Below, one piece after another: positions 1 to 64,000 of a stretch of 64,000 nt of DNA; within the stretch, counting starts at the first letter, position 1; each line of letters opens with the position of its first letter. This DNA is from Candidatus Micrarchaeota archaeon. Lineage in GTDB: Archaea > Micrarchaeota > Micrarchaeia > Anstonellales > Bilamarchaeaceae. A model generated the notes under the pieces. The model ran no database searches. It was not told where the DNA came from and saw only the letters and a program-made list of their open reading frames with translations. The stretch spans positions 13,621 to 77,620 of the forward strand of contig JAGVWJ010000014.1 in the NCBI GenBank assembly GCA_018304385.1, written 5' to 3'. The position numbers and the translations under genes were made by a program.

Positions 1-1
1 A

Positions 2-823
2 ACTACAATTAAATTTCTTGAAGGAATTTCAAACAGCGCTGAAGGAACTCTGCCTGCCCCAACTGGCGCGCTCAAAGAAGCATTTGCTGAAGGAAGGCAA
101 GTTTCTGAACCTGAGATTTCAGATAAGGCTAACCTAGCTAATGCTGCAAAAAATGAATTGGAAGTACTTACTAAGCGATACGAAAATATTATAAAAAATT
201 TAATTGAGATTATAAAAAAGAATGGTATTAACGGAAAAATTAAGCAATATATACTCGAGGCTCTTTGTAATCATTTCATGGATAAAGGTAAATTTAAAGA
301 CTTGGGATTTTTGCTTGACCATAATGACCCTTTCATAAGAGTTAAGACAGCGCATTATTTAGTAGGCGTTGCTACCCTAGATGCTCCAGTAACAAAACTA
401 ATACACATCCCACCAGAGTTAAGAGAAAAGTTTAAGGTTGATTTTAATAAATTAATAAAGGTTTTCTTTGAGGTGCTATCTCCTGCTGCCAGTGCAATTG
501 ATGATCCCACAAGAATAGACATCAGATATACCGCGATCTATGGATTGAAGGTACTTGCAGGTAGAATAAAACCTGAAACGCTTAAAGAGAATATCTCTAA
601 CATTTTAGATATACTTAAAGAGGAAAAACTTGAATATGATGTTTATTGGCTTCTTAGAGATCTCATAGTAGATAAGAAGAAGAAAGAGGAGAAAGAAAAA
701 AATGCAAAAATAATTCTTAATGAGATAGAAAAACTTGATGAGAAAAGAAGGGAGATTCTCTCTAAATATGAAAACAAATATTGGTCTTTTTTAGAACTCA
801 AAGAAGGAAAAGGAGTGAGTTGA
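2..823 (+). CDS. hypothetical helical-repeat protein, 5' end outside window
   Basis: The frame of the 158..823 ORF stays open back to base 2, so the gene enters from upstream. It has HEAT-like helical segments (DPFIRVKTAHYLVG) and a K/E-rich tail, with no catalytic motif seen. Confidence 0.45.
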   Translation, partial: TTIKFLEGISNSAEGTLPAPTGALKEAFAEGRQVSEPEISDKANLANAAKNELEVLTKRYENIIKNLIEIIKKNGINGKIKQYILEALCNHFMDKGKFKDLGFLLDHNDPFIRVKTAHYLVGVATLDAPVTKLIHIPPELREKFKVDFNKLIKVFFEVLSPAASAIDDPTRIDIRYTAIYGLKVLAGRIKPETLKENISNILDILKEEKLEYDVYWLLRDLIVDKKKKEEKEKNAKIILNEIEKLDEKRREILSKYENKYWSFLELKEGKGVS

Positions 824-826
824 ATT

Positions 827-2149
827 TTACCCCACCATCATATTGCTAACGCGAATATGCGGGCCACCATCGCTAACTGGCGCTTCCTGATTAAACTTTC
901 CGCAAATACCTGGACTTGTATCGAAATCTTTGCCTACTAGTTCTACATGATTTAATGTTTCTAGAATATTCCCGCTAAGCGTAACATCGCGCAATAGCTT
1001 GCCGAGCTCTCCATTTTTTATTTCATATGCCTCTTCTGCCTTAAACATAAACCCTCCGCTAAAAATATCTACGCTTCCGCCTTTCATTCCTTTAAGATAT
1101 ATCCCATGTTTGATATCAAAAACATCTTCTCTGCTTGCCTTGCCTTGCATGAAATAGGTATTGCTCATGCGCACTATTGGTACTGCGTCAAAGCTATCTG
1201 CACGCGCGTGACCATTTGGCATAATGTTTAATCGCTCAGAAGTCTCGCGAGAATTTAGATAACCTTTAAGAATTCCATTCCTAACTAGCTCTGTTTTTTC
1301 TGCCTTAACACCTTCATCATCATAAGTGTAATTACCAAAATCTTCAGCTGTTGGGTCATCAATAATATTCACTAGCTCATTACCGATTTTTTTATTTAGT
1401 TTTCCTGCAAGAATTGATTCACGGTCTATAATGCTATCTGCCTCAGTTGCGTGGCCCAATGCCTCATGACTAAATACGCCAGTCATTTCTGGATCAAGAA
1501 CAACTGTGAATCTACCTTTTGGCGGTGCAACCGCATATAGCAATCGCTCTGCTTTTTCATCTGCTATTTTCGCAATCTTATAAAGATCTATTTTATCAAA
1601 TCCTTTAATTGATGCTGCATTTTCATAACCGCGTTGAACAAGCTCTCCGCTCTTTGTAATCGCAGTATAAGAAAGATAGGTGTAATCCTGTTCTTGAACG
1701 ATTTCACTGCCAGTGGGATTGTGAAATTCTTTATTTAGATTAAAACTACTGCAAGAAATAATAGTACTTATAACGTGCTTGCCAGAGATTTCTTTTTTGG
1801 CATCAAGTAAAGAATTCAGTTTCTCTTCTATTGGTGTTTCCTTTGTTTTATTTTTAATTGTTTTTATCTCGCTTTTTGTTTCTTTTAATTTTATATTTCC
1901 TTTTTCCAATCTTGCTAGCTTGGTGGCTCTTTCTAAGAGCACAGCAACATCACAATTAATATTATTACTAGAAGCAAACCCCCAAGAATTACTTTCAAGC
2001 ACGCGCGCAGATATTCCATAAAATGTTCCAGAAGAGGATTTTATTTCGTCATTAGTTATTCTTATTGCAGATTCACTGCCGTGGTGTATGCGTAGTTCTG
2101 CGTATTGATATTTAGAAAGTAAATTAGAGTAATCAGAACCCATAACCAA
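827..2149 (-). CDS. tldD: TldD/PmbA-family metalloprotease
   Basis: 440 aa with an HEALGH metal-binding motif, a GHARADSF segment and a C-terminal GICGK...GGPHIRV typical of TldD/PmbA. Confidence 0.85.
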   Translation of the reverse strand: MVMGSDYSNLLSKYQYAELRIHHGSESAIRITNDEIKSSSGTFYGISARVLESNSWGFASSNNINCDVAVLLERATKLARLEKGNIKLKETKSEIKTIKNKTKETPIEEKLNSLLDAKKEISGKHVISTIISCSSFNLNKEFHNPTGSEIVQEQDYTYLSYTAITKSGELVQRGYENAASIKGFDKIDLYKIAKIADEKAERLLYAVAPPKGRFTVVLDPEMTGVFSHEALGHATEADSIIDRESILAGKLNKKIGNELVNIIDDPTAEDFGNYTYDDEGVKAEKTELVRNGILKGYLNSRETSERLNIMPNGHARADSFDAVPIVRMSNTYFMQGKASREDVFDIKHGIYLKGMKGGSVDIFSGGFMFKAEEAYEIKNGELGKLLRDVTLSGNILETLNHVELVGKDFDTSPGICGKFNQEAPVSDGGPHIRVSNMMVG

Positions 2150-2166
2150 AAACTCCTAACCAAAAA

Positions 2167-2496
2167 CTAAACTATTTGTTTCAACTTATCTGCATATTCC
2201 TTTAACATTTTTTTCTGGTCTCTGCTTTTTACAACCCCACATAATAAGTAGCTTCCTACTGGTAATAGCACAAGAAATAGCCCTCCTGCGGATATTTCTA
2301 TTTCTCGTTGTGTATCTTTTAATGTTTTAAGCAAGGCATCACATACATTTGAAAGCGAGGCAAATGTACTCGCACCGCTTTCGCTAAGCGAGATAGTAGA
2401 ACTAATAAGAATACCGTCGTTTCGAACAACCGCACCAGTTATTCCATTATTGCGCATCTCTGCAAGCAAATCGTCAACACTTTTAGTTTCTGCCAT
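2167..2496 (-). CDS. Roadblock/LC7 (MglB-like) domain protein
   Basis: 109 aa. The GITGAVVRNDGILISS...LFLVLLPVG pattern is typical of the Roadblock/LC7 fold. It is preceded by a copy of the leader repeat. Confidence 0.55.
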   Translation of the reverse strand: MAETKSVDDLLAEMRNNGITGAVVRNDGILISSTISLSESGASTFASLSNVCDALLKTLKDTQREIEISAGGLFLVLLPVGSYLLCGVVKSRDQKKMLKEYADKLKQIV

Positions 2497-2620
2497 CTAT
2501 GTTCTCCCCCTATTTTCTCCTTATTACGAAGCCGTCATTTTACTTATATTTTCTATAGTGACGCAGTCTTTTATAATCCTATGCTGCGTCGGCCGTCTTC
2601 ATGTTTTATATGTAAATAAA
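2497..2620 (-). repeat. promoter-leader repeat, copy 1 (upstream of Roadblock gene)
   Basis: Read on the minus strand: tttttatttacata..gacggccGACGCAG-cataggattataaaaga-CTGCGTCactatagaaaatataagtaaaatgacgg...aaggag..acatagATG. The hairpin arms are 2560-66 and 2584-90. Confidence 0.75.
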
Positions 2621-2623
2621 AAC

Positions 2624-2651
2624 TAATGGCTCATTGCTGAATGCTCATTGC
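2624..2651 (-). repeat. heptamer array, GC type, 4 units
   Basis: Minus strand: gcaatga gcattca gcaatga gccatta, followed directly by the tttttatttacata of leader copy 1. Confidence 0.75.
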
Positions 2652-2656
2652 AGCAG

Positions 2657-3373
2657 TTATAATACCATTAGTCCACTTGGTCCAAGCTTAATTGGTAAGA
2701 ATAAACTTTGCCCTGGAATATCCAACTCAAAGGATCCTCCTTTATCGACTATTATGTATTTTTCATCGATCATATGTTCAACCATGCCTAGTAATTGCTT
2801 ATCGTGCACCCCTTCTTCAACTAAGAATAAAACAGTTGCTCCAGCATTGCGCAGCCTACCGCTTACTACTTGTAAAAATTTAAGCATGGAATCTTTTGGA
2901 TTATAAAGTAATAATGTCGAGAGCGAGCTGAATATAACGCGTAGTTTTTTTCCTGCAGTTTTATTTATGATATCTCCTATGTTAAATGACATGTCCTCAA
3001 GTGCTTGCGGTCCAGAAACACTAGTAACGTTTGGCTCTTTGGAAGGACTACCTATTGTTTGTGAATAACAATCAACGAAACTTATTTCTCCATTTAGATC
3101 AAGATCTATTGAAGATGCTTTTTCTTTAATGGCGGATGGAGTCAAATCTGAAGTTATAAATAGGATGTGCTCGTTCTTTGATTTTAGACCTGCTGCTGCA
3201 AAATGGTAAGCTAATGCTGTTTTCTCTGTACAACTGGGGCCTAAAACCAAAACATTACCTGGATTAAGATAACCGCCTTCTAGGATTATATCTAAATCCT
3301 TAATGCCAGTAGATAGCCTATTTTTCTTTATTATTGGTAGATTTTCGTCTACACCTAATGGGGGTAATTCCAT
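2657..3373 (-). CDS. KaiC/RecA-superfamily ATPase-like protein (deviant Walker motifs)
   Basis: Start trimmed to MELPPLGV (ATG at 3373), because the longer ORF runs through the divergent promoter and leader repeat. It has the GIKDLDIILEGG + LGPSCTEKT layout of KaiC-like proteins. Walker A carries E where G is expected, and the Walker B strand reads RVIFSSLS, lacking Asp. Confidence 0.6.
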   Translation of the reverse strand: MELPPLGVDENLPIIKKNRLSTGIKDLDIILEGGYLNPGNVLVLGPSCTEKTALAYHFAAAGLKSKNEHILFITSDLTPSAIKEKASSIDLDLNGEISFVDCYSQTIGSPSKEPNVTSVSGPQALEDMSFNIGDIINKTAGKKLRVIFSSLSTLLLYNPKDSMLKFLQVVSGRLRNAGATVLFLVEEGVHDKQLLGMVEHMIDEKYIIVDKGGSFELDIPGQSLFLPIKLGPSGLMVL

Positions 3374-3427
3374 AAAAGTGATATACAGCAATCGCTTAAA
3401 AATCTTTCCACAGAAAGTCATTAAATT

Positions 3428-3524
3428 GCCGACGCAGTATACGAAACCATAAGACTGCGTCACCATAGAAAACATAAGTAGAACGACTGCTTTATAAAAA
3501 TGAGAAACAAGGAGGAGGACATAG
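3428..3524 (+). repeat. promoter-leader repeat, copy 2 (upstream of FNR-like gene; 5' part divergent)
   Basis: gccGACGCAG-tatacgaaaccataaga-CTGCGTCaccatagaaaacataagtagaacgac...aaaatgagaaacaaggaggaggacatagATG. The arms are 3431-37 and 3455-61. Confidence 0.75.
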
Positions 3525-4229
3525 ATGGAGATAAAAAAATATAAGATTTCTAGTGTTAGAAATGATGGTACAAATGTAAAGATATTTACTTTAGAGAGTA
3601 CCAATGGCCATAACGTACAGTTTAAACCCGGACAGTTTGTAAACCTTTACTTACTTGAAAATGGAAACTTTTCTATTTTTAGGCAGTTTTCTATTGCATC
3701 CGGCCCAAGCAGTGCTCAGTTGGAATTCTGTATAAAGATATTACAAGATGGAAAATTTACTAGCGCACTTGATAAACTATCTATTGGTGCTGAGATCGGA
3801 TTGGCTGGGCCATTTGGCCATTTCGTATACCAAGGGCAAAAAGAATGCGTGTTTATTGCTGCTGGCACAGGAATTGCACCTATGATGAGCATGCTCCGCT
3901 ACATTAATGAGAATAAAATAGATGGCGAATTTATAGTATTATATACTAACAAAACAGAAGACTCTATAATATATTATAATGAATTAAAGAAACTTCAGGC
4001 AGAGAATAAAAATATTAAAGTAGTGTTTACGCTTACCCAAGAGACGCCTGCACATTGGCAAGGAGAACTTGGAAGAATAAGCAGTGAGATGGTTGAAAAA
4101 TACGTAACTAAGTCTAATGAAAGGATGTGGTTTTTCTGCGGGCCAGTGGAATTTGTTAAAACTATTAAAGAGCACGCATTAGGCAAGGGCGCTCAGCCTG
4201 ATAAGATGAAAATAGAGGGATGGGGATAA
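3525..4229 (+). CDS. ferredoxin-NADP reductase-like FAD/NAD(P)-binding oxidoreductase
   Basis: RQFSIAS (RxYS-type FAD motif), GTGIAPMMSM NAD(P)-binding motif and a C-terminal FFCGPVEF. There is a GGAGG 8 nt upstream of the ATG. Confidence 0.8.
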   Translation: MEIKKYKISSVRNDGTNVKIFTLESTNGHNVQFKPGQFVNLYLLENGNFSIFRQFSIASGPSSAQLEFCIKILQDGKFTSALDKLSIGAEIGLAGPFGHFVYQGQKECVFIAAGTGIAPMMSMLRYINENKIDGEFIVLYTNKTEDSIIYYNELKKLQAENKNIKVVFTLTQETPAHWQGELGRISSEMVEKYVTKSNERMWFFCGPVEFVKTIKEHALGKGAQPDKMKIEGWG

Positions 4230-4251
4230 AACATAAGCTTTTAAACTCTTT

Positions 4252-4261
4252 TTACCACAAT
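4252..4261 (+). promoter_or_regulatory. fourth TTACCACAAT occurrence, fused to a TATA-like box
   Basis: ctctttttaccacaatatatac, 107 nt upstream of the ATG of the Arg-rich membrane protein gene. Confidence 0.35.
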
Positions 4262-4367
4262 ATATACTATACTGAACCTCCAAAAAAAGTCGGATCAGTC
4301 TATTCATAACCAAAGAGATGACTTCCTCGGTTGTGAATTGACCAGAAAAAGGTAGTAGGTTGTGAAT

Positions 4368-5714
4368 ATGATTAGAATTAATCTTAGCCCTCCGCAACAG
4401 CAAACACGACACCGTAGAGCTGGTGCTGTCCTGGCATTCGGTGCAGCTGCATTATTAGCTAGTGCCATAGGAATAGGAACTGCTCATTATTTCAAATCTA
4501 GGGCACCTGCACAAGAACTTATACAACTAATAGATTTAGGAGAACCAATAGCTGAAGACCCAAATAAACCAAGATGCGAAGGCGAAGCAAAGAAAATAGT
4601 TGATATTTATGCAGATGGTATTGCAAGTTCAAGCAAACATAGAGTAAATAGGGCATTAGAGCAGATTGAAAAAAAGAGTAATGACCCTAATGCTAAACAA
4701 TTCCTTCATGAACTAGGATTATGTCTAAAAGAAAATGAGTATGTAGGCCCAATTGTAAATGCGTACTCATTTTCACGTGGCACGCCTGCAGGCGCTACCA
4801 ATCTTGAACGGATAGCAGATGCAACCCTAGAAGTAAGAACTAATCCTGATGCAGAAAGAAGATATGGGAAAAAATTCTTTGAAGCAACTACAAAACCAAA
4901 AAAGGCAGAGAAAAAAGATGAAAATGGGCTAAGTTGGTACCATTTACTATTTGTTGGCATTATTGCTGCAGGATACGCAGTAATACGCATGATTACAAAC
5001 ATAAAACCTGAAGAAAAGAAAACAAAGGAACCTGATGTAGGCCACGAGGATATAGATACAGAACAACCACTTGATAGAACTAGGGCAACAAGAAAGTTAG
5101 GAGGAAGTGAAACAGAAGCAGATCGATTATTACATGAAATATTTGATGATTTGGCGCCTCAAGAAAGACAGGAATTATTACAAATCCAATACATGCTTTC
5201 ATATCAAAGAACATTAGAGGAGTATCTATCAATGGAAGGGGTAATAGAACGGGGAGTTGCTGAAGTAACACTAAGAAGGGCAAAATATTTTGTAAAACTA
5301 TCAGAAGATGCAAAGAGAGAGGTAATAGTGCTTACTGAGCAATTAGCAGACAGATTGCTAAGTTGGGCTAGAAGCGAATCAATAGATAGGTCTTTTAATT
5401 ATCAAAGAGAAAAATACATATCTGCAATGCTCTGGGACATATTAAAATACGATGCGCACGTTGATGGCGCTGTTACAATTAAAAACCAAAGAAAGCCAGT
5501 ATTTAATAATATCTCGGACTTGCAAGAAGCTTCTTTTATTAGAGATGCTGGAATAGATTTAAGTGTGCCAGAGCGATTAACCGAAAGCGAGTTACAAACA
5601 ATCATTGATAACTGCTATTTCGATGTCTCTCCAATCGGCCGTGGGCCAGATGTAAGGCTAAGGCAAGAGCTAACAATTCAGAGAATGAAGCAATGGTTTA
5701 AAAATGAGCAATAA
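4368..5714 (+). CDS. hypothetical membrane-anchored protein, Arg/Ala-rich
   Basis: ATG at 4368, two codons inside the GTG-started ORF. It has an N-terminal TM (AVLAFGAAALLASAIGIG) and a second TM near residue 190. Composition is unlike its neighbours, and I recognised no family. Confidence 0.45.
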   Translation: MIRINLSPPQQQTRHRRAGAVLAFGAAALLASAIGIGTAHYFKSRAPAQELIQLIDLGEPIAEDPNKPRCEGEAKKIVDIYADGIASSSKHRVNRALEQIEKKSNDPNAKQFLHELGLCLKENEYVGPIVNAYSFSRGTPAGATNLERIADATLEVRTNPDAERRYGKKFFEATTKPKKAEKKDENGLSWYHLLFVGIIAAGYAVIRMITNIKPEEKKTKEPDVGHEDIDTEQPLDRTRATRKLGGSETEADRLLHEIFDDLAPQERQELLQIQYMLSYQRTLEEYLSMEGVIERGVAEVTLRRAKYFVKLSEDAKREVIVLTEQLADRLLSWARSESIDRSFNYQREKYISAMLWDILKYDAHVDGAVTIKNQRKPVFNNISDLQEASFIRDAGIDLSVPERLTESELQTIIDNCYFDVSPIGRGPDVRLRQELTIQRMKQWFKNEQ

Positions 5715-5774
5715 TTAACTTTAAAAATCGAATATAATATACTAGTATCAACTAATTATTTAACAGGTGAATTT

Positions 5775-6245
5775 ATGGATAAAACTATTGATGCAATTGT
5801 AGATGGCGGTAAAGCAACATCTGGCCCACCTTTAGGACCGGCACTTGGACCATTAGGTGTAAATGCGGGTCAGGTAGTTGCGAAAATAAACGAGGCAACA
5901 AGCTCATTCTCTGGTATGAAAGTACCAGTAAAAGTAATAGTAAATACCAAAACAAAGGAATTCAAAATTGAAATTGGCACTCCACCAACAGCTGAGATAA
6001 TCAAAAAAGAAGCTGGGATAGCAAAGGGAGCAGCTAGTAAAGATGCAAAGGCAGGGAATATTGAATTAGAAAAAATTATAAAAATCGCAAAACAAAAGAG
6101 CAACTCGCTAGGCAAAGACACAAAATCAGTTGTTAATGAAATACTGGGTACTTGCGTAAGCATGGGCGTTACTGTTAACGGAAAAGATGCCAAGTTGGTT
6201 ATAAAAGAAATGAAAGAAGGAAAACATGAACCTTTACTGCCATGA
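5775..6245 (+). CDS. rpl11: 50S ribosomal protein L11 (uL11)
   Basis: GGKATSGPPLGPALGPLGVN signature, 156 aa. Confidence 0.95.
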   Translation: MDKTIDAIVDGGKATSGPPLGPALGPLGVNAGQVVAKINEATSSFSGMKVPVKVIVNTKTKEFKIEIGTPPTAEIIKKEAGIAKGAASKDAKAGNIELEKIIKIAKQKSNSLGKDTKSVVNEILGTCVSMGVTVNGKDAKLVIKEMKEGKHEPLLP

Positions 6246-6287
6246 GCTGTGAGCAGTCAGCAATGGGCCCATGGCTCAGGGCAACAA
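6239..6287 (+). repeat. heptamer array, GC type, 7 units
   Basis: gccatga gctgtga gcagtca gcaatgg gcccatg gctcagg gcaacaa. It starts on the L11 stop codon and ends at the tatttaaatatta box 16 nt before the propeller-protein ATG. Confidence 0.85.
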
Positions 6288-6316
6288 TATTTAAATATTA
6301 TTTACTAGTTAATCTC

Positions 6317-7957
6317 ATGCAAAAAACAATACTCACAGCTTTTATCCTAATTTTATTTATATCCGCAGCCTTTGCAGAGGTTGAATGGGAGTATCATGCA
6401 GACGCAGGGATTTCATTAAAACCAATAGTATCAGGTAATAAAATATTTATTGCATCACAAGATGGCATTCTACATGCAGTATCATTGAATACAGGAAAAA
6501 TGCTATGGAAGCGGGCAATTGGAAAATTTGTATTACAACCTATTCTGTTTCAAAGTAATATAATTGTTGCAAATAACAACGGTACAATAGCAAAAATAAA
6601 GCAGGACGGCACAGTTGAATCACAATTAAACATACCCTCGATTAATTCAAAAGTAACTACAATATACGGAATTGATAGTGCCACAAACAAGATATATCTA
6701 ACAACAGATGGAGGAGTTTTTACATTAGAAGAGAATAATGTTTCTTCATTTTTTAACGCAACATCTTCAAAGACGTACACAAGTCCAACTGTAAGCGGTT
6801 CTAAGATAGTTTTCGGTGCAGGTGATGAACTTATCGTCTTAAATACAAATAAACAAGTAGCCTGGCGAAAAAAGGTTGCTGAATTTTGGACTTCTAAACC
6901 AATAGTAGAGGGTTCTGTGATATATATAGGGGCACTGGATAATGCTATATACGCATTTGATTTAGATGACGGGAATTTACTTTGGAGGTATGAAACCGAT
7001 GGATGGGTTGCAAGCACACCATATATAGAAGGAAGCACCGTATACGTAGGAAGCAATGATGGATATGTTTACGCAATATCAAATGGATATTTACAATGGA
7101 AGGCAAAAACAGATCAGGCTGTTCAAACCATGCCAATAAGCGGGAGTTTTGCTGGTAGAGATGCTTTATTTGTTGGTAGTAGTGATGGAAAGCTTTATGC
7201 CGTAGAAAAAAATACAGGGAAAATATTATGGAGATTCTTAGCAGGAGACTGGGTTGCAAGCCCCGCAATTAGCGTGGATAAAATAATTGTAGGATCAAGA
7301 AATGGAATTGTATACAGTATAAAAACTGAAAGAGGTTGTACGATAAACGAGCCAGAAGAAAAATCAACAGTTGGTCAAAAAGAGGTAAGGTTAAAGGGCA
7401 TTGCATTATCTAATAGCGGCTCTCCAAGTGTTAGTGTACGCATTGGCAATGATGGACCATGGAAATCAGCAAGCGTAAGCGGGGATGAATGGAAACTTAA
7501 GTTAGATCCTTCTGAAATGCGTGCTGGGCCAAATCGCATATTTTGCAAAGTAAGCGATGCTGGTGGCGAGGAAAGCGAGCCTTATTACTCTACAATATTA
7601 CTAAAAAATCCTAGTATACCAAAATCAAAACTCATTGTAACTGCGCCAAAAAGTGTTAATGCAAATAAATTATTTGTAATATCTGTAAATGATGGTGATG
7701 ATAATTCCCCAGTAGAAGAGTTTAAGATTATATACGAGGGTAAGGAAGAGATTGCCACTGGGAATATAACATTAAATATTACAAAGGAAGGAAAATTCTC
7801 TGGGAATATAACTAAGACTGGATTTGAGGATACAAGTGTGCAATTAGATATTAAGGTGCCGAATCCATTGGTTGATATGGCTGTGCCTGCGATTGGCGGG
7901 TTATTATTACTAGCGATATTATACTTCTTTGTAGTTAGGAGATTATTTAGAAGATGA
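6317..7957 (+). CDS. secreted PQQ-like beta-propeller repeat protein with C-terminal membrane anchor
   Basis: Start moved to MQKTILTAFILILFISAAFA (signal peptide), because the upstream part of the ORF is a heptamer array plus a TATA-like box. It has repeated G..YA.D..tG..lW motifs, Ig-like middle domains and a C-terminal TM followed by RRLFRR. Confidence 0.75.
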   Translation: MQKTILTAFILILFISAAFAEVEWEYHADAGISLKPIVSGNKIFIASQDGILHAVSLNTGKMLWKRAIGKFVLQPILFQSNIIVANNNGTIAKIKQDGTVESQLNIPSINSKVTTIYGIDSATNKIYLTTDGGVFTLEENNVSSFFNATSSKTYTSPTVSGSKIVFGAGDELIVLNTNKQVAWRKKVAEFWTSKPIVEGSVIYIGALDNAIYAFDLDDGNLLWRYETDGWVASTPYIEGSTVYVGSNDGYVYAISNGYLQWKAKTDQAVQTMPISGSFAGRDALFVGSSDGKLYAVEKNTGKILWRFLAGDWVASPAISVDKIIVGSRNGIVYSIKTERGCTINEPEEKSTVGQKEVRLKGIALSNSGSPSVSVRIGNDGPWKSASVSGDEWKLKLDPSEMRAGPNRIFCKVSDAGGEESEPYYSTILLKNPSIPKSKLIVTAPKSVNANKLFVISVNDGDDNSPVEEFKIIYEGKEEIATGNITLNITKEGKFSGNITKTGFEDTSVQLDIKVPNPLVDMAVPAIGGLLLLAILYFFVVRRLFRR

Positions 7958-8401
7958 TTATTGGCTGGAGCGATCTTCTTTTAAGACCGATAAAATTCGC
8001 AAAAATTCGGTTGGAGAAATAATTTTTATTCCTTCAAATTCCCTTAGCTTCAGCAGGTGCGCGGCATCGTACGTAATAATATAATCAGCTTTCGCTTCTA
8101 TCGCGCACTCCAAAACTTTGTTATCATCTGGATCATCCTTAACAAAATCAATTTTCCGTTTTGGATCAACTATTTCACAGCTTTCTAATAATTTGATAAT
8201 TACTGATTTTATTGCCAAATGCTTTTCTTCTATTTTTTCAATAATCTCTTCGCTATGCATAACTTTGTTGTATTCTTCCAAAATATCCTTAGAGAGAAAG
8301 CATCCTATCCTCTTCTGCTCGATTAATTGCATGATCTGATAGGCTTCACCTTCCCAAAACGTTCCGGATATGAGAACGTTGGTGTCCAAAACAACGTTCA
8401 T
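7958..8401 (-). CDS. vapC: PIN-domain toxin (VapC-like)
   Basis: VVLDTNVLIS N-terminal acidic motif, 147 aa. It overlaps the upstream antitoxin gene by 4 nt. Confidence 0.8.
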   Translation of the reverse strand: MNVVLDTNVLISGTFWEGEAYQIMQLIEQKRIGCFLSKDILEEYNKVMHSEEIIEKIEEKHLAIKSVIIKLLESCEIVDPKRKIDFVKDDPDDNKVLECAIEAKADYIITYDAAHLLKLREFEGIKIISPTEFLRILSVLKEDRSSQ

Positions 8402-8646
8402 TTCTTTCGCATCTCGTGGATTAGTTTATCTACCTCTGTTTCGTTAATCTTCTTTTTAGCTTCTCGTAATGGTTGGGTAACCTGCTTCCATGTCTGTACA
8501 CTTACTTTTTTGATAAGCAGTGTATCCTCTTCTAAAAAGAAAAACACTCTGGCTCCTTCCTCCAAACCCATTTCCTTGCGGATATCTACAGGTATGGCTA
8601 TCTGCCCTCTTGCACTTACTGTTCCCATCTCAAGCATCTCGCTCAT
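8398..8646 (-). CDS. vapB: AbrB/SpoVT-family antitoxin
   Basis: GQIAIPVDIRKEMGLEEG swapped-hairpin motif, 82 aa, translationally coupled to the PIN gene. Confidence 0.8.
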   Translation of the reverse strand: MSEMLEMGTVSARGQIAIPVDIRKEMGLEEGARVFFFLEEDTLLIKKVSVQTWKQVTQPLREAKKKINETEVDKLIHEMRKK

Positions 8647-8713
8647 ATAATCACCAAATCTTATTAGTAAGACAGGTCTTATAAATCTTACTACGGGCTT
8701 CTTAGTACCTCTT

Positions 8714-8727
8714 GTTTTGAGTAGGGT
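8714..8727 (+). repeat. short heptamer pair, GT type, abutting a TATA-like box
   Basis: gttttga gtagggt, then ataaaaatta. Only 2 units, so this is weak. Confidence 0.3.
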
Positions 8728-8848
8728 ATAAAAATTAGGTCAAGTGGATTTATTCTTTTATGCAAGATCTTCAAATTCTAGGAATTTGGAGAGATCGAGA
8801 ACGAAGTTCTCGGGATGGTTTATGTGTAGTAAACCAGAACAAGAAAAT

Positions 8849-9298
8849 TTATGCATATGCACAAGCTGCTGCAGGTGTTGGTTCCGTTACATCATTTGTA
8901 CCTTGGATTGGTTCAAGTTTCCGAACGTAAAGTCCCTCACGTCTTAAAACACGAGCTAAATTTTTAGCAAGTTGCAATTCTAATTCGCTATCGTACCGTA
9001 TTATCGGCCGCGAATCTTTCCAAACCCGTACCTGTAAAACAGTTTTTCCAGCTTCATTTTTTATATTAAGATCCGCACCAACAATTTCGTCATGTGGTTT
9101 TGAAGCCCAGTGACTAGAAGGACGACTTCTGTAATATAAGTCATGAGATATTAAAGTCGGCCCAAAACCATAACGGGCTATTGCAACTGCAATTGGTTCT
9201 ACCATTACCTTAAAACCAGAAGGTAATGCTTTTCTTACAATGGCTTCAGCACTTTCTTGTCTTCTTGTTAAATTCCATGAACGTAAACCAAGCATCAT
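8849..9298 (-). CDS. hypothetical protein (Arg-rich, atypical composition)
   Basis: 149-aa ORF without a recognisable motif. Supported only by its length and the lack of a competing gene. Confidence 0.35.
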   Translation of the reverse strand: MMLGLRSWNLTRRQESAEAIVRKALPSGFKVMVEPIAVAIARYGFGPTLISHDLYYRSRPSSHWASKPHDEIVGADLNIKNEAGKTVLQVRVWKDSRPIIRYDSELELQLAKNLARVLRREGLYVRKLEPIQGTNDVTEPTPAAACAYA

Positions 9299-9365
9299 CT
9301 ATACCACATATATATTTCAGGTAACCTCAATTTTAAATTCTTTCATTTTACCATTTTATTCGACT

Positions 9366-11135
9366 TTACTTAACAGTCACGGATTTCGCCAAATTTCTTG
9401 GTTTATCTACATCTCTTCCGAGCGCAAGCGCAGTATAATAAGCAATAAGTTGTAATGGAATGGTTTCAAGCAATGGATAAAGAATCTCGTCTTCTTTGCT
9501 AAGCTCCGGAAGCTGAATCCACATGTTAAACGAAGGATGTGGCTTATCGCTTATACCAATTAGATACGCTCCGCGAGCCTTTGTTTCCAATCCATTGCTT
9601 ATGCTATCATGGTAGGTATAATCTGTTGGGCAAATTAAAATAACTGGTACCCCGTGTTCTATTAATGCAAGCGTACCATGTTTAAGCTCGCCTGATGGCA
9701 TGCCTTCTGCATGAATATAACTGATCTCTTTAAGTTTAAGCGCACCTTCTAATGCAATAGGAAAGTTTACTCCTTTACCAAGAATATAAACATGAACTTT
9801 ATTCTTTAGATATTCTGCAATTTCTCGTGCTTTTAGATCAAAATAGGATATATTTTTATCGAGCATACCAATAACTGATTCTATTTTTTGTTTTTTAATT
9901 TCGCCAGAGAGTGCAAACGCAATTAAATAAAATGCCAAGATCTGATTGCTAAATGCTTTAGTAGATGCAACCGCTATTTCAGGTCCACAGTTTGTATAGA
10001 ATACCTTATTACTGTCTCTTGCTAAAGAAGAGGAAGGTACATTCACTATACTTATTATTTTCAATCCGCGCTTCTTTGCCTTGCGAACGCACTCCATGAC
10101 ATCTGCAGTTTCACCGCTTTGAGAAACTGCCAATATTACAGTATCTTTGTCAATCTCATCAACAAAATAAGAAAACTCATGCGCCATCATAACTTCGAGC
10201 GGGAATTTAGCGATCTTATTTAGAATATGTTTACCAATAACTGCAGAATGTCTCGCTGTTCCACAACCTATCGCAATTACTTTCTTATTATGCATCTCAT
10301 TTGCCAAATCCTGTGCTGAGTCTAGATTCATTCCTTGACGCATTACTACAGGTTGCTCAACTATCTCTTTTAGCATATAATGTTTATATTCTCCAAGCTC
10401 GATCTTCTGGTTTTTCCAATCTAATTTAGTTGATTGCTTGGTAACAGAATTATTAGTAAGGTAGTTAAAAAATTCAAACGTTATTTTATTACCAGATTTT
10501 TTTGCTAAAGCAATATCCCCTTCTGTCAAAAATATTGCATCATCTGTTTGATCAATAAATGCAAGAGGATCGCTTGCAAATATAGCTTCTTTTTCTGCAA
10601 TGCCAATGGCTAACGGGCTCTCGTTCTTAATTGCCACAAGCTGATCGCTATATCTTGCATCCATGATAACAAGAGAAAAGGAACCTCTTAACATTGGCGC
10701 GATTTGTTTTGCACGTTCGAATAGATCGCCTTGTAATTTTTCGAAAAGATGTGTAACAACCTCACTGTCAGTTTGTGATTTGAAAGTGTGGCCTTCCTTA
10801 ATGAGCTGCTCACGAAGTTCTAAGTAGTTTTCAATTATCCCATTGTGTACTATAGCGATCTGATTATTGCAATCAAGATGCGGGTGGGCGTTTGCCTCGG
10901 TTACATTTCCATGAGTTGCCCATCTTGTATGCCCTATAATAATACTAGCAGGATGATTAAATGTTGCTTTAGTTATCCTGCCTATTTTCTTTTCCATTAC
11001 TATCCCTGAGCTATTGATTGATGCATAACCCCAGCTATCATACCCGCGATATTCTAGCCTCTTTAGGCCTTCCACAATATCGTGTATACCTGAATCGCTT
11101 TCATTTAATTTTAGTAAACCTATAATTCCACACAT
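9366..11135 (-). CDS. glmS: glutamine--fructose-6-phosphate aminotransferase
   Basis: N-terminal MCGIIG nucleophile, two SIS domains and a C-terminal LAKSVTVK. 589 aa. Confidence 0.95.
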   Translation of the reverse strand: MCGIIGLLKLNESDSGIHDIVEGLKRLEYRGYDSWGYASINSSGIVMEKKIGRITKATFNHPASIIIGHTRWATHGNVTEANAHPHLDCNNQIAIVHNGIIENYLELREQLIKEGHTFKSQTDSEVVTHLFEKLQGDLFERAKQIAPMLRGSFSLVIMDARYSDQLVAIKNESPLAIGIAEKEAIFASDPLAFIDQTDDAIFLTEGDIALAKKSGNKITFEFFNYLTNNSVTKQSTKLDWKNQKIELGEYKHYMLKEIVEQPVVMRQGMNLDSAQDLANEMHNKKVIAIGCGTARHSAVIGKHILNKIAKFPLEVMMAHEFSYFVDEIDKDTVILAVSQSGETADVMECVRKAKKRGLKIISIVNVPSSSLARDSNKVFYTNCGPEIAVASTKAFSNQILAFYLIAFALSGEIKKQKIESVIGMLDKNISYFDLKAREIAEYLKNKVHVYILGKGVNFPIALEGALKLKEISYIHAEGMPSGELKHGTLALIEHGVPVILICPTDYTYHDSISNGLETKARGAYLIGISDKPHPSFNMWIQLPELSKEDEILYPLLETIPLQLIAYYTALALGRDVDKPRNLAKSVTVK

Positions 11136-11270
11136 GCTATGTTCTACCCCTGTTTTCTCATTCTTATATAGACGTCGTACTACTTATGTTCTCTATAGGG
11201 ACGTGGTCTTATATATTCTGCATGCCACGTCGGCCGTTCTATGTCCTCCTCATGGAAGATAAAAACTTAG
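11136..11270 (-). repeat. promoter-leader repeat, copy 3 (upstream of glmS)
   Basis: Minus strand: gtttttatcttcc..catagaacggccGACGTGG-catgcagaatatataaga-CCACGTCcctatagagaacataagtagtacgacg..aagaatgagaaaaca..catagcATG. The arms are 11200-06 and 11225-31. Confidence 0.8.
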
Positions 11271-11340
11271 AAACAAAACCTTTATAAAACCTATGTAAAA
11301 AAATTTTTATAACTACTAAAAAAATATTTTAGGTGGTAAC

Positions 11341-12234
11341 ATGAGACTAGTAAATGAAAATGGGGAAGCCCTTAGCTGTATGGAAATAGATAACCAAAAG
11401 ATTGCTGCATTATCCGAAGAAAGATTACAGATACTAAGGATGTTAACAAAGCAGCCCATGTACGCAGCAGAGATTGCGCGAGCACTTGGTATGGAGGAAC
11501 AGGCGCTCTATTACCATATAAAGCTGCTACAAAAGGCAAGGTTAGTGAAGTTCACTGATTATGAAGAGAAAAAAGGAGGGGTGGCAAAAAAATTTATTGC
11601 TAGCTCTGAGAGTATTGCATTAGTGATAAGTAATAATTGGAAGCACTATACACATTCACAAATCTCAGTCCCAAAAATATTCACTCAATTTATTGATGAT
11701 GGAGCATTCAATGGAAAATTTATTGTTGGTTCTCCTGACCCACATGGAAAATATCGCGCACGTGCAAGCGAATTTCCAATTTTAGAGTTGGCAATGCTAC
11801 TGGGAAGCTATGCAACATTTTCTTTTCCACTTTATGTACTTGACACACAACTAAGTGAAGCTGATAAAAAACAGAATCTGATAATAGCTGGTGGACCAAA
11901 GGTAAACATGCTAACTGCGGAAATAAATGATACATTGCCATTGCGCTTTGATAAAGCAACATTTGAAATTTATAGTAAATTTTCCAAGAAAAGATATAGT
12001 GGGAACATTGGTGTTATAGAGCTATTGCCAAATCCATTTGCAAAAAATAAGCGAATAATGGTTGTTGGTGGATTGAATCATCATGGCACGCGTGCTGCAA
12101 TATTTGCGATAATTAAAAAGATGAAGGAAGTAGAATCAGGAAACATGCATAATCCCAAGGCAATCGCAAAAGTCGTCGAAGGTTTTGATGAGAATGGAGA
12201 TGGAATAGTTGATGCTGTTGAGGTATTGGAATAG
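11341..12234 (+). CDS. ArsR-type winged-HTH regulator with uncharacterised C-terminal domain
   Basis: RLQILRMLTKQPMYAAEIARALGMEEQALYYHIKLL is a classic ArsR/SmtB HTH. The C-terminal 200 aa could not be assigned. Confidence 0.65.
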   Translation: MRLVNENGEALSCMEIDNQKIAALSEERLQILRMLTKQPMYAAEIARALGMEEQALYYHIKLLQKARLVKFTDYEEKKGGVAKKFIASSESIALVISNNWKHYTHSQISVPKIFTQFIDDGAFNGKFIVGSPDPHGKYRARASEFPILELAMLLGSYATFSFPLYVLDTQLSEADKKQNLIIAGGPKVNMLTAEINDTLPLRFDKATFEIYSKFSKKRYSGNIGVIELLPNPFAKNKRIMVVGGLNHHGTRAAIFAIIKKMKEVESGNMHNPKAIAKVVEGFDENGDGIVDAVEVLE

Positions 12235-12239
12235 TTACT

Positions 12240-12267
12240 GCCATGAGCTTTGGGCATTGAGCCAATG
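12240..12267 (+). repeat. heptamer array, GC type, 4 units
   Basis: gccatga gctttgg gcattga gccaatg, followed directly by the paralog-1 promoter motif. Confidence 0.8.
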
Positions 12268-12268
12268 C

Positions 12269-12297
12269 CTACCTTCTTAATCCCTTGTTACCACAAC
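12269..12297 (+). promoter_or_regulatory. conserved promoter motif of the repeat-protein family (paralog 1)
   Basis: ctaccttcttaatcccttgttaccacaac, ending 6 nt before the ATG. Confidence 0.6.
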
Positions 12298-12303
12298 TTC
12301 ATC

Positions 12304-13254
12304 ATGCATAAAGCTTCAGTAACAGTAGTATTTGGTAGAGAACACGAAACAAGACGTATTAGAGCCCCACATTTAAGACTAATTCAGGGTGGTTTAGCCA
12401 ATCATAAACCAGAACCAGAAGAAAGGTCAATTAACTCTTCAAGAACCGTAGAAACAGAATTCAAACGTTGGCTAGCCTTGTTTTTTATTAAGCGAGGATA
12501 TTTTTGTATTACCAAGAAAGGTTGTGATGAGCTAGCGGAAATTATAAGAAATCGATATATGGAGAATGCAAGAGAATATTTAGGTATAAACCCTACTGAT
12601 TCGTATAGGGATAATTATGTAATTACGGTAGTGGGAGTTTTAACAGATAGCAAGATTAAGGAAAGAATAAAAAGGCACATTAAAAAAATGCTAGAAGAAG
12701 GAAAAGCTGAAGAATTATATGATAAAGGGTACATTGATCGTGCTAATGAAGTAGATTGGGAAAAAAAAGAGGTACGTATTGTTGTAATAAGAAAACTCCT
12801 AGAGATAACTAGCATTGAACCTAAGGATAGTAGTTATGACCTTTTTAATAATAGTGGTTTAGTTAGAGTACTTAAAAAATATCATAAAGATTCTCACTAT
12901 AATGCTCTGGTAGAAGCAGGTTACGCATATTCTGAAGATGAGATTAAAGAACATGCAAGAACTATGCAATTTGGAACTGAAAGAATATATAAATGGGAGA
13001 TGAAAAGCGTTGGAAATTACTTTTGGGAAAGTATAGACATGAGAACTGCCGCAACTAGATGGGTCATATGGAAATTAAATAAAAATTCAAGAGAGATAAT
13101 ATTGGGTGATTTTAAAAATAATGGATTAGGCGGATTGTTAACTCATCATTACAAAGATTCTCCTTATGAAGCGCTTCTAGAAGCAGGTCTTGTCACTCCA
13201 GCAGATGAAGCACATATGCGCCGCTATGGCCAAGCAAGATTCAAAGAGGTCTAA
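12304..13254 (+). CDS. 87-aa-repeat family protein, paralog 1 (1.5 repeat units)
   Basis: Shares the EFKRWLALFFI..G...IT.KG..ELA N-domain and the DF.NNGL.GLL..Y..SPY.AL.EAGYAYSE.EI.EHA...F.T..IY.WE repeat with 18933..20459 and 23200..24474. Start chosen 7 nt after the conserved promoter motif. Confidence 0.6.
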   Translation: MHKASVTVVFGREHETRRIRAPHLRLIQGGLANHKPEPEERSINSSRTVETEFKRWLALFFIKRGYFCITKKGCDELAEIIRNRYMENAREYLGINPTDSYRDNYVITVVGVLTDSKIKERIKRHIKKMLEEGKAEELYDKGYIDRANEVDWEKKEVRIVVIRKLLEITSIEPKDSSYDLFNNSGLVRVLKKYHKDSHYNALVEAGYAYSEDEIKEHARTMQFGTERIYKWEMKSVGNYFWESIDMRTAATRWVIWKLNKNSREIILGDFKNNGLGGLLTHHYKDSPYEALLEAGLVTPADEAHMRRYGQARFKEV

Positions 13255-13307
13255 TTAACCTATAACATTTATAAATAAACAAAGGAATAAGATAACTAGG
13301 TGGAATT

Positions 13308-13526
13308 ATGGAATACGTTCAAATTTCTAAAGAAGAATATGAAAAATTGCTAAAATACCGAGACATTGTAAACAACATTGAAGAGGATATTCATGAAGAG
13401 CTAAATGTAAAACCTATAACTGATAAGCGAGCAATAGAGAAACTAAAGCGATTGGATAAGGAGGTAAAGGAAGGCAAAAGAAAAACTTTTTCTAAGGAAG
13501 AATTCCTAGCTGAATTCGGTAAATGA
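13308..13526 (+). CDS. putative antitoxin
   Basis: 72-aa charged helical protein, 9 nt upstream of a RelE/ParE-like gene. Confidence 0.45.
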   Translation: MEYVQISKEEYEKLLKYRDIVNNIEEDIHEELNVKPITDKRAIEKLKRLDKEVKEGKRKTFSKEEFLAEFGK

Positions 13527-13535
13527 GTAGGTCTA

Positions 13536-13805
13536 ATGTATAACTTGGAATTCGAAAATGACTGGAGATCATATTTCAGAAATGTTCCCCTAGATATTCA
13601 AAATCGATTTAAGAAAAGACTAGACAAATATGAAACTTTTCCTAGCTTTGCTTTCAGACATGAAAAGCATGGTTTGGATTTCTTTGTAGATGAAATAAAT
13701 CAGTATCGAGTTTTATTTACATCAGACGAAAAGTCAAAAATTAGAAGATTCTATTTTATTGGGGATCATAAAGAATATGAGAAATTTCTAGGGACTAGAA
13801 AATAG
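13536..13805 (+). CDS. RelE/ParE-family toxin
   Basis: 89 aa. The YRVLFTSDEKSKIRRFYFIGDHKEYEKFL C-terminal pattern is typical of RelE/ParE. Confidence 0.6.
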   Translation: MYNLEFENDWRSYFRNVPLDIQNRFKKRLDKYETFPSFAFRHEKHGLDFFVDEINQYRVLFTSDEKSKIRRFYFIGDHKEYEKFLGTRK

Positions 13806-13813
13806 TTGATCTT

Positions 13814-15016
13814 ATGGCCGAAAGTCAGCAACTCTACGAATTCAAGAAAGCACTTAAACGCTTGGGTGAATTTCGAGGAAGCGGAACAGAATTAATATCT
13901 GCATACATAAACTCAGGCTCACCCTTGCATGATATGTCGAACCGCTTAAGAGAAGAAATGAATCAGGCAAGCAATATAAAATCCAAAAGCACTAGGACAA
14001 ATGTTATTGGCGCGCTAGAGCGCATCCTACAGCATTTCAAAATATACAAACAAACACCGCCAAATGGCTTAGCTGTTTTCTGCGGCAATATAAGCGATAA
14101 TCCTTCAAAAACAGATATAGACATATTCGCAATAGAACCGCCATTCAAATTAGGTATTGGAACATACCGCTGCGATAGCAAATTCTTTTTAGAACCATTG
14201 CAAAAAATGATTGAAAATACTGATACATACGGTATAGTAGTATTAGATGGAAGAGAGGCAACGCTTGCAATTCTTAGAGGCACACAGGTTGATATACTTA
14301 AAAAAGTTACTTCAATGGCGCATGCAAAAATTAAGGTGGGTGGACAATCAGCTAGGAGATACCAACGCCTCATAGAAGAAAGCATAGAATATTATTATAA
14401 AAAAGTTGGAGAAAATATGGATGAATTTTTTGTTGGAAAAACAAAAGGCGTTATCGTTGGTGGACCAGGGCCTACCAAGGAATTTTTTATGAAAATGAAG
14501 CCTTTCAATTATCAAATAAAAGTTTTAGGGGTGGTTGATACTGGGTACACTGACGAATATGGTGTAAGCGAGGTCCTCACAAAAAGCACAGATATACTCG
14601 CAGAACAAGAGACAATAAAAGAGAAAAAACTTATTGAAAACTTTATTAGGGAAATAGTAAATGATAGGCTAGCAACATATGGAGAAAAACAAGTTAGAGA
14701 TGCAATAGAAAATAATCAAGCAGACAAGGTATTGATATCTGAGGGATTAGAATACAAAAAAGCTACATACTCATGCAACGCTTGCGGTGCAAAACAGGAT
14801 AAATTAACAAAAGAAAAAGCACAAGACAGGATTTCATGCAAATGCGGAAGTGAAATGAAACTAGAAAAAGAAACAGAACTATTGGAAGAAATTGTAGAAT
14901 TAGCTAGAGCACACAATATTGAGGTTGAAATTATATCAACAAATACTAGTGAAGGGTTGCAACTACTAAATGGATTTGGAGGGATTGGTGCATTTTTAAG
15001 ATACCGAACCAAGTGA
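13814..15016 (+). CDS. prf1: peptide chain release factor aRF1
   Basis: NIKS motif (ASNIKSKS) and GGQ motif (KVGGQSARRYQR). The C-domain carries a CxxC...CxC ribbon. 400 aa. Confidence 0.95.
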   Translation: MAESQQLYEFKKALKRLGEFRGSGTELISAYINSGSPLHDMSNRLREEMNQASNIKSKSTRTNVIGALERILQHFKIYKQTPPNGLAVFCGNISDNPSKTDIDIFAIEPPFKLGIGTYRCDSKFFLEPLQKMIENTDTYGIVVLDGREATLAILRGTQVDILKKVTSMAHAKIKVGGQSARRYQRLIEESIEYYYKKVGENMDEFFVGKTKGVIVGGPGPTKEFFMKMKPFNYQIKVLGVVDTGYTDEYGVSEVLTKSTDILAEQETIKEKKLIENFIREIVNDRLATYGEKQVRDAIENNQADKVLISEGLEYKKATYSCNACGAKQDKLTKEKAQDRISCKCGSEMKLEKETELLEEIVELARAHNIEVEIISTNTSEGLQLLNGFGGIGAFLRYRTK

Positions 15017-15020
15017 GGTT

Positions 15021-15056
15021 CTTAAAAAGCTTGTGATGCATCACAGGATTTTTAAG
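15021..15056. terminator. palindromic hairpin between convergent genes
   Basis: cttaaaaa (15021-15028) pairs with tttttaag (15049-15056), enclosing the perfect palindrome tgtgatgcatcaca (15032-15045). It lies between the aRF1 stop and the stop of 15069..15641. Confidence 0.6.
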
Positions 15057-15068
15057 ATATAAGAAGAA

Positions 15069-15641
15069 CTAAGATGAATTTGTTTGATTATTTGGCTGAG
15101 AAGTGGGCACAGGTTCTGGCTGTGGGGTAGGCTCAGGTAATTTTATATTTATATTACACGAATTAGGCGCATACCCCTCGCTAATGCCAACCTCTAGTTT
15201 GGTTTTATAGAATTTACTTTGGTTTCCTTGTTTTATATTGATAATTGGGTTTGTTGCAGCATTTATTTTATTTAGACAGCTATTAAGATCAACAACACCA
15301 TCTAATGTTGTGCATTCACTACCTTCTAAAGCAAAAATGGTTATGTTCTTTCCTACCAAACCTGTACTACCCGCAAAATCAATGCCGCATTGCTGAATAT
15401 TTTTTCTAATTACATCACTATTAACATCCCGAAGATCTTGAATTATAAAAACATCACTAGATGCTAATAGCCCTTCAGCGAATACATCTGGTTCTACTGA
15501 ACCATCACTGTTATCAGTTTTATTAATAGTATCATTAATTTTATTGTCATCAGCTTGTATGGATTTTGAGGGGTTTGCAAGAATCAGATAAGCAGCCACT
15601 AATGCCAGTACTACTAGTAAAATAGTTACAGTATTTTTCAT
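15069..15641 (-). CDS. secreted 4-Cys domain protein
   Basis: N-terminal signal/anchor (TILLVVLALVAAYLILA) and a P/Q-rich C-terminus. Its Cys-spaced domain resembles the C-terminal domain of the upstream 705-aa protein. Confidence 0.5.
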   Translation of the reverse strand: MKNTVTILLVVLALVAAYLILANPSKSIQADDNKINDTINKTDNSDGSVEPDVFAEGLLASSDVFIIQDLRDVNSDVIRKNIQQCGIDFAGSTGLVGKNITIFALEGSECTTLDGVVDLNSCLNKINAATNPIINIKQGNQSKFYKTKLEVGISEGYAPNSCNINIKLPEPTPQPEPVPTSQPNNQTNSS

Positions 15642-15650
15642 ATGTCTCCC

Positions 15651-17768
15651 TTATTTAAACAATGTTGATATGGTGCAGGATTTATAATAAGCACTGTCAC
15701 CATGCAAAAATGCTTTAGTATCATATATAGTTGAAAGAGCAGGTTTTTCTGGAACTGCAGAATAAGCAAGCACAAACGAGGTAGTATTCTTAAGCTCAAT
15801 CTTGCAATCTGATTTATCTTTTACTATGTCAGCAGAGGAAGACTTAACAGTACACGTATCACCAAGCTCATAGATAAGCACAGACTTATTATTAGCACGT
15901 AAACTATCTGCAATCATGTTGGCGCAGGATTTCATATTGTTGGCAGCATCATAATTAACACCCTGCAATTCTAGAGCAATTGCAGAGGACTTTTTAGTAT
16001 TAATATCATATATAAACTCTTCAATATCAGCTGCTGATGCAGTTTTAGTTAAGAATACATATAAAAAGACAGAGAATATTAAAAGGCCAATAATAAATAT
16101 TCCATATCCGCCTAATAATACAAATTTTACTAAACCAGTTGCTAGTCTGAATTTTGCAAAGATACCAAAGAAAACAAATAAAGATAGGGCTGCTAGAGAT
16201 AAGAATGTAATAGCTGCTACGCCTCCAAAAGAAAATAGCTTGTTAGATGCGAAATCACTTAGTGAAGTCAATTTAGTCAGAGATACAAGGCTTGCTAAAC
16301 CGCTATTTATGCGTCTTGCGAATGACCTGAATTTAGAGCTTGCTAATTGGAATAAACCCTCTTTTTGTATCTTTAACAATTCACTTGCCTGCTGTGAAAC
16401 ATTTGAATATGAAGCTGAAAGCTGCTGCAGCTCATTATCTGTTAGCCCTTTTGAAAAACTTGCATCTAAATTATTACTAACATTTTTCAATTCATCTAGT
16501 CTTTTTCTATCTTTGCTACTCAAATCTTTTGTATCTAGAAGGAAGATTATTGCATTGGCAGTACTCTTTGTACTTAAAGATTGGTTGTACAGTTGTAATA
16601 CCTTTGGAATTAAAAGTTTGGTTTCAGAAATAGCCTCTTCATAGTCTGCAAGATCCTGCTCGATTGTTGAAAAATTGCGAAGTTCAATACTATTGTTTAT
16701 TTTATTTGTAAGGTCATTTATTTTATTTAGGTTTATTCTTAAGGATTCATTGGAAACACTGTTTAATGCAGCAGATGTATCTGCAGAAACTTCACCTGCA
16801 CTTACTGATAATGGATCAAATAATGAAGAAAACTGGATTGCCTTTGTTTCAGAGGTCCTAAACAAGAATCTGGAAACTGTGTGGTTGTACACCTCAAAAC
16901 TTATAGATTTGTGATTTACATAAGGTGCAGATTTGCTTAAAATTGAATTCGCATTGTTTTCTAAAAGATTAAGTTGACTACCATTAAAAGATATGTCTGG
17001 GCACATCGCAAAACACTTTTCATCAATACATCTCTGAACTTCTGCAGGGTCAGTAGTTGGTGTTCTGACTCTTGTATTTTCTAAGGTAGATTTATGCGTT
17101 CTTAATTGAGGGACAATTGATTTTAGTTCGGTTAATGAGGATGCCAAGTTTTCATCGTTTATGTTTTCCATTAAAGATAACGCATTTCTAACTAGTTTAT
17201 CTGTTTCATCGCTTGCCTTTCCATATTCTTTTATTAAAGCAATCGTATCTTCAAAGCTTATTGTTTTTTTAATGCCTTTTGCATAACTCGCTGAATATAA
17301 GACTAGCGCTACTTTATAACAACCTTCATCACTATCACAATATATATACCCTGAACCATATTTGATCCCATTTAAAAGTAAAATTTGTCTACAAGCATAT
17401 TCTTCTTTGCCAAGAAATCTTCCACCATCATTTCTACTAAGATTATAATCTAAAATTGCCTGTTTTAAAGATGCCAACTCCTCTGTTGAAGGATATGTTG
17501 TTTGCTTATAATACGCACCAAGAACACTTTTTATGTCGTTTTCAGTCTGCAATGGCTCTCCATTTTTTAGAAGGAAGAGGGGTTTTCCATCTAATTGGAC
17601 TATAGAATAATTAATATTATCCAAGGTAAAGCTGCTTGCATTTAGTCTAGTTGCATTTTCTTTGTCATACAAAAAGTTTTTAGCATCAAAAGCAGCAAAA
17701 CTAAAATAGGATAAAAGTAAAAGATAAAATATACACCTTGCCGCCTTGAACATACACATATTCCCCAC
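15651..17768 (-). CDS. large membrane protein (extracellular domain + 4 TM + C-terminal 4-Cys domain)
   Basis: 705 aa with an N-terminal signal, a hydrophobic block around residues 500-590, and Cys-containing N- and C-terminal ectodomains. No family recognised. Confidence 0.55.
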   Translation of the reverse strand: MGNMCMFKAARCIFYLLLLSYFSFAAFDAKNFLYDKENATRLNASSFTLDNINYSIVQLDGKPLFLLKNGEPLQTENDIKSVLGAYYKQTTYPSTEELASLKQAILDYNLSRNDGGRFLGKEEYACRQILLLNGIKYGSGYIYCDSDEGCYKVALVLYSASYAKGIKKTISFEDTIALIKEYGKASDETDKLVRNALSLMENINDENLASSLTELKSIVPQLRTHKSTLENTRVRTPTTDPAEVQRCIDEKCFAMCPDISFNGSQLNLLENNANSILSKSAPYVNHKSISFEVYNHTVSRFLFRTSETKAIQFSSLFDPLSVSAGEVSADTSAALNSVSNESLRINLNKINDLTNKINNSIELRNFSTIEQDLADYEEAISETKLLIPKVLQLYNQSLSTKSTANAIIFLLDTKDLSSKDRKRLDELKNVSNNLDASFSKGLTDNELQQLSASYSNVSQQASELLKIQKEGLFQLASSKFRSFARRINSGLASLVSLTKLTSLSDFASNKLFSFGGVAAITFLSLAALSLFVFFGIFAKFRLATGLVKFVLLGGYGIFIIGLLIFSVFLYVFLTKTASAADIEEFIYDINTKKSSAIALELQGVNYDAANNMKSCANMIADSLRANNKSVLIYELGDTCTVKSSSADIVKDKSDCKIELKNTTSFVLAYSAVPEKPALSTIYDTKAFLHGDSAYYKSCTISTLFK

Positions 17769-17784
17769 ACAATATTTAAATTAC

Positions 17785-18771
17785 TTATCCTTCGCGATTA
17801 ATTACATATTCTGCAAGTTGGTTTAATGCTTTTTTTGCTTCAGAATCTTTTAAACCTTCTAATATCTTAAATGCCTTTGATTTAAATTCCTCTGCTTTTT
17901 TATTTGCATAATCAATCGCACCAATACTTTTGAGTATTGATATGACCTTTTTTAAATCATCTTGATTTTTAGAATGAGAGGATAGAATTTTCTTTATAAA
18001 CTGTTTTTCTTGTTCATTTGCATTTTTTAATGCATATATTATCATAAGTGTTCGCTTGCCTTCTGAGATGTCGCCTCCAATCTCTTTTTTATACTTTTCA
18101 AAATCCCCAATAAGATTCAAAACATCATCTTTGATTTGAAAAGAAAACCCAAGATATTCACCGGCAGATTTTAGATTATTTATATCACTCTTATTTGCGC
18201 CGCCTAAGTAAGCACCGATTTCGCACGCTAAGCCAAGTAGCGCTGCTGTTTTTCCACTAATCATATTGATATAATCGCTTTCTGAGATATCAAAGTTATT
18301 TTTTGTATGCCAATTAAGCTCTATCCCTTGACCTTCGACTACGCGTCTAAAAGCGGTTCCATATAACTGAGCTATATGTAATTTTTCCTTTTCTTTTAAT
18401 TCTAAATTAATTATTTCCTGCCAAATAGATGTATAAAATGCATCGCCTGAGTTAAGCGCAACTGGTATACCATAAATCTTATGAAGCGTCGGTTCGCCTC
18501 TTCGCATGTCAGAATTATCTTCTATATCGTCATGAATTAATGTAAAATTATGAAACAATTCGATAATGGCTGCTGGCTTGATTATTTTTTTACTATCGCT
18601 GCCAAATGCTTCGCAGCATAGAAAAGTTAGAATAGGGCGAATGCGCTTTCCACCCCTCTTTATGTAAGGTAAGAGCATATTATAGACTTCTTTAGGCTCT
18701 GCTGGAACCATTCTTTCAATTTCTTTCTCTAGTAATTCTAGCTCTTCTTTTACTAAATCATAAAATTGCAT
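17785..18771 (-). CDS. idsA: geranylgeranyl diphosphate synthase (polyprenyl synthetase)
   Basis: First Asp-rich motif LIHDDIEDNSDMRRG and second motif KDDVLN. Confidence 0.9.
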   Translation of the reverse strand: MQFYDLVKEELELLEKEIERMVPAEPKEVYNMLLPYIKRGGKRIRPILTFLCCEAFGSDSKKIIKPAAIIELFHNFTLIHDDIEDNSDMRRGEPTLHKIYGIPVALNSGDAFYTSIWQEIINLELKEKEKLHIAQLYGTAFRRVVEGQGIELNWHTKNNFDISESDYINMISGKTAALLGLACEIGAYLGGANKSDINNLKSAGEYLGFSFQIKDDVLNLIGDFEKYKKEIGGDISEGKRTLMIIYALKNANEQEKQFIKKILSSHSKNQDDLKKVISILKSIGAIDYANKKAEEFKSKAFKILEGLKDSEAKKALNQLAEYVINREG

Positions 18772-18811
18772 GAGAAAAATAAGCGAAGAGGGGTTTATAA
18801 TTATTGCTTTG

Positions 18812-18865
18812 CAACAAGGTTTAGCCCCTAGGAAAGTTATTTTGATTATGAGCTAAACCTCGTTG
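18812..18865. promoter_or_regulatory. 14-bp-stem inverted repeat in divergent promoter region
   Basis: caacaaggtttagc (18812-18825) matches the reverse complement of gctaaacctcgttg (18852-18865) at 13 of 14 positions, with a 26-nt spacer. It lies between the idsA start and paralog 2. Confidence 0.55.
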
Positions 18866-18896
18866 TGAGCACTGAGCCATGAGCAGTGGGCAAAGA
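18862..18896 (+). repeat. heptamer array, 5 units
   Basis: gttgtga gcactga gccatga gcagtgg gcaaaga, followed directly by the paralog-2 promoter motif. Confidence 0.8.
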
Positions 18897-18925
18897 CTAC
18901 CTTTTTAATCCCTTGTTACCACAAT
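18897..18925 (+). promoter_or_regulatory. conserved promoter motif of the repeat-protein family (paralog 2)
   Basis: ctacctttttaatcccttgttaccacaat, ending 7 nt before the ATG. Confidence 0.6.
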
Positions 18926-18932
18926 TAATGAT

Positions 18933-20459
18933 ATGAGAAGACAGGCAATTGGCAGTGGGCAATGTGCAGTGAGCCAAAGGCCAATAGCTAAGAGCCAAGT
19001 GCCACTAACTGACAAAATAGATAAATCAACTGAATTCAAACGTTGGTTAGCTTTATTCTTTATTGAAAGAGGGAGATATAAAATTACTGGTAAAGGTTAT
19101 ACTGAACTAGCGCCACAAGTTATTAGACAAAACCTAGAATTTGGAGAACCAGTCAGCGATAGAAAAAGAGAACCTAGGTTAGAAAGCACAAGACCATTAA
19201 CTCCAAAAGAGATTAAGGAAACAGTAGCAGCCAGAGTAGAAGGAATGATTAGAGAGGGAAAGACTGAAGAATTACTTGATGAAGGACATCTAGCTTATAA
19301 ATCAAATTGGAAAAATAAACAAACTAGAATAACAGTAATAAAAAAACTATTAGAATTTTTAGGCGCTAGTCCTGCTAGACTGGATAAATTAAGAGAAGAA
19401 TTAGGTGAACTTATTCTAAAATCTGCAAGAGAAGAACCAACAGACACAAAAAGAATGCAAGAAGTTTTAGAAGAGATAAAAAGTAATTTAGAAAGAATTA
19501 GAAAACTAAGTTTCAACAATTTTAGATTTTATGGAATTTCTGGTATGACTGGTAAATACCATAGGAACTCTCCTTATTTAGTTTTAGTAGAAATAGGTTA
19601 CGCTTATTCTGAGGAAGAAATTAGAGAACATGCTAGAACTGGAAAGTTTGGAACTGATAAAATATATCCTTGGGAAATGCAAAAAGTCGGAAGTGAAGTT
19701 TATAAAAATAATTCAATTAGGGTAGCTGCAATAAAATGGGTAGTTTGGAAATTGAAAAAGAAACCATCAGATATAAATACAATTGATTTTCAAAGTAATT
19801 TAGGTGGATTATTAAGGTACTATAATGATTCTGTTTATTCTGCACTAGTCGACGCAGAATATGCACATACCACTGAAGAAATATTAACCCAATCTAAAAT
19901 TGGTATATTTAATGATAACAAAGCATACCCATGGGAACTAGAGAGAATGCCTTTTGGTCTATGGCCGAATAAAGAAATTAGAATAGCTGCTACTAAATGG
20001 TTAGTTTGGAAAACTAAAAAAGATCCAAGGGAGATAACTCATAAGGATTTTAACAATAATAGATTAAACGGATTATTAAATCATTGCGAAGAATATGCTT
20101 ATAGGGCATTAGTAGAAGCGGGTTATGTTTATTCTGAAGATAAAATTAAAGAGCATGCAGGAACTGGAGAATTTAAAACTGAAAAAATTTATCCCTGGGA
20201 GATGGACCCTGCTCCACATGGATTTTACGAAGAAAAAGAAAATAGAATAGCTGTAATAAAGTGGCTATTCTGGAAAACTAGAAAACAAGCAAAGGATATA
20301 ATTCAACAGGATTTTATCAATAATGGGATTGCTACTATACTAAAATATTATAATGGCTCCCCCTATGAAGCACTTTTAGAAGCAGATCTAATAAGACCAG
20401 AAAATGAATCATACATGCGAAAGCGTGGATATCTAAATCTACAAAAAAGACACAGTTAA
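18933..20459 (+). CDS. 87-aa-repeat family protein, paralog 2 (3.5 repeat units)
   Basis: Same family as 12304..13254 and 23200..24474. The N-terminal roughly 200 codons are near-identical at DNA level to paralog 3. Codons 5-25 are encoded by a 9-unit heptamer array. Confidence 0.6.
   Translation: MRRQAIGSGQCAVSQRPIAKSQVPLTDKIDKSTEFKRWLALFFIERGRYKITGKGYTELAPQVIRQNLEFGEPVSDRKREPRLESTRPLTPKEIKETVAARVEGMIREGKTEELLDEGHLAYKSNWKNKQTRITVIKKLLEFLGASPARLDKLREELGELILKSAREEPTDTKRMQEVLEEIKSNLERIRKLSFNNFRFYGISGMTGKYHRNSPYLVLVEIGYAYSEEEIREHARTGKFGTDKIYPWEMQKVGSEVYKNNSIRVAAIKWVVWKLKKKPSDINTIDFQSNLGGLLRYYNDSVYSALVDAEYAHTTEEILTQSKIGIFNDNKAYPWELERMPFGLWPNKEIRIAATKWLVWKTKKDPREITHKDFNNNRLNGLLNHCEEYAYRALVEAGYVYSEDKIKEHAGTGEFKTEKIYPWEMDPAPHGFYEEKENRIAVIKWLFWKTRKQAKDIIQQDFINNGIATILKYYNGSPYEALLEADLIRPENESYMRKRGYLNLQKRHS
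18945..19007 (+). repeat. heptamer array, GC type, 9 units, inside the 5' coding region of paralog 2
   Basis: gcaattg gcagtgg gcaatgt gcagtga gccaaag gccaata gctaaga gccaagt gccacta. Every unit starts with GC at an exact 7-nt spacing. Confidence 0.85.
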
Positions 20460-20758
20460 ATTCTCCTCTTATTTCCGCATTTTCCACACTTTAAGTAAAA
20501 TGAATTATGCTTTGCATCAAAAATAGCTTTGGCATTGCCATTAACTATCAAAAATGATAAACATTTCCTACAGAATTTTTTCTTCTGATCCTTGGTTAAT
20601 CTAATTTTATATTTCTTTACCAATGCCCAGAGCATTTCTATGTAGCGCTTTGTACGATCAGGGTGCGAAGCTGTATTTTCTTCTGCTTGCGCTAGCAAAA
20701 TTGCAATTGCATCTTTAGTTGTATTTTTTATCAGGCGTTTCTTAGCTTGAATGTTCAT
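20456..20758 (-). CDS. rnp4: RNase P protein component 4 (Rpr2/RPP21)
   Basis: 100 aa, basic, with a zinc ribbon FCRKC...CGKCG. Confidence 0.8.
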   Translation of the reverse strand: MNIQAKKRLIKNTTKDAIAILLAQAEENTASHPDRTKRYIEMLWALVKKYKIRLTKDQKKKFCRKCLSFLIVNGNAKAIFDAKHNSFYLKCGKCGNKRRI

Positions 20759-20793
20759 TGCTTTCGAAATATTGGTCTAATATTATAAATCTT

Positions 20794-21669
20794 ATGATTG
20801 ATCATTATGATATGACTGGACCCGTAGGCAACACTGGGAATTTTATAGAGGATTATTTCATTCACCCATTAGTTTCACAAACTGGGTATAATCCAGTAAA
20901 TACTGCAGTATATGCGATAATTGCAATAATTGCCCTTTATTTTATTTGGGATATCTTTAAACGCAAAAAAATAGTTATTGACAAAAAATTTGTTTATGCT
21001 GTTTTACCTTTTATTTTATTAGGATCGACAATGCGTGTTGTAACTGATTCAATAGATAATAATAAATTCAAGGCAATAACACCTATCCATGAGGCAATAA
21101 TAAATTCTCACATTTATGACTATGGTTACCTTACTGTTACCCCGGGAGTATATTTAGTTACTGCAGCGATATTATTTATATCAATGGGAGTTCTGCACTT
21201 AATTAAAAAATCGCAATATCTTGGACATGTTGGATTAATTCTGTGGCTATTCCATTTTCTTTTATTAGTACCGTTTATGCAGTATATTATGGATGCAATC
21301 CCAATATTGATTCTAGCTCTAATTCCAACAATAATCGCTTGGAAATATTTAAAGAATGAGATTTACGCATTAATTGTTGCTGGACACGCACTTGACGGCG
21401 CTGCAACTTTTTATGTTATTGATGTTTTTGGACCAAAGATTGGCAAGCTGTATTTTGAACAACACGTTGTTGGTGGATTTATTGGTGCAGTATTTGGAAC
21501 ATTTTTTGCATTTTATTTAGTAAAGTTAGCAATAAGCTTTGGAGTTGCGCATCTGCTTAAGAAAGAAAAGGAAGACGAAAATTTCAAGAACTTTATCGCA
21601 TTAGCAATTATGATAATGGGTTTTGCACCAGGCATAAGAGATGTGCTTAGAATGGTTGTTGGTGCGTAA
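20794..21669 (+). CDS. DUF63-like archaeal membrane protein
   Basis: Multi-TM protein with GHALDGAATFYVID, which I recall as the DUF63 signature. The ATG at 20794 is preferred over the TTG at 20758. Confidence 0.55.
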   Translation: MIDHYDMTGPVGNTGNFIEDYFIHPLVSQTGYNPVNTAVYAIIAIIALYFIWDIFKRKKIVIDKKFVYAVLPFILLGSTMRVVTDSIDNNKFKAITPIHEAIINSHIYDYGYLTVTPGVYLVTAAILFISMGVLHLIKKSQYLGHVGLILWLFHFLLLVPFMQYIMDAIPILILALIPTIIAWKYLKNEIYALIVAGHALDGAATFYVIDVFGPKIGKLYFEQHVVGGFIGAVFGTFFAFYLVKLAISFGVAHLLKKEKEDENFKNFIALAIMIMGFAPGIRDVLRMVVGA

Positions 21670-21672
21670 TTA

Positions 21673-22410
21673 ATGCAAATAAATAACGAACGCTTTCTAG
21701 AAATAGACTTTCTACGCGGCATCGGAATAGTAATGGTTGTAATTTTTCATTTATTTTTTGATTTTGATTATTTTGGAATTTTGCAAAATGAGATGTACGA
21801 AGGATCTTGGTTAATCTTCCAAAGAAGTACCGCTAGCTTACTAATTTTGGTATTCGGTATTTCACTGGTATTGAGTTATGATAGGGTAAAAGATAAAATA
21901 GAGAACCCATTCCTAAAATTTGGGAAACGCGCATTATTTCTTGCTGGAATAGCATCGTTAATCACATTAATAACTTGGATTTATCCGCATAAAGGGTTTA
22001 TAGTATTTGGAATAATTCATTTCTTAGCAATATCAGTTATTCTTGGGTATTTTTTCCTTAGATACTATTATATTAATTTATTGCTGGGCATTGCAACAGT
22101 TATTATTGGCCTGCAATTTAGTGAGTTAACAGTAGATACTAATTTATTATTTTGGCTTGGTCTGTCTTTCAAAGGATTTTATACATTAGACTACTTTCCT
22201 ATTTTTCCATGGTTTGGGATTGTTTTAATTGGAATGTTCTTTGGTAAGCGCTTTTATATTGGTGCTAAGAAAAACTTGGATTCTGGTATTGGGCAATCTT
22301 GGATCACAGATATGCTATCTTACTTAGGAAGAAAATCACTTCTAATTTATTTAATCCATCAGCCAATAATAATTGGGCTTTTACAGGTTTATTTGATAGC
22401 GAGCGGTTAG
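21673..22410 (+). CDS. DUF1624 / heparan-alpha-glucosaminide N-acetyltransferase-like membrane protein
   Basis: N-terminal RFLEIDFLRGIGIVMVVIFH motif and about 8 TM segments. Confidence 0.6.
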   Translation: MQINNERFLEIDFLRGIGIVMVVIFHLFFDFDYFGILQNEMYEGSWLIFQRSTASLLILVFGISLVLSYDRVKDKIENPFLKFGKRALFLAGIASLITLITWIYPHKGFIVFGIIHFLAISVILGYFFLRYYYINLLLGIATVIIGLQFSELTVDTNLLFWLGLSFKGFYTLDYFPIFPWFGIVLIGMFFGKRFYIGAKKNLDSGIGQSWITDMLSYLGRKSLLIYLIHQPIIIGLLQVYLIASG

Positions 22411-22448
22411 CCAGAGAGGATTAAAAATATTGTGCTGGAATTGGTATA

Positions 22449-23147
22449 ATGCGACTTGAAATTTTAGAAATTTCAAGGCTATTGGCCCGCAGGCCAATCA
22501 GCCCTGATAAAAACAATTTAGTCCCTAATATTTTAGCGATAGGTGGTCTGCTTCTTATATTTCTAGTGCCTTATTTTTACGCACAAGATACCGCTAACAA
22601 GCTACCTGAGATTCTACTTCTATTATACTTCGTACCTACATTTTTCGTATATTCAAACATGGATGAACGTAAATTTATCCTTGCAGTAATATTTATCGCT
22701 GGGATGGCAGAATCAATGAACGTTGGTTTTGGAGATTATAAATATCTAGATGCAATAAAGGTTCCGAATTGGGTATTCATAGGATGGGCGGATACTGCCT
22801 GGGCATTGATAACATTAAATAAAATGCTAAAACCAAATACAAACCGAAATTTAACGTTAGGAGCAATAGTTACTATTTTTGCTATTTACGCGATATTTGC
22901 TTCGCATTCTATTGAAGGATTTTTTATAAATTGCTTTATAATGTCAGCTATATTCTTTGCGATCAAGCCAAAATCATATAATATATTCCTAATCGCTGTT
23001 GTATTTGGAATGGTTATAGAATACTCTGGTGTCTTCCTTTTTGGAGCATGGAGTTATGCAATTAGCCCACCAGATCTAAGCAGGCTTGGTGCAATGTATT
23101 CTTTTATTTATTTCTTAGCTGCTATGATTTCGAGATATGAATTATAG
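22449..23147 (+). CDS. hypothetical polytopic membrane protein
   Basis: 232 aa with 6-7 hydrophobic segments. No motif recognised. Confidence 0.45.
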   Translation: MRLEILEISRLLARRPISPDKNNLVPNILAIGGLLLIFLVPYFYAQDTANKLPEILLLLYFVPTFFVYSNMDERKFILAVIFIAGMAESMNVGFGDYKYLDAIKVPNWVFIGWADTAWALITLNKMLKPNTNRNLTLGAIVTIFAIYAIFASHSIEGFFINCFIMSAIFFAIKPKSYNIFLIAVVFGMVIEYSGVFLFGAWSYAISPPDLSRLGAMYSFIYFLAAMISRYEL

Positions 23148-23163
23148 AAGCATTGAGTATATA

Positions 23164-23191
23164 CTACCTTTTATTCCTTTGTTACCACAAT
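23164..23191 (+). promoter_or_regulatory. conserved promoter motif of the repeat-protein family (paralog 3)
   Basis: ctaccttttattcctttgttaccacaat, ending 8 nt before the ATG. Confidence 0.6.
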
Positions 23192-23199
23192 TTATAGGT

Positions 23200-24474
23200 A
23201 TGACAAGACGTACTGCAATGAGCCATGAGCCTTGGGCAGTGGGCAAAACACGAAACGCTGGACGTGAGACTACAATAAGCCAACAGCCACTAACTGATCA
23301 AATAGAAAAATCAGCAGAATTTAAGCGACGGTTAGCTTTATTCTTTATTGAAATAGGGAGATACAAGATTACTGATAAAGGATATGAAGAACTAGCACCT
23401 GTAGTATTTAGGCAAAATCTAGAATTTGGAGAACCTGTTAGTGATAGAGTTAGAGAACCAAGGTTAGAAAGTAAAAGACCATTAACTCCAAAAGAGATTA
23501 AGGAAACAGTAGCAGCGAAAGTAGAAGGAATGATTAGAGAGGGAAAGACTGAAGAATTACTTGATGAGGGGCATATAATATATAAAGCAGATTGGAAAGA
23601 AAAAAGAACTAGAATTAAAGTAATAAAAAAACTATTAGAATTTTTAGGAGCTAGTCCTGTTAGATTGGATGGATTAAGAGAAGAATTAAGCGAACTTATT
23701 CTAAAATCTGCCAGAGAAGAAAAGACAGATACAAAAAGAATGCAAGAGGTTTTAGAAGAGATTCAAAGAAATTTGGAGAGAGTTAGAAAAATAACCAAAG
23801 ATGATTTTATTAACAATGGATTAGGTGGGTTGTTAATAAGTCATTACAAAAACTCTCCGCATTCTGCGTTAGTAGAAGCTGGATATGCTTACTCTGAAAA
23901 TGAAATAAAGGAGCATGCTAGAACTGGAGAATTTGGAACTGATAAGATATATCCTTGGGAACATAACCAAACCGTACATAAGTTTTATAAAAAATCTGAA
24001 ATTAGGGTGGCAGCTATTGAATGGCTTATTTGGAGACTAAAGAAAGATCCAAAGGAAATAAATACTGACGATTTCAGGAACAATGGGTTAAGTGGATTGC
24101 TAAATCACTATAATGGTTCTCCCTATGCTGCACTACTAGAAGCTGGTTATGCTTATTCTGAAGATGAAATCTTAGAACATGCTAAAAAAATGGAGTTCAG
24201 AACTGATAGGATTTATCCTTGGGAACTAACAAAAATGCCTGTTGAACTATGGCCTAATAAAGAAATCAGAATAGCAGCAACCAAATGGTTGCTTTGGAAG
24301 TTAAAAAAAGAAGAACCAAGAGAAATAACCAGAAGGGATTTTATTAAAAACGGGCTCCAAGGCTTATTAGATAGATACGATGGCTCTCCCTATGAAGCAC
24401 TTCTAGAAGCCAGCCTAGTAGCGCCCACAGATGAATCTTACATGCGAGAACGAGGATACAGAAACTTAATATAG
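23200..24474 (+). CDS. 87-aa-repeat family protein, paralog 3 (2.5 repeat units)
   Basis: Start moved to MTRRTAMSHEP (ATG 23200), 9 nt after the conserved promoter motif, which removes the overlap with 22449..23147. Codons 6-17 are encoded by a 5-unit heptamer array. Confidence 0.6.
   Translation: MTRRTAMSHEPWAVGKTRNAGRETTISQQPLTDQIEKSAEFKRRLALFFIEIGRYKITDKGYEELAPVVFRQNLEFGEPVSDRVREPRLESKRPLTPKEIKETVAAKVEGMIREGKTEELLDEGHIIYKADWKEKRTRIKVIKKLLEFLGASPVRLDGLREELSELILKSAREEKTDTKRMQEVLEEIQRNLERVRKITKDDFINNGLGGLLISHYKNSPHSALVEAGYAYSENEIKEHARTGEFGTDKIYPWEHNQTVHKFYKKSEIRVAAIEWLIWRLKKDPKEINTDDFRNNGLSGLLNHYNGSPYAALLEAGYAYSEDEILEHAKKMEFRTDRIYPWELTKMPVELWPNKEIRIAATKWLLWKLKKEEPREITRRDFIKNGLQGLLDRYDGSPYEALLEASLVAPTDESYMRERGYRNLI
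23215..23249 (+). repeat. heptamer array, GC type, 5 units, inside the 5' coding region of paralog 3
   Basis: gcaatga gccatga gccttgg gcagtgg gcaaaac. Confidence 0.8.
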
Positions 24475-24482
24475 CCAGAATA

Positions 24483-24857
24483 CTACTTAGAAATCGATTT
24501 TTTCAAAACCTCTAAGCTAAGCAATGCACACTTAAGTCGCGAAGGATTTTTACTAAGATCAACCTTTATCATTTGTAAAATATCCTCTTTTTGCATTTTT
24601 GCAAGCTCATCTAATGTTTTTCCTTTTATTTCTTCTGTGAGCAGGCTTGCAGATGCTTGACTAATCGCACACCCACTACCAATGAACTTTACTTCTGATA
24701 CTTTTTTCTCACCATTGAGTTTAACAAAAATTTCTACCTTGTCACCGCATAGTGGATTAAAGCTTTCAGCATGCAGATCTGCATTTTCCATTTTCCCAAA
24801 ATTAATTGGGTTCTTGTATAATTCTAAAATGAATTCTTGATATATCTCAGAAGACAT
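24483..24857 (-). CDS. sufU: SUF-type Fe-S scaffold, SufU/IscU (NifU N-terminal) family
   Basis: NPLCGD, GSGCAISQASAS and RLKCALL motifs. 124 aa, abutting sufS. Confidence 0.85.
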   Translation of the reverse strand: MSSEIYQEFILELYKNPINFGKMENADLHAESFNPLCGDKVEIFVKLNGEKKVSEVKFIGSGCAISQASASLLTEEIKGKTLDELAKMQKEDILQMIKVDLSKNPSRLKCALLSLEVLKKSISK

Positions 24858-26078
24858 TTAATCAACTTTAAATATTTTTTTCGCTTCTTTAATCCCATCA
24901 CAAAGCTTATCCACATCTTTTTTATCATTATAAATATAGAAACTAGCTCTACTGCTAGCTGGCAATGCTAAACGCTCGTGCAATGGCATAGCACAATGAT
25001 GACCACTTCTAATAGCTACATTATATTCATCTAAGATGGAGGCAAGATCATGCGGATGAACACCATTAACAGTAAATGCAATAACACCTGCACGCTTTTC
25101 TGGATTTTTAGGACCAAAAATATTAACCCCGTTTATTTCTGTCATTTTTTGCAGTGCGTATTGAGTAATAATCTGTTCATGTTTTCTTATATTTTCCATT
25201 CCAAGTTTTCCAAGATAATCTATTGCAGCTCCTAAGCCAATCACACTGGAAGCTGGAGGCGTGCCTGACTCAAACTTAAACGGTAATTCGTTCCATTTTG
25301 ACTCTTCCACATGTACTTCAGAAATCATGTCCCCACCATACAAAAACGGATCCGTCTCTTCCAGCACTTGCTCTTTGCCGTATAATATACCTACACCAGT
25401 TGGACCAAGCATTTTATGACCTGAAAAAGCAAAAAAATCGCAATCAATTGCGCTAGCGTCTATTTGCATATGAGGGATACTTTGTGCGCCATCAACTAAT
25501 ACTTTTGCGCCCGCATCATGAGCAAGCTTACACAGTTTATTTACATTATTTAGAGTTCCAAGAACATTAGACACATGTGTGATCGCTAGTAATTTTGCAC
25601 CTTTTATTTTTTCAAAATCAGATTCTTTTAGTTCGCCTTCTTCATTTATGTCAATTATCTCAAGTTTTGCGCCTTTTTGTTTTGCTAATTGCTGCCATGG
25701 CACGAAATTACTATGATGCTCCATTATTGAAATAACTATTTTATCTCCTTTTTTGATATTTTTTTCTCCCCAACCGCGCATAACTAGATTTATGGATTCA
25801 GTAGTATTTTTCGTGAAAATAATCTCTTGCTCGCTTTTGGCAGATATAAAATCACGAACCTTGGTTCTTACATTCTCAAATTTCTCGCTAGCTTCTTCAC
25901 TTATTTTGTATATCCCGCGGTGTACATTTGCATTATAATTAGTATAAAATTCATTTACTGCATCTATTACTTGTTGCGGTCGCTGAGAGGTGGCTGCAGA
26001 ATCCAGATAAACAAGTGTGGGATTATTTTTAAAAATAGGAAAATCTTCTTTTATTTTATCGATGTTCATATTGCTCAT
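24858..26078 (-). CDS. sufS: cysteine desulfurase SufS
   Basis: PLP-lysine motif FSGHKMLGPTG and active-site RSGHHCAMP. 406 aa. Confidence 0.95.
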   Translation of the reverse strand: MSNMNIDKIKEDFPIFKNNPTLVYLDSAATSQRPQQVIDAVNEFYTNYNANVHRGIYKISEEASEKFENVRTKVRDFISAKSEQEIIFTKNTTESINLVMRGWGEKNIKKGDKIVISIMEHHSNFVPWQQLAKQKGAKLEIIDINEEGELKESDFEKIKGAKLLAITHVSNVLGTLNNVNKLCKLAHDAGAKVLVDGAQSIPHMQIDASAIDCDFFAFSGHKMLGPTGVGILYGKEQVLEETDPFLYGGDMISEVHVEESKWNELPFKFESGTPPASSVIGLGAAIDYLGKLGMENIRKHEQIITQYALQKMTEINGVNIFGPKNPEKRAGVIAFTVNGVHPHDLASILDEYNVAIRSGHHCAMPLHERLALPASSRASFYIYNDKKDVDKLCDGIKEAKKIFKVD

Positions 26079-26102
26079 TGCTCAAAGCCCATTGCTCACG
26101 GC
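26068..26102 (-). repeat. heptamer array, GC type, 5 units, spanning the sufC stop and sufS start
   Basis: Minus strand: gccgtga gcaatgg gctttga gcaatga gcaatat. It encodes the last residues of SufC (TAVSNGL-stop) and the first codons of SufS (MSN). Confidence 0.8.
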
Positions 26103-26834
26103 AGTTAAACCTTTGTATCCTTTCTCTTCTAGTTCGTGTGCTAATTTCGCATCTCCAGATTTTACTATCTTTCCATCGACCATAATATGTACAAAATCTG
26201 GTATGATATATTCTAATATTCTTTTATAATGTGTTATTAATAAAAAGCAACGGTCTATAGAACGCATTTCATTGATTGTTTTTGCAACATGCTTTAATGC
26301 ATCTATATCTAAGCCAGAATCAATTTCATCAAGTATAATCACTTTTGGTTTTAAAACTGCCATTTGTAGTATTTCATTACGTTTTTTCTCCCCGCCAGAA
26401 AAACCAACATTTAAATCACGCTTTGCAAAATCTTTTGATATCCCAATGTTATGCGTTGCTTCATCAATTTCTTTTTGTATCTTCAGCATCTCATCTAAAA
26501 CTTTTCTTTTGTCCTTTTCTTCTCCAAGCTTTGCTTTTCTTAACAAATTAGCAACTGTCACGCCTTCTATCTCTTGAGGATTTTGAAATGCTAGGAACAT
26601 GCCTTTTCTTGCACGCTCATCTGTTCGCAAATGAGAAACATTTTCACCATTAAGCAATATTTCACCGCTAATATCAAATGTAGGATTACCAAGTAATGAA
26701 GACGCTAACGTACTTTTGCCTGCGCCATTCGGCCCCATGATTGCATGGAGCTCTCCATTTTTTATTTTTAGATTTAAGTCCTTGATAATCTGCTTATCCC
26801 CAATGCTAACAGTAAAGTTTTTGATTTCAAACAT
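26082..26834 (-). CDS. sufC: Fe-S cluster assembly ATPase SufC
   Basis: Walker A GPNGAGKST, ABC signature FSGGEKKR and Walker B ILDEIDSGLD. Confidence 0.95.
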   Translation of the reverse strand: MFEIKNFTVSIGDKQIIKDLNLKIKNGELHAIMGPNGAGKSTLASSLLGNPTFDISGEILLNGENVSHLRTDERARKGMFLAFQNPQEIEGVTVANLLRKAKLGEEKDKRKVLDEMLKIQKEIDEATHNIGISKDFAKRDLNVGFSGGEKKRNEILQMAVLKPKVIILDEIDSGLDIDALKHVAKTINEMRSIDRCFLLITHYKRILEYIIPDFVHIMVDGKIVKSGDAKLAHELEEKGYKGLTAVSNGL

Positions 26835-26950
26835 CGTCTTATGCCCTCCTTATGCTCAAGCACTAGAGTATCTCTTAGGTTAGCCGCAGGACCCACCGCA
26901 AAGCGGTTCCCCCGCGGCGGCCTTCTTATGTATTCATTATGTAAATAAAA
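26835..26950 (-). repeat. promoter-leader repeat, copy 4 (divergent variant upstream of sufC)
   Basis: It shares the 5' ttttatttacataatgaatacataagaaggccg and the 3' aaggagggcata..ATG. The central hairpin is replaced by a GC-rich structure (accgc-ttt-gcggt nested in gccgc...gcggc). Confidence 0.5.
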
Positions 26951-26985
26951 CCTTGGCCCAAAGCTCATGGCTCATTGCTCATGGC
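26951..26985 (-). repeat. heptamer array, GC type, 5 units, centre of the sufC/sufB divergent region
   Basis: Minus strand: gccatga gcaatga gccatga gctttgg gccaagg, followed directly by the ttttatttacata of leader copy 4. Confidence 0.85.
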
Positions 26986-27047
26986 AGTATAATTTAGGTA
27001 TGCCTAAATTTTTAAACTTAAGCATAGATATTCATATAGTTGATTTT

Positions 27048-28439
27048 ATGGCACTGGAAGAACTGCAGGATTATAAGTATGGTTTTAGTGATGACCACAA
27101 ATATACTTACAAAACTGAGAAGGGATTAAACGAGGAAATAGTAAAACAAATTTCAAAAATAAAGGGTGAACCAGAGTGGATGCTAGAAAAGCGCTTACTA
27201 GCTTATAAAATATTTAGGAGCAAACCAATGCCAACGTGGGGTGCTGACTTAAGTCCAATTAACTTTGATGATATTACCTATTATGCTAGACCAACTGATA
27301 AGAACGTTGATGCATGGGAAATGGTTCCAGATGATATAAAGAAAACATTTGATAAGATTGGAATTCCAGAAGCAGAAAAAAAATTTTTAGGCGGTGCGAG
27401 CGCACAATATGATAGCGAAGTTGTGTACCATAACTTAAAGAAAGAATGGGAAGAACAAGGAGTTATATTCACGGATATGGACTCTGGATTAAGAGAATAC
27501 CCTGAAATAGTAAAAAAATATTTTGGAACAGTTATACCGATTACAGATAATAAATTCGCTGCGCTTAATACCTCCGTATGGAGTGGTGGCAGTTTTGTTT
27601 ATGTCCCAGAAGGCGTACATGTTGAAATTCCATTGCAGGCATATTTTAGAATAAATGCAGAGAAAGTCGGGCAGTTTGAAAGAACTTTGATTATTGCTGA
27701 GAAAGGAAGTAAAGTACATTACGTGGAGGGGTGTACCGCGCCAATCTATTCCGCTTCTTCTTTGCATAGTGCAGTAGTTGAATTACTCGCAATGGAAAAT
27801 TCGCATATACGATATACTACCATTCAAAACTGGAGCAATAATGTTTTCAATCTAGTTACGAAACGCGCAGTTGCTTATAAGAATGCATTTGTTGAATGGC
27901 TCGATGGGAATATAGGTTCTCAAATCACAATGAAATTTCCATGTGTTATGCTTAAGGGTGAAGGAGCACGCGGTGATGTAGTCAGCGTTGCATATGCTGG
28001 CAAAGGACAATGCCAAGACGCTGGCGGGAAAATGATTCATCTTGCACCAAATACTACTTCTAGAATTATTTCGAAAAGTATTTCGCAGGGTGGTGGACGC
28101 ACTAGCTATCGCGGTCTTGTTAAAATTGTTAAAGGTGCAAAGAACTGCAAAAACTTTGTACAATGCGATGCATACATGCTTGATGAAAAATCAAGAAGCG
28201 ATACCTATCCAACCGTGCAGGTAGATGAGGATACTGCAACTATTGGCCATGAAGCAAAAGTAGGCAAAATTGGCAATGATAAACTATTCTACTTAATGTC
28301 TCGCGGAATTCCAGAACAAGAGGCACTCGCAATGATTGTACAGGGATTCTTAGAACCATTCACAAAGGAATTGCCAATGGAATATGCTGTTGAATTGAAT
28401 AGATTAATTCAAATACAATTAGAAAATGCTGTTGGATAG
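27048..28439 (+). CDS. sufB: Fe-S cluster assembly protein SufB
   Basis: Start trimmed to [13 protein letters not shown], because the upstream ORF part is a heptamer array plus a TATA-like box. SufB motifs run throughout ([17 protein letters not shown]). Confidence 0.93.
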
Positions 28440-28448
28440 GCAAGTTTT

Positions 28449-29198
28449 ATGGATATTGAAAATAATTCTAATATAACTATTAGCATAAATGATGTCAAAG
28501 ATGGACAAATAGCTATAGGTACTAATGCAAAAGTAAATCTAATTGGCGAGCTCGATAACGATCGTAAAATTGAAATTATTGTTGGCGAGAACAGCGAATT
28601 AAAAAGCTACATAATCCAAAAAAATGGATCGCTCGAGCAACGCAACATTGCGAAACAATATGCGCGCATCTATACAAATATTATTTATTTTGGAGGAGGA
28701 AACGCGAAAATTGTTAATACACTTGAAGGCGACAGCAGTGAAGCTTACGATTTGCAAGTATTTGCAATTGATGATGGAAAAAGATTAGTTATTGACACTA
28801 CACTACTACATATTGGAAAGAATACTAGCGGGAATATTCTAGTAAAAGGAACTGCAAAGGATACTGCAATTGCAAAAATAGATGGAATGATAAAAATTGA
28901 AAAACATGCAAGCGGTTCAAACTCATTTTTAGATGAACATGTTATGCTGCTTAATCCTGGCGCAAGAGCAGATACTAACCCGCAATTAGAAATAGAAAAC
29001 AATGATGTAAGCTCCAGGCATGCGGCTTCAGTTAGCCAGATAGATGAGAACAAAATATTCTATATGATGGCACGTGGATTAAAGCGTGAGGATGCGAGAA
29101 AACTAATCGTTGAAGGGTTTTTAGGTTCTGCTGTTGAAAAAATTGATAATAAAGAAATTAAAGAAAAGGTTAGCGAACTGATTGCAGAGAGTTTTTAA
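28449..29198 (+). CDS. sufD: SufD-like Fe-S assembly protein (short form)
   Basis: SufB/D beta-helix C-terminal pattern (SRHAASVSQIDENKIFYMMARGL) directly after sufB. Confidence 0.75.
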   Translation: MDIENNSNITISINDVKDGQIAIGTNAKVNLIGELDNDRKIEIIVGENSELKSYIIQKNGSLEQRNIAKQYARIYTNIIYFGGGNAKIVNTLEGDSSEAYDLQVFAIDDGKRLVIDTTLLHIGKNTSGNILVKGTAKDTAIAKIDGMIKIEKHASGSNSFLDEHVMLLNPGARADTNPQLEIENNDVSSRHAASVSQIDENKIFYMMARGLKREDARKLIVEGFLGSAVEKIDNKEIKEKVSELIAESF

Positions 29199-29276
29199 AT
29201 CTATCCAATCAAATTAATCTTACTTATTTCTAGTCACATTTTTGTGGCGAGCCTTATTGGCGAAAGAGTGATAACA

Positions 29277-29642
29277 ATGTCCAAAAATAAAATTCGATTC
29301 ATTAGAAAGGATAACTCACAGCTAGTATCTCTAATCCAAAAACTGCGCATTGCGAATAAGCTTATTTGGAAAAAAGTAGCTTATGAACTTGCTAAGCCAA
29401 GGCGCATGCGCATTGAGGTTAATCTAAACAAACTCGATGAATATGCCAAAAACGGTGAAACAGTTTTAGTACCTGGAAAGGTATTGGGCTCTGGCCAGAT
29501 ATCTAAAAAAGCAACTGTAGCTGCATTTGCTTTCAGCGAAAGCGCGAAACAGCTTATTGCGCAAGCAGGTGGAAAAACCATTTCGGTTGAAGAACTCTTT
29601 GCATCAAATCCAGAAGGAAAAAATGTATTAATATTAACGTGA
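29277..29642 (+). CDS. rpl18e: 50S ribosomal protein L18e (eL18)
   Basis: VLVPGKVLGSG and the NPEGKNVLIL C-terminus. Its position ahead of L13-S9-RpoN matches the conserved archaeal order. The ATG at 29277 is preferred to the GTG at 29244. Confidence 0.85.
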   Translation: MSKNKIRFIRKDNSQLVSLIQKLRIANKLIWKKVAYELAKPRRMRIEVNLNKLDEYAKNGETVLVPGKVLGSGQISKKATVAAFAFSESAKQLIAQAGGKTISVEELFASNPEGKNVLILT

Positions 29643-29647
29643 TAAAC

Positions 29648-30058
29648 ATGCTCGCTATAGATGGAACAAATCTTGTACTCGGACGCGCTGCCTCGCAGAT
29701 TGCAAAAAAACTATTGCAAGGCGAGCAAGTGCATTTAGTAAACGCTGAGAGTATGATTATACATGGGAATCCAAAACAAATTATAGAGAAATATACACAA
29801 CGAAGACGCATTCAGCATAAAGGAACTCCAGAAAAATCGCCATCCTGGCCAAAGATACCAAATTTGCTCGTTAGAAGAATAATCAGAGGTATGCTACCTT
29901 GGAAAAGATCAAGAGGGAAAGATGCTTATAAGAAATTATTTGTTTATGTTGGCAATCCGAAAAAATTAGAAGCAAAAAAATTAGATAATGCGGAATTTAA
30001 ATCTGCAAACCGCCATATAACGATTTTGGAGCTTTGTAAGAATTTTGGTTATGCATAA
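29648..30058 (+). CDS. rpl13: 50S ribosomal protein L13 (uL13)
   Basis: IDGTNLVLGRAASQIAKKLLQGE N-terminus, typical of uL13. Confidence 0.9.
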   Translation: MLAIDGTNLVLGRAASQIAKKLLQGEQVHLVNAESMIIHGNPKQIIEKYTQRRRIQHKGTPEKSPSWPKIPNLLVRRIIRGMLPWKRSRGKDAYKKLFVYVGNPKKLEAKKLDNAEFKSANRHITILELCKNFGYA

Positions 30059-30068
30059 AGTGATTTTT

Positions 30069-30632
30069 ATGGAAGAAACAAAAAAAGAGGAGATAAAGGA
30101 AGAAGCAGTAGCACCAACAACAGCTAAAAAAGAGCGAAAGCCAAGAAAAAAGAAAGAAGAAACAGTAAAAAGCGAGGCTGGAGCAGAAGAACCTAAAAAA
30201 GAGGAAACGAAATCAAAGAAAAAAAAGAAAAAACAGGCTTTGGTTCTACGTGGCAAAAGAAAAGAGAGCATTGCACGAGCAACAATACGTGCAGGAAAAG
30301 GAAATGTTCGCATAAATCATATGAAATTAGAAGCTTATTATTCTAACAAATATATTAGAGATATAGTAAGACAACCATTAAGCTATCTTGGCCCAGAGAC
30401 ACTTAGCATTGATATCAGTATAGATGTAATTGGTGGCGGTATGATGGGCCAAGCACAGGCAGCAAGAACTGCTATTGCAAATGCGCTAGTTGAATATTTC
30501 CCAGATCAAAATCTAAAAGAAAAATTCTTAAGTATAGATAGGTCACTATTAATAGAAGATGTTAGACGCGTTGAACCAAAGAAATTCAAAGGGCCAAAGG
30601 CTCGAGCAAGATTCCAGAAGTCGTACAGGTGA
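30069..30632 (+). CDS. rps9: 30S ribosomal protein S9 (uS9) with K/E-rich N-terminal extension
   Basis: GKRKESIARATIR core and a C-terminal ARARFQKSYR. About 60 extra low-complexity K/E residues sit at the N-terminus. Confidence 0.9.
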   Translation: MEETKKEEIKEEAVAPTTAKKERKPRKKKEETVKSEAGAEEPKKEETKSKKKKKKQALVLRGKRKESIARATIRAGKGNVRINHMKLEAYYSNKYIRDIVRQPLSYLGPETLSIDISIDVIGGGMMGQAQAARTAIANALVEYFPDQNLKEKFLSIDRSLLIEDVRRVEPKKFKGPKARARFQKSYR

Positions 30633-30634
30633 CT

Positions 30635-30655
30635 GCCTTGGGCAGTGAGCCATTG
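30635..30655 (+). repeat. heptamer array, GC type, 3 units
   Basis: gccttgg gcagtga gccattg, then ggttttatattacata (leader copy 5). It begins 3 nt after the S9 stop. Confidence 0.7.
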
Positions 30656-30787
30656 GGTTTTATATTACATAAGGTTTCATAGAACGGCCGACGCGACCAT
30701 AAAGAAAATACGTGTGTCGCGTCCCTAAAGGTTTCATAGGTAAAACGACGGCTTTGTTAGAATGGGAGAACAGAAGGAGGTCATAGC
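30656..30787 (+). repeat. promoter-leader repeat, copy 5 (upstream of rpoN)
   Basis: ttttatattacataaggtttcatagaacggccGACGCGAC-cataaagaaaatacgtgt-GTCGCGTCcctaaaggtttcataggtaaaacgacgg..agaatgggagaacagaaggaggtcatagcATG. The arms are 30690-97 and 30716-23. Confidence 0.8.
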
Positions 30788-30982
30788 ATGGAATTCCCAA
30801 TAAGATGTTTTAGTTGTGGCGGAGTTATCGGAGATTTATACGAACAATACAAATCATTATCAAAAGATAAAGGTCCTGAAGCAGCACTTAACGATCTTGG
30901 ATTAGATAGATATTGTTGTAGAAGAATGTTTGTTTCACATATCGAAATTACAGATAAGATATCGAAGTATCCAAGAATTTAG
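30788..30982 (+). CDS. rpoN: DNA-directed RNA polymerase subunit N (Rpo10)
   Basis: PIRCFSCG...RYCCRRM zinc motif, 64 aa. Confidence 0.95.
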   Translation: MEFPIRCFSCGGVIGDLYEQYKSLSKDKGPEAALNDLGLDRYCCRRMFVSHIEITDKISKYPRI

Positions 30983-31016
30983 CAGTGAGCTTTGGGCAGT
31001 GGGCCTTGAGCCACTG
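30982..31016 (+). repeat. heptamer array, GC type, 5 units
   Basis: gcagtga gctttgg gcagtgg gccttga gccactg, then ggttttattaacata (leader copy 6). It begins on the last base of the rpoN stop. Confidence 0.85.
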
Positions 31017-31146
31017 GGTTTTATTAACATAAGTAATACCTAGGACGACCGACGTGGCATTAAGAAAATATAAGACCACGTCCCTATAGAGAATATAAGT
31101 AGAACGACGAATATGTAAGAATGAGAAAACAAAAGTATAATACAGC
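31017..31146 (+). repeat. promoter-leader repeat, copy 6 (immediately upstream of tRNA-Pro)
   Basis: ttttattaacataag..gaccGACGTGG-cattaagaaaatataaga-CCACGTCcctatagagaatataagtagaacgacg..aagaatgagaaaacaaaag, then tRNA +1 at 31147. The arms are 31051-57 and 31076-82. It lacks the GGAGG..catagATG tail of the protein-gene copies. Confidence 0.8.
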
Positions 31147-31278
31147 GGGATCGTGAGGTAACCTGGCATCCTGCGAGCTTGGGGTGTTCGTTATCTGAGT
31201 GCGCTTTTTAGGTAAAAAGTGCCCAAAAACTGGGACGCTAACTAAAAAGTCCCAGAAATTCAAATCTCAGCGGTCCCA
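31147..31278 (+). tRNA. tRNA-Pro(GGG) with a 59-nt non-canonical intron in the T-arm/T-loop
   Basis: Hand fold. Acceptor GGGATCG (31147-53) pairs with CGGTCCC (31271-77), followed by discriminator A. The D-arm is AGG..GG..CCT. The anticodon arm is CGAGC-TTGGGGT-GTTCG (anticodon GGG at 31181-83, G37). The variable loop is TTAT. T-stem CTGAG (31195-99) pairs with CTCAG (31266-70), with T-loop TTCAAAT (31259-65). The 59 nt at 31200-31258 interrupt position 53/54 (or 54/55). The mature length is 73 nt. Confidence 0.8.
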
Positions 31279-31371
31279 TTTATTTTAATAAACTCACTAC
31301 AAAGACAAGGTAAATGACCTTAGTAAAGGATCGCAGTATACTAAATTTGGAGTTTAATAGAGGTGCATAAA

Positions 31372-31998
31372 ATGGTAGAGAAAACAGGATTGTTAGTAAA
31401 GCAGGAAAATTATTTGGAAGCAGGAATACATATAGGAACGAAAATACGAACGTATGATATGCGCAGATTCGTATTTAAACGCAGGGATGATGGCTTATTT
31501 ATCTTGGATTTACGTAAAGCTGATCAAAAACTTTTGCACGCTGCAAAGCTTCTTGCAAGATATAAACCAGAGGAAGTTTTAATAGTTGCGTCACGCGCAT
31601 ATTCTGGAAACCCAGCTGCAAAATTTTCTAAATTAACTGGAATCAGTACATGTAAAGGAAGATATACTCCAGGAACTATGACAAATCTTTCATATAAACA
31701 ATTTGCAGAGCCAAAAATATTATTTGTATGCGATCCAAAAGGTGAGAGGCAAGCTATTGCTGAAGCAGCGGCAAATGGAGTGCCAGTTATTGCGCTCTGT
31801 GATACAGATAATGAAACAAAGTTTATTGATTTAATAGTTCCGGTAAATAATAAAGGAAAACGCTCGCTAGCGCTTATCTTTTACATATTAACTAGAGAGA
31901 TAATGCTTGCACAAGGAAAAATTAATTCTTATGAAGAATTTACTCATGATATGAGCTATTTCGAGCAGGCAGAAGAAGCAGCGAAGAAAGCAGAATAG
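31372..31998 (+). CDS. rps2: 30S ribosomal protein S2 (uS2)
   Basis: YLEAGIHIGTK, VPVIALCDTDN and a GAGGTG 6 nt upstream of ATG 31372. Confidence 0.93.
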   Translation: MVEKTGLLVKQENYLEAGIHIGTKIRTYDMRRFVFKRRDDGLFILDLRKADQKLLHAAKLLARYKPEEVLIVASRAYSGNPAAKFSKLTGISTCKGRYTPGTMTNLSYKQFAEPKILFVCDPKGERQAIAEAAANGVPVIALCDTDNETKFIDLIVPVNNKGKRSLALIFYILTREIMLAQGKINSYEEFTHDMSYFEQAEEAAKKAE

Positions 31999-31999
31999 A

Positions 32000-33262
32000 T
32001 TATTTATAATTAGTCCTGCAGAAGTTTACATCAACTTGGTTATCTTGTAGATCGCAAACAGTTACATTCTGCTCTAATTTTGCAGCATTTGTATAACATC
32101 TAACATCCCATTCATCGCTAGAAAGATTTGCACAGTTTTCATGCCTTAATTTTAGATTATCTTGAATTGATGCTCGATAGCAGACATCCCTGGAACCTGG
32201 GTCAAAATTTAAATATTCGCATGCCTGCGGATTTCCGTATTCCTTTCCAACATCAATAAAACAATGCTCCTTTGCGATAGGCGCATATCTAGTAATCTGA
32301 ATACATCCTTGTAAATCGCTAGTCTCAATTGCATATTTTTTGTAGCAATCCCATCGCTTTAGAAGTTCTACTCCGTCACAAACAGCAGGATTCTTATCTC
32401 TTTTTGCAAAATGCGCGTAACAATTAACTGCATAAATCGTATCTTTTTTAGTTAGATCGTCACATGCACCGGGTCTATCTGTTTTTACTGCGTAAAGCGC
32501 TCGGCATGCATCAATTTCATCATCCTTTGGTAACCCATTACATTCATCCTTTTTTAAGGCAATACTAACACAAGCGTTCTGCTTGAAACGAATACCTAAA
32601 TCAGCACAAGCTTCAGCATTCACTGTTTGCTGCGCATATGCAAAGATGCATTCTTCATTTTTTTCACAGAAACTATAATTGTTATTTGCAAGTGCCTTGC
32701 ATAATGGTTTCTCATCAAGTTTTTTATAGAAACAAGAATCCACCTTTTCTATACACGGTCTTCTATCGTCCATTTCTAGATTACTACACAAATCAAGATT
32801 ATCCAATTTTACAGCGTGGGACCCAACACAAGTTTTCTTCTGGCTATAATCTGCTAGTTTCAGGCACGCCTCAACTGAATCTGTTGCTAATGCAACGAAG
32901 CAGTCTTGCTTCTTAGTTTCATTGGATATACTATCACAGGTTGTTGCGACTTTGGTTGATAACGCATTTTGCAATTGACAATCATCATCACAAACAGTGC
33001 TAACTGAAACATTTGGTTTTGTTACATTAGGGATAGCAATATTAGTACTTCCATTATCTGCTGGTTTTTTTCCAAAAAATAAGAAAAATATTGCGATTGT
33101 AATTATTAGAATAACTACAACAGTACCTAAATTAGTATATACTTTTCTTTTTTGTTTTTCTACTGGTTTCATATACTTGTATTTTTTTCCTTTGCTTGTT
33201 GGGATAATGGGAGAGATACTAAGTATGTCATCTTCTACCTTAGGGATCTGGTCTTTTGGCAT
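32000..33262 (-). CDS. cysteine-rich repeat surface protein (N-terminal membrane anchor)
   Basis: Start trimmed to MPKDQIPK, because the upstream ORF part is an inverted heptamer array. It has one TM (TVVVILIITIAIFFLFF) followed by more than 30 Cys in a roughly 20-25 aa periodic pattern (C...A/Y...C). Confidence 0.55.
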   Translation of the reverse strand: MPKDQIPKVEDDILSISPIIPTSKGKKYKYMKPVEKQKRKVYTNLGTVVVILIITIAIFFLFFGKKPADNGSTNIAIPNVTKPNVSVSTVCDDDCQLQNALSTKVATTCDSISNETKKQDCFVALATDSVEACLKLADYSQKKTCVGSHAVKLDNLDLCSNLEMDDRRPCIEKVDSCFYKKLDEKPLCKALANNNYSFCEKNEECIFAYAQQTVNAEACADLGIRFKQNACVSIALKKDECNGLPKDDEIDACRALYAVKTDRPGACDDLTKKDTIYAVNCYAHFAKRDKNPAVCDGVELLKRWDCYKKYAIETSDLQGCIQITRYAPIAKEHCFIDVGKEYGNPQACEYLNFDPGSRDVCYRASIQDNLKLRHENCANLSSDEWDVRCYTNAAKLEQNVTVCDLQDNQVDVNFCRTNYK

Positions 33263-33292
33263 GTTTAATACTAAAAAGTAAATATTTAATAA

Positions 33293-33366
33293 GCCATGAG
33301 CAGTGGGCAGTGAGCCGTGGGCCAACTCGTTTGGTGGCTCACTGCTCATGGCCCAATGCCCAAGGC
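33293..33366. repeat. inverted pair of GC-type heptamer arrays (5 + 5 units)
   Basis: Forward: gccatga gcagtgg gcagtga gccgtgg gccaact (33293-327). Reverse-oriented: tggtggc tcactgc tcatggc ccaatgc ccaaggc (33332-366). Confidence 0.85.
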
Positions 33367-33485
33367 AGAAATTATAATTTATGTTCTTTTGTTATTTTAA
33401 ATCTACGAATAAAAAGGGGAACTATATAAATATTTTCTTGAAAGAAATGATGCTCAAAAGATTTAGAGAGAATTTAAAGTGGGAG

Positions 33486-33515
33486 GTGAGGTGGAGCTTC
33501 GGCAAACCACCTCGC
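33486..33515 (-). terminator. hairpin immediately 3' of the 33517..33843 gene
   Basis: gtgaggtgg (33486-94) pairs with ccacctcgc (33507-15), with an inner gc-ttcg-gc tetraloop-like apex. It begins 2 nt after the stop codon on the minus strand. Confidence 0.5.
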
Positions 33516-33516
33516 T

Positions 33517-33843
33517 TCAAAAAACTGAAAAAAAGTAAAGAATTAGAATAAAAAGGGACAAAAACAACTTTACCAACCAAAAATCAAATCTGTGTTTATT
33601 TTTCATATCGCAAAATTTTGGTGACCAAACTAAAAACGCTATACCTGCCAAAAGGATGCGGCTTATTAATTTGAAATTGAACCCAAATACAAAAACTTCA
33701 AAAATAGACTCTATTACTAAAAAAAACAAAATTAATTGTATAAATAACGGAAGACGATTAGCTGAATGATAAAGCACATCATTCGTATTATAAAACCAGG
33801 GCTTGCCTTTATCCCAATAGTCAAACATAATATTTGATCTCAA
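33517..33843 (-). CDS. hypothetical small membrane protein
   Basis: 108 aa with 3 hydrophobic segments. No motif recognised. Confidence 0.4.
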   Translation of the reverse strand: MRSNIMFDYWDKGKPWFYNTNDVLYHSANRLPLFIQLILFFLVIESIFEVFVFGFNFKLISRILLAGIAFLVWSPKFCDMKNKHRFDFWLVKLFLSLFILILYFFSVF

Positions 33844-33958
33844 AGGTTAGATTTAAAAACATCTCGTTACTATATTCTGTTATCTATTTTTAGGTCGATA
33901 AGCATATATCACCTAGAAAATATTACTATTTAGAATATTTAATGGAGGAAAGATTAAT

Positions 33959-35236
33959 ATGGCAAAGAAAGAACACCTAAACATAGTATTTATCGGACAT
34001 GTTGACTCAGGTAAATCAACAACAGTTGGAAGAGTGCTATATGAAACTGGAGCTATTAGCGAGCAGGTTTTGAACAAATTAAAGGATGAAGCAGCCAAAG
34101 TAGGTAAGGCAACATTTGAATTCGCGTTCGTTATGGATGAGCTAAAAGAAGAACGTGAACGCGGCGTTACCATTGACATTTCGCACAGAGAATTCGAAAC
34201 TGCTAAATATTATTTCACAATTATAGATGCACCTGGTCACAGAGACTTTGTTAAAAACATGATTACTGGTACATCACAGGCAGATGCTGCAGTACTTGTA
34301 GTTTCTGTTAAAGATGGCATCCAACCACAAACAAGAGAACACGCATTCTTAGCAAAGGTTCTTGGTCTTAATCAACTAATTGTAAACTTAAACAAAATGG
34401 ATGCAGTTGGGTATAAACAAGAAGAATATAACAAAGTAAAAGGAGAGGTTGAGAAACTCCTAACTGGCATTGGATACAAAACTGCAGGAGTGCACTTTGT
34501 ACCTTGTTCAGGATATGTAGGTGACAACGTAACAAAGAAATCTCCAAATATGGCGTGGTATACTGGCCCTTCATTAATAGAAGTTTTAGATTCATTAATT
34601 GCTCCACCAAAACCAACTGATAAACCATTGAGGCTTCCAATTCAGGATGTTTTAACAGTAACTGGACATGGTACTGTCCCAGTAGGTAGAATAGAAACAG
34701 GTAAATTAAAACCAGGTGATCAATTAGTGTTTATGCCATCTGGTGCAAAAGGAGAAGTAAAGAAAATTGAAATGCATCACAAGGAATTACCTGAAGGATT
34801 ACCTGGCGACAATGTTGGATTTAACGTTAAGGGTGTTGAAAAGAAAGACATTAAAAGAGGAGATGTTGCAGGCCCAGTTAGCGCACCACCAACAGTTGCT
34901 GCAGAGTTTACTGCGCAGATAGTAGTTCTAAACCATCCAACAGCAATTGCAGCTGGCTACACACCTGTGTTTCACATTTGTACAGCGCAGTTCGCTGGGC
35001 AAATTGTCGAGATTGTTGAAAAGAAAGACCCAAAAACTGGCCAAACACTACAACAAAAACCAGACTTTATTAAAACAGGTGATGTTGCGATAGTAAAAAT
35101 AAAACCAATGAAGCCTGTTGTTGTGGAAAAATTCCAAGAATACGCACCATTAGGCAGATTGGCTATCCGTGATATGGGTCAGACCGTTGCAGCAGGCGTA
35201 GTACTAAGCATAGTACCAAAAGCTGCAGAGAAATAA
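33959..35236 (+). CDS. tuf: translation elongation factor EF-1alpha
   Basis: [17 protein letters not shown] and NKMD GTPase motifs. 425 aa. Confidence 0.97.
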
Positions 35237-35304
35237 TCTTCTAATTTTTAAATTTTCTTTTTCTCTTTTATTTATTTTCTTTAATTAGCTAATAGTGTAG
35301 TTTT

Positions 35305-36615
35305 TTATTCCCCATCAGTTCCTGTTGGTCGGGAATCAATAAAATCAGCTCTAAGAGATTCAGCTGCTGGATCAATAATTTGTGCTCGTCTTTTTGCAGC
35401 TAGTTCTTCTTGCAATTTTCTTAATCTATCTAAAAACTTATCTATTCTCCTTCTTGTTTGCCTACGAGTATCTCCTGACAACCCAGTAACTGCATATATT
35501 GAATCTTTGGCATCAAGATCAAAATAACCTCTGAACAAACTTCTTCCGCTCCTAAACTCTAAATTAAGATCCGCACAAAGTGCCCTCAGTCTTTCCAAAT
35601 TATGCCCATTTCCTATCCTAGGTAAACCTATTTCTAAAAGATCATGCGCATAGACTCTGGCTAAATCTATATAAACAGTTATTACTGCATTGGTTGGATG
35701 TTGAATAGGGATTTCTTCACTTACCATTTTAAAATCTAATTGATCGCGTGGTCTACATACTACGACCTTTTTTTCTTGTTGTGCTGCAATCTCATCCCTA
35801 AGGTCTGGAACAGTCATACCATGCATAGCTAAGAAATGGGCCATTAGCTCATAGAGGTCCCAGTCTATTCTTGCTGCTATTTTTATTAGTTCTATGTCTT
35901 CTGCTAATTTTCTTGCCCTGCTAGCAGGTGATAAATGCTCAATATCAGATAGATTATCAATAGCATCAGCTAATTTTATTGGAAATGTAGAAATACCATC
36001 TGCACTTAAAAGACCGTCAAAATAGACTCTTCGCATTTCTCTGTAAACCTCAGGAGGATAAGATTCATCTTTGCTTCTATAAAAATCAGGAGCAAAATTA
36101 AATACGCTATGCGTAGCAGGTATCCAAATATGCGTGGTTTCTCCTTCTGTTGGATTAGGCCTTGGTCTAACGCACCTCGGCGTTGTTAGAAGTGCGACAC
36201 CTCTTGATATCTGCTCTCCAAATTCTAATCTAAGTGAAGCATAATTTACAGCTAGTCTCCTCTTTGGACCATCTTCAATTACATCATGCATTAGCGCTCG
36301 TGCACCAGAGATATAAGAACCGTTTAAAATCACCAAAACGTAAAATGCTACGCCTAACGGATGAAAAATAACATCTCGGTCCCCACCTTTTCTTTTTTGA
36401 CCATCAAAAATCTGCGAGGCTGTATCAAAAGCCTTTCTTAATGATGCTTCGCCTCCATTCCCGTTACGAACATTTGGTGCTTGTGCTAAAATCATTTCAA
36501 AAGTAGCGCGCGGATCATGAAGAGGCTCGAATAATTTGAAAGTACTATGTCTGGATGAGGTCCCGTTACCTCCTGCTGTTCTAACTGTGGCCCTAGCCAA
36601 GTGTCCTTCAACCAT
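35305..36615 (-). CDS. RelA/SpoT-type HD hydrolase domain protein with unknown C-terminal half
   Basis: FHPLGVAFYVL...ARALMHDVIEDG and KLADAIDNLSDI match the HD_4 (SpoT/Mesh1 hydrolase) pattern HP..VA...LHD..ED...KlADRl.N. Its Arg-rich composition is unlike its neighbours. Confidence 0.6.
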   Translation of the reverse strand: MVEGHLARATVRTAGGNGTSSRHSTFKLFEPLHDPRATFEMILAQAPNVRNGNGGEASLRKAFDTASQIFDGQKRKGGDRDVIFHPLGVAFYVLVILNGSYISGARALMHDVIEDGPKRRLAVNYASLRLEFGEQISRGVALLTTPRCVRPRPNPTEGETTHIWIPATHSVFNFAPDFYRSKDESYPPEVYREMRRVYFDGLLSADGISTFPIKLADAIDNLSDIEHLSPASRARKLAEDIELIKIAARIDWDLYELMAHFLAMHGMTVPDLRDEIAAQQEKKVVVCRPRDQLDFKMVSEEIPIQHPTNAVITVYIDLARVYAHDLLEIGLPRIGNGHNLERLRALCADLNLEFRSGRSLFRGYFDLDAKDSIYAVTGLSGDTRRQTRRRIDKFLDRLRKLQEELAAKRRAQIIDPAAESLRADFIDSRPTGTDGE

Positions 36616-36886
36616 AACCCCACCATAAAGCGCATAAATTCTTAAAAATTAGGGTTATATGCGCCTAATAAATTTTAAATAACGTTTTTTAAACCTAATG
36701 GTTTTAAACTTCGGCATTTGTCAAACGTCGAAAAATTTAACATATTAACACTTATCAACTGGCGCTAATGCCCTTTCTTAATTTTTAATTAATAACATAT
36801 ACACTAATAATCCTTTTAAATACTCGCTTTTACGCTTTTTTTAACACAAAATAACAAATATAATTATTACCAACCCATTATAGATC

Positions 36887-38194
36887 ATGGAAATTATTAA
36901 CATCTCAGATATACTTTTGGAAAAACTAGAAGGTAAACAAATAACCATACGTGGATGGGTTTATCGCCATCGTCTTGGTGGTGGAGGTAGCATGGTATTT
37001 GCTGTTTTGCGCGATGCAACAGGCATAATGCAAGCTACAGTTAAGAAAGAAAAAACAGATGAACAAAGTTTTAAGCACGCGAGCGATGCTTATGTTGAAA
37101 GCTCGGTAATTGCTAGCGGAACAGTTAAAAAAGATGATCGAGCGCCTGGCGGCTATGAGATTGCTGTTGAAAAATTTGAAACAGTGCACAGAGGCGAACC
37201 GTTTCCAGTTGCAAAAGATTTAAGCGAAGAATTCTTGCTTGATATTAGGCATCTTTGGATTCGCTCGCAAAAGCTAACAAGAATAATGAAAATAAGAAGC
37301 ACGCTTATACAAGCGATTCATGAATTTTTTCAAAAAAGAGGATATACACTATTCGATCCACCTCTATTAACACCCAATGCGTGTGAAGGTAAAATGACTT
37401 TATTCGAAGTGAAATATTTTGATAGTAAAATGTATCTAAGCCAGAGCTGGCAACTGTATGCAGAAGCAGCAATATTTGCACTAGGAAAAATTTATGATGT
37501 TGCACCAACTTTCAGGGCAGAGAAAAGTAAAACTGCAAAACATTTGGCAGAATTTTGGATGGCAGAAATGGAAGCTGCTTGGATGGAGCTTGATGAACTA
37601 GTGCAGATTGCAAAGGATGAAACAAAATTTCTTGTTGAACGAGTATTGGAAAAACATGAGGAAGATCTAAAGTTTCTTGGAAGGGACGTAGCGAAATTAA
37701 ATAGCCAAATTTCAAAGCCGTTTCCAACGATCACTTATACTGAAGCACTTAAAATGTTAAAAGAAAAAGAAGGAATGGATGTAAAATGGGGAGAAGATTT
37801 ACACGCAACTGAAGAGGAAAAACTAATGAAACATTTTGATACTCCGATAGTAATAACGAATTATCCAATAGAGATTATGGCATTCTATAAACCTCACGAT
37901 CCAAAAGATCCAAAAACTGCATTATGCTTTGATATGCTTGCACCAGAAGGATATGGTGAGATAGTTGGTGGGTCACAACGCAGCTTAGATGTTGAAGACA
38001 TTGTAAAAAGAATAGAAAAAGAGGGCGGGAGTATAAAAGATTATGCCTGGTATCTTGATCTAAGAAAATATGGAAGCGTTCCACACAGCGGGTATGGTGT
38101 TGGTGTTGAACGCGTGCTGCGCTGGATATGCGGATTAGATAATATAAAGGATACCATCGCTTTTCCTAGGACTATGAGCAGGAGTTATCCTTAG
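36887..38194 (+). CDS. asnS: asparagine--tRNA ligase (class IIb)
   Basis: N-terminal OB (IRGWVYRHR..FAVLRDATG), motif 2 PTFRAEKSKTAKHLAEFWMAEME, GGSQR, motif 3 GYGVGVERV and C-terminal AFPRTMSRSYP. At 435 aa it fits AsnRS better than AspRS. Confidence 0.78.
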   Translation: MEIINISDILLEKLEGKQITIRGWVYRHRLGGGGSMVFAVLRDATGIMQATVKKEKTDEQSFKHASDAYVESSVIASGTVKKDDRAPGGYEIAVEKFETVHRGEPFPVAKDLSEEFLLDIRHLWIRSQKLTRIMKIRSTLIQAIHEFFQKRGYTLFDPPLLTPNACEGKMTLFEVKYFDSKMYLSQSWQLYAEAAIFALGKIYDVAPTFRAEKSKTAKHLAEFWMAEMEAAWMELDELVQIAKDETKFLVERVLEKHEEDLKFLGRDVAKLNSQISKPFPTITYTEALKMLKEKEGMDVKWGEDLHATEEEKLMKHFDTPIVITNYPIEIMAFYKPHDPKDPKTALCFDMLAPEGYGEIVGGSQRSLDVEDIVKRIEKEGGSIKDYAWYLDLRKYGSVPHSGYGVGVERVLRWICGLDNIKDTIAFPRTMSRSYP

Positions 38195-38196
38195 TT

Positions 38197-39117
38197 TTAA
38201 TTACCATAAAAATCAATCAGATTCTGGATTCCCTCTTCTAGACTAATTTTTGACCTAAACCCCAATTCCTTTTCTGCCTTTTTTGTGTCCGCCATAGTTC
38301 TTGCAACATAATTAGTTACTTTGTTTTCTATATATTTTGGTTTTATTGCCTTTGCGAGCTTTTTATTAATAATTCCAATCATGTCATTAATACTTGTTTC
38401 CTTACCATTACCTACATTATAAATACCGAATTTTATGTTCGCTCTTGCTGCGAGTATATTCGCCTCGACAACATCAGTTACATAAGTAAAATCTCTTGTT
38501 TGTTTGCCATCACCATATATAACTGGTTGCTCATTATTTTTCATGGCTAATAAAAATTGAGTTACTAGGTTAGCATACTGCTTCTTTGATAATTCATTCG
38601 GACCATAAACACTGAAATACCTAAGGGCTATTATCGATAGCCCATATAGTTTATTATAGAGTTCGGCCATCCTCTCCATAGCATACCTTGCTTCCGTATA
38701 GTGGTCTGTTACTTTTACTTGCATTGACTCCTTATGGGGTGGATCATGACCATTGTATAGGGATGAAGTAGATGCCCATACAATTTTTATATCGTACCGC
38801 CTTGCGAATTCCAGCAATTTTAGAAAATCTTCGATACACCTTGCAGTAAGCAACGGATTTTCCTTGTACATTGGAGAAGACGAATATATCCCTTGATGAA
38901 ATAGAATGTCATAACTTTTTTCGAATTTTTCGCAATCTCCGCTTGAACACTTTATGATTTTTATACTATTTTTAAATTTTCTAAGATTGTCCTCGCTCCC
39001 AGTATGAAAATTATCAACAACAGTAATGTTATTTTTTTCTCTTGAAAGCCTTTCGACTAAGCTTGATCCAATAAAACCTGCGCCACCAGTTATCAATATA
39101 TCCACAAAAATCACCAA
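38197..39117 (-). CDS. NAD-dependent sugar-nucleotide epimerase/dehydratase
   Basis: ITGGAGFIGS Rossmann motif and YxxxK (YTEARYAMER region). 306 aa. Confidence 0.85.
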   Translation of the reverse strand: MVIFVDILITGGAGFIGSSLVERLSREKNNITVVDNFHTGSEDNLRKFKNSIKIIKCSSGDCEKFEKSYDILFHQGIYSSSPMYKENPLLTARCIEDFLKLLEFARRYDIKIVWASTSSLYNGHDPPHKESMQVKVTDHYTEARYAMERMAELYNKLYGLSIIALRYFSVYGPNELSKKQYANLVTQFLLAMKNNEQPVIYGDGKQTRDFTYVTDVVEANILAARANIKFGIYNVGNGKETSINDMIGIINKKLAKAIKPKYIENKVTNYVARTMADTKKAEKELGFRSKISLEEGIQNLIDFYGN

Positions 39118-39190
39118 TAATCAGATTATAATTAATGCATTAATATCTTCTATAGAGATAATTTTAAAAGGAACATTATTAAATCTTAAT

Positions 39191-39751
39191 ATGACCAAAA
39201 TTCGTGCTATTAGAAAAACAGATTCTGCAAAAGCATTGAAATCTATCAGATTTCAAAATTTGACGCGATTTTCTCGCCCTCGCGTCAAAGCTTTTCTGGA
39301 CTTTATCTGCGAGCTTATTGATGAAAACGTCTACATACAAATAAACAAAAAACCTACATTGAAATGGGAGAAAGCATGGCTAAAAGATTTGAAGAAAAAA
39401 ATAAAAGATGGAGAAGCTGTCTGGTTAGGCGCTTGGGAAGGAAAAAAACTGATTGCAAGCACACAAGCTCGTAGAGGACTTTGGAATGAAAGAGATAATG
39501 CAAGTATAGGTCTTTCAGTGCTGAAAAGTTATCGTCGCAAAGGTCTGGGAGAAAAACTAATGAGAATGATAATAAGGATAGCAAAGAAGAGATTAAACCC
39601 AAAAAACATCTATTTAAGTGTTGCAACTCCAAATCTACCAGCGCTTTCACTATATAGAAAAGTCGGATTCAAGAAATTTGCAAGATTTCCTAACTGGGCT
39701 AAGAAGAACAATAAATATTTTGATGTTTTGTATATGCTATTAAAGAAGTGA
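39191..39751 (+). CDS. GNAT-family N-acetyltransferase
   Basis: Start trimmed to MTKIRAIRK. It has the acetyl-CoA motif YRRKGLGEKLM and a C-terminal LYRKVGFK. Confidence 0.75.
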   Translation: MTKIRAIRKTDSAKALKSIRFQNLTRFSRPRVKAFLDFICELIDENVYIQINKKPTLKWEKAWLKDLKKKIKDGEAVWLGAWEGKKLIASTQARRGLWNERDNASIGLSVLKSYRRKGLGEKLMRMIIRIAKKRLNPKNIYLSVATPNLPALSLYRKVGFKKFARFPNWAKKNNKYFDVLYMLLKK

Positions 39752-39755
39752 AAAA

Positions 39756-40289
39756 ATGAAAGAAACAATCAAAAAACTTTATCTAATGCAAGTTCGCGAA
39801 AACGGTATTAGCAGCGAAAGCTATGAAAAGTTAAATGAAGATGAAAAAGCGCTTTTGGAAAAAGAGGCCAACGGCTACCAGCTAACAGCCAAAGGTAGAC
39901 AACAAATAAAAGTAGTAATGACAGGTGGGGCATTTGATATTCTGCATATGGGGCATGTTTACACGCTTAATGAAGCAAAAAAGCACGGTGATATTTTAGT
40001 TGTAAGTGTTGCTACGGATGAATTAATAAAAAAGAAAAAGGGCAAACTCGTGCACGCACAAGAGTATAGAGCAAAAATGGTCGAATTCTTAAAACCAGTT
40101 GATCTTGCTTTGCTTGGAATAGAATCACCAGAAAAAACATTAGAACGAGTGAAACCAGATGTAATTGTTTATGGTTATGACCAGAAATCATTTTTACAGC
40201 CAGAAGGTGTAAAGATTGTGCAATTAAAAGAAAATCTGGACGAGCATCAGCTTAAAACTAGTAAAATAATAAGGGAACTAGGATTATAA
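39756..40289 (+). CDS. ribL: cytidylyltransferase-fold protein, archaeal FAD synthase (RibL)-like
   Basis: MTGGAFDILHMGHVYTLNEAKKHGDILVVSVATDE (HxGH nucleotidyltransferase motif), plus a roughly 45-aa N-terminal extension. Confidence 0.7.
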   Translation: MKETIKKLYLMQVRENGISSESYEKLNEDEKALLEKEANGYQLTAKGRQQIKVVMTGGAFDILHMGHVYTLNEAKKHGDILVVSVATDELIKKKKGKLVHAQEYRAKMVEFLKPVDLALLGIESPEKTLERVKPDVIVYGYDQKSFLQPEGVKIVQLKENLDEHQLKTSKIIRELGL

Positions 40290-40691
40290 ATTGCTCTTTA
40301 TTCTCTCTGCAGTCATCTTAAAATCAGTCTCTTTATATTTTTCATGCGGGAACATCCTTACGCCATCATTTTCGTATCTTGGAATAATGTGCATATGATA
40401 ATGAAAAACCTCTTGCCCTGCTGCCTTTTTGTTTGAATTTAACAAGTTCACGCCGCTTGCATTTAAACCATGAAAAACAGCACTAGCAACTTTTTTTGCA
40501 GTTGCCATAACTGCCTTGGCATCTTCTTCTTTCATATCAAAAATATCAGTACAATGCTGCTTTGGAATAACCAACGTATGCCCTTTTGTTACTGGGTTTA
40601 TATCTAAAAAAGCAAGCGTATGCTCGTCTTCATAAACTTTAGACGAAGGAATCTCGCTTTTTATGATTTTACAAAAAATGCAGTCTGTCAT
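40284..40691 (-). CDS. HIT-family nucleotide hydrolase/transferase
   Basis: CIFCKI N-terminus and histidine triad HYHMHIIP. Confidence 0.9.
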   Translation of the reverse strand: MTDCIFCKIIKSEIPSSKVYEDEHTLAFLDINPVTKGHTLVIPKQHCTDIFDMKEEDAKAVMATAKKVASAVFHGLNASGVNLLNSNKKAAGQEVFHYHMHIIPRYENDGVRMFPHEKYKETDFKMTAERIKSNL

Positions 40692-40750
40692 AGCTTTTTT
40701 CTAAGGAGAAAGGCTTTTAAATGCTAAATTAATATTAATTTCGTGATCCC

Positions 40751-41092
40751 ATGGTACTCGCTTGGTTTTTAGGTTTGATGAAATTTAAAGAAAAGGATGA
40801 AGAAGAAAAAGAAGAAGTTAAAGTTACTCAGGAAAAATCAGAATCCTTTGATAAGTTTGTAAAAACTACGGAATCGAAAAAATTTGTTTCAGAATGGCAG
40901 GAAAAAAAGAAATTTACCAGAAGAGGCATTGAAAAATTACTTAAAGTACTATTTCTCCAGCATGATTCTAATAAAAAAGTACTAAAGGCTGCTAGTGATA
41001 TTTTATCATCATTAACAGGAGAAGATGGCTTGTTAAAAGTACTAACTGGATTCAAACTTGTGCCAGAGGGATTGAGAAAACTGCTTGGTTAG
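40751..41092 (+). CDS. hypothetical K/E-rich protein
   Basis: 113-aa ORF supported only by length and gene spacing. Confidence 0.35.
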   Translation: MVLAWFLGLMKFKEKDEEEKEEVKVTQEKSESFDKFVKTTESKKFVSEWQEKKKFTRRGIEKLLKVLFLQHDSNKKVLKAASDILSSLTGEDGLLKVLTGFKLVPEGLRKLLG

Positions 41093-41491
41093 ATGAAACA
41101 CATTTTATTTGTGTGCACTGAGAACTCCGCAAGAAGTCAGATGGCAGAAGGCTTCTTTAACTTTTATAATAAGAATCCAGAATACCTCGCAATTAGCGCT
41201 GGGATTAAACCTACTATTTCTGTAAAGTCCTCTGCTATAGAAGTTATGAAAGAAAAAGGAATTGATTTATCGAAACAAAGACCAAAAATGCTTACTCTAG
41301 AGATGGCTAAAAAAGCGCATAAGATTTACACTATGGGTTGTATTGAAAGCTGCCCACTAACCCCACCTGAAAAAACAGAAGATTGGAAACTAGAGAATCC
41401 TGCTGGCGGATCAATTGGTAAATTCAGAGAAGTAAGAGACGAAATAGAAAGAAGAATAAAAAAATTAATTTCTGAACTTAGACTTAGATAA
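41093..41491 (+). CDS. low-molecular-weight phosphatase / ArsC-type arsenate reductase family
   Basis: CTENSARSQMAEG (CX5R-S P-loop), 132 aa. Confidence 0.85.
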   Translation: MKHILFVCTENSARSQMAEGFFNFYNKNPEYLAISAGIKPTISVKSSAIEVMKEKGIDLSKQRPKMLTLEMAKKAHKIYTMGCIESCPLTPPEKTEDWKLENPAGGSIGKFREVRDEIERRIKKLISELRLR

Positions 41492-41635
41492 AATTATATG
41501 CTTTTTTATTTTTTCAAATCTGTTTCTGGAATCTCTACTATTATTGCATGGTCTGAGATAAACAAAAGGTAACGTAGTTTTCTATTTCGATAAGGTTTAA
41601 AAACAAGACAAAGCATAATAAAATTAGGTGAAACT

Positions 41636-41833
41636 ATGGGCGAATACGAAACTGTAACTCTAAATGATATCTATAAAGAATTAAAGTACATTCATAAAAA
41701 GGTAGACGAACTAGAGCATATAATGATTCCAATAGAAAAAATGACTGAAGAAGACAAAAATGATCTTGATGAAGCCGTTAAAGAATACAAGGCAGGGAAA
41801 ACAGTTAAATTTAGAGATATAAAGAAGGATTAA
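41636..41833 (+). CDS. putative antitoxin
   Basis: 65-aa acidic helical protein ending 1 nt before a RelE-like gene. Confidence 0.45.
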   Translation: MGEYETVTLNDIYKELKYIHKKVDELEHIMIPIEKMTEEDKNDLDEAVKEYKAGKTVKFRDIKKD

Positions 41834-41834
41834 A

Positions 41835-42101
41835 ATGTACGTCGTAAGATTAACCCGAAAAGCTCAGAAAGGTTATGATTCTCTTTTTCCTGTTGATTAC
41901 AGAAAAAAAGTTAATGAATTGCTAATTGTTCTTGAAACTAATATTCGACCGGCAAAACTTTATGACATGATCCAATTAGCCGGGAATACATACAGGGTAA
42001 GATTAGGTAGAATTAGGGTGCAATATAATATTTTCGAAGAAGATAAGGTGGTTTTAGTATACAAAATAGGTTTGCGTGATGATTCTACCTATAAACCATG
42101 A
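41835..42101 (+). CDS. RelE/ParE-like toxin
   Basis: 88 aa with a YRVRLGRIRVQYNIFEEDKVVLVYKIGLRDD pattern. Confidence 0.55.
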   Translation: MYVVRLTRKAQKGYDSLFPVDYRKKVNELLIVLETNIRPAKLYDMIQLAGNTYRVRLGRIRVQYNIFEEDKVVLVYKIGLRDDSTYKP

Positions 42102-42928
42102 TTGCTGATTCTATGAATGACACAAAATGGAGAATAATCCCACTAGAAGAGCACGACGCATTTACAAACATGGCTTTAGACGAAGCAGCTAGCGAAGCAT
42201 TGTCGCGAGGGCAAAAAAATCGCGACAATATTCGTCATGATGAACATGACGAAGCTATTGCCTCTGACAGCGAAGCACCAACGATCAGATTCTATAAATG
42301 GAAACCAAGCGCAGTTAGCATTGGCTGCTTTCAAAGCATGGAAGATGAGATAGACCTAGATGTTTGTAAAAAACTTAATGTTGATACTGTGCGACGCAGA
42401 ACTGGCGGCGGAGCAGTTTACCACGATAATTTTGGCGAGATCACGTATAGCGTTATTGCTCCAGAAAGTATGTTTCCAAAAAATATTATTGAAAGCTATA
42501 AGATTATTTGTGGTTGGATAATTGATAGCTTAGCACTCATTGGGTTACAAGCTAGCTTTATTCCAATAAATGATATCATTGTCAATAACAAAAAAATATC
42601 TGGAAATGCACAAACTAGACGAAATCGTATTTTACTTCAGCACGGTACAATCCTTTATGATGTAGATGTTAAGAAGATGTTCTCTTTGCTACGAGTGCCG
42701 GATGAAAAAATAAGGGACAAGATGATTGCTACAGTTGAAGAACGAGTAACTAGCATAACTAAACAGAATAATGCAATTACTAAGGACCATTTGTACGAAG
42801 CATTAGTGAAAGGATTTACAAATAACAAACAATGGCAATTCGGAAAATGGAGCGATAGCGAAATGCAACGGGCGCAAGAACTTGCTAAAATAAGATACTC
42901 AACTAAGGATTGGAACTTTAGTAGATGA
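42098..42928 (+). CDS. lplA: lipoate-protein ligase A
   Basis: RRRTGGGAVYHD and KISGNAQ motifs. A roughly 20-aa acidic/His insert (NIRHDEHDEAIASDSE) sits near the N-terminus. Confidence 0.85.
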   Translation: MIADSMNDTKWRIIPLEEHDAFTNMALDEAASEALSRGQKNRDNIRHDEHDEAIASDSEAPTIRFYKWKPSAVSIGCFQSMEDEIDLDVCKKLNVDTVRRRTGGGAVYHDNFGEITYSVIAPESMFPKNIIESYKIICGWIIDSLALIGLQASFIPINDIIVNNKKISGNAQTRRNRILLQHGTILYDVDVKKMFSLLRVPDEKIRDKMIATVEERVTSITKQNNAITKDHLYEALVKGFTNNKQWQFGKWSDSEMQRAQELAKIRYSTKDWNFSR

Positions 42929-42930
42929 AA

Positions 42931-44025
42931 CTAAGGAAGTACCAATACCCCACCAAAGTTCCTTGAAATTTCTTTTGCATGGCTATCTGGTGACTCATCA
43001 GAAGATAAATCTAATTTTAACCTGTTTTCCCTTCTAACAAATCTAGTAAACATAGGCTCAGTCATAGCCAAATCTAGTAAATCGTCTAATGTTATCATTC
43101 TTTCACGATTTAGTACTACTCGAGTCCTTACTCGCTCAACTAACTCCTTAGCGTTCTCTAAACTTATATTATAAATTCCTTTAAGTAAATATGGAAAAAG
43201 TAAAGGATCAACTTCTGTGCCAACAACTGTTAATGCAAATGCAATAGATTTTTCTAAGGTATCAACACTATCCGCTTCGTCATTAGGAACACGATAATAC
43301 CTTTTTAATCTAGCACTAAGTAAATCGCAAAGTTTTAGAATTCGTTGATGAAGCTGCAGTTCACTTCCTATTATCAGCTTTCCATCCATGCCGGGTAATT
43401 CGCCGTAACTTGGGCTTCTTGGATGATTAAGGCCACTGAAATTTATATGGTGGCACCCTACATTATCAGTAATAAGCCTACTTACAGAATCCCCATTGTC
43501 CTCTATTTGCAGTTCTTCTAATAACGCAACTCCGGCCTGTAGATGCCCGTATCTAATAAAATCTCTTTCAGAATCAGTTAACCTGCCCCAAAGCTCTTTT
43601 CCTAATAGACCACGAGGTATGAAACTCTTGCCAATATCATGAACATAGCCAGATAACTGCATAAGTGCAGCAATGTCTTCAGGTAAGTAATTAAGCAAAC
43701 CTGCTTGTTGAAGCTCTCTTGCTAAGATATATGCAAGATCACCAACTTCTCTGCAATGCATATATGTATAGGGAAGAAATGGAGACCGATCATTTGGGCC
43801 AACTAGCTCTCTTCTTGTAAAGGTTGAAAATGAGGATGTTGTAAAATGCTTATGGCCATCATCGAGTTGTTCTAGTCTGTCGAATACTCTTTTAAAAATA
43901 CCACGAAGAATCTTTTTTCTATATTCATCTGAAGAACTGGTTCTTTGTAATGTTGCTATATATAACCTTTCAGTAATTCTGGGCCTTCTGCCTTGCCACA
44001 CCCCCCTATGGTCAAGAAATTGCAT
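42931..44025 (-). CDS. HD-GYP-superfamily phosphohydrolase-like protein with degenerate GYP motif
   Basis: MHCREVG...GYVHDIGK...LTDSERDFIRYGHLQAG...CHHINFSGLNHPRSPSYG...LCDLLSARLKRYYR follows the HD-GYP layout. The HHExxDGxGYP block is replaced. The protein is Arg-rich. Confidence 0.55.
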   Translation of the reverse strand: MQFLDHRGVWQGRRPRITERLYIATLQRTSSSDEYRKKILRGIFKRVFDRLEQLDDGHKHFTTSSFSTFTRRELVGPNDRSPFLPYTYMHCREVGDLAYILARELQQAGLLNYLPEDIAALMQLSGYVHDIGKSFIPRGLLGKELWGRLTDSERDFIRYGHLQAGVALLEELQIEDNGDSVSRLITDNVGCHHINFSGLNHPRSPSYGELPGMDGKLIIGSELQLHQRILKLCDLLSARLKRYYRVPNDEADSVDTLEKSIAFALTVVGTEVDPLLFPYLLKGIYNISLENAKELVERVRTRVVLNRERMITLDDLLDLAMTEPMFTRFVRRENRLKLDLSSDESPDSHAKEISRNFGGVLVLP

Positions 44026-44081
44026 ATGGGTAGTATGTTACGTAAAAAATATAAAGATGTAGTCACTTTATTAGTTGTTAA

Positions 44082-44558
44082 TTATTTGAGATATCGAGAA
44101 CCTATAAATTTCGTTATCCAAAGATACGGGATATGAAGAAGGATAATCATTATAAGAACACCTATAAATTGTAGGGGAGAAGCACACATCGATAGAGAAT
44201 AAAGTGCTCTTCCTATACTACCTTCTGGATAATCCTCTTGCTTTGGACAACCGGAAGTATCAATATTAAGTGTTTTTACTATTACTGGCGCGAATAAATA
44301 AAACACAATTAATAATATTACAAAAATTCCCCAAAACTTTATTAATGAAGAGATAATAGATTTAGTTTCATCACTGGTATTAAAATGTCTGATAATCTTC
44401 CAGAATAAAAATGGACTGGTGATAAGTAAAATTAAAAAAAGCGAGTTAAGAGCTGTAAGAAAAATCATAAAAAAGAATAATATAATAAGTGGTAGACCAA
44501 TAACTGCAATCTTTATTTTCGAAATTTTTATTTTTTCTTTCTTTATTTCTTTTGCCAT
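44082..44558 (-). CDS. hypothetical membrane protein
   Basis: 158 aa with 4 hydrophobic segments. It overlaps the lpdA 3' end by 16 nt. Confidence 0.45.
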   Translation of the reverse strand: MAKEIKKEKIKISKIKIAVIGLPLIILFFFMIFLTALNSLFLILLITSPFLFWKIIRHFNTSDETKSIISSLIKFWGIFVILLIVFYLFAPVIVKTLNIDTSGCPKQEDYPEGSIGRALYSLSMCASPLQFIGVLIMIILLHIPYLWITKFIGSRYLK

Positions 44559-45967
44559 ACATGTATCGCCCTTCCTAATGTTGCTTCTGCAGCCTCCATT
44601 AATGCTTCTGGGAATGTTGGATGCGGATGGATTGTCAATGCTAAATCCTCTAATGTGAATCCCATTTCAATACCTAATGAAGCTGCACTTATCATATCCC
44701 CAGCATGCGGACCAACTATTTGTATTCCCAATATAAGCTGTGACTCATCTGCGATTATTTTTACAAATCCTTCGCTTTTTCCAACGCTTACTGCACGACC
44801 AAGAGCAGAGAATGGAAATCTGCCTACTTTAATCTTAATTCCTTGTTCTTGGGCTGCTCTTTCAGTTAAACCAACCTCTGCAATTTCCGGGTCAGAGAAT
44901 ATAACAGCAGGTACGCTTGCTGGATTATATGCAGAAGGCAAACCTGCAATGCATTCCGCAGCAATCTTACCTTCTAAAAACGCCTTATGCGCAAGCATTG
45001 GTCCAGGTGTTATGTCTCCTATTGCATAAATGAACGGGTCAGTTGTACGACGCTTTTCATCTACTTTCACAAATCCTTTTTCATCTAATTGAACTTTTGT
45101 TTTTTCCAACCCGATATTCTGCGTGTTTGGTTTGCGACCTATTGATAGCATAACGAGCTCTGCATCTACTGCGAATGAGCCTTTTTCTTTTGAATTAATA
45201 AAAATAGTTACTTTATCCTGATCTTTTACCATACGTTCTGGTGTTGCGTATTCGTAAATATCGACTCCAAGTTCTTTACACCGATCGTAAACTGGTTTTA
45301 CTAGATCGCGATCAAGATGTGATGCAAGCACACTACGCGCAAGAAATGTTACTTTCGTACCTAACTTTGCATACATAAGCCCCAATTCTAATGCAATATA
45401 TCCTGCACCAAGAACAATCATGCTTTTTGGTATATAATCAAGCTTAAGCGCCTCTGTTGATGTAATTATTTGTTTATTATCTACTTCAAATCCTGGAAGC
45501 GTTTGCGTTGAAGAACCTGTTGCAATTATTACCTTTTCATATTCAACATAAGTTGGGCCATGCGGAGTATTAACATGCAAACGCTTTGAGTTTTCGAAAA
45601 ATGCCTCACCTTGTATTACATTTATTCCATATTTTTTCATAAGCATTGCTATGCCGTTTGTTAATTTGTTTATGCTATCCTCTTTCCAAGCCTGGAGTTT
45701 TTTTAAATCAAAGTTTATTTTCTCGAATGTTAATCCGAATTGCGGGAAATCCTTTTGTGCTGAATGGTATTGATCTATTGCATAAATTAGTGCTTTGCTT
45801 GGGATACAACCATGATGCAAACATATTCCGCCTAAGCCATTCGCTTCTTTTTCGATTAGAATAACATCTTTGCCAAGCTGCGCTGCGCGTATTGCTGCTA
45901 CGTAGCCGCCTGGTCCGCCTCCAATAATTGCAACTTGACATCCGTTTGCTATGTCGCCTACTACCAT
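44543..45967 (-). CDS. lpdA: dihydrolipoyl dehydrogenase (E3)
   Basis: GGGPGGYVAA FAD motif, redox disulfide GGICLHHGCIPSK and a C-terminal HPHPTFPE. Confidence 0.95.
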   Translation of the reverse strand: MVVGDIANGCQVAIIGGGPGGYVAAIRAAQLGKDVILIEKEANGLGGICLHHGCIPSKALIYAIDQYHSAQKDFPQFGLTFEKINFDLKKLQAWKEDSINKLTNGIAMLMKKYGINVIQGEAFFENSKRLHVNTPHGPTYVEYEKVIIATGSSTQTLPGFEVDNKQIITSTEALKLDYIPKSMIVLGAGYIALELGLMYAKLGTKVTFLARSVLASHLDRDLVKPVYDRCKELGVDIYEYATPERMVKDQDKVTIFINSKEKGSFAVDAELVMLSIGRKPNTQNIGLEKTKVQLDEKGFVKVDEKRRTTDPFIYAIGDITPGPMLAHKAFLEGKIAAECIAGLPSAYNPASVPAVIFSDPEIAEVGLTERAAQEQGIKIKVGRFPFSALGRAVSVGKSEGFVKIIADESQLILGIQIVGPHAGDMISAASLGIEMGFTLEDLALTIHPHPTFPEALMEAAEATLGRAIHVWQKK

Positions 45968-45984
45968 ATGATGATCACCTAATC

Positions 45985-46019
45985 GTTTCCAGTTTTCAGT
46001 TTCGAGTCTTGAGTCCCCA
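45985..46019 (+). repeat. heptamer array, GT type, 5 units
   Basis: gtttcca gttttca gtttcga gtcttga gtcccca, lying 18 nt upstream (on the minus strand) of the lpdA start. Confidence 0.75.
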
Positions 46020-46043
46020 TGTATTACCTGTTTTGGGGTTGCG

Positions 46044-46088
46044 CTAGCCCTTTTTCCCTGATTTTTCTTGAGATTCTAAAAGGGCTGG
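46044..46088 (-). terminator. hairpin 3' of the TrmB-like gene
   Basis: ctagccctttt (46044-54) pairs with aaaagggctgg (46078-88), giving an 11-bp stem. It is followed on the minus strand by the GT-type heptamer array and the lpdA start. Confidence 0.5.
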
Positions 46089-46117
46089 CATTTGAGATTT
46101 ATTCGGAAATAAGGTAT

Positions 46118-46879
46118 TTAAGGTTTGGGTTCTTTCCCTAATCCCCATAAAAGATTAAAATAATGTAGATAACTATCAGCAATTTCCTTATTCTTTATTA
46201 GTATACAGAGTTTTTGTTTCTCAGTTACAACCATTACCCCAACATATTCTTTAAAGATATGGATAAATGCGGGTGTTCTTATGCCTTCAGGCAAATATCT
46301 TTGTTCTGCGTGTGACCTCGCCTCTCTTTTTTTCCAGAACCACGTATCATAATCATATAAAATTTTAGCACGTATACCTTTCTTTGCAATTTTTTTGTGA
46401 TAATCCTTAAAATAAGCATTTAATAGTTGGCTGGCTAATATAGGGTACCCCATGGTATACATTTCATCGCCTTTATGGGCAATATCTAGAGAAATATCAT
46501 AAACTGTTTTGATTCCTCTAAGCCCTTCCAGTAGCTCCACAGAATATTCTTTCTTCTCAGCAAGAAATTCTTGTTCTAGTGATGGCAAAATACTTTCTAA
46601 TTCCTGTTTCAACTTTTCAGTTTCTTGCTCACGGATGTCCAACAAATGCCTTAAAATAGCGGGTCTATTCGCCCTAAAGAGCTTGACCTTGCCCTCAATG
46701 ATATAACTAACAATACCTTTGCTTATCAACGAGTCTAACACATGATATATCTTGGATGATGGAATTGTGGATTTCTTAACTAAAGGTCCCGTAGTTGTTT
46801 GACCTAGCTCTAAAAGTGACAGGTAAATGCGAATTTCGTTACCGTCCAACCCTAATTTTCTTAATATTTCCGTGTTCAT
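46118..46879 (-). CDS. TrmB-family transcriptional regulator
   Basis: N-terminal LGLDGNEIRIYLSLLELGQTTTGPLVKKSTIPSSKIYHVLDSLISKGIVSY winged HTH typical of TrmB. Confidence 0.75.
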   Translation of the reverse strand: MNTEILRKLGLDGNEIRIYLSLLELGQTTTGPLVKKSTIPSSKIYHVLDSLISKGIVSYIIEGKVKLFRANRPAILRHLLDIREQETEKLKQELESILPSLEQEFLAEKKEYSVELLEGLRGIKTVYDISLDIAHKGDEMYTMGYPILASQLLNAYFKDYHKKIAKKGIRAKILYDYDTWFWKKREARSHAEQRYLPEGIRTPAFIHIFKEYVGVMVVTEKQKLCILIKNKEIADSYLHYFNLLWGLGKEPKP

Positions 46880-46936
46880 ACTACTACCTTATAGTAGTAG
46901 TAAACAAATATATTTTAAAGCGTACCCAACCTTATT

Positions 46937-47563
46937 ATGTCCTACACATACAATCCGATCTATACACATTTCAAAGGAGATAAAATTTCTCGCTGTGAAT
47001 TAATTGAGCGGAAAGTAATAGAGATAATTTTGAAAAGTAAAATGCAGGATGAAAAGCGCGCGTGGAGCAAAACTTTTGAACTGAAACATAGTTCAGCAGT
47101 AACGCAGATTGGACGGATTCTGGCACAAAAACGTGGACTAGACTCTGAACTCGGCGCTATTATTTGCACTATGCACGACATTTATGTCTTCACTACTGGC
47201 CGTGTTACTGACCATGCACATAAAGGCGCACCTATTGCTGAAAGAATATTACAGCAAACCAAAAAATTCACACCTAAAGAGATAAAACTCATTACTACGG
47301 CGATTTACAATCACAGTGATAAACACGTGGTTTCCAAAAATCCCTATGTTGAATTAGTTAAGGACGCTGATGTGCTGGACTGCGGCCTGTACGATGGGGT
47401 GCATGACGCATATGTATACGAAAAATCCCAAGAGAACTGCAAACGCTATTTTGCGCGTATTAAGAACGTTCGCAAAGAACTCGGTTTGCCTAGAGATCCA
47501 AAATGGGACAGTACTGACTACGTAGAGCAAGGAAAGACATATTATGAAAAGAATAAGAAATGA
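46937..47563 (+). CDS. HD-domain phosphohydrolase
   Basis: KHSSAVTQIGRILA...ICTMHDI (H...HD) and a later NHSDKH. Confidence 0.65.
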   Translation: MSYTYNPIYTHFKGDKISRCELIERKVIEIILKSKMQDEKRAWSKTFELKHSSAVTQIGRILAQKRGLDSELGAIICTMHDIYVFTTGRVTDHAHKGAPIAERILQQTKKFTPKEIKLITTAIYNHSDKHVVSKNPYVELVKDADVLDCGLYDGVHDAYVYEKSQENCKRYFARIKNVRKELGLPRDPKWDSTDYVEQGKTYYEKNKK

Positions 47564-47566
47564 TAT

Positions 47567-48967
47567 ATGAAAGATGTGATAGTTATGACTGAAAACATTT
47601 GGTTCCATTGGGAAAGAAATGCAACGTTCACGCCAATTTTTATGTGCATGGAGGCATGGGGCCAGCCTACCGCAAAATATTGGGGAGTTTCATGGCCAAC
47701 AACAATTTGCGTGTGGAAAAACGATATTATTTCCTGGAATAATAAAAACCAGGACTTCTATGAAATGGGAAAAATATTAGTTGAGAATTTTCTAAAGAAC
47801 GGTTGGGGTAAATTTGAAGATGAGATAAACGAAACAGCTATAAAAATAACTAAGTTTATGAGAGAATGTAATCCGATTGCTGACATGAGCGAACATGAAT
47901 TAGTAAGGAAATTTAAGGAATTGCACAACTTATGGATACACTGGTTTGTGCTAGGAGTTACAGAACCTCCAGGTGTTTACGGAGAAAAAATACTTGAAGA
48001 ATTATCAAAGGATAAAAAGAATTTTTCATTATTAACATCACCTATTAGAAAATCATTTTCAAGGAGAGAATTTGAAGATCTTTTACAAGTTAAAAATGAT
48101 AAAGAACTGGAGAATCATGCAAAAAAGTATTTTTGGCTTCATAATAATTATTTCACTACAGAAACCATTAGTAAGGAATTTTTCCAAGATGAATTGAAAA
48201 AACTAAGAGAGAAATATTCTGATTCAGCTAACTATCTAAATGAAGTAGAGAGAAATGATAAAGAGCTGTTAGTAGAAAAAGAAAAAATAATGAATCAGTT
48301 AAACTTTAGCGAACGAGAAAAGAAACTGGTGACCTTGATGGAATTCTTTGCATGGTTTCAGGATTATAGAAAAGAATACACAATGCAAATGCTTCACTAT
48401 CTAGATAAAATACTCGAGGCAATTGGCAAGATCCACGGACTTAGCCTAAAAGAGATGAAACATGTACTGCCAGAAGAAATATTGAATAACAAGATAGATA
48501 GAAATTTAATAAGAGAAAGAATGGAACATTTCATGGTTATATGGGACAGTGATCGCGCTAAGTTTGAATTAATCTTAGATACAGATGAAATTGAACAAAA
48601 GAAAAAACAAATTTTTGGAGAGAAGCAGCAAACTAAAGAGATAATAGAAATAGAAGGTCAGATAGCAAGCAAGGGCCGCTTAAAAGGAAGAGCTTTTGTA
48701 ACTATGAGTGCGCACGATGCTAAAAACATTAAACCAGGTGAGATACTCGTAACTTCAATGACATCACCTGATTTTATAGTTGCAATAAAAAGAGCAGCTG
48801 CAATAGTGACAAACGAAGGCGGGATACTCTGCCATGCAGCTATTGTTTCCAGAGAGTTTGGAATTCCATGCATTGTGGGAACACAAAATGCAACTCGATT
48901 AATTAAAAATGGGGATTTAATAGAAGTAGATGGGAATCATGGATTTGTGAGAATACTGAAAAATTAA
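47567..48967 (+). CDS. PEP-utilising-enzyme mobile (swivel phosphohistidine) domain protein with unknown N-terminal 350 aa
   Basis: C-terminal GEILVTSMTSPDFIVAIKRAAAIVTNEGGILCHAAIVSREFGIPCIVG matches the PEP-utiliser swivel domain, including the phospho-His. It starts 4 nt after the HD gene. Confidence 0.7.
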   Translation: MKDVIVMTENIWFHWERNATFTPIFMCMEAWGQPTAKYWGVSWPTTICVWKNDIISWNNKNQDFYEMGKILVENFLKNGWGKFEDEINETAIKITKFMRECNPIADMSEHELVRKFKELHNLWIHWFVLGVTEPPGVYGEKILEELSKDKKNFSLLTSPIRKSFSRREFEDLLQVKNDKELENHAKKYFWLHNNYFTTETISKEFFQDELKKLREKYSDSANYLNEVERNDKELLVEKEKIMNQLNFSEREKKLVTLMEFFAWFQDYRKEYTMQMLHYLDKILEAIGKIHGLSLKEMKHVLPEEILNNKIDRNLIRERMEHFMVIWDSDRAKFELILDTDEIEQKKKQIFGEKQQTKEIIEIEGQIASKGRLKGRAFVTMSAHDAKNIKPGEILVTSMTSPDFIVAIKRAAAIVTNEGGILCHAAIVSREFGIPCIVGTQNATRLIKNGDLIEVDGNHGFVRILKN

Positions 48968-49362
48968 TATCTAAAAACAGTTTTATTATCCTTAAAGGTT
49001 ATTTCAAAATTATCAAAAACGTCTTTTCTTCCCAGAACCAAAGGAACTTCCTCAATAAGACACCATGCAATATCTGCTTCGATTTTTTTATTACCAATCT
49101 GAAGATTTATTTTTTTAAGAACAATTTGAACATTCTGTTCACCAACACCTTTGACTTCTTTTATCGAATCATTATCAATCTTAAAACCAAGATAATCACC
49201 AACTGATTTTGGAATCAAAGTAAGATCAGCACCAGAGTCTACAATCATGTGATATAATAATTCCTTGCCCTCATTTTGCAGTATTACATCAGCGAACGGT
49301 CTTAAGATTTTTCCAAAAATTCGTGAATGGCCTTCTCTAAATTTGAATTCTATTTCTTGCAT
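48964..49362 (-). CDS. retropepsin-like aspartic protease
   Basis: VDSGADLTLIP (D-S-G-A) active-site loop, 132 aa. Confidence 0.7.
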   Translation of the reverse strand: MQEIEFKFREGHSRIFGKILRPFADVILQNEGKELLYHMIVDSGADLTLIPKSVGDYLGFKIDNDSIKEVKGVGEQNVQIVLKKINLQIGNKKIEADIAWCLIEEVPLVLGRKDVFDNFEITFKDNKTVFRY

Positions 49363-49565
49363 TTTATCGCCATAAAAATAAAGGTATCTTCAGTTGGAAC
49401 CTTAGCCAGCGTAGGTTTTTTACCAGTCTTTCTTTCTGCTTCTTCTATTACTTGCTTAGCATTATCTCCACTAGCAACTATACTCTCATCAACAATAGCG
49501 ATATATTTACCTTCGTATTTATGGAGATCAGCTTTTAAAAAAAATTCATATTCTTTGCTTGCCAT
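49350..49565 (-). CDS. small DUF5678-like protein paired with the retropepsin-like gene
   Basis: 71 aa. KYEGKYIAIVDESIVASGDNAKQVIEEAERK...LAKVP resembles the family I recall as DUF5678. It overlaps the protease gene by 13 nt. Confidence 0.45.
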   Translation of the reverse strand: MASKEYEFFLKADLHKYEGKYIAIVDESIVASGDNAKQVIEEAERKTGKKPTLAKVPTEDTFIFMAIKCKK

Positions 49566-49660
49566 AATATCTATATTAACTAATTAGACTTAAAACTTTA
49601 TCTTTTACTCATCCATCCGCCCATAGACAACTGAAGGTGGATTTCTGGGTGGGGTTTTGG

Positions 49661-51193
49661 TTAACCGTCATCGCCTTTTTTACGTGGTATCCATTTTAGA
49701 TATTCTGTACTCATAACCGTGTATTCCACACTTAAAATTTTTCCATCTTCCTGTAGTATGTATCTTTTTACGGCTGCTTCAATTTCGGGTGCAAAAAGAT
49801 GGGCATTCCATACGTCTGACATCATCTCGCCCATGGAATCACCTTTTGCCCCTGTAAAGCATGACTCCAATATCATTGTTGGATCATCCACAAAATATTT
49901 TCTTAGTTTGCTTAATTCTTGTTTATCCGTAAGGTCCAAGTTGCCCTTCTCACCATGTCTGCCATCCAATAATATGCTATCTATAGCACCATGGCCTCCT
50001 ATGATCATAGTATCTATCTGCCCATAATCTCTGGCAACTCCAGCTACAGAATCATAAAATGCATCTTCTGTACTTACCTCAACTACAACTATTCTATAAT
50101 ATTTTGTCAGCGTCTCAAGCTTTTCACTATCATGATAAAAAGCCCCGTTCTTATCGTCCTTATTATGTGCTACAAGCAAAACTGGTTTTTCTGAAGTTTG
50201 TTTGTCTTCGATTCTGTTATACATCTCGTCAAGCAACTTGTCACTATATCTGATAAAATATCCAATTCCAAAATTCTTGTAAAGTTCTGTAACCTTTTTT
50301 TTGCCCAGTTTCATTATTCCATATGTAAAATTGATGACTTCATCTCCTGTTGGGGTTGCTATTTTCAATTCTTTCATTAGTTTTCGGGTTTCTTCAAAAT
50401 TCGCACCACTAAGAAACGTTTCTCTATCTCTATCTGGAATTGCTGATAAAGCATGTTCGATTTTCTTATAATCGCCACCCATGTTGGCAGTTTGGATAAA
50501 TTTTTCATTATATTTGGCAAACAATTCCGAACTCCACACAACTAGTTGTTCACCTAAAAATCTAAATTTGGCCTTTGTTTTTACTTCACTCAGCATCTTC
50601 ATTAAAATATCATGGTGGTCCACAAAGAAATTCCCTACGTGTATAATAAGACTTCTAGTCATTTCAATTCCAAACGCATTGAAGCTTCCCACCAATGCCT
50701 CTGTCGCCTTTTTGCTTTCCTTATCAAAATATTCTGCAAAACGAATGTTTAAAAAAACCTCAAAAGCAGATCTAGTATAAGATGTTGCTACATTAGCAAT
50801 CTCTACGAATTCCTTAGCATGCCCATCAAACAATCTCATGACTGTCTTATCAGAAAGCGTTTCAAAAGCATCCTGAGTTCCGCCTCCTGCTGCTTTGGAA
50901 ATTTCTGCTAACTCCCCGGGGTGTCTAACAAACAATTTGGCATAATCATCTCTCGCCAACCATTCTAGAACACGTTCCGAGCCAGATTTTTTAGCTCTCC
51001 ATGATATCCATGAACCCCGCGATTCTAAGTTACTCGCCTTTACGATTTGTTCCAATGCTTTTTTGACAGCATTTATCTTTTCCTGCGGATTTTTGCTTTC
51101 TAATATTGCTTTTGCAACTGCATCAGGGCAATGACTGTTTACTAGCTCTTTGACCTTGTCAACCGTTATTGATGCGAGTTGGAATACAAACAT
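49661..51193 (-). CDS. hypothetical protein: helical N-terminal region + C-terminal caspase/CHAT-like His-Cys module
   Basis: The C-terminal strands are VLLVAHN, RIVVVEV, TMIIGGHG (His-Gly) and TMILESCFTGA (Cys). This is the order expected of a caspase-hemoglobinase fold dyad, and the assignment rests on pattern only. Confidence 0.45.
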   Translation of the reverse strand: MFVFQLASITVDKVKELVNSHCPDAVAKAILESKNPQEKINAVKKALEQIVKASNLESRGSWISWRAKKSGSERVLEWLARDDYAKLFVRHPGELAEISKAAGGGTQDAFETLSDKTVMRLFDGHAKEFVEIANVATSYTRSAFEVFLNIRFAEYFDKESKKATEALVGSFNAFGIEMTRSLIIHVGNFFVDHHDILMKMLSEVKTKAKFRFLGEQLVVWSSELFAKYNEKFIQTANMGGDYKKIEHALSAIPDRDRETFLSGANFEETRKLMKELKIATPTGDEVINFTYGIMKLGKKKVTELYKNFGIGYFIRYSDKLLDEMYNRIEDKQTSEKPVLLVAHNKDDKNGAFYHDSEKLETLTKYYRIVVVEVSTEDAFYDSVAGVARDYGQIDTMIIGGHGAIDSILLDGRHGEKGNLDLTDKQELSKLRKYFVDDPTMILESCFTGAKGDSMGEMMSDVWNAHLFAPEIEAAVKRYILQEDGKILSVEYTVMSTEYLKWIPRKKGDDG

Positions 51194-51274
51194 AATCAGT
51201 ATTTGCAGGGATACTTTAATTAAAGTGATTTGGCAAGAAACGGAGCAATTTAAGCCTTTTTCTGCAAATTAAAA

Positions 51275-52579
51275 TTATTCATCCACCAAAAGTAATCCCG
51301 GATCCTCTAAATGTTTCTTAACTGTAGATGCAAATTTGGCAGCAGTTGCACCATCAATTACACGATGATCGAATGTAATTGATATATTCATTATTCTTTT
51401 TATTTCAATCTTATCGCTTACTGCTACGGGCTTATCCTGCATTCTATAAATTCCAAGTATCGCTACTTCTGGATAATTAATTATAGGTGTTGCAAATATG
51501 CCGCCAAGGCTACCGATATTTGTAACAGTAAACGAACCGCCTCGTAATTGATCAAGCGTTAGCGTTCGAGATCTTGCTTTAGTTGCTAATTCAAAAATTT
51601 CTTTTCCCAAATCAATTATTGTTTTTTTATCTGCATTTTTAAGAACTGGAACAATCAATCCATCTTCTGTGTCTACTGCAATGCCAATGTTATAATATTT
51701 TTTAAGTACCATTTCGCTTTTCTCTTCATCCAAACTGGAATTAAAAACTGGAAATTCACGCAAGGCAGCAATTAGTGCCTTAATTATAAATGGTAAAAAT
51801 GTTAGCTTAACCCCTTTTTGCTCTGCATATGCTTTCTCTTGCTCGCGGATACGCACTAAATCGCTAACATCTACTTCATCAACATGCGTAACATGCATTG
51901 CTGTTTGCATGCTTGTAACCATATGCTCTGCAACTGTTCTTCTTACTCCTCTAAATGGTAAACGTTCAACTTCACCTTCGATTATTATGGGGATTTTTTG
52001 AATTGCTTTTGGAGGTTGGCTTATTGCCTCTTGCTTACTACTTACTGTGGGGGTTGTTGCTATCGGAACTCCGCCTGCTGCCGCAGCCTTAATATCCTGC
52101 TCTGTCACGCGCCCATGCTCTCCAGTTCCTTTTATTTTTTCAATGTCAACTCCAAGCTCGCGCGCTAGCTTACGCACAAATGGAGTTGCAATAGCACGGC
52201 CAGAATGTGTTTCTTGGGGAATGAGTATCTCTACCTTGGGTTGCGAGTCTTGTGTCTCGGAACTCGGAGCTGGAAACTGGGCACTGGAAACTGACTTGCT
52301 TATAGCAGATGGCGCAGGGCCTTTCATTTCATAAACTTCTCCTTCCTGCCCAATTACAATAAGTATCTGCCCAACTTTTATTTTATCTCCTTCTTTTCCA
52401 AAAATTTTAAGAACAACTCCAGTTTTCGGGCAGGGCATTTCAACTACTGCCTTATCCGTCTCAAGTTCAGCAATAGGTTGGTCTGATTTTACTTTATCGC
52501 CTTCTTTTACGAGCCATTTCTTAATCTCGCCTTCGTGAATACCTTCGCCTAAGTCTGGAAGTTTAAATTCGTAAACCAT
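51275..52579 (-). CDS. dihydrolipoamide acyltransferase (E2)
   Basis: Lipoyl domain [12 protein letters not shown], a peripheral-subunit-binding domain ([12 protein letters not shown]) and a catalytic FDHRVIDGA. Confidence 0.93.
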
Positions 52580-52588
52580 TTTATCACT

Positions 52589-52663
52589 GTTGTGAGTTTG
52601 GAGTTATGAGTTTTGAGTAATTGTCAGTGCACAACTCACAACCCACAACTCATTACTCATAAC
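52589..52663. repeat. inverted pair of GT-type heptamer arrays (5 + 5 units) upstream of E2
   Basis: Forward: gttgtga gtttgga gttatga gttttga gtaattg (52589-623). Reverse-oriented: gcacaac tcacaac ccacaac tcattac tcataac (52629-663). Confidence 0.85.
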
Positions 52664-52693
52664 TATAATATTAATTTATATTAAGCTTTCTAT

Positions 52694-53500
52694 TCAGTGG
52701 CCTGATGACTCACCTTCACTCCCTTGAGGCTGCTCAGAATGATCATCTCTATTATATTTAACTGGTAGGGTTTTTCTATCCAATTTTAAATCAATATTTT
52801 TGCTCTTATCATTTATCTTATATGTTATTTTAATTTTAACTGATTGTTTTGGGTTACTTGTAATATCCTGGCTAAATTGGTAGTGATAATGGATCTTTCC
52901 TTTTTGCCCAGGTTTTAAGATAAGCGGTGGCTCACCTGAATAGTAATTTGGATGAATATTTATATATTCTATTCTGTCCCAACTACTTCGTGATGGAAAT
53001 TTTTCCCATGTTCCACTATACTGATCGTAAGTATTACTATTAATAATAAATCTCATATCTGTAGAAGTTATTTGAACAGGTAAATTAGCATTATTATATA
53101 CTAATATCTCGGATTCGTCATCTTTCATATTTGGGGCATATTCATCTAAAGGCCAATAATGCTCAAATACTAAATTATCTTGTTCCAGAAACACTACTGG
53201 GTTTGTGTTGCTGCTTTTAACAATATCGTGTTCAATACTTTTGTTAATGGTTTGGGCGATAGTGGTATTTTCAATTGATTGATTTTTATTTATGTTAGGT
53301 GCTGGTTCTGAGGGAGGTGGTGGCTGTGGTGTGGGTGACTGTTGAGCAGGTATCTGTAAAGGAACTGGTTGTTGATTAGGTTGAGGGGTTGTATCCGGGA
53401 TAGGTTCATTCTGCTCTGGCATAGAAGTCTGTTTTTCTTTTGTCGAACAACCCAATAATAAAAAAGAAAGAAATATAAGAATGACTAAGATATTTTTCAT
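52694..53500 (-). CDS. putative lipoprotein with P/Q-rich linker
   Basis: Signal plus a lipobox-like LLLGCS, and a Pro/Gln-rich stretch. No family recognised. Confidence 0.5.
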   Translation of the reverse strand: MKNILVILIFLSFLLLGCSTKEKQTSMPEQNEPIPDTTPQPNQQPVPLQIPAQQSPTPQPPPPSEPAPNINKNQSIENTTIAQTINKSIEHDIVKSSNTNPVVFLEQDNLVFEHYWPLDEYAPNMKDDESEILVYNNANLPVQITSTDMRFIINSNTYDQYSGTWEKFPSRSSWDRIEYINIHPNYYSGEPPLILKPGQKGKIHYHYQFSQDITSNPKQSVKIKITYKINDKSKNIDLKLDRKTLPVKYNRDDHSEQPQGSEGESSGH

Positions 53501-53595
53501 AAGAATAGAACTATGATGAAATATAATAAATTATCTTTTTTAAGTCTCAGATTAGTACTTCCGAAGGTAATTAAATCTTAATGCTTTTTTTCATG

Positions 53596-53623
53596 GTCGC
53601 GAGTCTCGCGTTCTAGGTCTTGC
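53596..53623 (+). repeat. heptamer array, GT type, 4 units, inside the IS element
   Basis: gtcgcga gtctcgc gttctag gtcttgc. Confidence 0.6.
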
Positions 53624-53691
53624 CTGATATATAGGATCAAATAAGGAAAAACACAACCTAGTTTTCACTGTTAAAAAATTTTCTGAGCTAA

Positions 53692-54846
53692 CTACATTGC
53701 AATTTTAAGGGGTAAAACAACAAGATTATTTCTGAAGAAGTCTATTAGCTCATCTTTTATCTCATCAACTGTTATTTTTATCTCAAAATTTTCTATGTTA
53801 AAATCATTCATCAATAAATTTATATAAACCCAGAAATTGTAAAGAAGCATAGAAATTACAAAGAAAAAATACCTGACATTTCCTTCTTTGCATGAAGTTT
53901 TTATTCTAAACTGATCATGAACTCTATGAGCTGTTTCAATCCCCCAACGTTGTTTGTACAAATCACTTAAGAGTAAAACCTCATTCCTATATTCTGAAAC
54001 AGGAATATTTGTAACGTATCCATAAATTTTCTTTTCTTCATGCTCATTATCTTCGATAATTACAAGATCAATCCATTCAGATTCTTTGTCTGAATTACTT
54101 ATTTCATAGGCCTGAAAGACAGCAGGCAACCCTTTACATTCCTTTAGTACTCTTTCAAAATGAGAATCCTGTTTTGCTGGCATTAGAAAGTTAATTCTTT
54201 TTTCCCTAAACAGTGCAAAAACATCAGTTTCATAGAATTCCCTGTCAAGAAGAACCAAATCAGGCTTTATCCAATATGCATTAAGAAATTCCAGTGCTTT
54301 GTTTATTAGTGCAATTTTGTCATCTCCTCTGTAAACAGGATAAGCAAATAGAAGAAACCTTATTCCATTTACTACTAATGCAACTGTAAAAAACTTGAAA
54401 CAGTAGTAAGTGCCATCCTTTGGCTCATAGCCAGTTACATATTCACAGTTTTTATCTCCATAAAATGCTTCTGGGGTAAAATCAAACGCAATTACTACTT
54501 TTATGCTTGGGAATCTTCTCTGAATAAGCTTGATTGTTCTCCTACTTACAAATGTTCTCATCATTCTTTCTATGTTTTCTATTGTTGTTTTGTCTTTTAT
54601 ATGCAATAAAGCATCATCAGCAGAAGGATAATTACCTGTTTTTGATCTGTTTTCTGTTGATTTATTGCTTATAGCTGCATCAACAAACAGTTTCATTATC
54701 TGGGCTGAGTTATATCTTGCATTGGCTCTAAACTGGAAAAGATTGTAATTCAGCAGCTCACGGCTGAGCTTTTCCAGTATATTCTTCTCTTTTTCCTGTG
54801 AGCTAAAGGGTTTTAAGTTTTCTGGGAGGAAAACCATAGTAGCCAC
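53692..54846 (-). CDS. DDE transposase (IS4 superfamily, ISH3-like)
   Basis: C-terminal YKQRWGIETAHR (the Y-R-E-K region of IS4-type transposases) plus DREF and LLDREFY acidic motifs. The start is GTG at 54846 or ATG at 54837. Confidence 0.8.
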   Translation of the reverse strand: MATMVFLPENLKPFSSQEKEKNILEKLSRELLNYNLFQFRANARYNSAQIMKLFVDAAISNKSTENRSKTGNYPSADDALLHIKDKTTIENIERMMRTFVSRRTIKLIQRRFPSIKVVIAFDFTPEAFYGDKNCEYVTGYEPKDGTYYCFKFFTVALVVNGIRFLLFAYPVYRGDDKIALINKALEFLNAYWIKPDLVLLDREFYETDVFALFREKRINFLMPAKQDSHFERVLKECKGLPAVFQAYEISNSDKESEWIDLVIIEDNEHEEKKIYGYVTNIPVSEYRNEVLLLSDLYKQRWGIETAHRVHDQFRIKTSCKEGNVRYFFFVISMLLYNFWVYINLLMNDFNIENFEIKITVDEIKDELIDFFRNNLVVLPLKIAM

Positions 54847-54886
54847 CTGTTTATTTTGGTCGTTCTAATCAGAATAAACAGTGGCT
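54841..54886 (-). promoter_or_regulatory. hairpin covering the transposase start region
   Basis: agccac(c)tgtttatt (54841-55) pairs with aataaacagtggct (54873-86), leaving one bulged base. It overlaps the GTG start. Confidence 0.5.
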
Positions 54887-54970
54887 ATATTTTAATGTGT
54901 TAAAAGAAGTTCGGAACTACTGCAGATGCTGCTAGAATACTTTTTAAATATTAAAGGTAATGATAAAATA

Positions 54971-56059
54971 ATGATAAAAAATAAATTCATGTTTGTTATA
55001 TGCCTTCTCTTAATCAGCACACTTTTTGCTCCAGAGGGGGGTGGTGATGGTGGTGGATCAGTAAACCTCCCAACCGGATGCGGAGTGCAAAAATGCGAGA
55101 TGCTATCATTAGATTCAGTTTCTGTTATGTGCCCAGAAGGATTGAAGGCTGTTGTCAAAGATTCTAGAGGCATGCCAGTGGAGGGCGCATCTGTTTTTAT
55201 TGGTGGAAGATTTTTAGGATTGCCATCACGAACTACTGATGCCAAAGGAGAGGCTGTATTTGAAAAGGGATTTGTAGCACATCAAAGATATACCATATCT
55301 GCTTCAAAATCAGGAAAACCAGGTTATGATGATCTTTACGGATATCAGGCTGCGCAATCAAAAGATTTTGTTTTTGGTGAAGGAGAGTTCTCATGCGAAA
55401 GTGGCCCCAGCACAGATGGTAAAACTGGGGGTACTGATGGTGGCGGAGGCAGTGACAGTGGCGGAACAGTTAATCCACCTGCCCATTCTGAAGGATATTG
55501 CGAATCAGATAACGCATGTAAAGAAAACGAATTCTGCAAAGATAATCAATGTACAAAAATAAAGGATACGTATGGAGATAGCTGCTCACGCATAGAAAAT
55601 CATAAATTAATCAGAGATGCATGTTGCGATAGTTATGATATAAAAGTAACTGAAAGTGGAAAGGTTGGCGATTTTGTGCCTGTAATAGTAGAGCAGTGCA
55701 GTAAAGTAATACCCGCAAAAGATTTAACAATAACTGATCCAGATGGCTCATTAGCAACTGTAGTGACAAATGAAAATGGTACTGGAATTGTATTAAAAAA
55801 ACCTGGGGAGTATAGTGTTGCTTATAAACAGGCAGAGAGAAAAATAAAAGTAAAGGAAGAAGAGGTAAAGGAAAAACCATTACTTGCTTTCCTTGATGAT
55901 CCACTAATAAAAAATGTACTTATAGTAATTGTAGTTGTGATTATACTGGCTCTTCTCTATCTCAAAATGAGGGGCAAAAAAGAAGAAGTTAAACCTGTTA
56001 AAGAAGAATTGCAACCTGCGCCCTCAAGCTCGCAGTTTTCAACTCTACCGACACAATAA
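54971..56059 (+). CDS. secreted protein with carboxypeptidase-regulatory-like beta-sandwich domains and C-terminal anchor
   Basis: Start at MIKNKFMFVICLLLISTLFA (signal). It has two segments of the VKDSRGMPVEGASVFIGG / ITDPDGSLATVVTNENG type, a Gly-rich linker, and a C-terminal TM followed by a K-rich tail. Confidence 0.55.
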   Translation: MIKNKFMFVICLLLISTLFAPEGGGDGGGSVNLPTGCGVQKCEMLSLDSVSVMCPEGLKAVVKDSRGMPVEGASVFIGGRFLGLPSRTTDAKGEAVFEKGFVAHQRYTISASKSGKPGYDDLYGYQAAQSKDFVFGEGEFSCESGPSTDGKTGGTDGGGGSDSGGTVNPPAHSEGYCESDNACKENEFCKDNQCTKIKDTYGDSCSRIENHKLIRDACCDSYDIKVTESGKVGDFVPVIVEQCSKVIPAKDLTITDPDGSLATVVTNENGTGIVLKKPGEYSVAYKQAERKIKVKEEEVKEKPLLAFLDDPLIKNVLIVIVVVIILALLYLKMRGKKEEVKPVKEELQPAPSSSQFSTLPTQ

Positions 56060-56311
56060 CTATTTTTTCTTAGATTTAAAAATTAGAAAAATATTAATTA
56101 GAGGAATTATCGTAGCGCCAGCGTTTAATATCATAAAAACTAAATCGTTTAGGATCCAGCTATGGATAAAAAGCAAGAGACTCCCTGCTCCATATAATAA
56201 CGAAAATCCTAAAGGAATATGTGGTTTGCCTGCTTTTATTGCCCGTACTAGTTCGTAAATCCAGCCAATTAAAATCAATATTAAACCTGCAAGACCGTAT
56301 ATATCGCTCAT
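56060..56311 (-). CDS. small 3-TM membrane protein, paralog A
   Basis: 83 aa, similar in layout and sequence to 56314..56571 (GL..L.LI.WI.E....I......P..F..L.G.GSL.L). Confidence 0.5.
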   Translation of the reverse strand: MSDIYGLAGLILILIGWIYELVRAIKAGKPHIPLGFSLLYGAGSLLLFIHSWILNDLVFMILNAGATIIPLINIFLIFKSKKK

Positions 56312-56313
56312 AT

Positions 56314-56571
56314 CTATCTCTTTTTTCCTTTTTGCATTAAAAATAATAATTGGACAATAACTAATAAGGTAATAGAACTCATTAATAGAGTATAAGTGTT
56401 ATCCCCTAGTGACATAAGATTTTCAATAGCAAGAAATAGGCTACCTAACCCAGATAGAATAATAAAATAAATAGGTAATCTGCTCTGCCTTGTTCTAATA
56501 CTTTCTATAGTTTCAATTATCCAAGCAATAAGCAAAACTAACAAACCAAATAAACCAATCTGATTAAGCAT
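56314..56571 (-). CDS. small 3-TM membrane protein, paralog B
   Basis: 85 aa, in tandem with paralog A, 4 nt downstream of E1beta. Confidence 0.5.
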   Translation of the reverse strand: MLNQIGLFGLLVLLIAWIIETIESIRTRQSRLPIYFIILSGLGSLFLAIENLMSLGDNTYTLLMSSITLLVIVQLLFLMQKGKKR

Positions 56572-56575
56572 AGCC

Positions 56576-57553
56576 TCAGAAGCCCATAACGTAATTTACT
56601 GCATTAATTATTTTTTCTGCATTTGGGAAATGAAAATCTTCTAGCTTTGGCAATGGAGTAACCACATCATATGCAGTAACACGCTTAACTGGCGCCTTGA
56701 GGTCAAGCAATGCTTTTTCATTTATTCTTGCGCTGATTTCTGCGCCAATGCCCAAATTGCGTGGCGCTTCATGCACTACTACGCAACGACCTGTTTTTCT
56801 AACTGAAGAAATTATTGTTTCTGTATCTATTGGCGAAACTGTTCGCAGATCTACTATTTCGCAAGAGATATTTTTCTCTTTTAAAAGCTCTGCTGCTTCC
56901 ATGCTTACGCGAACCATTGCACCATACGTTATAATAGTTACATCATGACCTTCTTGCACTATTTTTGCCTGGCCAAATGGAATAGTATATCTTTCTTCTG
57001 GGACTTCTTCTTTGAATGCGCGATAAATACGCTTTGGCTCGAAGAATATTACTGGGTCTTCTGCTTGCAATGCATTTGATAATAATCCCTTAGCATCGTA
57101 TGGGCTAGAAGGAATAACAACTGTTAAGCCAGGTACATGCGCATAAAGCGTTTCTGGTGCCTCGCTATGGTGCTCTAAAGCACGTACACCTCCACCATAA
57201 GGTGATCTTAAAACTATTGGGCATTTGTATGAACCGTGCGATCGCGTGCGAATGCGTGCAATATGAGAAACAATCTGTTCATATGCTGGAAATATGAATC
57301 CTTCAAATTGAATCTCTGTAACTGGTTTTAATCCGTAAATAGCCATACCAATTGCTGCTCCAATAATTCCGCTTTCTGCTAAAGGAGTGTCAATAACGCG
57401 CTGCTCACCGAATTTTTTGATTAAACCTTCGGTAACGCGGAACACTCCGCCATCTACGCCTACGTCCTCGCCCATTACTACTATTTTATCGTTTAGTTCC
57501 ATTTCCTGGAAGAGCGTTGCATTAATTGCTTCAACTAAATTCATTTTTGGCAT
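56576..57553 (-). CDS. 2-oxoacid dehydrogenase E1 component beta subunit
   Basis: Transketolase-like pyrimidine-binding and C-terminal domains (VMGEDVGVDGGVFRVT, DTPLAESGI). 325 aa. Confidence 0.95.
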   Translation of the reverse strand: MPKMNLVEAINATLFQEMELNDKIVVMGEDVGVDGGVFRVTEGLIKKFGEQRVIDTPLAESGIIGAAIGMAIYGLKPVTEIQFEGFIFPAYEQIVSHIARIRTRSHGSYKCPIVLRSPYGGGVRALEHHSEAPETLYAHVPGLTVVIPSSPYDAKGLLSNALQAEDPVIFFEPKRIYRAFKEEVPEERYTIPFGQAKIVQEGHDVTIITYGAMVRVSMEAAELLKEKNISCEIVDLRTVSPIDTETIISSVRKTGRCVVVHEAPRNLGIGAEISARINEKALLDLKAPVKRVTAYDVVTPLPKLEDFHFPNAEKIINAVNYVMGF

Positions 57554-57588
57554 AAAATCAACCTATTATTTGACTCAAAACTTAGGGT

Positions 57589-57609
57589 CCATTGCCCACT
57601 GCTCATGAC
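57589..57609 (-). repeat. heptamer array, 3 units, spanning the E1alpha stop, between E1alpha and E1beta
   Basis: Minus strand: gtcatga gcagtgg gcaatgg. The TGA of the first unit is the E1alpha stop codon. Confidence 0.65.
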
Positions 57610-58682
57610 TTATTTTTCAAATATTCCATCAATTCATTCATCTGCTCAACCAGATGCGGTGGCATTTTCGAATAGGTATACATAAAAACATCTTCAGGAT
57701 TATCTAATTTCATTGACTCTGCCTCTTCTATTGCTTTTTCTATTTCGCTAGTCGCACGTTCAACAGTTTTCTTTTCTAAATCCTCATTCCAATAACCATT
57801 GCGCTCTAGATAAATCCTAAATCGTTTTACTGGATCGCGTTCCTTCCATTGCTCAACCTCGGCAGAATCTCTATATTTTGTCCAATCATCTGCCGTAGTA
57901 TGATGACTCATTCTATAAGTTAATGCCTCTATTAGTGTTGGGCCTTCACCTCGATGCGCTTTATCAATTGCTTCTTTTGTTGCCCTATACACCGCAAGAA
58001 CATCATTACCATCAACCTGCACACCTTCAAAGCCATATGCGAGCGCTTTTTGCGCAATTGTTTTGGCAGCAGTTTGTTTTTTACGCGGAACGCTTATCGC
58101 CCATTGATTATTCTGATTAAGAAAAACAGTTGGAGTTTTAAAAACGCCAGCAAAATTCATTGCCTCGTGAAAATCTCCTTCGCTTGTTGCTCCATCTCCA
58201 AAGTAAACCATGGTTGCAACTTTATGATTAAGAATTTTTGCAGCCCATGCTGCACCAACTGCATGCAATGTTTGTGTTGCAATAGGAATTGAAACTAAAA
58301 AATTATGCTTGCCTTCTGGTATCTTCATGCCAAGTTCGCTGCCCATTAAATATACAAACATCCATTTCATTTCTGTGCCACGCCATAAATAACCGCCATG
58401 CTCCCTATAGCTTGGGAAAAACCAGTCTTCTTCGTTTAGTGCTGCTATGCTGCCTATTTGCGCTGCTTCCTGACCAAGGCATGGTGGATAAGTATAAATC
58501 CTTCCTTGCCTTTGTAATTTAAGTGCCTTATCATCAAACATGCGCGTAACAACCATTGTTATATACATTCTCAGAAGTAGATCCTTTGGTAGTTTTGGGT
58601 CTAGCTTTTCATCAGCATTTCCATCTTTATCTATTACTTGTATATATTTTACTTTACCTTCAAAGACTGTTTCAATTGGCAT
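57603..58682 (-). CDS. 2-oxoacid dehydrogenase E1 component alpha subunit
   Basis: TPP motif YFGDGATSEGDFHEAMNFA. ATG at 58682 (MPIETVFEG), with GAAGGTG 8 nt upstream, is preferred over the TTG at 58697. Confidence 0.92.
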   Translation of the reverse strand: MPIETVFEGKVKYIQVIDKDGNADEKLDPKLPKDLLLRMYITMVVTRMFDDKALKLQRQGRIYTYPPCLGQEAAQIGSIAALNEEDWFFPSYREHGGYLWRGTEMKWMFVYLMGSELGMKIPEGKHNFLVSIPIATQTLHAVGAAWAAKILNHKVATMVYFGDGATSEGDFHEAMNFAGVFKTPTVFLNQNNQWAISVPRKKQTAAKTIAQKALAYGFEGVQVDGNDVLAVYRATKEAIDKAHRGEGPTLIEALTYRMSHHTTADDWTKYRDSAEVEQWKERDPVKRFRIYLERNGYWNEDLEKKTVERATSEIEKAIEEAESMKLDNPEDVFMYTYSKMPPHLVEQMNELMEYLKNKS

Positions 58683-58769
58683 GAGGAACACCTTCAACTG
58701 GAAATAAACTCACCATATATCAAAGAAAAATATTTAAATAGTTTCGTAATGCGGTTCGCGGATTGACGA

Positions 58770-59513
58770 TTACTCCAAATAAACCACAACCCATAAAATA
58801 AACATTATACCTATGACCATAGATATAAGTTGGATTACTGATTTTTTAATGTTTAATTCTTTCTGCAACTCAGGCATTAAGTCTGCAGCTGCAATGTATA
58901 TGAACATGCCTGCCGTAAATGCTAGGCCTAATGCTTCTAGATTTTCAATAAATGAAGATGAATAAAAGAAAATAAGCGCTCCTAAAACAGCAAGTAACGC
59001 ACTTGCTAAATTAAAAAGTAATGCCTTCTTCTTTGTGAATCCACTATAGATAAGAAGGCTAAAATCTCCGATTTCTTGTGGAATCTCGTGAGCAATTATT
59101 GCTATTGTAGTCGTCACACCTAACCCAGGATTAGCCATAAAACTAGCTGCAATCGCTGCACCGTCAAAGAAATTATGTATCCCGTCTCCGATAAGATTTA
59201 GGTATGCAAATGGTTTTTCTTTTTCTTCATGCGAGCTATGGTGATGATGATGCCAATATATAAATTTCTCAACAATGAAAAAAATAATTAGACCAAAAAG
59301 CACTGTAAATAAAGCATTATGCGCATCAGTTTTCTCAAGTGCCTCTGGGATTAGATCCAGAAACGCGCTGCCAAAAAGCGTTCCTGTTGCAAAGCTCATT
59401 AAAACAAACAGAAACGCATGCATTGTTCTATGTTTTAGAGATAGTACAAACACACCTACTAATGAGACCAAGCTAACTAATAACGTTGAGAGTATTATTT
59501 GTTCTAAGACCAT
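58770..59513 (-). CDS. ZIP-family divalent metal transporter
   Basis: HEIPQEIGDF motif, a His-rich loop (HHHHHSSHEE) and 8 TM segments. Confidence 0.9.
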   Translation of the reverse strand: MVLEQIILSTLLVSLVSLVGVFVLSLKHRTMHAFLFVLMSFATGTLFGSAFLDLIPEALEKTDAHNALFTVLFGLIIFFIVEKFIYWHHHHHSSHEEKEKPFAYLNLIGDGIHNFFDGAAIAASFMANPGLGVTTTIAIIAHEIPQEIGDFSLLIYSGFTKKKALLFNLASALLAVLGALIFFYSSSFIENLEALGLAFTAGMFIYIAAADLMPELQKELNIKKSVIQLISMVIGIMFILWVVVYLE

Positions 59514-59553
59514 ATCATTCTATGGTATGTATGTGGGATTATTTTTAAATTTA

Positions 59554-59589
59554 GTCATGAGCTCATACCCAAGGCTTATAGCCCAAGGT
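59554..59589. repeat. mixed-orientation heptamer units between the ZIP and patatin genes
   Basis: gtcatga gctcata, then the reverse-type units ccaaggc ttatagc ccaaggt. Confidence 0.5.
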
Positions 59590-59649
59590 CAACCACATGT
59601 ATCCCTTTATGGCATCATATTTAAAACATTTTTATACATAAATTATAGC

Positions 59650-61266
59650 ATGCCGCCTATAGAAGCAAGCGCTCCTAGGAGAAGAATGCCTGTGATTGAC
59701 CCAGAGAAAAGAGCACGAATCTTCCAAAGGATGCATGAGATAAGAGCAGACATAATAGAAAAATACCATAAAGACGTTATAATATTTGATTTAGCCAGAG
59801 AAATAGCAAGCGGGGATAGAACGGACATATTGAGAATATTAAGAAATGATATATTTGTAAAAAATGAACTTTACAATGATGACGGAAGATTAAGTAAGCA
59901 CTCTACTCTTTTACTCAAACATCTAAGAGAGCTTTATGTTGATGGTATATCACAAATAAGAAAAGCAGGTTTTGCAGAAATTGATAAGTATACTAAAAAG
60001 AGGAGAGAGTTAGAAGATTATTTAGAAACAATCAAAGATAGTTGTCCGCATACTTACAAATTAGTAAATGCTGCCTTAAACGTCTTACGAGAGGTTATGA
60101 CTGGGAAAACAAGAACACATGCATATGCATCCAATGTTGCATGGATTGGTGAGCAGATTGAGGAAGAACAAAAACCTGCAAAGATAGTACTTGCGCTATC
60201 AGGTGGGGCTGCAAAAGGAGTATTTTATGTTGGTTTCTTGAGAGCATTACAAGAAGCTGAAATATGGCCAGATTTTGTTGTTGGTACTTCAGCTGGTGCA
60301 TTGGCTGCTGCTGCACTTGCAACAGGAAACGGATATGAAAAAATAACAGAAGCATTCTCGCGAAATAAACTTAAAAAGATCTTTGGTTTTCTTTCAGTCC
60401 CATTTACCTTTATCTCCACTCTAGGTGGTGCGGTAATTGGGAAAAACTTTGGAAAACATCTAAAGAAAGTACTAGGCAACATAAGATTTTCAGATATAGC
60501 CGATGTATTTGTTATAGCTTCTGTCCAGCAACCAGTTAGCTTTGGAAAGACAGTTATTGGCAGGGCAAGTGAATTAAATAGAGGTTTGGAGTTAAGTAGT
60601 AATTTAGAGGTCTGGAAGGCAGTATGGGGATCCTGTGCAATGCAAGGCATTATCCCGCATCCAATCACTGGCCCATTCAGGGCAGAGCGATTAGCTGAGG
60701 GGGAATTTGATGTTGAACGGTATAGTATGTCACTCCCTTATGCAACGCTTGACGATGGCGGCGTTGTGGAAAACCTGCCACTATCAACTGCAGAACTAAT
60801 TTTAAGAGAGATTAAAGAACATGGATTAATAATATCTGTAAATCTCGCAGATCTAAATCCAACTGGAAAAACAGTTTCAGAATACTTAACAGTAAGACAA
60901 GCCATTATGGCTGAGGTAAAAAAACTCGAGGATAATGCAAAATGGTACAAAAGGCCAATTGCATTTTTCAAGGGTTTTTGGGCGTACATTAAAGAAGACT
61001 TAAAGAGATTTTATTATACAAGGGCGCCGTTAAGAGTATATATGGGATATGACGCAACTTTGTATCAAAGTGTTATCCATACAATGAGTTCAGCAAGAGG
61101 CACAGGTTTGAAAATTCTCCTTAACCCGAATGCAGATGGAAGTCTAAGTGATGGTGGGGTATTATCTTTTTCTGGAACTAATGAAATAATAAGAAGAGGA
61201 TATCAAGCTGGAAAAGAACTAGTAGATATATTAGTAAGAGATCAGTCTATTACTAAGATAGATTGA
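59650..61266 (+). CDS. patatin-like phospholipase with N-terminal helical extension
   Basis: The long ORF is antisense to the ZIP gene upstream of 59513, so the start was trimmed to ATG 59650 (59686 is also possible). It has the oxyanion LSGGAAKGVFYVG, the nucleophile GTSAGA (GxSxG) and the catalytic Asp in LDDGGVVENLP. Confidence 0.78.
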   Translation: MPPIEASAPRRRMPVIDPEKRARIFQRMHEIRADIIEKYHKDVIIFDLAREIASGDRTDILRILRNDIFVKNELYNDDGRLSKHSTLLLKHLRELYVDGISQIRKAGFAEIDKYTKKRRELEDYLETIKDSCPHTYKLVNAALNVLREVMTGKTRTHAYASNVAWIGEQIEEEQKPAKIVLALSGGAAKGVFYVGFLRALQEAEIWPDFVVGTSAGALAAAALATGNGYEKITEAFSRNKLKKIFGFLSVPFTFISTLGGAVIGKNFGKHLKKVLGNIRFSDIADVFVIASVQQPVSFGKTVIGRASELNRGLELSSNLEVWKAVWGSCAMQGIIPHPITGPFRAERLAEGEFDVERYSMSLPYATLDDGGVVENLPLSTAELILREIKEHGLIISVNLADLNPTGKTVSEYLTVRQAIMAEVKKLEDNAKWYKRPIAFFKGFWAYIKEDLKRFYYTRAPLRVYMGYDATLYQSVIHTMSSARGTGLKILLNPNADGSLSDGGVLSFSGTNEIIRRGYQAGKELVDILVRDQSITKID

Positions 61267-61680
61267 ATAAGCAAGCAAGGCAATTGCTACTATGCGAATT
61301 ATGCTAAAATATGGATACAGCGAAGCTAGGCTAACTGTTGCACCAAATATTGCGAATGGCAATAGCGGGCAGAATGGACAAACAATTGTCAGTACACCTA
61401 AGAACGTACCGCCATAAGAACACTTGAATACATTGCCCTCTTTTTTCTTATCATCAGCATATCGCGCGAGTGTTAATGCTATTGCTGCAAGCAGGGATAA
61501 TGAAATCGCAAATGCAATATCTATAATAGTAACCTGCTCCATTCTAACAGAATATATATTAAGTATCGGCAATGGATAAAGTCCTAAGGAAAAACCTGAT
61601 AGAAATAAAAATAGAGCGCCAATAAGAATGGCATTGTATAAATATTTTTTATAAGTAAAAACTTGGATTAGTTTATTCAT
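61231..61680 (-). CDS. hypothetical membrane protein with CPFCP motif
   Basis: 149 aa with 4 TM segments and VCPFCPLLPF in a TM. Its 3' end overlaps the patatin gene by 36 nt. Confidence 0.45.
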   Translation of the reverse strand: MNKLIQVFTYKKYLYNAILIGALFLFLSGFSLGLYPLPILNIYSVRMEQVTIIDIAFAISLSLLAAIALTLARYADDKKKEGNVFKCSYGGTFLGVLTIVCPFCPLLPFAIFGATVSLASLYPYFSIIRIVAIALLAYSIYLSNRLISY

Positions 61681-61710
61681 AAAAATTAAACGATGGTAAA
61701 ACTTTAATTA

Positions 61711-62859
61711 CTATTCCAAACCCTTATTAAGAATAGACCATGCAAGCAATGCATATACCGCAAATGAAGCAACAAGTGCTAAAAATACACTATGAAAACC
61801 AAAACTTGTTATTGCAAAACCAACTGCTGCGAGCGTTGCGAATTCTACTAGTCTATAAGGAATAATCAAAATAGATATATCAATTGAAGGCGTAACACTG
61901 CTTTTAACGATCCTTGCCATAATTGTTTCCATAATATTAACCAAACCTAATCCGCCTCCTATGCCGGATAAAAACAGGAACAATAAAAAAACATGCTCAA
62001 CATTCTGAATAAATAAAATAGGCAAAACACCGAAAAATATTGCACCAAGAACAATATTTTTTATATGCATACTGTGTTTCGCAGCAATATAGCTGGAAAG
62101 TGAAAAGGATAAAGAATAAAGTGCAAGTCCGAAGCCTATTATCGCAGGCGATGATTTCAAAACTTCTGCCATGTATAGTGGGATAACAATTGCAAGAAGC
62201 GGGGCTTCATAAATCGCAGCGATACTTAGAACTAGAGCTGCGGCCCAAAATTCCTTACTGTGCTTTTTCTTTAACTCTATCATAAATGCAGATAATTTTA
62301 ATTTCTTTTGTTCCTTTCCGTTTCTTACATTTAGAGAAAAATAAAATAATAAGGAACTAACTAAAACCAGCAGAAGAAAACTACTTTGAATCGATATAAA
62401 AATTAAGGCAATTGCTATAGCTACCCTTCCAAAAACTGTACTAAACGCTCTGGCAGCTCCCATTATTGATGCATTTTTCGCTGCCTGCTTCTCTTCTATA
62501 TGATATATCTCTGTTCTGTTTACTGACCAAAATGCTGCGGCGCGAAATCCTTCAACAACTTTACCAAATGCAAAGTGCAAAGGTGTTGATGATAAAGTAT
62601 AAACAACCAGAGTTAAAACATGCGCAATCGCGTTCCCAACAAAAATTAATCGCGTTCCAAGATAATCTGCGATAACTGCAAATATAAACCTAAAAATTAG
62701 CATTATTATTGAGAGAACGGAAAAAATTAATCCTATGCTTTCAATAGATACATTTTTCTCTAGTAAGTATAGTGGCAAAAGCACTGCAACAGCTGAAGCT
62801 ATGAAATTATGGATAAAGTTTATTGCTAAGGTTCTGAAAAACCCATTTTCCAGTGACAT
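61711..62859 (-). CDS. MFS-type transporter
   Basis: About 12 TM segments and an MFS-like loop (ADYLGTRL). ATG 62859 is preferred over the TTG at 62883. Confidence 0.72.
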   Translation of the reverse strand: MSLENGFFRTLAINFIHNFIASAVAVLLPLYLLEKNVSIESIGLIFSVLSIIMLIFRFIFAVIADYLGTRLIFVGNAIAHVLTLVVYTLSSTPLHFAFGKVVEGFRAAAFWSVNRTEIYHIEEKQAAKNASIMGAARAFSTVFGRVAIAIALIFISIQSSFLLLVLVSSLLFYFSLNVRNGKEQKKLKLSAFMIELKKKHSKEFWAAALVLSIAAIYEAPLLAIVIPLYMAEVLKSSPAIIGFGLALYSLSFSLSSYIAAKHSMHIKNIVLGAIFFGVLPILFIQNVEHVFLLFLFLSGIGGGLGLVNIMETIMARIVKSSVTPSIDISILIIPYRLVEFATLAAVGFAITSFGFHSVFLALVASFAVYALLAWSILNKGLE

Positions 62860-62899
62860 ATGAATATTTAAAATAGGTAACAATAAAAAATATAAATAG

Positions 62900-63079
62900 G
62901 CTCCTGTAATCTAGCCCGGTCAAAAGAGTTTACAGTCTCGAGTCTCGAGTCTTGAACTATTTACTGATAGGATGTCAGACTCTCACTCTGAATACCCGAG
63001 TTCAAATTCAAACTTTTAGGTAAAAGTTTGATCAAAACTGCTTCGTTAATAGAAGCTTATGGAAATCTCGGCAGGAGCG
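62900..63079 (+). tRNA. tRNA-Glu(CUC) with two non-canonical introns (D-loop about 46 nt, T-loop about 59 nt)
   Basis: Hand fold. Acceptor GCTCCTG (62900-06) is perfectly complementary to CAGGAGC (63072-78), followed by discriminator G. D-stem ATCT (62909-12) pairs with GGAT (62970-73). The D-loop AGCCCGGTCAA differs by 1 nt from the canonical archaeal tRNA-Glu D-loop as I recall it. The anticodon arm is TCAGA-CTCTCAC-TCTGA (CTC at 62982-84). T-stem CCGAG (62996-63000) pairs with CTCGG (63067-71), with TTCAAAT at 63001-07. The exons sum to 75 nt. Intervening blocks are about 62924-62969 and about 63008-63066, and the exact junctions are ambiguous by a few nt. Confidence 0.65.
62928..62955 (+). 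repeat. heptamer array, GT type, 4 units, inside tRNA-Glu intron 1
   Basis: gtttaca gtctcga gtctcga gtcttga. Confidence 0.75.
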
Positions 63080-63169
63080 CTTTCTTCTATTCCAGTAACT
63101 GGAATGAAATTGACTAAAATCATTCCACCAACTGGAACGTTTAAAAATCCTTCTATTCTATAACTACTT

Positions 63170-64000
63170 ATGAATGACGAGGAATTGCTGAACGAGCTTA
63201 TATCCCAAAACCCTTGGTGGAAAGCAGGAAAAATCGAACTACCAAAATACATAATAGAGCGTAACCTGTTTCCTTTGCTTAAAAAAGAATTAAGAGAAAA
63301 AGAGGTTATTGGGTTAGTTGGGTTAAGATCAGTTGGTAAGACTACACTCATGAAACAACTTATCAACCAGCTTCTATTAAATGAAATAGATTCAAAGAAC
63401 ATTATTTATTTCTCATTTGACGGATTCAAAAAAGAAGAAAAAATGATTAGAAGACTTCTTACACTATATTCTCATAACATACTAAAAAAAACCTTTGAAG
63501 AGCTTGACCAAAAAGTTTACTTATTCTTCGATGAAGTTCAGAAGATATCTGAATGGGGAGAAGAAATCAAAAGTTATTATGACAAGGGCCTAAAATTGAA
63601 GTTTGTTATTTCTGGTTCCTCTAGTATGAATATTCTTAAGGGAAGTGGGGAAAGTTTAGTCGGCAGGATCTTAATCCACAAAATTTATCCATTCGTATTT
63701 AGGGAATTCCTTAGGTACAAGGGTTTAGAACTTGAAAAAATTGATCTTTGGAATCCTGTTTACCCGGTGGAAGGGGAAAAATTGAGCATTTTGTTTGAAC
63801 AATATGCCGAATTAGGTGGGTTTCCTATTTTATATGATACAAGTGAAGAAAGAAAGAAACCATTATTAAAAAGCATGATTGATCTGACTTTTTATCGAGA
63901 CATAGTTAATATATTTGATATCAAAAGAACCGATATCCTAGAAGGCCTTTTCTATATTTTTACAAAAGAATCAGGAAATGTAATCAGTTACGCAAATCTT
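63170..64000 (+). CDS. AAA+ ATPase (archaeal ATPase / DUF4143-type), 3' end outside window
   Basis: Not in the ORF track because no stop is reached. The frame is open from ATG 63170 to the window end. It has NPWW, Walker A GLRSVGKTT and Walker B YLFFDEVQ. Confidence 0.8.
   Translation, partial: MNDEELLNELISQNPWWKAGKIELPKYIIERNLFPLLKKELREKEVIGLVGLRSVGKTTLMKQLINQLLLNEIDSKNIIYFSFDGFKKEEKMIRRLLTLYSHNILKKTFEELDQKVYLFFDEVQKISEWGEEIKSYYDKGLKLKFVISGSSSMNILKGSGESLVGRILIHKIYPFVFREFLRYKGLELEKIDLWNPVYPVEGEKLSILFEQYAELGGFPILYDTSEERKKPLLKSMIDLTFYRDIVNIFDIKRTDILEGLFYIFTKESGNVISYANL

Follow-up and report, generated by a model that had tools for sequence, protein, structure and literature searches.

The DNA examined is a 64-kb window of a groundwater Candidatus Micrarchaeota (DPANN) MAG, representing an archaeon with tiny cells, in agreement with the archaeal source implied by a preliminary description of the same stretch. 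Throughout the window there are short tandem arrays, each with 3 to about 10 copies of the 7-nt unit G-[C/T]-[not G]-[not C]-T-G-[A/G]. The preliminary description had taken G1, C/T2 and G6 as the fixed bases; these are indeed kept, and the conserved scaffold also includes T5 and R7, while G is avoided at position 3 and C at position 4.

Six paralogous copies of a ~125-nt promoter cassette lie in the same window and precede unrelated genes, namely a 109-aa gene, an oxidoreductase, glmS, sufC, rpoN and tRNA-Pro. The layout, as in the copy at 2497..2623 (minus strand), is a TATA-like box, a hairpin, a conserved spacer, GGAGG and ATG. Four of the six carry an array: this copy and those at 26838..26952 (minus; upstream of sufC, array A8), 30656..30787 (plus; upstream of rpoN, A9) and 31017..31146 (plus; upstream of the intron-containing tRNA-Pro, A10). 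The two without an array are at 3406..3524 (plus), where the upstream side lies within a divergent gene, and at 11136..11265 (minus; upstream of glmS), where it is a conserved divergent promoter region.

Four arrays directly adjoin the box GGTTTTATTTACATAA of such a cassette. A1 (2624..2651, minus; sense units GCAATGA GCATTCA GCAATGA GCCATTA) has its first base 5 nt past the stop codon of a KaiC-like gene, A8 (26951..26985, minus) is in the divergent sufC/sufB region, A9 (30635..30655, plus) has three units starting 2 nt past the S9 stop codon, and A10 (30982..31016, plus) has five units, the first of which takes in the final base of the rpoN stop codon. Five others end a short distance from a start codon. 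A2 (6239..6287, plus) contains the L11 stop codon in its first unit, consists of four forward units followed by reverse-orientation units that form a partial hairpin, and is followed directly by the TATA-like TATTTAAATATT, ending 30 nt short of the likely start (6318) of a PQQ-repeat protein. A3 (12240..12267, plus) begins 5 nt past the preceding stop codon, adjoins a 'class B' box (12269-12296) and ends 36 nt from the ATG of paralog 1; A4 (18862..18896, plus), in a divergent intergenic region, adjoins a class B box (18897-18924) and likewise ends 36 nt from the ATG of paralog 2. A11 (33293..33366, minus), an inverted array pair making a long hairpin, has the TATA-like TTATTAAATATTTAC directly 3' and ends 30 nt from the ATG of a 420-aa gene, and A12 (57589..57609, minus), with three units from 3 nt past the preceding stop codon, ends 35 nt from the next ATG.

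In these nine cases the end of the array coincides with the upstream edge of the TATA-like box. Archaeal TATA boxes precede the start site by about 26 nt, and both the TATA-like boxes and the leaderless geometry were read from the sequence using general knowledge of archaeal promoters. Where free DNA is available upstream (90 nt at A4, and 62 and 150 nt in two other cases) the array still adjoins the downstream box. Exceptions to this placement are A7 (26068..26102, minus), in the bare sufC-sufS intercistronic spacer with the SufC reading frame extending into it; A13 (52589..52663, minus), an inverted pair of GT-variant units (GTNNTGR) that forms a hairpin between E2 and an E1-beta-like gene, its end 9 nt from the E2 ATG; and A5 and A6, which are translated. 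A5 (18945..19007, plus) has nine units in the N-terminal coding region of paralog 2, with TGA lost (TGT, ATA, CTA) from the units that place TGR in frame, and A6 (23215..23249, plus) has five in that of paralog 3 (start 23200, class B box 23164-23190). These four arrays, and the two cassettes that work without one, speak against a role as promoter flank.

The arrays are polar. They often start ACT-GCCATGA, GCCATGA being over-represented in first position (P=0.015), and in 8 of 13 the last unit is GCCA-non-TG (also written GCCAnTG). Unit order is non-random, with a mean longest shared block of 9.6 compared with 8.3 +/- 0.3 for shuffled units.

The period-7 signal is real: the letters match at the positions given in the preliminary description, all 12 of its GC-type loci hold, and counts are far above chance. 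Against 200 dinucleotide-preserving shuffles of the window, (G[CT]NNNG[AG]){3,} was found 12 times with 0.08 expected, (GCNNTG[AG]){3,} 8 times with 0 expected, and (GTNNNGA){3,} twice with 0.005 expected. A motif-free self-match test (windows >=20/28) gave 20 at lag 7 and at most 3 at each other lag from 1 to 24, and a column-consensus score at a stringent threshold gave 11-15 regions for period 7 and 0-9 for periods 6 and 8-11. TRF, unprompted, reported period 7 at 26070, 26963, 33300, 45985, 52589, 52630 and 62934. Lag 7 is the sole lag with excess self-similarity, and the excess is limited to non-coding DNA (0.325, with 0.28-0.29 at neighbouring lags), coding DNA being flat at 0.278. Ten to 11 of the 13 arrays fall in the 8.3% non-coding share of the window (P~8e-11). 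The earlier view that they are neither coding repeats nor CRISPR holds. In all 11 direct arrays GYNNTGR is on the sense strand of the downstream gene (two-sided P~0.001).

Within the population the arrays are fixed: four of them are 100% identical, without any difference in length, in 10 or more independent assemblies obtained from different samples, and they are therefore not hypervariable. The option of a hyper-mutable microsatellite, raised in the preliminary description, is thus unsupported at the population scale. The same invariance makes it highly improbable that these are contingency (phase-variation) loci, in which rapid slippage of unit number would switch neighbouring genes on and off; tandem short units do lie beside promoters and start codons, and unit number is lineage-dependent (3 vs 5), but unit degeneracy suppresses slippage and the neighbours are housekeeping genes (rpoN, tRNA, suf, ribosomal proteins).

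Between lineages the arrays change. The related genomes L220 and L221, with flanks 75-91% identical, have arrays in three of the same spacers, differing in unit number and content. G1, C2 and T5 are retained in 30/30 comparisons, while positions 3, 4, 6 and 7 are ~57% mismatched; such conservation can also arise by unit turnover and homogenisation, without selection. At the 449-aa locus, four units in the left half of the L220 array have T6 where their window counterparts carry the consensus G6, a concerted change. At the A9 position L220 and L221 have five units compared with three in the window, and at the A11 position L220 has a direct, T-rich period-7 array of equal length. These alignments show that change between lineages keeps the 7-nt register: units are gained or lost, or altered in concert, with G1, C2 and T5 constant. 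In L220 an array in the L18e 5' UTR has the opposite orientation, an observation against a promoter-flank role.

Presence also varies. A7 is absent in L002/L003 (flanks 99% identical) and in L221, L224 and L225, and is therefore a derived gain; A8 is absent in L220, L221, L125, L224 and L225, with a degenerate remnant in L124. At the A10 position L220 has five scrambled units and L221 has neither array nor box; the two are 99.4% identical over 4.2 kb, and exactly array plus box is lost in L221. The aligned sequences thus show array and TATA-like box gained or lost as a single block between close strains, likely by exchange among the six paralogous promoter cassettes. Relatives below about 80% protein identity are without arrays, and none was found in the more distant Micrarchaeota (L222-L227) or in about 1 Mb of other sufB loci. 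The arrays constitute a lineage-specific family of interspersed degenerate heptanucleotide tandem repeats in Candidatus Micrarchaeota.

This history bears on a possible, though somewhat unlikely, explanation in which the arrays are a non-functional by-product, a selfish or neutral filler born by slippage and expanding in unconstrained DNA (intergenic gaps, disordered protein termini and linkers), with orientation and promoter adjacency acquired only by hitch-hiking with copied promoter cassettes. Array identity is 66-69%, compared with 84% for flanking non-coding DNA, the faster evolution being by unit turnover, and in array-free relatives the orthologous spacers are only 9-62 nt and evidently functional. 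The two array-less cassettes are exactly those with constrained upstream DNA, arrays also occur within coding N-termini and the E2 linker, period-7 arrays of many kinds, seen with control motifs, are common elsewhere, and slippage has been proposed for heptamers generally. However, a by-product would not readily account for one unit scaffold, a limited vocabulary and defined first and last units common to at least 13 loci, for the uniform orientation and tight junction with the promoter box despite free space, for full stability in the population, unlike freely slipping repeats, or for persistence at three orthologous L220 sites.

Placement relative to the upstream gene raises the RNA level, which the preliminary description had offered as one option. 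In 7 cases the array begins 0-5 nt after the upstream stop codon or overlaps it, and most intergenic gaps are wholly occupied by array and promoter, so that attachment to the promoter and to the upstream stop are indistinguishable in 6 of the 9 cases, a point against the promoter-flank reading. The arrays could be 3'-UTR or intercistronic signals acting on the sense RNA as a termination helper, processing site, stability hairpin or RNA-binding-protein platform. Strict co-orientation with transcription is consistent with this, Beggiatoaceae TAACTGA repeats were proposed as post-transcriptional sites, and the inverted arrays fold very strongly (A11 -43.9 kcal/mol as RNA, z=-5.8; A13 z=-6.0), while the hairpins of A9, A10 and A2 have z about -2 (A2 z=-2.0), those of A9 and A10 just before a U-rich stretch. 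Most direct arrays, however, fold no better than shuffles (z from -1.1 to +2.2) and lack a consistent fold, A4 and A8 have no co-directional upstream gene, an Rfam search gave no match for the arrays, and the U-rich stretch that follows doubles as the TATA-like box. We consider an RNA element unlikely, and weak as an explanation of the direct arrays in particular. It is even harder to see the arrays as translation insulators, comparable to TAACTGA repeats, that halt ribosomes between genes by a TGA every 7 nt in three frames. TGA ends about 55% of units, and several arrays hold the stop codon of the upstream gene, but TGG replaces it in about 40%, and all three sense frames are closed in only 3/13 arrays (mean about 2 frames, compared with 1.6 in other intergenic 35-mers), making this reading very improbable.

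The preliminary description knew of no archaeal element of this form, and literature searches found no paper describing one, but the arrays do have a precedent: heptanucleotide repeats over-represented in intergenic DNA form an established class in bacteria (Mrazek 2007, cited through PMC4679880). The bacterial repeats, among them cyanobacterial STRRs and the GGGAATC / GGGGA(T/C)T repeats of Xanthomonas and Nostoc (PMC4692102), likewise have a 7-nt tandem unit at many interspersed loci per genome, a strong intergenic preference, one or few unit families per genome, occasional inverted pairs able to form stem-loops, and intergenic sites shared across related genomes with varying length and sequence. 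They are near-perfect copies, whereas the window units are degenerate, varying at positions 3, 4 and 7 of a fixed scaffold; the window arrays are short, with 3-10 units of which the first and the last are defined, direct arrays are co-oriented with the downstream gene and adjoin a promoter box, and the host is an archaeon. TAACTGA direct repeats of marine Beggiatoaceae, some Cyanobacteria and Bacteroidetes (MacGregor 2015, PMC4679880) are also heptamers with TGA at the end. They come in short sets (2-6 copies) that are mainly intergenic, 'forward' toward the downstream gene and sometimes over the upstream stop codon; ribosomal-protein operons contain them, and a few copies lie at ORF ends. Their unit sequence is different and exactly copied, and the sets lie a few nt from the start codon, often replacing the Shine-Dalgarno, for which a translational role was suggested (PMC4679880), whereas the window arrays stop at the TATA-like box, 30-36 nt or 116-132 nt before the start codon.

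The six closely similar promoter-plus-leader cassettes before unrelated genes, varying in presence between close strains, resemble the 'mobile' promoters reused in prokaryotes (Nijveen, Matus-Garcia and van Passel 2012, PMC3575422). There the promoter itself is the element, whereas the heptamer array is a separable extra 5' flank, found at four of six cassettes and at other promoters. REP, BIME and REPIN sequences are similar in being short, GC-rich, interspersed intergenic elements just past stop codons, with some inverted pairs forming hairpins and with intragenomic sequence populations. REPs differ in being imperfect palindromes (about 20-40 nt) that lack an internal 7-nt periodicity and are moved by RAYT transposases; most window arrays, in contrast, are direct repeats, and no RAYT-like gene was found in the window. 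Borg tandem repeats of Methanoperedens are archaeal, fast-evolving, located between and inside genes, and encode low-complexity protein segments where inside genes, but their units are perfect, longer, locus-specific and of independent origin, with no common heptamer scaffold and, within genes, with lengths that are multiples of 3 (PMC9879509).

The best reading of the family is thus a polar and degenerate form of the intergenic heptanucleotide repeats of bacteria (STRR, TAACTGA, GGGAATC). It is a lineage-specific archaeal counterpart of these, with a putative function. It is remodelled in 7-nt register and linked to promoter modules, probably serving as a flank upstream of the promoter or as a platform for binding. 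As the best explanation, held with about even confidence, we suggest that the array flanks a promoter module on its upstream side. Within a very AT-rich genome, such a block is GC-rich, free of TATA and directionally asymmetric; it would space the stop codon of the preceding gene from the next core promoter, and a TGRGC motif every 7 bp, giving three sites per two helical turns, might serve as a platform for a DNA-binding factor or set promoter position and direction. The earlier idea that the arrays present a repeated face to a DNA-binding protein is consistent with these observations, since they adjoin promoter boxes and are strand-oriented. The 7-nt register itself would most likely come from replication slippage, as proposed for bacterial intergenic heptanucleotide repeats (PMC4679880, PMC4692102).

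A second unit family, GTYTYGA, has TCRARAC on the sense strand of the gene at two loci. One (45985..46019, minus; plus strand GTTTCCA GTTTTCA GTTTCGA GTCTTGA GTCCCCA) ends 17 nt before the lpd ATG, beside GGTGAT, and the other (62928..62955, minus; GTCTCGA twice and GTCTTGA) is upstream of an MFS transporter gene. The original list of about 18 loci had combined the main arrays with this family, with a GT-type repeat at 53596-53623 that sits within an IS element, and with two loci, described there as weak, that are not arrays: 8714-8727 has two units only and is not significant, and 59554-59589, which has no period of 7, is a palindrome of 10 bp (ATGAGCTCAT) with a 14-nt direct repeat after it. 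Further period-7 stretches occur at 2133-2172 (weak) and, in coding DNA, at 39862-39895 and 52244-52295.

The family-1 arrays of the window (A1-A13, unit GYNNTGR) form a lineage-specific, degenerate and polar heptanucleotide family that occupies the space from a stop codon to the TATA-like box that follows it, in every case in the sense orientation, and we hold this descriptive part of the analysis with high confidence. In the comparison with shuffled sequence proposed in the preliminary description, the pattern (G[CT]NNNG[AG]){3,} occurs 12 times against 0.08 expected from 200 dinucleotide-preserving shuffles. The narrower patterns (GCNNTG[AG]){3,} and (GTNNNGA){3,} were observed 8 and 2 times, with expectations of 0 and 0.005 from 200 shuffles of the same kind. 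Without reference to any motif, sliding windows with at least 20 of 28 self-matches number 20 at lag 7 and no more than 3 at every other lag from 1 to 24, and a column-consensus score picks out period 7 at stringent thresholds. The intergenic-versus-coding comparison suggested in the same description gave a lag-7 value of 0.325 in non-coding DNA, against 0.28-0.29 at neighbouring lags, and a flat profile in coding DNA. The shuffles and the other lags and periods rule out an artefact of chance or composition.

The sequences at the loci originally listed read as transcribed, but the list itself required sorting. Positions 33293-33366, 52589-52663 and part of 6239-6287 are inverted array pairs, and a second unit family, GTYTYGA (TCRARAC on the sense strand), accounts for the GT-type loci at 45985-46019 and 62928-62955. 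Other entries dropped out as free arrays: 8714-8727 holds two units only, 59554-59589 combines a palindrome of 10 bp with a 14-nt repeat, and 53596-53623 sits within an IS element of 1370 bp (53553-54922) that carries a DDE transposase gene (PF01609, 53692-54846, minus strand), terminal inverted repeats AGTAsTTCCGAA and a 5-bp CAGAT duplication. This IS is present in the window and absent from contig L205 of the same population, and is therefore an insertion polymorphism. An array-linked transposase was considered and rejected, as the only transposase of the window lies in this unrelated IS and the other GT-type arrays are unrelated to its ends.

The unit profile, drawn from 75 units, has G at position 1 (84%), C at position 2 (77%, otherwise T or G), A, C or T at position 3, A, G or T at position 4, and then T5, G6 and a purine. 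The vocabulary is limited (GCCATGA seven times, GCAGTGG six, GCAATGA five, GCAGTGA four, and others), and the units are far from near-identical, with positions 3, 4 and 7 differing from unit to unit and the commonest unit accounting for only 7/75. Unit order is non-random, the mean longest shared block being 9.6 against 8.3 +/- 0.3 when units are shuffled; the first unit is enriched for GCCATGA (P=0.015) and often preceded by ACT, and a GCCA-non-TG unit comes last in 8/13 arrays. With their order non-random and their first and last units defined, the arrays are polar elements rather than plain microsatellites. The variable positions 3, 4 and 7 had prompted the idea of DGR-like adenine mutagenesis of a GCAATGA template, which was discarded since the GT-variant substitutions are not A-specific and the window has no reverse transcriptase. 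GCAATG and GCAGTG resemble type IIS recognition sites, and a restriction-site cluster was among the readings considered.

The window has a G+C content of 35.8% and is about 92% coding, based on gene calls taken from the source contigs with a few over-extended starts corrected. Among its genes are an archaeal ribosomal cluster (L18e-L13-S9-RpoN-S2), a suf operon, glmS, EF-1alpha and a 2-oxoacid dehydrogenase operon. Exact sequence matches assign the window to a Candidatus Micrarchaeota MAG from Rifle groundwater; its sequence is also found on ANAN16 scaffolds, and MBS3067724, MBS3067742 and MBS3067764 are the matching NCBI proteins. Ten or eleven of the 13 family-1 arrays fall in the non-coding 8.3% of the window (P~8e-11), and all direct arrays (11/11) read GYNNTGR on the sense strand of the downstream gene (P~0.001). 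On the upstream side, seven arrays start 0-5 nt past the stop codon of a co-directional gene or overlap it. On the downstream side an A/T-rich, TATA-like box follows immediately after arrays A2, A3, A4, A11 and A12, which end 30, 36, 36, 30 and 35 nt before the start codon, respectively. In archaeal promoters the TATA box lies some 26 nt ahead of the start site, and leaderless mRNAs are common; the spacing of these five arrays is consistent with the geometry of a leaderless promoter. Arrays A1, A8, A9 and A10 directly adjoin the box GGTTTTATTTACATAA of a cassette of about 125 nt, a putative promoter/leader module. Three arrays have free DNA upstream (A4 90 nt, A8 62 nt, A11 150 nt), and all three still adjoin the downstream box. 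Distances to the downstream start are 30-36 nt or 116-132 nt, and 10 nt or less only for A7 and A13: A7 (26068-26102, minus strand) occupies the entire sufC-sufS spacer, and A13 (52589-52663, minus strand) is a hairpin that ends 9 nt before the E2 start.

The remaining exceptions, A5 and A6, are located within genes, 12-15 nt into the coding regions of two paralogs. Their units with an in-frame TGR have lost TGA, and A5 and A6 are therefore translated. Three paralogs lie beside A3-A6 (12304-13254, 18933-20459 and 23200-24474, all plus strand), each preceded by a conserved 'class B' box, CTACCTTnTTAATCCCTTGTTACCACAA, and their mutual homology begins only past the array-encoded segment. The products are of unknown function and have 2-4 internal repeats of about 75 amino acids with the motif SPYxALxEAGYAYSExEI...YPWE...WKxKK. 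As candidates for an array-associated enzyme they were rejected, being repeat-domain proteins for which Pfam, PHROG and PDB gave no relative. The first paralog and a RelE-like toxin pair (13308-13805) are missing at the orthologous site in two distant relatives (L226, L227). Stop codons could also be the point of the arrays, insulating translation of neighbouring genes; only 3/13 arrays close all three frames, and a three-frame stop function is nearly excluded.

A profile search found six copies of the cassette (nhmmer E 1e-13 to 6e-34), at 2497-2623 (-), 3406-3524 (+), 11136-11265 (-), 26838-26952 (-), 30656-30787 (+) and 31017-31146 (+). Each is laid out as a TATA-like box, about 10 nt, a hairpin of the GACGGCCGACG type with compensatory changes in 3/7 pairs, a conserved spacer, GGAGG and ATG. 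The genes that follow are unrelated: a 109-aa gene, an oxidoreductase, glmS, sufC, rpoN and a structured RNA. The last is an unannotated tRNA-Pro(GGG) at 31148-31279 (+), between rpoN and rps2, with a T-loop insert of about 58 nt; it was missed by ARAGORN and Rfam, and ARAGORN calls it after in silico removal of the insert. Gene and insert are kept at the same place in L220, L222 and L224. Similar upstream regions before non-homologous genes mark reused or mobile promoters, and this is a property of the cassette, not of the array itself; reused promoters in prokaryotes are a described concept that the six cassettes match (PMC3575422). Arrays occur on four of the six cassettes, and in the other two the upstream side is taken by a divergent gene or a conserved divergent promoter. 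The hairpin leader is older than the arrays because it is present upstream of tRNA-Pro in L222, one of the distant relatives, and of glmS in L226.

The preliminary description had offered a hyper-mutable, microsatellite-like class as one option, and the population data speak against it. Contigs assembled independently from 10 or more samples match the window at 99.8-100% identity and show zero change in A2, A9, A10 and A11; the arrays are therefore not hypervariable. Phase variation by contingency SSRs is nearly excluded, as the arrays stay the same across these assemblies and have degenerate units. Change is seen at A7, where two contigs with a match of about 99% to the window (L002, L003) carry 21 unrelated bases in place of the 40-nt array region. 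Their differences from the window form a 125-nt patch (26061-26184) of about 10% divergence with identical flanks, covering the 3' end of sufC, the spacer and the start of sufS, which has the look of a short tract acquired from a diverged lineage by recombination (gene conversion). Since L221, L224 and L225 also have no array there, A7 is a derived gain, one that rewrote the SufC C-terminus.

Comparison with a sister lineage (L220/L221, GCA_053535495.1; S9 80% identical to the window, non-coding flanks 75-91% identical) shows remodelling of the arrays in a 7-nt register, and gain or loss of array and putative promoter box as a pair. In the comparison of unit number at orthologous loci suggested earlier, L220/L221 have arrays at the same three spacers, and the distant Micrarchaeota L222-L227 (about 63-79% protein identity), where gene order is kept, have none. 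The S9-rpoN spacer has three units in the window and five in L220/L221. The rpoN-tRNA spacer has five in both the window and L220, with positions 3-4 scrambled, and the spacer before a 449-aa ORF (a 420-aa gene after curation) has a direct, T-rich period-7 array of about 72 nt in L220 where the window has an inverted pair. Across the two arrays that align in register, G1, C2 and T5 are kept in 30/30 comparisons, against about 57% mismatches at positions 3, 4, 6 and 7; in one array four left-half units of L220 have T6 where the window has the consensus G6, a concerted change. This pattern fits unit turnover and homogenisation in a 7-nt register, and alone is no proof of selection. Over the 4.2 kb that end at the rpoN stop codon, L221 and L220 are 99.4% identical; past it L221 lacks exactly the array and its TATA-like box (about 51 nt) and has a different hairpin allele. 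The S9|rpoN junction is 62 nt in one distant relative and 9 nt in another, against a 155-nt array plus cassette in the window; in one of L222-L227 the hairpin leader is retained before tRNA-Pro. Among sufB loci of other organisms, about 1 Mb in total, there were essentially no arrays.

In the arrays TGRGC recurs every 7 nt, strand-oriented and adjoining the putative promoter box. We infer that the arrays act as the upstream flank of promoter modules. The flank could serve as spacer or insulator, GC-rich and free of TATA in an AT-rich genome; it could offer a DNA-binding factor a platform of periodic TGRGC; or it could do both. An oligomeric protein might bind such a periodic motif on DNA, as at an operator or UAS, or on RNA, as TRAP does or HutP, which binds triplets at 7-nt spacing. 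A real promoter-related function is a tentative reading that falls somewhat short of probable, and the whole package, descriptive layers plus promoter-flank role, is evenly poised. A bolder version, which we consider doubtful, is that array and TATA-like box constitute a self-propagating mini promoter module in which the array is a putative operator or a platform for upstream activation. TGRGC every 7 bp would then be read by a dedicated factor, or by TFB itself, and so set the strength and direction of promoters in an AT-rich, ultra-compact genome. If true, the heptanucleotide repeats, a class long unexplained, would thereby gain their first concrete function.

A role at the RNA level, in the upstream transcript, is rather improbable. 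Only the inverted arrays A11 and A13 fold far better than shuffles (z=-5.8 and -6.0, respectively). A2, A9 and A10 reach z of about -2. The other direct arrays lie between -1.1 and +2.2. The direct arrays have no consistent fold, and a generic hairpin or intrinsic terminator was rejected on the same ground. No relevant Rfam match was found in the whole window at gathering score or in 30600-31400 at E<=1. A viral or mobile origin was rejected, as viral contigs gave 15-mer matches at chance level and contained no arrays; the polar pattern had 0 matches in them.

The main rival to a promoter flank is that the arrays are functionless slippage products hitch-hiking with promoter cassettes, which is possible, if unlikely. 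Heptanucleotide units, a class with no established function, are reported by Mrazek 2007 (as summarised in PMC4679880) to be the commonest long simple repeats in most of the prokaryotic genomes surveyed; polymerase slippage has been proposed as their origin (Mrazek 2007, as reported in PMC4679880; PMC4692102). Like heptanucleotide SSRs or STRRs, the arrays are head-to-tail 7-nt units above chance, dispersed (13 GYNNTGR loci) and mainly intergenic. Their units are not near-identical, and they do not show the length variability within a population that slipping repeats should have; what slippage might have left is seen between lineages, as three versus five units, shuffling and concerted change. 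If functionless, they document slippage-born DNA colonising the last free nucleotides of a streamlined genome, even becoming protein N-termini.

The arrays belong in part with the bacterial interspersed heptanucleotide repeats (STRR, GGGAATC, TAACTGA), with which they have in common their unit length, dispersion, intergenic bias and orientation to the downstream gene. They differ from TAACTGA of Beggiatoaceae in the unit itself, GYNNTGR; forward orientation is common to both (11/11 here), but the distance is 30-36 or 116-132 nt here against a few nucleotides, and the arrays stand at putative promoters, not at start codons. As the preliminary description had concluded from unit length, they are not CRISPRs, which have repeats of 23-50 nt, unique spacers and cas genes nearby; the 7-nt units are contiguous, without spacers, and no cas gene is among the called genes of the window. 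Nor are they contingency loci, and they do not look like classical REPs. REP/REPIN elements are imperfect palindromes of about 20-40 nt, often in inverted pairs and associated with RAYT; of the arrays, 3/13 are inverted pairs with strong folds and the rest are direct, and the window has no RAYT. Our literature search found no description of such arrays in archaea. Unlike the described bacterial cases, these have a DPANN host, are degenerate on a fixed scaffold, strictly transcription-oriented and regular to the base pair against putative promoters, and travel with the promoter box between strains. A promoter flank or binding platform is a sharper, testable hypothesis than earlier descriptions of heptamer repeats gave, and the S9|rpoN junction, 9 nt in distant relatives and 155 nt here, shows how new internal promoters can enter compact operons.

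A reference-genome scan, itself conditioned on the pattern, showed, among the matches listed, heptamer arrays of the GCNNTGR form across many bacterial phyla; some are degenerate and have inverted partners. At four loci in Acidobacteriota and other bacteria (L047, L048, L102, L107) the GCNNTGA arrays are degenerate and have inverted partners close by; some fall exactly between two co-directional ORFs, and the architecture is that of 33293-33366 in the window. In viral contigs, two control motifs matched in composition (GCNNGTR and CGNNGTR) gave perfect as well as degenerate arrays in comparable numbers. A universal cross-phylum GCNNTGA signal was discarded as mostly ascertainment, since the control motifs do likewise. 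Period-7 arrays as a class are widespread, in agreement with the literature on heptanucleotide repeats cited above, and the GYNNTGR-type motif itself is not universal. By the control motifs, arrays such as those at the four bacterial loci are not tied to one motif; the class seems under-described.

Other elements were seen in the window. Between sufC and sufB (26993-27008) stands a perfect palindrome of 16 bp, TTTAGGTATGCCTAAA, which is invariant in L124, L125, L220, L221, L224 and L225 and is probably the operator of a suf regulator. A GC-rich element, GAAGCGAGGTGGTTTGCCGAAGCTCCACCTCACCTCC, at the end of a 103-aa gene (33482-33518, minus strand) is 100% conserved in L220. A related motif, GCGAGGC...GCCGAA, in the L18e 5' leader (29244-29272, plus strand) frames a hairpin that varies among the window, L220, L222 and L224, and that in L220 is made of reverse-orientation heptamer units; these motifs may be a protein-binding RNA element, perhaps kink-turn-like. 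Coding 7-nt periodicity occurs in the Ala/Pro/Ser-rich linker of the E2 acyltransferase (52244-52295, minus strand) and in a stretch of a CTP-transferase-like gene (39862-39895, plus strand), and these two cases suggest that 7-nt duplications can persist in tolerant protein segments.

What the first reader, a model, noticed from the sequence alone, without database searches (positions are those of the whole stretch)
12304..24474. Three clustered paralogs built from 87-aa tandem repeats with variable unit number
12304-13254, 18933-20459 and 23200-24474 share an N-terminal module (EFKRWLALFFI.RG...IT.KG..ELA, then a charged helical region). They also share C-terminal tandem repeats of about 87 aa (DF.NNGL.GLL..Y.GSPY.ALLEAGYAYSE.EI.EHA.TG.F.TDKIYPWE....P...W.....RI.A.KWL.WKLKK.P.EI) ending in a conserved half unit. 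The unit counts are 1.5, 3.5 and 2.5. Paralogs 2 and 3 are almost identical at the DNA level over the N-terminal region (for example ggaatgattagagagggaaagactgaagaattacttgatga in both), which implies recent duplication or gene conversion. I cannot assign the repeat to a known domain. The regular aromatic and basic pattern (W..WKLKK) would suit nucleic-acid or surface binding.
Basis: partly seen in the sequence, partly recalled or inferred. Interest (0 to 1): 0.7.

Follow-up and report, generated by a model that had tools for sequence, protein, structure and literature searches.

The report
Micrarchaeal paralogs built from HNH_repeat/DUF4046-like repeats
Three neighbouring genes of a tiny symbiotic archaeon (Micrarchaeota) encode soluble all-helical proteins built from 2, 4 and 3 copies of one repeat, which is a divergent branch of two named but uncharacterised repeat families (DUF4046 and the "homing endonuclease associated repeat"); their function is unknown and is most plausibly DNA- or transcription-related.

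Summary
12304-13254, 18933-20459 and 23200-24474 are intact paralogous genes with 1.5, 3.5 and 2.5 copies of an ~88-aa unit (per-unit E 1e-32 to 1e-58) and dN/dS of about 0.2.

The "half unit" is a phase artefact. The structural module is a four-helix core (W..RIAAxKWLxWKLKKxPxEITxxDFxNNGLxGLLxxYxGSPYxALLEAG). The first core is hidden behind the N-terminal module, giving 2, 4 and 3 complete cores.

The window proteins hit no Pfam, NCBIfam, PADLOC, PHROG or PDB entry. Their HMMER family has 1,544 clusters at 50% identity. It includes members that pass Pfam thresholds for PF13255 (DUF4046) and PF18780 (HNH_repeat), as well as sigma-70 and AbrB/MazE fusions. AlphaFold models are confident (pLDDT 85 and 94), and Foldseek finds no similar solved fold.

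The same genome population carries at least 7 paralogs. Six of them, including all three in the window (P3 as a variant copy), carry a family-specific ~27-bp TATA-to-start block directly before the ATG.

The P2/P3 N-terminal halves are 85-97% identical in DNA (dS 0.45, against 1.2-1.5 in the repeats). That points to a mosaic history, not near identity.

Function is inferred only: a modular DNA-binding or transcription-associated array (about 0.4), against a protein-protein scaffold (about 0.3). I rate it a new variant of a known, uncharacterised kind, of moderate interest.

The parts
12240..12271 (+). Degenerate heptamer array / hairpin (TGGGCATTGAGCCAATGCCTA) between the upstream gene's stop (12234) and the P1 promoter block
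   Evidence: Sequence read. Terminator-like hairpin at 12251-12271. Same NRTGRGC-type array as elsewhere in the window.
12269..12296 (+). P1 copy of the family-specific promoter block (CTACCTTCTTAATCCCTTGTTACCACAA): TATA-like TTCTTAAT plus a conserved TATA-to-start segment containing TTGT-N4-ACAA
   Evidence: alignment A5. 0 matches in shuffles.
12304..13254 (+). Paralog P1 (316 aa, identical to NCBI J4450_03420). aa 1-48 are a disordered basic tail, aa 49-151 the N-terminal helical module, and aa 296-316 a conserved C-terminal tail (LVTPADEAHMRRYG).
   Evidence: (AlphaFold pLDDT 85, residues 1-45 below 50).
12757..12921 (+). P1 core 1 (aa 152-206), contiguous: WEKKEVRIVVIRKLLEITSIEPKDSSYDLFNNSGLVRVLKKYHKDSHYNALVEAG
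   Evidence: E 2.7e-14. hhalign probability 99% for this position in the family. Helices H155-169, 178-183, 187-193 and 198-204.
12985..13188 (+). P1 PWE linker plus core 2 (aa 228-295)
   Evidence: E 6.5e-31. Helices H244-258, 267-272, 276-282 and 287-293.
18864..18898 (+). Heptamer array (TGTGAGC ACTGAGC CATGAGC AGTGGGC) just upstream of the P2 promoter block
   Evidence: It is 86% identical to 23219-23247, which lies inside the P3 coding region.
18897..18924 (+). P2 copy of the promoter block (CTACCTTTTTAATCCCTTGTTACCACAA)
   Evidence: All 5 exact matches of the 26-mer in the metagenome collection lie directly upstream of family paralogs.
18933..20459 (+). Paralog P2 (508 aa, identical to NCBI J4450_03455). 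The N-terminal tail (aa 1-30) is encoded by a heptamer array (18940-19007). The N-terminal module is aa 31-123.
19302..19595 (+). P2 core 1, split into helix 1 (19302-19385) and helices 2-4 (19491-19595) by a ~35-aa charged helical insert (19386-19490)
   Evidence: HMM positions 12-39 and 33-66.
19662..20384 (+). P2 cores 2-4 with their PWE linkers (19662-19856, 19926-20123, 20187-20384). In between lie the ~20-aa 'AYSxxEIxEHAxTGxF' inserts of the long unit type.
   Evidence: E 2e-28 to 5e-33.
23164..23191 (+). P3 copy of the promoter block (CTACCTTTTATTCCTTTGTTACCACAAT; one deletion and two substitutions)
23200..24474 (+). Paralog P3 (424 aa from the ATG at 23200; the ORF is open from 23137). 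The N-terminal tail is partly encoded by a heptamer array (23211-23249). The N-terminal module is aa 37-131.
   Evidence: (P0001 98% identical, P0002 92% identical).
23593..23883 (+). P3 core 1, split (23593-23667 and 23776-23883) by the same charged helical insert as in P2
23947..24411 (+). P3 cores 2 and 3 with PWE linkers (23947-24147, 24211-24411), followed by the conserved C-terminal tail (24412-24471)
   Evidence: E 6e-34 and 3e-32.
19021..19470 (+). Segment of P2 that is 77-97% identical in DNA to P3 23306-23755 (peak 95-97% at 19171-19260): the recently exchanged N-terminal module

Best explanation
SHOWN
- The three genes are functional paralogs of a family with at least 7 members in this Micrarchaeota (DPANN archaeon) population.
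- The proteins are soluble, with no hydrophobic segment, and entirely alpha-helical.
- Each has four parts: a disordered basic N-terminal tail; a family-specific helical N-terminal module (FKRWLALFFIxRGxYKITxKGYxELA...GKAEELYDxGYI); 2, 4 or 3 four-helix cores; and a conserved C-terminal tail (LVxPxDExYMR).
- Each core is one long helix (RIAAxKWLxWKLKK), a PxEIT turn and three short helices (DFxxN / GLxGLL / SPYxALLEAG).
- Cores are joined by 'YPWE..P..W' linkers. In this lineage the linkers carry an extra 20-aa helix, which makes the 87-89-aa 'long' unit; relatives have 68-70-aa units without it.
- The unit belongs to the HNH_repeat (PF18780) / DUF4046 (PF13255) repeat superfamily, which has no characterised member and no solved structure.
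- Six of the seven paralogs, including all three in the window (P3 as a variant copy), carry the same ~27-bp block immediately upstream of the start codon, while both flanks have diverged.

INFERRED
- The block is an archaeal TATA box placed about 27-31 nt before the ATG, giving a leaderless or near-leaderless mRNA. It is followed by a conserved operator-like segment (CCCTTGTTACCACAAT, containing TTGT-N4-ACAA). The paralogs would then be co-regulated as one regulon.
- The repeat array is a modular nucleic-acid-binding, most likely dsDNA-binding, or transcription-associated platform. The number of cores would set the length of the surface contacted.
- The basic tail and the basic N-terminal module (pI 9.6-9.9 in P2 and P3, 8.5 in P1) would add non-specific affinity or partner contacts.

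The DNA-binding step is not demonstrated.
For: Real genes under constraint:
- dN/dS is 0.14-0.25 between P2 and P3 in both halves.
- The proteins are identical to NCBI-annotated proteins.
- Orthologues at 92-98% identity in other samples keep the same unit number.

Architecture:
- Unit HMMs.
- hhalign places the hidden first core with 99% probability.
- AlphaFold full-length P1: pLDDT 85, pTM 0.75, with the same four-helix pattern twice. Single unit: pLDDT 93.6.
- Maximum Kyte-Doolittle hydropathy is below 1.0, so no transmembrane segment or signal peptide.

Superfamily link:
- The profile search finds 1,544 clusters at E<=1e-3 and 295 at E<=1e-30.
- Among these, P0114, P0139 and P0141 pass the PF13255 threshold.
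- P0151, P0199, P0200, P0201 and P0202 pass the PF18780 threshold.
- In a census of 97 members, 6 hit DUF4046 and 4 hit HNH_repeat.
- P0202 carries both hits in the precomputed Pfam annotation.
- The HNH_repeat-positive units of P0151 hit Bacillus DUF4046 genes by tblastn.
- P0007, at 49% identity to P3, matches P0151 at E 3e-26.

Transcription/DNA context:
- Fusions to sigma-70 r2/r3/r4 (P0053, P0121; weak in P0141).
- A fusion to an AbrB/MazE/SpoVT DNA-binding domain (P0085).
- PF18780 is by name the repeat associated with homing endonucleases.
- Five to seven conserved basic positions per unit: K/R at positions 1, 18, 21, 26, 31, 34 and 37.

Promoter block:
-.
- 5 of 5 exact 26-mer matches in 241 million metagenome records lie directly upstream of family paralogs.
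Against: - No window protein reaches any Pfam threshold itself.
- Foldseek finds no similar DNA-binding or other fold in PDB or BFVD for the full protein or the single unit. All E-values exceed 2 and all TM-scores are below 0.4.
- The repeat region is nearly neutral (pI 6.0-8.9, net charge -4 to +5). It carries as many conserved acidic as basic residues.
- No nuclease domain is present, and no bona fide HNH-nuclease protein was retrieved. The link to homing endonucleases therefore rests on a Pfam model only.
- In sigma and AbrB fusions the added domain could equally be a sensor or partner-binding module.
- The promoter block is absent from the most divergent paralog (P0014) and from other Micrarchaeota species. 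It is lineage-specific and could be kept partly by gene conversion.
Confidence: 0.4

Rival explanations
1. The array is a protein-protein interaction scaffold or adaptor, comparable to TPR, HEAT or Sel1 solenoids. It would bind partner proteins such as transcription machinery or a host-interaction factor, and would not bind nucleic acid.
For: - All-helical tandem repeats with a near-neutral repeat region.
- Many conserved residues are hydrophobic or aromatic.
- In AbrB/SpoVT- and sigma-type proteins, appended domains are often sensor or partner-binding modules (established knowledge). Such fusions are seen here.
- The weak top Foldseek hits are helical scaffolds such as 14-3-3 and TPR/SLR proteins, though none is significant.
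Against: - Those Foldseek hits have E>2 and TM<0.2.
- The unit is linked to a repeat family named for its association with homing endonucleases.
- No conserved neighbouring gene suggests a partner.
Confidence: 0.3
2. The genes are nuclease-less derivatives of homing-endonuclease-type selfish elements. Their DNA-binding arrays would have spread through the genome as a mobile gene cassette (promoter block plus ORF) with little benefit to the host.
For: - Relationship to PF18780.
- At least 7 dispersed monocistronic copies sit between unrelated housekeeping genes, with no conserved neighbours.
- Conserved 5' block and mosaic P2/P3 history.
- DUF4046 relatives are multi-copy on Bacillus cereus-group plasmids.
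Against: - No nuclease, transposase or integrase domain in or next to the genes.
- Strong purifying selection.
- Paralogs are old (dS saturated) and units are individually conserved across paralogs.
- No terminal repeats or target duplications were seen.
- None was found in phage records or IMG/VR.
Confidence: 0.1
3. They are contingency (phase-variable) or host-interaction proteins of the episymbiont. Expression would be switched by slippage of the heptamer arrays in the 5' coding region.
For: - Heptamer arrays lie in the first 30-110 nt of the P2 and P3 coding regions, and in that of the paralog P0008. A 7-nt unit shifts the reading frame.
- The family is multi-copy with a conserved 5' end.
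Against: - The arrays are degenerate, with no two adjacent identical heptamers beyond 2 copies, so slippage should be rare.
- The same arrays occur at about 10 other places unrelated to this family.
- No signal peptide or membrane anchor.
- Orthologues in other samples keep frame and length.
Confidence: 0.05

Closest known systems
Pfam PF13255 DUF4046 (Bacillus cereus group, Priestia and Clostridium proteins, mostly about 300-340 aa, many plasmid-borne)
   Same: - Same repeat core and linker: W...A.KWLIEEKL....E.....S...F..NGLxGML...FxxSPYxAI..AYP..FKPWEF..P..W.
- Tandem arrays with variable copy number and several paralogs per replicon.
- Members of the window's HMMER family pass the PF13255 threshold.
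   Different: - The window proteins do not reach the Pfam threshold.
- Their units carry an extra ~20-aa helix, giving 87-89 aa against about 68.
- They have a separate N-terminal module and a conserved C-terminal tail.
- They are archaeal and chromosomal.
- DUF4046 itself has no known function, and no paper mentions it.
Pfam PF18780 HNH_repeat (homing endonuclease associated repeat, 54-aa model)
   Same: - The 54-aa model covers exactly the four-helix core, from ENRIAAVKLL to ALQEAGL, in family members P0151, P0199, P0200 and P0201. Scores are 31-41 bits against a threshold of 26.
- The family has no solved structure (PMC8078820), which agrees with the empty Foldseek results here.
   Different: - There is no HNH or other nuclease domain in the window proteins or in any retrieved relative.
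- The window proteins do not hit the model.
- The PWE linker and the 20-aa insert are not part of PF18780.
Modular helical nucleic-acid-binding repeat proteins (TALE, PUF, PPR, mTERF) - an analogy of working principle only
   Same: Tandem helical units with variable unit number between paralogs. Units are individually diverged rather than homogenised. Some surface positions are hypervariable: 8, 9, 12, 41, 45, 54.
   Different: No sequence or structural similarity was detected. The unit is twice as long. No recognition code is evident and no binding is shown.

Membership tests
PF13255 DUF4046 | Protein scores above the Pfam gathering threshold (22.8 bits) for the DUF4046 model | tested here: not met
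   P1-P3 have no PF13255 hit even at E<=1. Only 1 of 69 isolated units hit it, at E 0.076. Relatives in the same HMMER family do pass: P0114 52.8, P0141 56.0 and P0139 71.8 bits, and 6 of 97 in the census.
PF13255 DUF4046 | Tandem units of the form W..A.KWL....(P/D).E(I/L)....F..N.L.G(L/M)L...(Y/F)..SPY.A....(Y/A)...(PWE) | tested here: met
   Direct comparison of P0055-P0057 (PF13255-positive) with the window units. The P3 query retrieves them at E 2e-12 to 7e-10.
PF18780 HNH_repeat | Protein scores above the Pfam gathering threshold (26 bits) | tested here: not met
   P1-P3 have no hit and 0 of 69 isolated units hit. Bridging family members pass: P0151 39.3, P0199 41.4, P0200 34.0, P0202 32.9 and P0201 30.9 bits.
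PF18780 HNH_repeat | Association with a homing-endonuclease (HNH) nuclease domain in the same protein | tested here: not met
   No nuclease domain in P1-P3 or in 120+ relatives scanned.
HNH_repeat/DUF4046 superfamily (homology in the broad sense) | Significant profile-level connection through intermediate sequences | tested here: met
   The A1 profile matches P0151 at E 3.9e-70. P0151 matches PF18780. P0151 matches P0007, a 49%-identical homologue of P3, at E 3.4e-26. P0151 units match annotated Bacillus DUF4046 genes at E down to 3e-7, and an unannotated Alicyclobacillus gene at 6e-8.
Sequence-specific DNA-binding repeat arrays (functional class) | Demonstrated binding to nucleic acid, or structural similarity to a known DNA-binding fold | tested here: inconclusive
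   Foldseek against PDB and BFVD gives nothing significant. PDB sequence profiles give nothing. Only contextual evidence exists, from sigma-70 and AbrB fusions. Binding itself is not testable with these tools.
Anti-phage defence / phage protein families | Match to PADLOC or PHROG models | tested here: not met
   No hits. No relatives in phage records or IMG/VR.

The most novel reading that the evidence does not exclude
The family is a new class of programmable helical DNA-recognition arrays, with one four-helix core reading a fixed short stretch of DNA. Its natural targets in this genome would be its own conserved promoter/operator block or the dispersed sense-oriented (NRTGRGC)n heptamer arrays that sit at many gene 5' ends. 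The 7+ paralogs with 2-5 cores would then form a small regulatory system specific to these reduced archaea. The same principle would explain the sigma-70 and AbrB fusions, and the DUF4046 proteins next to replication genes on Bacillus plasmids.
Probability: 0.06. Interest if true: 0.85.

Novelty: new variant of a known kind. Interest (0 to 1): 0.45.

Why it matters
If the inference holds, a very large and completely uncharacterised repeat superfamily would gain a first working hypothesis and a tractable entry point. The superfamily has about 1,500 clusters at 50% identity across DPANN and other archaea, Bacillota and Chloroflexota. It includes DUF4046 and the homing-endonuclease-associated repeat.

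The entry point has three attractions:
- The proteins are small, soluble and confidently modelled.
- The fold appears absent from the PDB.
- One genome carries a co-regulated set of paralogs.

For DPANN biology, the result points to a lineage-specific multi-paralog regulon in a genome with few known regulators. If the proteins turn out to be ordinary scaffolds, the value is limited to better annotation: a new Pfam-style subfamily and corrected repeat boundaries.

Tried and rejected
1. Direct domain assignment of P1-P3 with Pfam, NCBIfam, PADLOC and PHROGs gave nothing.
2. PDB sequence searches gave nothing significant. I tried the single protein, the unit profile and the N-module profile. The best result was the integrase N-domain 3lys at E 0.96, treated as noise.
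3. Foldseek of full-length P1 against PDB and BFVD, and of a single unit against PDB, gave no hit with E<2.
4. Scanning 69 isolated units against Pfam at E<=10 gave no PF18780 hit and only one weak PF13255 hit. The link needs whole-protein scores of intermediate members.
5. I tested whether the FKRWL... N-terminal module is itself a degenerate unit. hhalign recognises only the W..K..RI part, which is the first core, so the idea is rejected.
6. The N-module profile search for other architectures found only one more family fragment.
7. Concerted evolution of units is rejected. Units within a protein are 36-60% identical; the only recent internal duplication is P0008 u1/u3 at 86%.
8. Diversifying selection on the repeats is rejected, since dN/dS is about 0.2.
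9. A RecX relationship, suggested by one JGI name for a cluster member, has no Pfam or Foldseek support.
10. The 'Frankia_peptide' PF14407 hits (18 of 97 members) are all far below its 48-bit threshold, so I treat them as local similarity to the PWE linker.
11. Heptamer arrays as a family-specific target are not supported. There are 12 arrays in the window, and most are unrelated to these genes.
12. The genome-contig scan gave only 3 loci, all Micrarchaeota. It was too pattern-limited for a census.
13. Rfam gave no hit in the window.
14. No paper mentions DUF4046 or PF13255. PF18780 appears only in a list of repeat families without known structure.

Full report
**1. The observation**

The window is a low-GC (~36%) archaeal chromosome segment. 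Around the paralogs lie housekeeping genes: aRF1, RNase P Rpp21, polyprenyl synthase and NifU, plus ORFs whose translations look like GlmS, SufS, SufC and SufB (read from the sequences, not scanned).

P1 (12304-13254, 316 aa) and P2 (18933-20459, 508 aa) are identical to NCBI proteins J4450_03420 and J4450_03455 of a Candidatus Micrarchaeota MAG. P3 (23200-24474) has 98% and 92% identical counterparts in other samples.

An HMM made from two P3 units finds 1, 3 and 2 full units plus one terminal partial unit in P1, P2 and P3. Per-unit E-values are 1e-32 to 1e-58. The quoted 41-mer is present exactly in P2 and P3. The description is therefore correct and far beyond chance.

**2. Correcting the anatomy**

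The terminal 'half unit' is always present in the family, across 57 homologues with 1-5 full units. A weak C-terminal half of a unit also precedes the first full unit.

I re-phased the unit to run from 'YPWE' to 'EAG'. In that phase:
- P1 has two complete cores, aa 152-206 and 228-295.
- P2 has four, and P3 has three.
- In P2 and P3 the first core is split between helix 1 and helix 2 by a ~35-aa charged helical insert.
- hhalign places that first core with 99% probability.

AlphaFold2 supports this reading. Full-length P1 gives pLDDT 85 and pTM 0.75. Residues 1-45 are disordered, and the same pattern of one 15-residue helix plus three short helices occurs twice. A single re-phased unit gives pLDDT 93.6.

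The family has two unit classes. The 'long' class is 87-89 aa and is the one found here; it carries an extra helix, AYSxxEIxEHAxTGxF, in the linker. The 'short' class is 68-70 aa.

The proteins have no hydrophobic segment, with maximum KD(19) below 1.0.

**3. Evolution**

P2 and P3 are 65% identical in protein. P1 is 38-39% identical to either.

P2/P3 DNA identity is mostly 85-97% over 19021-19470 against 23306-23755, and falls to 47-80% in the repeats. dS is 0.45 in the N-terminal module against 1.2-1.5 in the repeats, while dN/dS is 0.14-0.25 throughout. The genes are therefore under purifying selection, and the N-terminal halves share a more recent history through conversion or recombination. 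'Almost identical' overstates this.

Units within one protein are only 36-60% identical. Some unit types are shared across paralogs, for example P2.u2, P3.u2 and P0008.u2 at 58-71%. There is no concerted evolution.

**4. Family size and paralogs**

The same population carries at least seven paralogs:
- P1-P3 in the window.
- P0006, in locus L001.
- P0014 and a 486-aa protein (matching P0008 in length, contig size and N-terminal sequence), both in L004.
- A 378-aa protein, in L014.

They are all monocistronic and sit between unrelated housekeeping genes.

A full HMMER profile search of 1.84 billion representatives gives 1,544 clusters at E<=1e-3 and 295 at E<=1e-30. Named members are Micrarchaeota, a Thermoplasmatota archaeon, Chloroflexota and Bacillota.

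**5. What the repeat is**

P1-P3 hit nothing in Pfam, NCBIfam, PADLOC or PHROGs. Members of the same HMMER family do pass Pfam thresholds:
- PF13255 DUF4046: P0114, P0139 and P0141, and 6 of 97 in a census.
- PF18780 HNH_repeat ('homing endonuclease associated repeat'): P0151 at 39.3 bits covering model positions 3-53 of 54, which is exactly the four-helix core. P0199-P0202 also pass.

Further links connect the two families. P0202 carries both hits in the precomputed Pfam annotation. P0151's units hit annotated Bacillus DUF4046 genes by tblastn. P0151 also matches P0007, a 49%-identical homologue of P3, at E 3e-26.

The unit is therefore a divergent branch of an HNH_repeat/DUF4046 superfamily. 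Neither family has a characterised member. No paper mentions DUF4046. PF18780 is listed among repeat families without known structure (PMC8078820). Consistently, Foldseek finds nothing similar in PDB or BFVD for the full model or the single unit, and PDB sequence profiles find nothing.

**6. Clues to function**

In favour of a DNA or transcription role:
- Three independent family members are fused to sigma-70 domains: P0053 with r2/r3/r4, P0121 with r2, and P0141 weakly. One member, P0085, is fused to an N-terminal AbrB/MazE/SpoVT DNA-binding domain.
- PF18780 is, by its name, found with homing-endonuclease nucleases.
- Each unit has five to seven conserved basic positions. The N-terminal module of P2 and P3 is basic (pI 9.6-9.9; 8.5 in P1), and the tails have pI 8.5-11.3.

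Against:
- The repeat region is nearly neutral.
- No nuclease is present anywhere in the retrieved family.
- No structural similarity to a DNA-binding fold was found.

DUF4046 genes are multi-copy on 265 Bacillus cereus-group and Priestia plasmids. In two rep_cluster_459 plasmids they lie next to or near the replication initiator gene. They are absent from phage records.

**7. The shared upstream block**

CTACCTTTTTAATCCCTTGTTACCACAA lies at 12269-12296 and 18897-18924, and as a variant at 23164-23191. Each copy sits directly before the start codon.

The same block precedes three other paralogs, while the sequence on both sides is unrelated. All five exact 26-mer matches in the metagenome collection lie directly upstream of family paralogs. 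The most divergent paralog (P0014) and other Micrarchaeota species lack the block, but keep a TATA-like box about 30 nt before the ATG.

I read the block as an archaeal TATA box (TTTTTAAT) about 27-31 nt before the ATG, which implies leaderless or near-leaderless mRNA. It is followed by a conserved, possibly operator-like TATA-to-start segment containing TTGT-N4-ACAA. The paralogs would then be co-regulated. This rests on general knowledge of archaeal promoters. No transcription data were available.

**8. Heptamer arrays**

Degenerate (NRTGRGC)n arrays flank the block. They lie upstream in P1 and P2, and inside the first codons of P2, P3 and P0008, where they encode the disordered tails.

Twelve such arrays occur in the window, against 0 or 1 in each of 20 shuffles. 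They are not specific to this family, and they are too degenerate for frequent slippage.

**9. Verdict**

The genes encode a Micrarchaeota-expanded, co-regulated subfamily of a very large, uncharacterised helical repeat superfamily (HNH_repeat/DUF4046). The subfamily has a distinctive long unit and its own N-terminal module, and no fold match was found in the PDB by Foldseek.

The most likely role is a modular DNA-binding or transcription-associated array (confidence about 0.4). A protein-protein scaffold is the main rival (about 0.3). I rate it a new variant of a known kind, with interest 0.45.

Noticed in passing
window 2622-2649(-), 6241-6275(+), 12240-12268(+), 18864-18898(+), 18940-19007(+), 23211-23249(+), 26066-26107(-), 26949-26990(-), 30977-31011(+), 33288-33322(+), 33337-33364(-), 52634-52661(-), 57580-57614(-): Dispersed degenerate heptamer arrays of consensus (N R T G R G C)n, 4-6 copies each. 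A scan finds twelve in the window, against 0 or 1 in each of 20 shuffles; the one at 12240-12268 was seen by eye and scores below the scan threshold. Where I compared them with ORF starts, several lie at or just before a gene's 5' end in sense orientation. Some are translated into N-terminal extensions, for example in ORF 6242-7957 and in P2 and P3. They are not specific to the paralog family. Their function is unknown.
   Followed up: partly
window 33288-33364: Two heptamer arrays in opposite orientation form a long imperfect hairpin (GCCATGAGCAGTG..AGCC / GGCTCACTGCTCATGGC) in an intergenic region. The array upstream of P1 also folds into a terminator-like hairpin (12251-12271).
   Followed up: no
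window 18928-18936; L001 ~5996-6003; L004 ~11700-11709: In P2 and in the paralogs P0006 and P0008, a short out-of-frame ATG lies 4-5 nt before the real start, between the promoter block and the start codon. Examples are ttaATGatATGa, which reads M-I-stop and overlaps the start, ATGcATG, and ATGgtATG. P1 and P3 lack it. This could matter for start selection on a leaderless mRNA.
   Followed up: no
window 4241-4260: A weaker copy of the promoter block (TTAAACTCTTTTTACCACAA, 3 mismatches) lies about 100 nt upstream of an unrelated 450-aa ORF (4362-5714). The 'TTACCACAA' part may be a more general promoter-proximal motif of this organism.
   Followed up: no
window 13308-13526 and 13536-13805: Two small adjacent ORFs (72 and 89 aa) lie directly after P1. 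Their layout resembles a toxin-antitoxin pair, but neither has a Pfam hit. Paralogs elsewhere also lie near HicA (L004) and PIN (L001) genes. This may be coincidence in a genome rich in toxin-antitoxin modules.
   Followed up: partly
L016 8001-10040 (P0053); also P0121 and P0141: These proteins fuse sigma-70 regions 2-4 to the same repeat array, and P0053 and P0121 also share the Micrarchaeota-type C-terminal tail (…LVTxxDExxMR). The contig of P0053 carries a DUF2582 gene, which from memory is a mainly archaeal winged-helix family. A sigma-factor domain in such a context would be unusual.
   Followed up: partly
L018 15025-18219 (B. thuringiensis pHS18-4); L019 3099-4091 (B. cereus pBC07-1): DUF4046-type repeat proteins are multi-copy on 265 Bacillus cereus-group and Priestia plasmids. 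In two rep_cluster_459 plasmids they sit next to, or 2 kb from, the replication initiator gene. One of them is a 1,064-aa giant.
   Followed up: partly
window 11341-12234: The gene upstream of P1 combines an ArsR-type HTH (HTH_20/HTH_5) with an S-layer-like outer domain (PF05124). This is an odd domain pairing.
   Followed up: no

Follow-up and report, generated by a model that had tools for sequence, protein, structure and literature searches.

Heptamer arrays at gene boundaries of a Micrarchaeota genome: probably a lineage-restricted dispersed repeat without a role at promoters

The short heptamer arrays that stand beside A/T-rich, TATA-like boxes in this Micrarchaeota genome are probably a fast-evolving repeat that is limited to tolerated boundary sites and plays no part in promoter function, a reading that we favor with some reserve. 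Comparisons between strains and with sister genomes indicate that the arrays are young, gained as blocks, subject to turnover of their units and dispensable for the adjacent promoters. The initial annotation of the window (the whole 64-kb stretch of DNA analyzed here) had proposed that array and box form a composite promoter module, in which the array activates or insulates the promoter or moves together with the box as one unit.

According to source names and samples, the window belongs to a Candidatus Micrarchaeota (DPANN) population from Rifle aquifer groundwater. It has a G + C content of 35.8%, is about 90% coding and has spacers with a median of 60 nt; the array census covered about 130 kb of one genome. 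The array unit is G-Y-N-N-T-G-R, mostly GCNNTGR, and 3-5 units make up a run. A strict scan for GCNNTGR (at least three units, each matching at least 4 of the 5 fixed positions, and at least two units perfect) found 13 arrays in the window vs. none in 30 Markov shuffles, and confirmed the arrays from which the promoter module had been proposed. When G-Y was allowed at the first two positions, the number rose to 16 (0.17 in shuffles), with the addition of a GTNNTGA subtype. The same class of arrays was recovered by a pattern-free autocorrelation at period 7 (10 regions vs. 0.1 in shuffles), and period 7 was prominent among periods 5-10 in a head-to-tail period test. Since independent assemblies (ENA, Logan and JGI) contain identical arrays, these are not assembly artefacts.

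The composition of the unit was tallied over 80 units: G at position 1 (100%), C (84%) or T (16%) at position 2, T at position 5 (95%), G at position 6 (88%) and A or G at position 7 (98%), with G never found at position 3 and C almost never at position 4. Five of the seven positions are nearly invariant and the other two are free to vary, also within single arrays, a pattern that neutral decay would not yield. One possible explanation for the constant skeleton is that it could be under selection as a binding site; it could also result from the youth of the arrays and a small pool of unit types. At the 5' edge of the arrays there is a T/A-rich stretch followed by CT (ACT in 7 of the 13 window arrays), and at the 3' edge a partial unit, GCCA or GCAA. 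All but two of the 16 window arrays lie in spacers, and of 19 single arrays, 16 have the same orientation as their flanking genes by our own tabulation. The upstream stop codon is contained in the array or lies at most 6 nt from its start in 11 of 16 sense arrays, and starting at a stop codon is as regular a feature of the arrays as ending at a TATA-like box. Fold z-scores are near 0 for most single arrays, which show no significant RNA structure, and strong folding is found only in inverted pairs.

Four of the arrays cited in the initial annotation (2624, 26951, 30635 and 30982) are copies of a single array-TATA-leader cassette of about 130 nt. The features of the cassette-bearing loci, including one cassette without an array and the second suf array, are the following:

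2497-2623, minus strand: promoter-leader cassette upstream of a 109-aa gene
2624-2651, minus strand: heptamer array, starting 5 nt past the stop codon of a KaiC-like gene (2657) and adjoining TTTTATTTACATA (2609-2621)
11136-11262, minus strand: subtype 1 promoter-leader cassette upstream of glmS, without array
26075-26102, minus strand: heptamer array at the sufC-sufS junction, inside the suf operon, without TATA-like box, polymorphic for presence or absence
26835-26950, minus strand: subtype 2 promoter-leader cassette upstream of sufC
26951-26985, minus strand: five-unit heptamer array, with the ancestral divergent promoter region of sufB/sufC on one side and TTTTATTTACATA (26938-26950) on the other
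30635-30655, plus strand: heptamer array GCCTTGG GCAGTGA GCCATTG, starting 2 nt past the S9 stop codon (30630-30632) and ending 2 nt before a TATA-like box (30658-30670)
30656-30787, plus strand: subtype 1 promoter-leader cassette upstream of rpoN, with GGTTTTATATTACATAAG, then CATAGAACGGCCGACG (30678), a hairpin (30690-30723), SD and ATG at 30788
30788-30982, plus strand: rpoN, coding for the 64-aa subunit N of RNA polymerase (the L216 gene call has Pfam RNA_pol_N)
30982-31016, plus strand: heptamer array GCAGTGA GCTTTGG GCAGTGG GCCTTGA GCCACTG, adjoining GGTTTTATTAACATA (31017-31031)
31017-31146, plus strand: subtype 1 promoter-leader cassette upstream of tRNA-Pro, with a hairpin at 31051-31082
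31147-31278, plus strand: tRNA-Pro(GGG) gene, interrupted in the T-arm region by a non-canonical insert of 59 nt (about 31197-31255)

The cassette consists, in order, of the TATA-like box, a spacer of about 10 nt, CATAGAACGGCCGACG, a hairpin of 7-8 bp, a second conserved block, and SD with start codon; one copy terminates at the 5' end of tRNA-Pro and not at an SD and start codon. The spacing from TATA box to transcription start in archaea is usually about 25 nt, and CATAGAACGGCCGACG would sit at the start expected from the TATA-like box of the cassette. Five copies have a completely (100%) paired hairpin, with compensatory double changes at three pairs, and the junction GCCAnTG/GGTTTTAT is common to five loci. 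Comparison with Rfam gave no match at gathering score, the one relaxed match being a meaningless lncRNA. Array 30982-31016 overlaps the end of rpoN by one base, the G of the TAG stop codon, with which the array begins. The intact tRNA-Pro gene was missed by ARAGORN and Rfam; with the 59-nt insert removed, ARAGORN returned tRNA-Pro(ggg), which bears out the identity first assigned to it.

The remaining arrays of the window occur in a variety of contexts:

2133-2167, minus strand: GT-type repeat of period 7/14, of uncertain family membership, reaching from the stop of gene 2167-2496 to the next gene start, with an SD-like AGGAG
6239-6287, plus strand: forward array (6239-6266) and inverted half-array (6269-6282), then TATTTAAATATTA
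12240-12267, plus strand: array starting 5 nt past an HTH gene stop, then CCTACCTTCTTAATCCCTTGTTACCACAA and ATG at 12304
18862-18896, plus strand: array of five units upstream of CTACCTTTTTAATCCCTTGTTACCACAA and the ATG (18933) of a 508-aa repeat-protein paralog
18945-18986, plus strand: array inside codons 1 to ~18 of the 508-aa paralog
23215-23246, plus strand: array in the N-terminal codons of a third paralog
33293-33366: inverted array pair (33293-33320, plus strand; 33339-33366, minus strand) between divergent A/T-rich promoter-like regions
45985-46015, plus strand: GT-type heptamer array, of uncertain family membership, antisense to the flanking genes and just upstream of an SD and ATG at 45967 (minus strand)
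52589-52663: GTNNTGA-type arrays as an inverted pair, with a TATA-like box on one side and, on the other, the start codon (52579, minus strand) of a gene with a lipoyl domain (E2-like)
57589-57609, minus strand: array without TATA-like box, with the next start codon 35 nt downstream

In array 6239-6266 the TGA of the first unit is the L11 stop codon, and the first unit of the operon-internal array 57589-57609 gives the stop codon of gene 57603-58697. The pair at 33293-33366 forms an imperfect long hairpin (fold z-scores -5.6 and -5.0) and that at 52589-52663 has a z-score of -5.6. Beyond the window, L212 has an array over the aconitase stop, at the aconitase-Idh junction inside an operon, L127 has one in a convergent spacer, and L210 has both an antisense array within an ORF and an inverted pair (7520-7614) between a TATA-like box and a start codon. 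Arrays between divergent promoters were found at 26951, at 33293/33339 and at position 694 of L211. A repeat at 62924-62956 was excluded from the arrays; it lies inside a probable multi-intron tRNA, for which ARAGORN gave no confirmation after removal of one insert.

For a quantitative view of the juxtaposition, a box was counted when an A/T-only run of at least 7 nt began 0-6 nt from an array end. Such a run was present at 11 of 17 array ends, compared to 23% of random intergenic positions and 19% of positions after stop codons (binomial p = 3e-4), and the juxtaposition therefore exceeds random placement; in this sample the arrays do lie nearer to such boxes than chance would place them, in agreement with the initial annotation. 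The counted ends are not independent, since four come from one cassette and two are paralogous; with homologous copies collapsed, the enrichment persists at about 8 of 12 by our estimate, and for that reason A/T boxes may be preferred targets of the arrays or sites at which they function. A preference for T/A-rich targets is possible.

The individual cases are less uniform than had been described. At least seven arrays were said to end within 0-3 nt of a TATA-like box. This holds for the four cassette arrays, whose 3' ends are 0-2 nt from (G)GTTTTAT(W)TACATA. At 6239 the A/T box is reached at 0 nt, but only past the inverted second half-array (6269-6282), and at 18862 and 12240 the gaps to CTTTTTAAT or, at 12240, to the weak box CTTCTTAAT are 5-7 nt, with 5 nt at 18862 and about 6 nt at 12240. 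Similarly, the decay of the last unit into GGTTTTA is a property of the four cassette copies and of no other array. As a rule, the fixed juxtaposition fails: the arrays at 26075, 57589, 18945, 23215 and 45985 have no A/T box, and in the inverted pairs 33293/33339, 52589/52629 and L210 7520-7614 the boxes contact the 5' ends of the arrays and not the 3' ends, so there is no fixed polarity between array and box. The arrays consequently lack the fixed distance and polarity upstream of TATA that would mark a promoter element.

Within the population, the sufC-sufS junction is the site at which an array is polymorphic. Array 26075-26102 provides the stop codon of SufC and its C-terminal residues LTAVSNGL, and it is absent from the co-occurring strains L213-L215, which are about 99.5% identical to the window. 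SufC ends in KGIVE in these strains, as in all relatives, vs. KGLTAVSNGL in the window, where 21 nt are replaced by 40 nt (TTTAACT, four units and GCAAT). A cluster of SNPs beside the array junction suggests a recombination tract. Neither terminal inverted repeats nor target-site duplications were seen at this site, and in about 130 kb of the genome no array, the polymorphic one included, had a donor match of more than 18 nt. No variation in array length was found among the population contigs, in which the 40-nt block replacement is the sole array polymorphism. Upstream of sufC, a block of about 145 nt comprising array, TATA-like box and leader is identical in strains L213-L215 and absent from the sister genome L216, which has a 71-nt divergent spacer there.

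The comparison with relatives drew on 80 S9-containing loci from metagenomes. Among these, an array is present in L127 alone, the nearest relative (S9 core 83% identical); none was found in the other 79, which represent more distant relatives (~420 kb). GlmS-anchored relatives (L207, L208 and L209) likewise have none, even at a threshold of two units. Arrays are present in L216 (S9 core 94% identical). On the sequences compared, the arrays are lineage-restricted: among relatives, only the closest (L216 and L127) have them. The cassette is confined to the same narrow lineage. The sites at which the genomes can be aligned show how arrays differ:

S9-rpoN site: three units in the window; 4-5 units at the same site in L216; none in L127
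rpoN-tRNA-Pro site: array and TATA-like box (~57 nt) in the window; both missing from L216 and from L127
Upstream of L18e: decayed two-unit remnant in the window; reverse-oriented four-unit array in L216

Unit number thus differs between the window and L216, and presence or absence is seen at four otherwise collinear sites (sufC-sufS, upstream of sufC, rpoN-tRNA and upstream of L18e). The S9-rpoN spacer of L127 has kept the TATA box, which begins 2 nt past the S9 stop codon, and the CATAGAACGGCC leader, all without an array, and the glmS cassette copy lacks an array in L207 as it does in the window. Leader subtypes have been exchanged between orthologous loci. Unlike a promoter element, the arrays are not conserved with the promoter at orthologous loci, as seen at S9-rpoN in L127, at glmS in L207 and in the 79 relatives.

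Three of the window's arrayed genes are paralogs that encode a repeat protein. Array 12240-12267 stands at the left junction of a lineage-specific insertion of about 1.6 kb, which carries one paralog and a toxin-antitoxin-like pair, and the 508-aa paralog is inserted between the polyprenyl synthase and Rpr2 genes. The three share a 28-nt promoter segment that is distinct from the cassette; depending on the copy, 0, 1, 4 or 5 units stand upstream of the paralog promoter CTTTTTAATCCCTTGTTACCACAA, and in the third paralog the TATA-like box is preceded by just one unit (GCATTGA, near 23150). The arrays in the first codons of two paralogs avoid in-frame TGA, and the array-encoded residues 1-28 are disordered in a confident AF2 model. 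The helical-repeat paralogs could not be recognized as DNA or RNA binders: the AF2 model has a pLDDT of 88, yet there was no PDB match with E < 0.1 and no Pfam match.

In our proposal, the heptamers make up a family of short, dispersed tandem repeats that is restricted to one lineage and has recently colonized very short non-coding spacers. Their contact with TATA-like boxes would have two causes. One is common descent, four of the cited cases being one cassette and two being paralogous 5' regions. The other would be the geometry of a compact genome: the stop codon and the following TATA box stand 0-10 nt apart, and because of this a tolerated insert touches both. The enrichment beside A/T boxes that is left over is what compaction predicts. 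Arrays are gained as blocks, as the strain polymorphism and the sister-genome comparisons show, likely by recombination or by copying from other arrays, and then alter by unit gain, loss and decay, as the differences between the window and L216 show. The TGA of an array may replace the stop codon of the upstream gene, which would enlarge the range of tolerated sites. The sense-strand bias plausibly arises because the TGA of sense arrays can replace the last codons and stop of a gene, as is seen in SufC, L11, aconitase and gene 57603-58697. Any effect of the arrays on expression is probably incidental, through a stop-to-TATA spacing of 20-35 bp or through hairpins when arrays are paired.

The alternative closest to the cassette data is that array, TATA-like box and structured leader form a portable, composite mobile expression cassette, with the array as its 5' handle for recombination or insertion. 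The array/TATA junction conserved at five loci, the ~145-nt block missing at sufC in L216, the ~57-nt block missing at rpoN-tRNA in L216 and L127, the swapping of leader subtypes between orthologous loci and the shared narrow lineage all speak for it, and at least in the cassette, array and TATA-like box were joined once and then copied. To this extent the proposal that array and box move as one unit stands. It does not extend further: the TATA-leader also occurs alone, upstream of glmS in the window and at S9-rpoN of L127, and the majority of arrays are not joined to a cassette, and we therefore regard the array as a frequent but not obligatory passenger. The cassette also has no terminal inverted repeats, target-site duplication or transposase, it ends exactly at start codons in a manner that fits gene conversion better than transposition, and no copy was found in the other 65 kb of the same genome, so that we regard a mobile cassette as rather unlikely. 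A bolder version, which we consider a long shot, is that the arrays act in cis as the handle of an archaeal system for copy-and-paste or gene conversion, hitherto undescribed, which would move expression signals and accessory genes into gene boundaries, with a lineage-specific protein recognizing G-Y-N-N-T-G-R. The cargo in such a case would be the TATA box with the ~100-nt hairpin leader and SD, as well as the novel helical-repeat paralogs, which are inserted beside arrays and bear arrays in their first codons.

Two further alternatives give the arrays a function of their own. At the RNA level, transcribed UGRGC repeats, spaced 7 nt apart in intercistronic spacers and in 3' and 5' UTRs, might bind a post-transcriptional regulator; this would accommodate the sense-strand bias of single arrays, the arrays inside operons and just upstream of start codons, and the conserved skeleton with its two free positions, and a precedent has been proposed for the Beggiatoaceae TAACTGA repeats (PMC4679880). 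It is nevertheless improbable, considering that one array is polymorphic in an essential operon with no apparent consequence, that relatives with the same genes lack arrays, that no candidate binding protein was found, and that arrays upstream of TATA in divergent spacers would be transcribed with neither gene. At the DNA level, a protein bound to the array would block read-through or recruit TBP/TFB to the adjoining TATA box, which is in essence the activating or insulating element of the initial annotation. The A/T-box adjacency above expectation, the several arrays between divergent promoters and the separation by arrays of a stop codon from a TATA box otherwise 2 nt away are as such an element would have them, but the promoters in question also exist in array-less form, both in sister lineages and within this genome (S9-rpoN in L127, glmS in the window and in L207, paralog copies). 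Moreover, arrays are found where no promoter is expected (inside operons, in the spacer of a convergent gene pair and among the initial codons of two ORFs), the sufC-sufS array is missing from 99%-identical co-occurring strains, the polarity of array and A/T box is variable, and the segment at the BRE position, as read from sequence, is not purine/A-rich, unlike known archaeal BREs. We hold this reading to be very improbable, and a repeat tolerated at gene boundaries still appears to be the better account of the arrays.

Several other roles were tried and rejected. Three GCNNTGA units could act as a "backstop" with TGA in each of the three frames, but a stop in every frame is found in only 3 of 13 arrays, since about 35% of units end in TGG. 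An intrinsic terminator or hairpin role of single arrays is not in keeping with their fold z-scores, a viral origin was dropped as no viral contig carries ACTGCCATGAGC-type arrays, and a replication-strand bias was discarded as the arrays track gene direction on both strands.

Among short non-coding repeats, REP/BIME and the Correia elements of Neisseria are found after stop codons or between genes, singly or as inverted pairs forming hairpins, can contain promoters or give rise to them, and differ between strains through gain or loss. The arrays described here differ in being non-palindromic tandem heptamers without terminal inverted repeats or target duplications, and no RAYT or transposase was seen among their annotated neighbors. 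With respect to archaeal promoters, the array ends coincide with the position expected of a BRE or upstream site and are 0-6 nt away from a TATA-like box that lies about 25 nt upstream of the conserved leader start; in contrast to a BRE or activator site, they are not BRE-like, are dispensable in orthologous and paralogous promoters and occur in many non-promoter contexts.

The closest known kind is that of dispersed intergenic heptanucleotide repeats (STRR, LSSR and TAACTGA). Cyanobacterial STRR/LSSR, in the summary given in PMC4679880, have heptanucleotide units in short dispersed arrays that are mainly intergenic (Mrazek et al. 2007). As they are outlined there, the 7-nt tandem units, the intergenic location, the sporadic distribution and the change of copy number between relatives are shared with the present arrays. 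Set against that outline, the differences are the archaeal (DPANN) host, non-identical units with 5 fixed and 2 free positions, runs of 3-5 units with recurrent 5' (CT) and 3' (GCCA) edges, and block presence or absence alone, with no length polymorphism among population contigs. The TAACTGA repeats of marine Beggiatoaceae consist of 2-6 heptamer units and their function was reported as unknown (MacGregor 2015, PMC4679880). Their units also end in TGA and are intergenic near gene boundaries, including those of ribosomal protein operons; forward arrays give stop codons and hence overlap gene ends only slightly, and few lie within ORFs (PMC4679880). TAACTGA repeats are mostly a few nt upstream of start codons (PMC4679880), whereas most arrays here run from stop codon to TATA, have another, degenerate unit and are in some cases tied to a promoter-leader cassette. 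In the literature searched, arrays of this kind were described neither for Micrarchaeota nor for other archaea. What is new relative to the known kind is the archaeal host, degenerate units on a fixed skeleton, defined edges, block-wise gain and the link to a cassette.

Dispersed heptamer repeats have long been noted in some bacteria, and this DPANN genome is useful for the study of their origin and cost on account of an array present or absent, depending on the strain, within an essential operon, the turnover of units that can be measured against sister genomes, and the association with a copied promoter-leader cassette. The adjacency of a repeat and a TATA box in a compact genome does not by itself indicate regulation, and the structured 5' leader of about 100 nt that the cassette places before rpoN, sufC, glmS and a tRNA gene may be of more interest for regulation than the arrays.

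Outside this lineage, heptamer arrays fitting GCNNTGR occur in many bacterial and viral contigs among the matches listed, inverted pairs included. A single cross-domain GCNNTGR family was rejected on the basis of control skeletons: among the matches listed, GCNNGTR is equally frequent in viral contigs, so that the GCNNTGR skeleton is not special there, and CGNNGTR was found at 44 loci.

Unrelated genes, namely rpoN, tRNA-Pro, a 109-aa gene, glmS and sufC, have in common one promoter-plus-leader cassette of ~100-130 nt, found in the window, in the array-bearing relatives L127 and L216, and in the glmS-anchored relative L207:

30656-30787, window
31017-31146, window
2497-2623 (-), window
11136-11262 (-), window
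26835-26950 (-), window
862-976, L127
1164-1250, L127
308-432 (-), L216
1-118 (-), L216
5150-5268, L207

The hairpin of the cassette shows compensatory changes, and comparison of sister genomes revealed two cassette subtypes that have been exchanged between orthologous loci. The distribution of the cassette is limited to the narrow lineage of the window.

Two loci in the window bear tRNA features interrupted by inserts:

31147-31278, tRNA-Pro(GGG) with a 59-nt non-canonical insert in the T-arm region (about 31197-31255)
~62899-63082, a second, probable tRNA interrupted by two or more inserts

The second candidate has acceptor halves GCTCCTG/CAGGAGC, a T-arm (CCGAG..CTCGG) interrupted by an insert and an internal GTCTCGA repeat (three copies), and the hairpin CTTTTAGGTAAAAG is common to this T-arm insert and the insert of tRNA-Pro. 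Neither ARAGORN nor Rfam detected the insert-bearing tRNA-Pro(GGG), and ARAGORN did not confirm a tRNA at ~62899-63082 when one insert was taken out. The D-loop of the L127 tRNA-Pro ortholog appears to hold an extra insert.

The rpoN-tRNAPro spacer of L127 (1220-1440) contains at least six short hairpins in series with CGAAG-type loops, e.g. cgattgtcgctcgaagcgacaatg. This run is a separate lineage-specific repeat, occupying the site of the heptamer array in the window. Ribosomal protein S9 (window 30045-30632) has a Lys/Glu-rich N-terminal extension of ~60 residues, as does that of L216.

About six SNPs distinguish the window from the co-occurring strain L213 within ~70 nt (~26105-26175, minus strand) adjoining the polymorphic sufC-sufS array, while no difference occurs over the ~900 nt that precede them; such clustering suggests a recombination tract beside the array. 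Several high-GC IMG/VR viral contigs (L244, L287, L326, L310 and L312; 64-65% G+C) carry more than one dispersed degenerate GCNNTGA array, often as forward/reverse pairs on either side of a short spacer, an architecture identical to that of the inverted pairs in the window.

The multi-copy helical-repeat protein family comprises 45 clusters, all in Micrarchaeota, and includes the following genes:

12304-13254, window
18933-20459, window
23200-24474, window
L210, L211 and L212 (other array-bearing contigs), at 10001

These genes sit as insertions, their flanking genes being contiguous in relatives. The family had no match in Pfam; its AF2 model is confident (pLDDT 88), and fold comparison of that model with the PDB returned nothing at E < 0.1. 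Two small gene pairs in the window look like toxin-antitoxin modules:

13308-13805, travelling with the paralog insertion 12240-13805
7958-8646, with MazE and PIN domains according to gene calls
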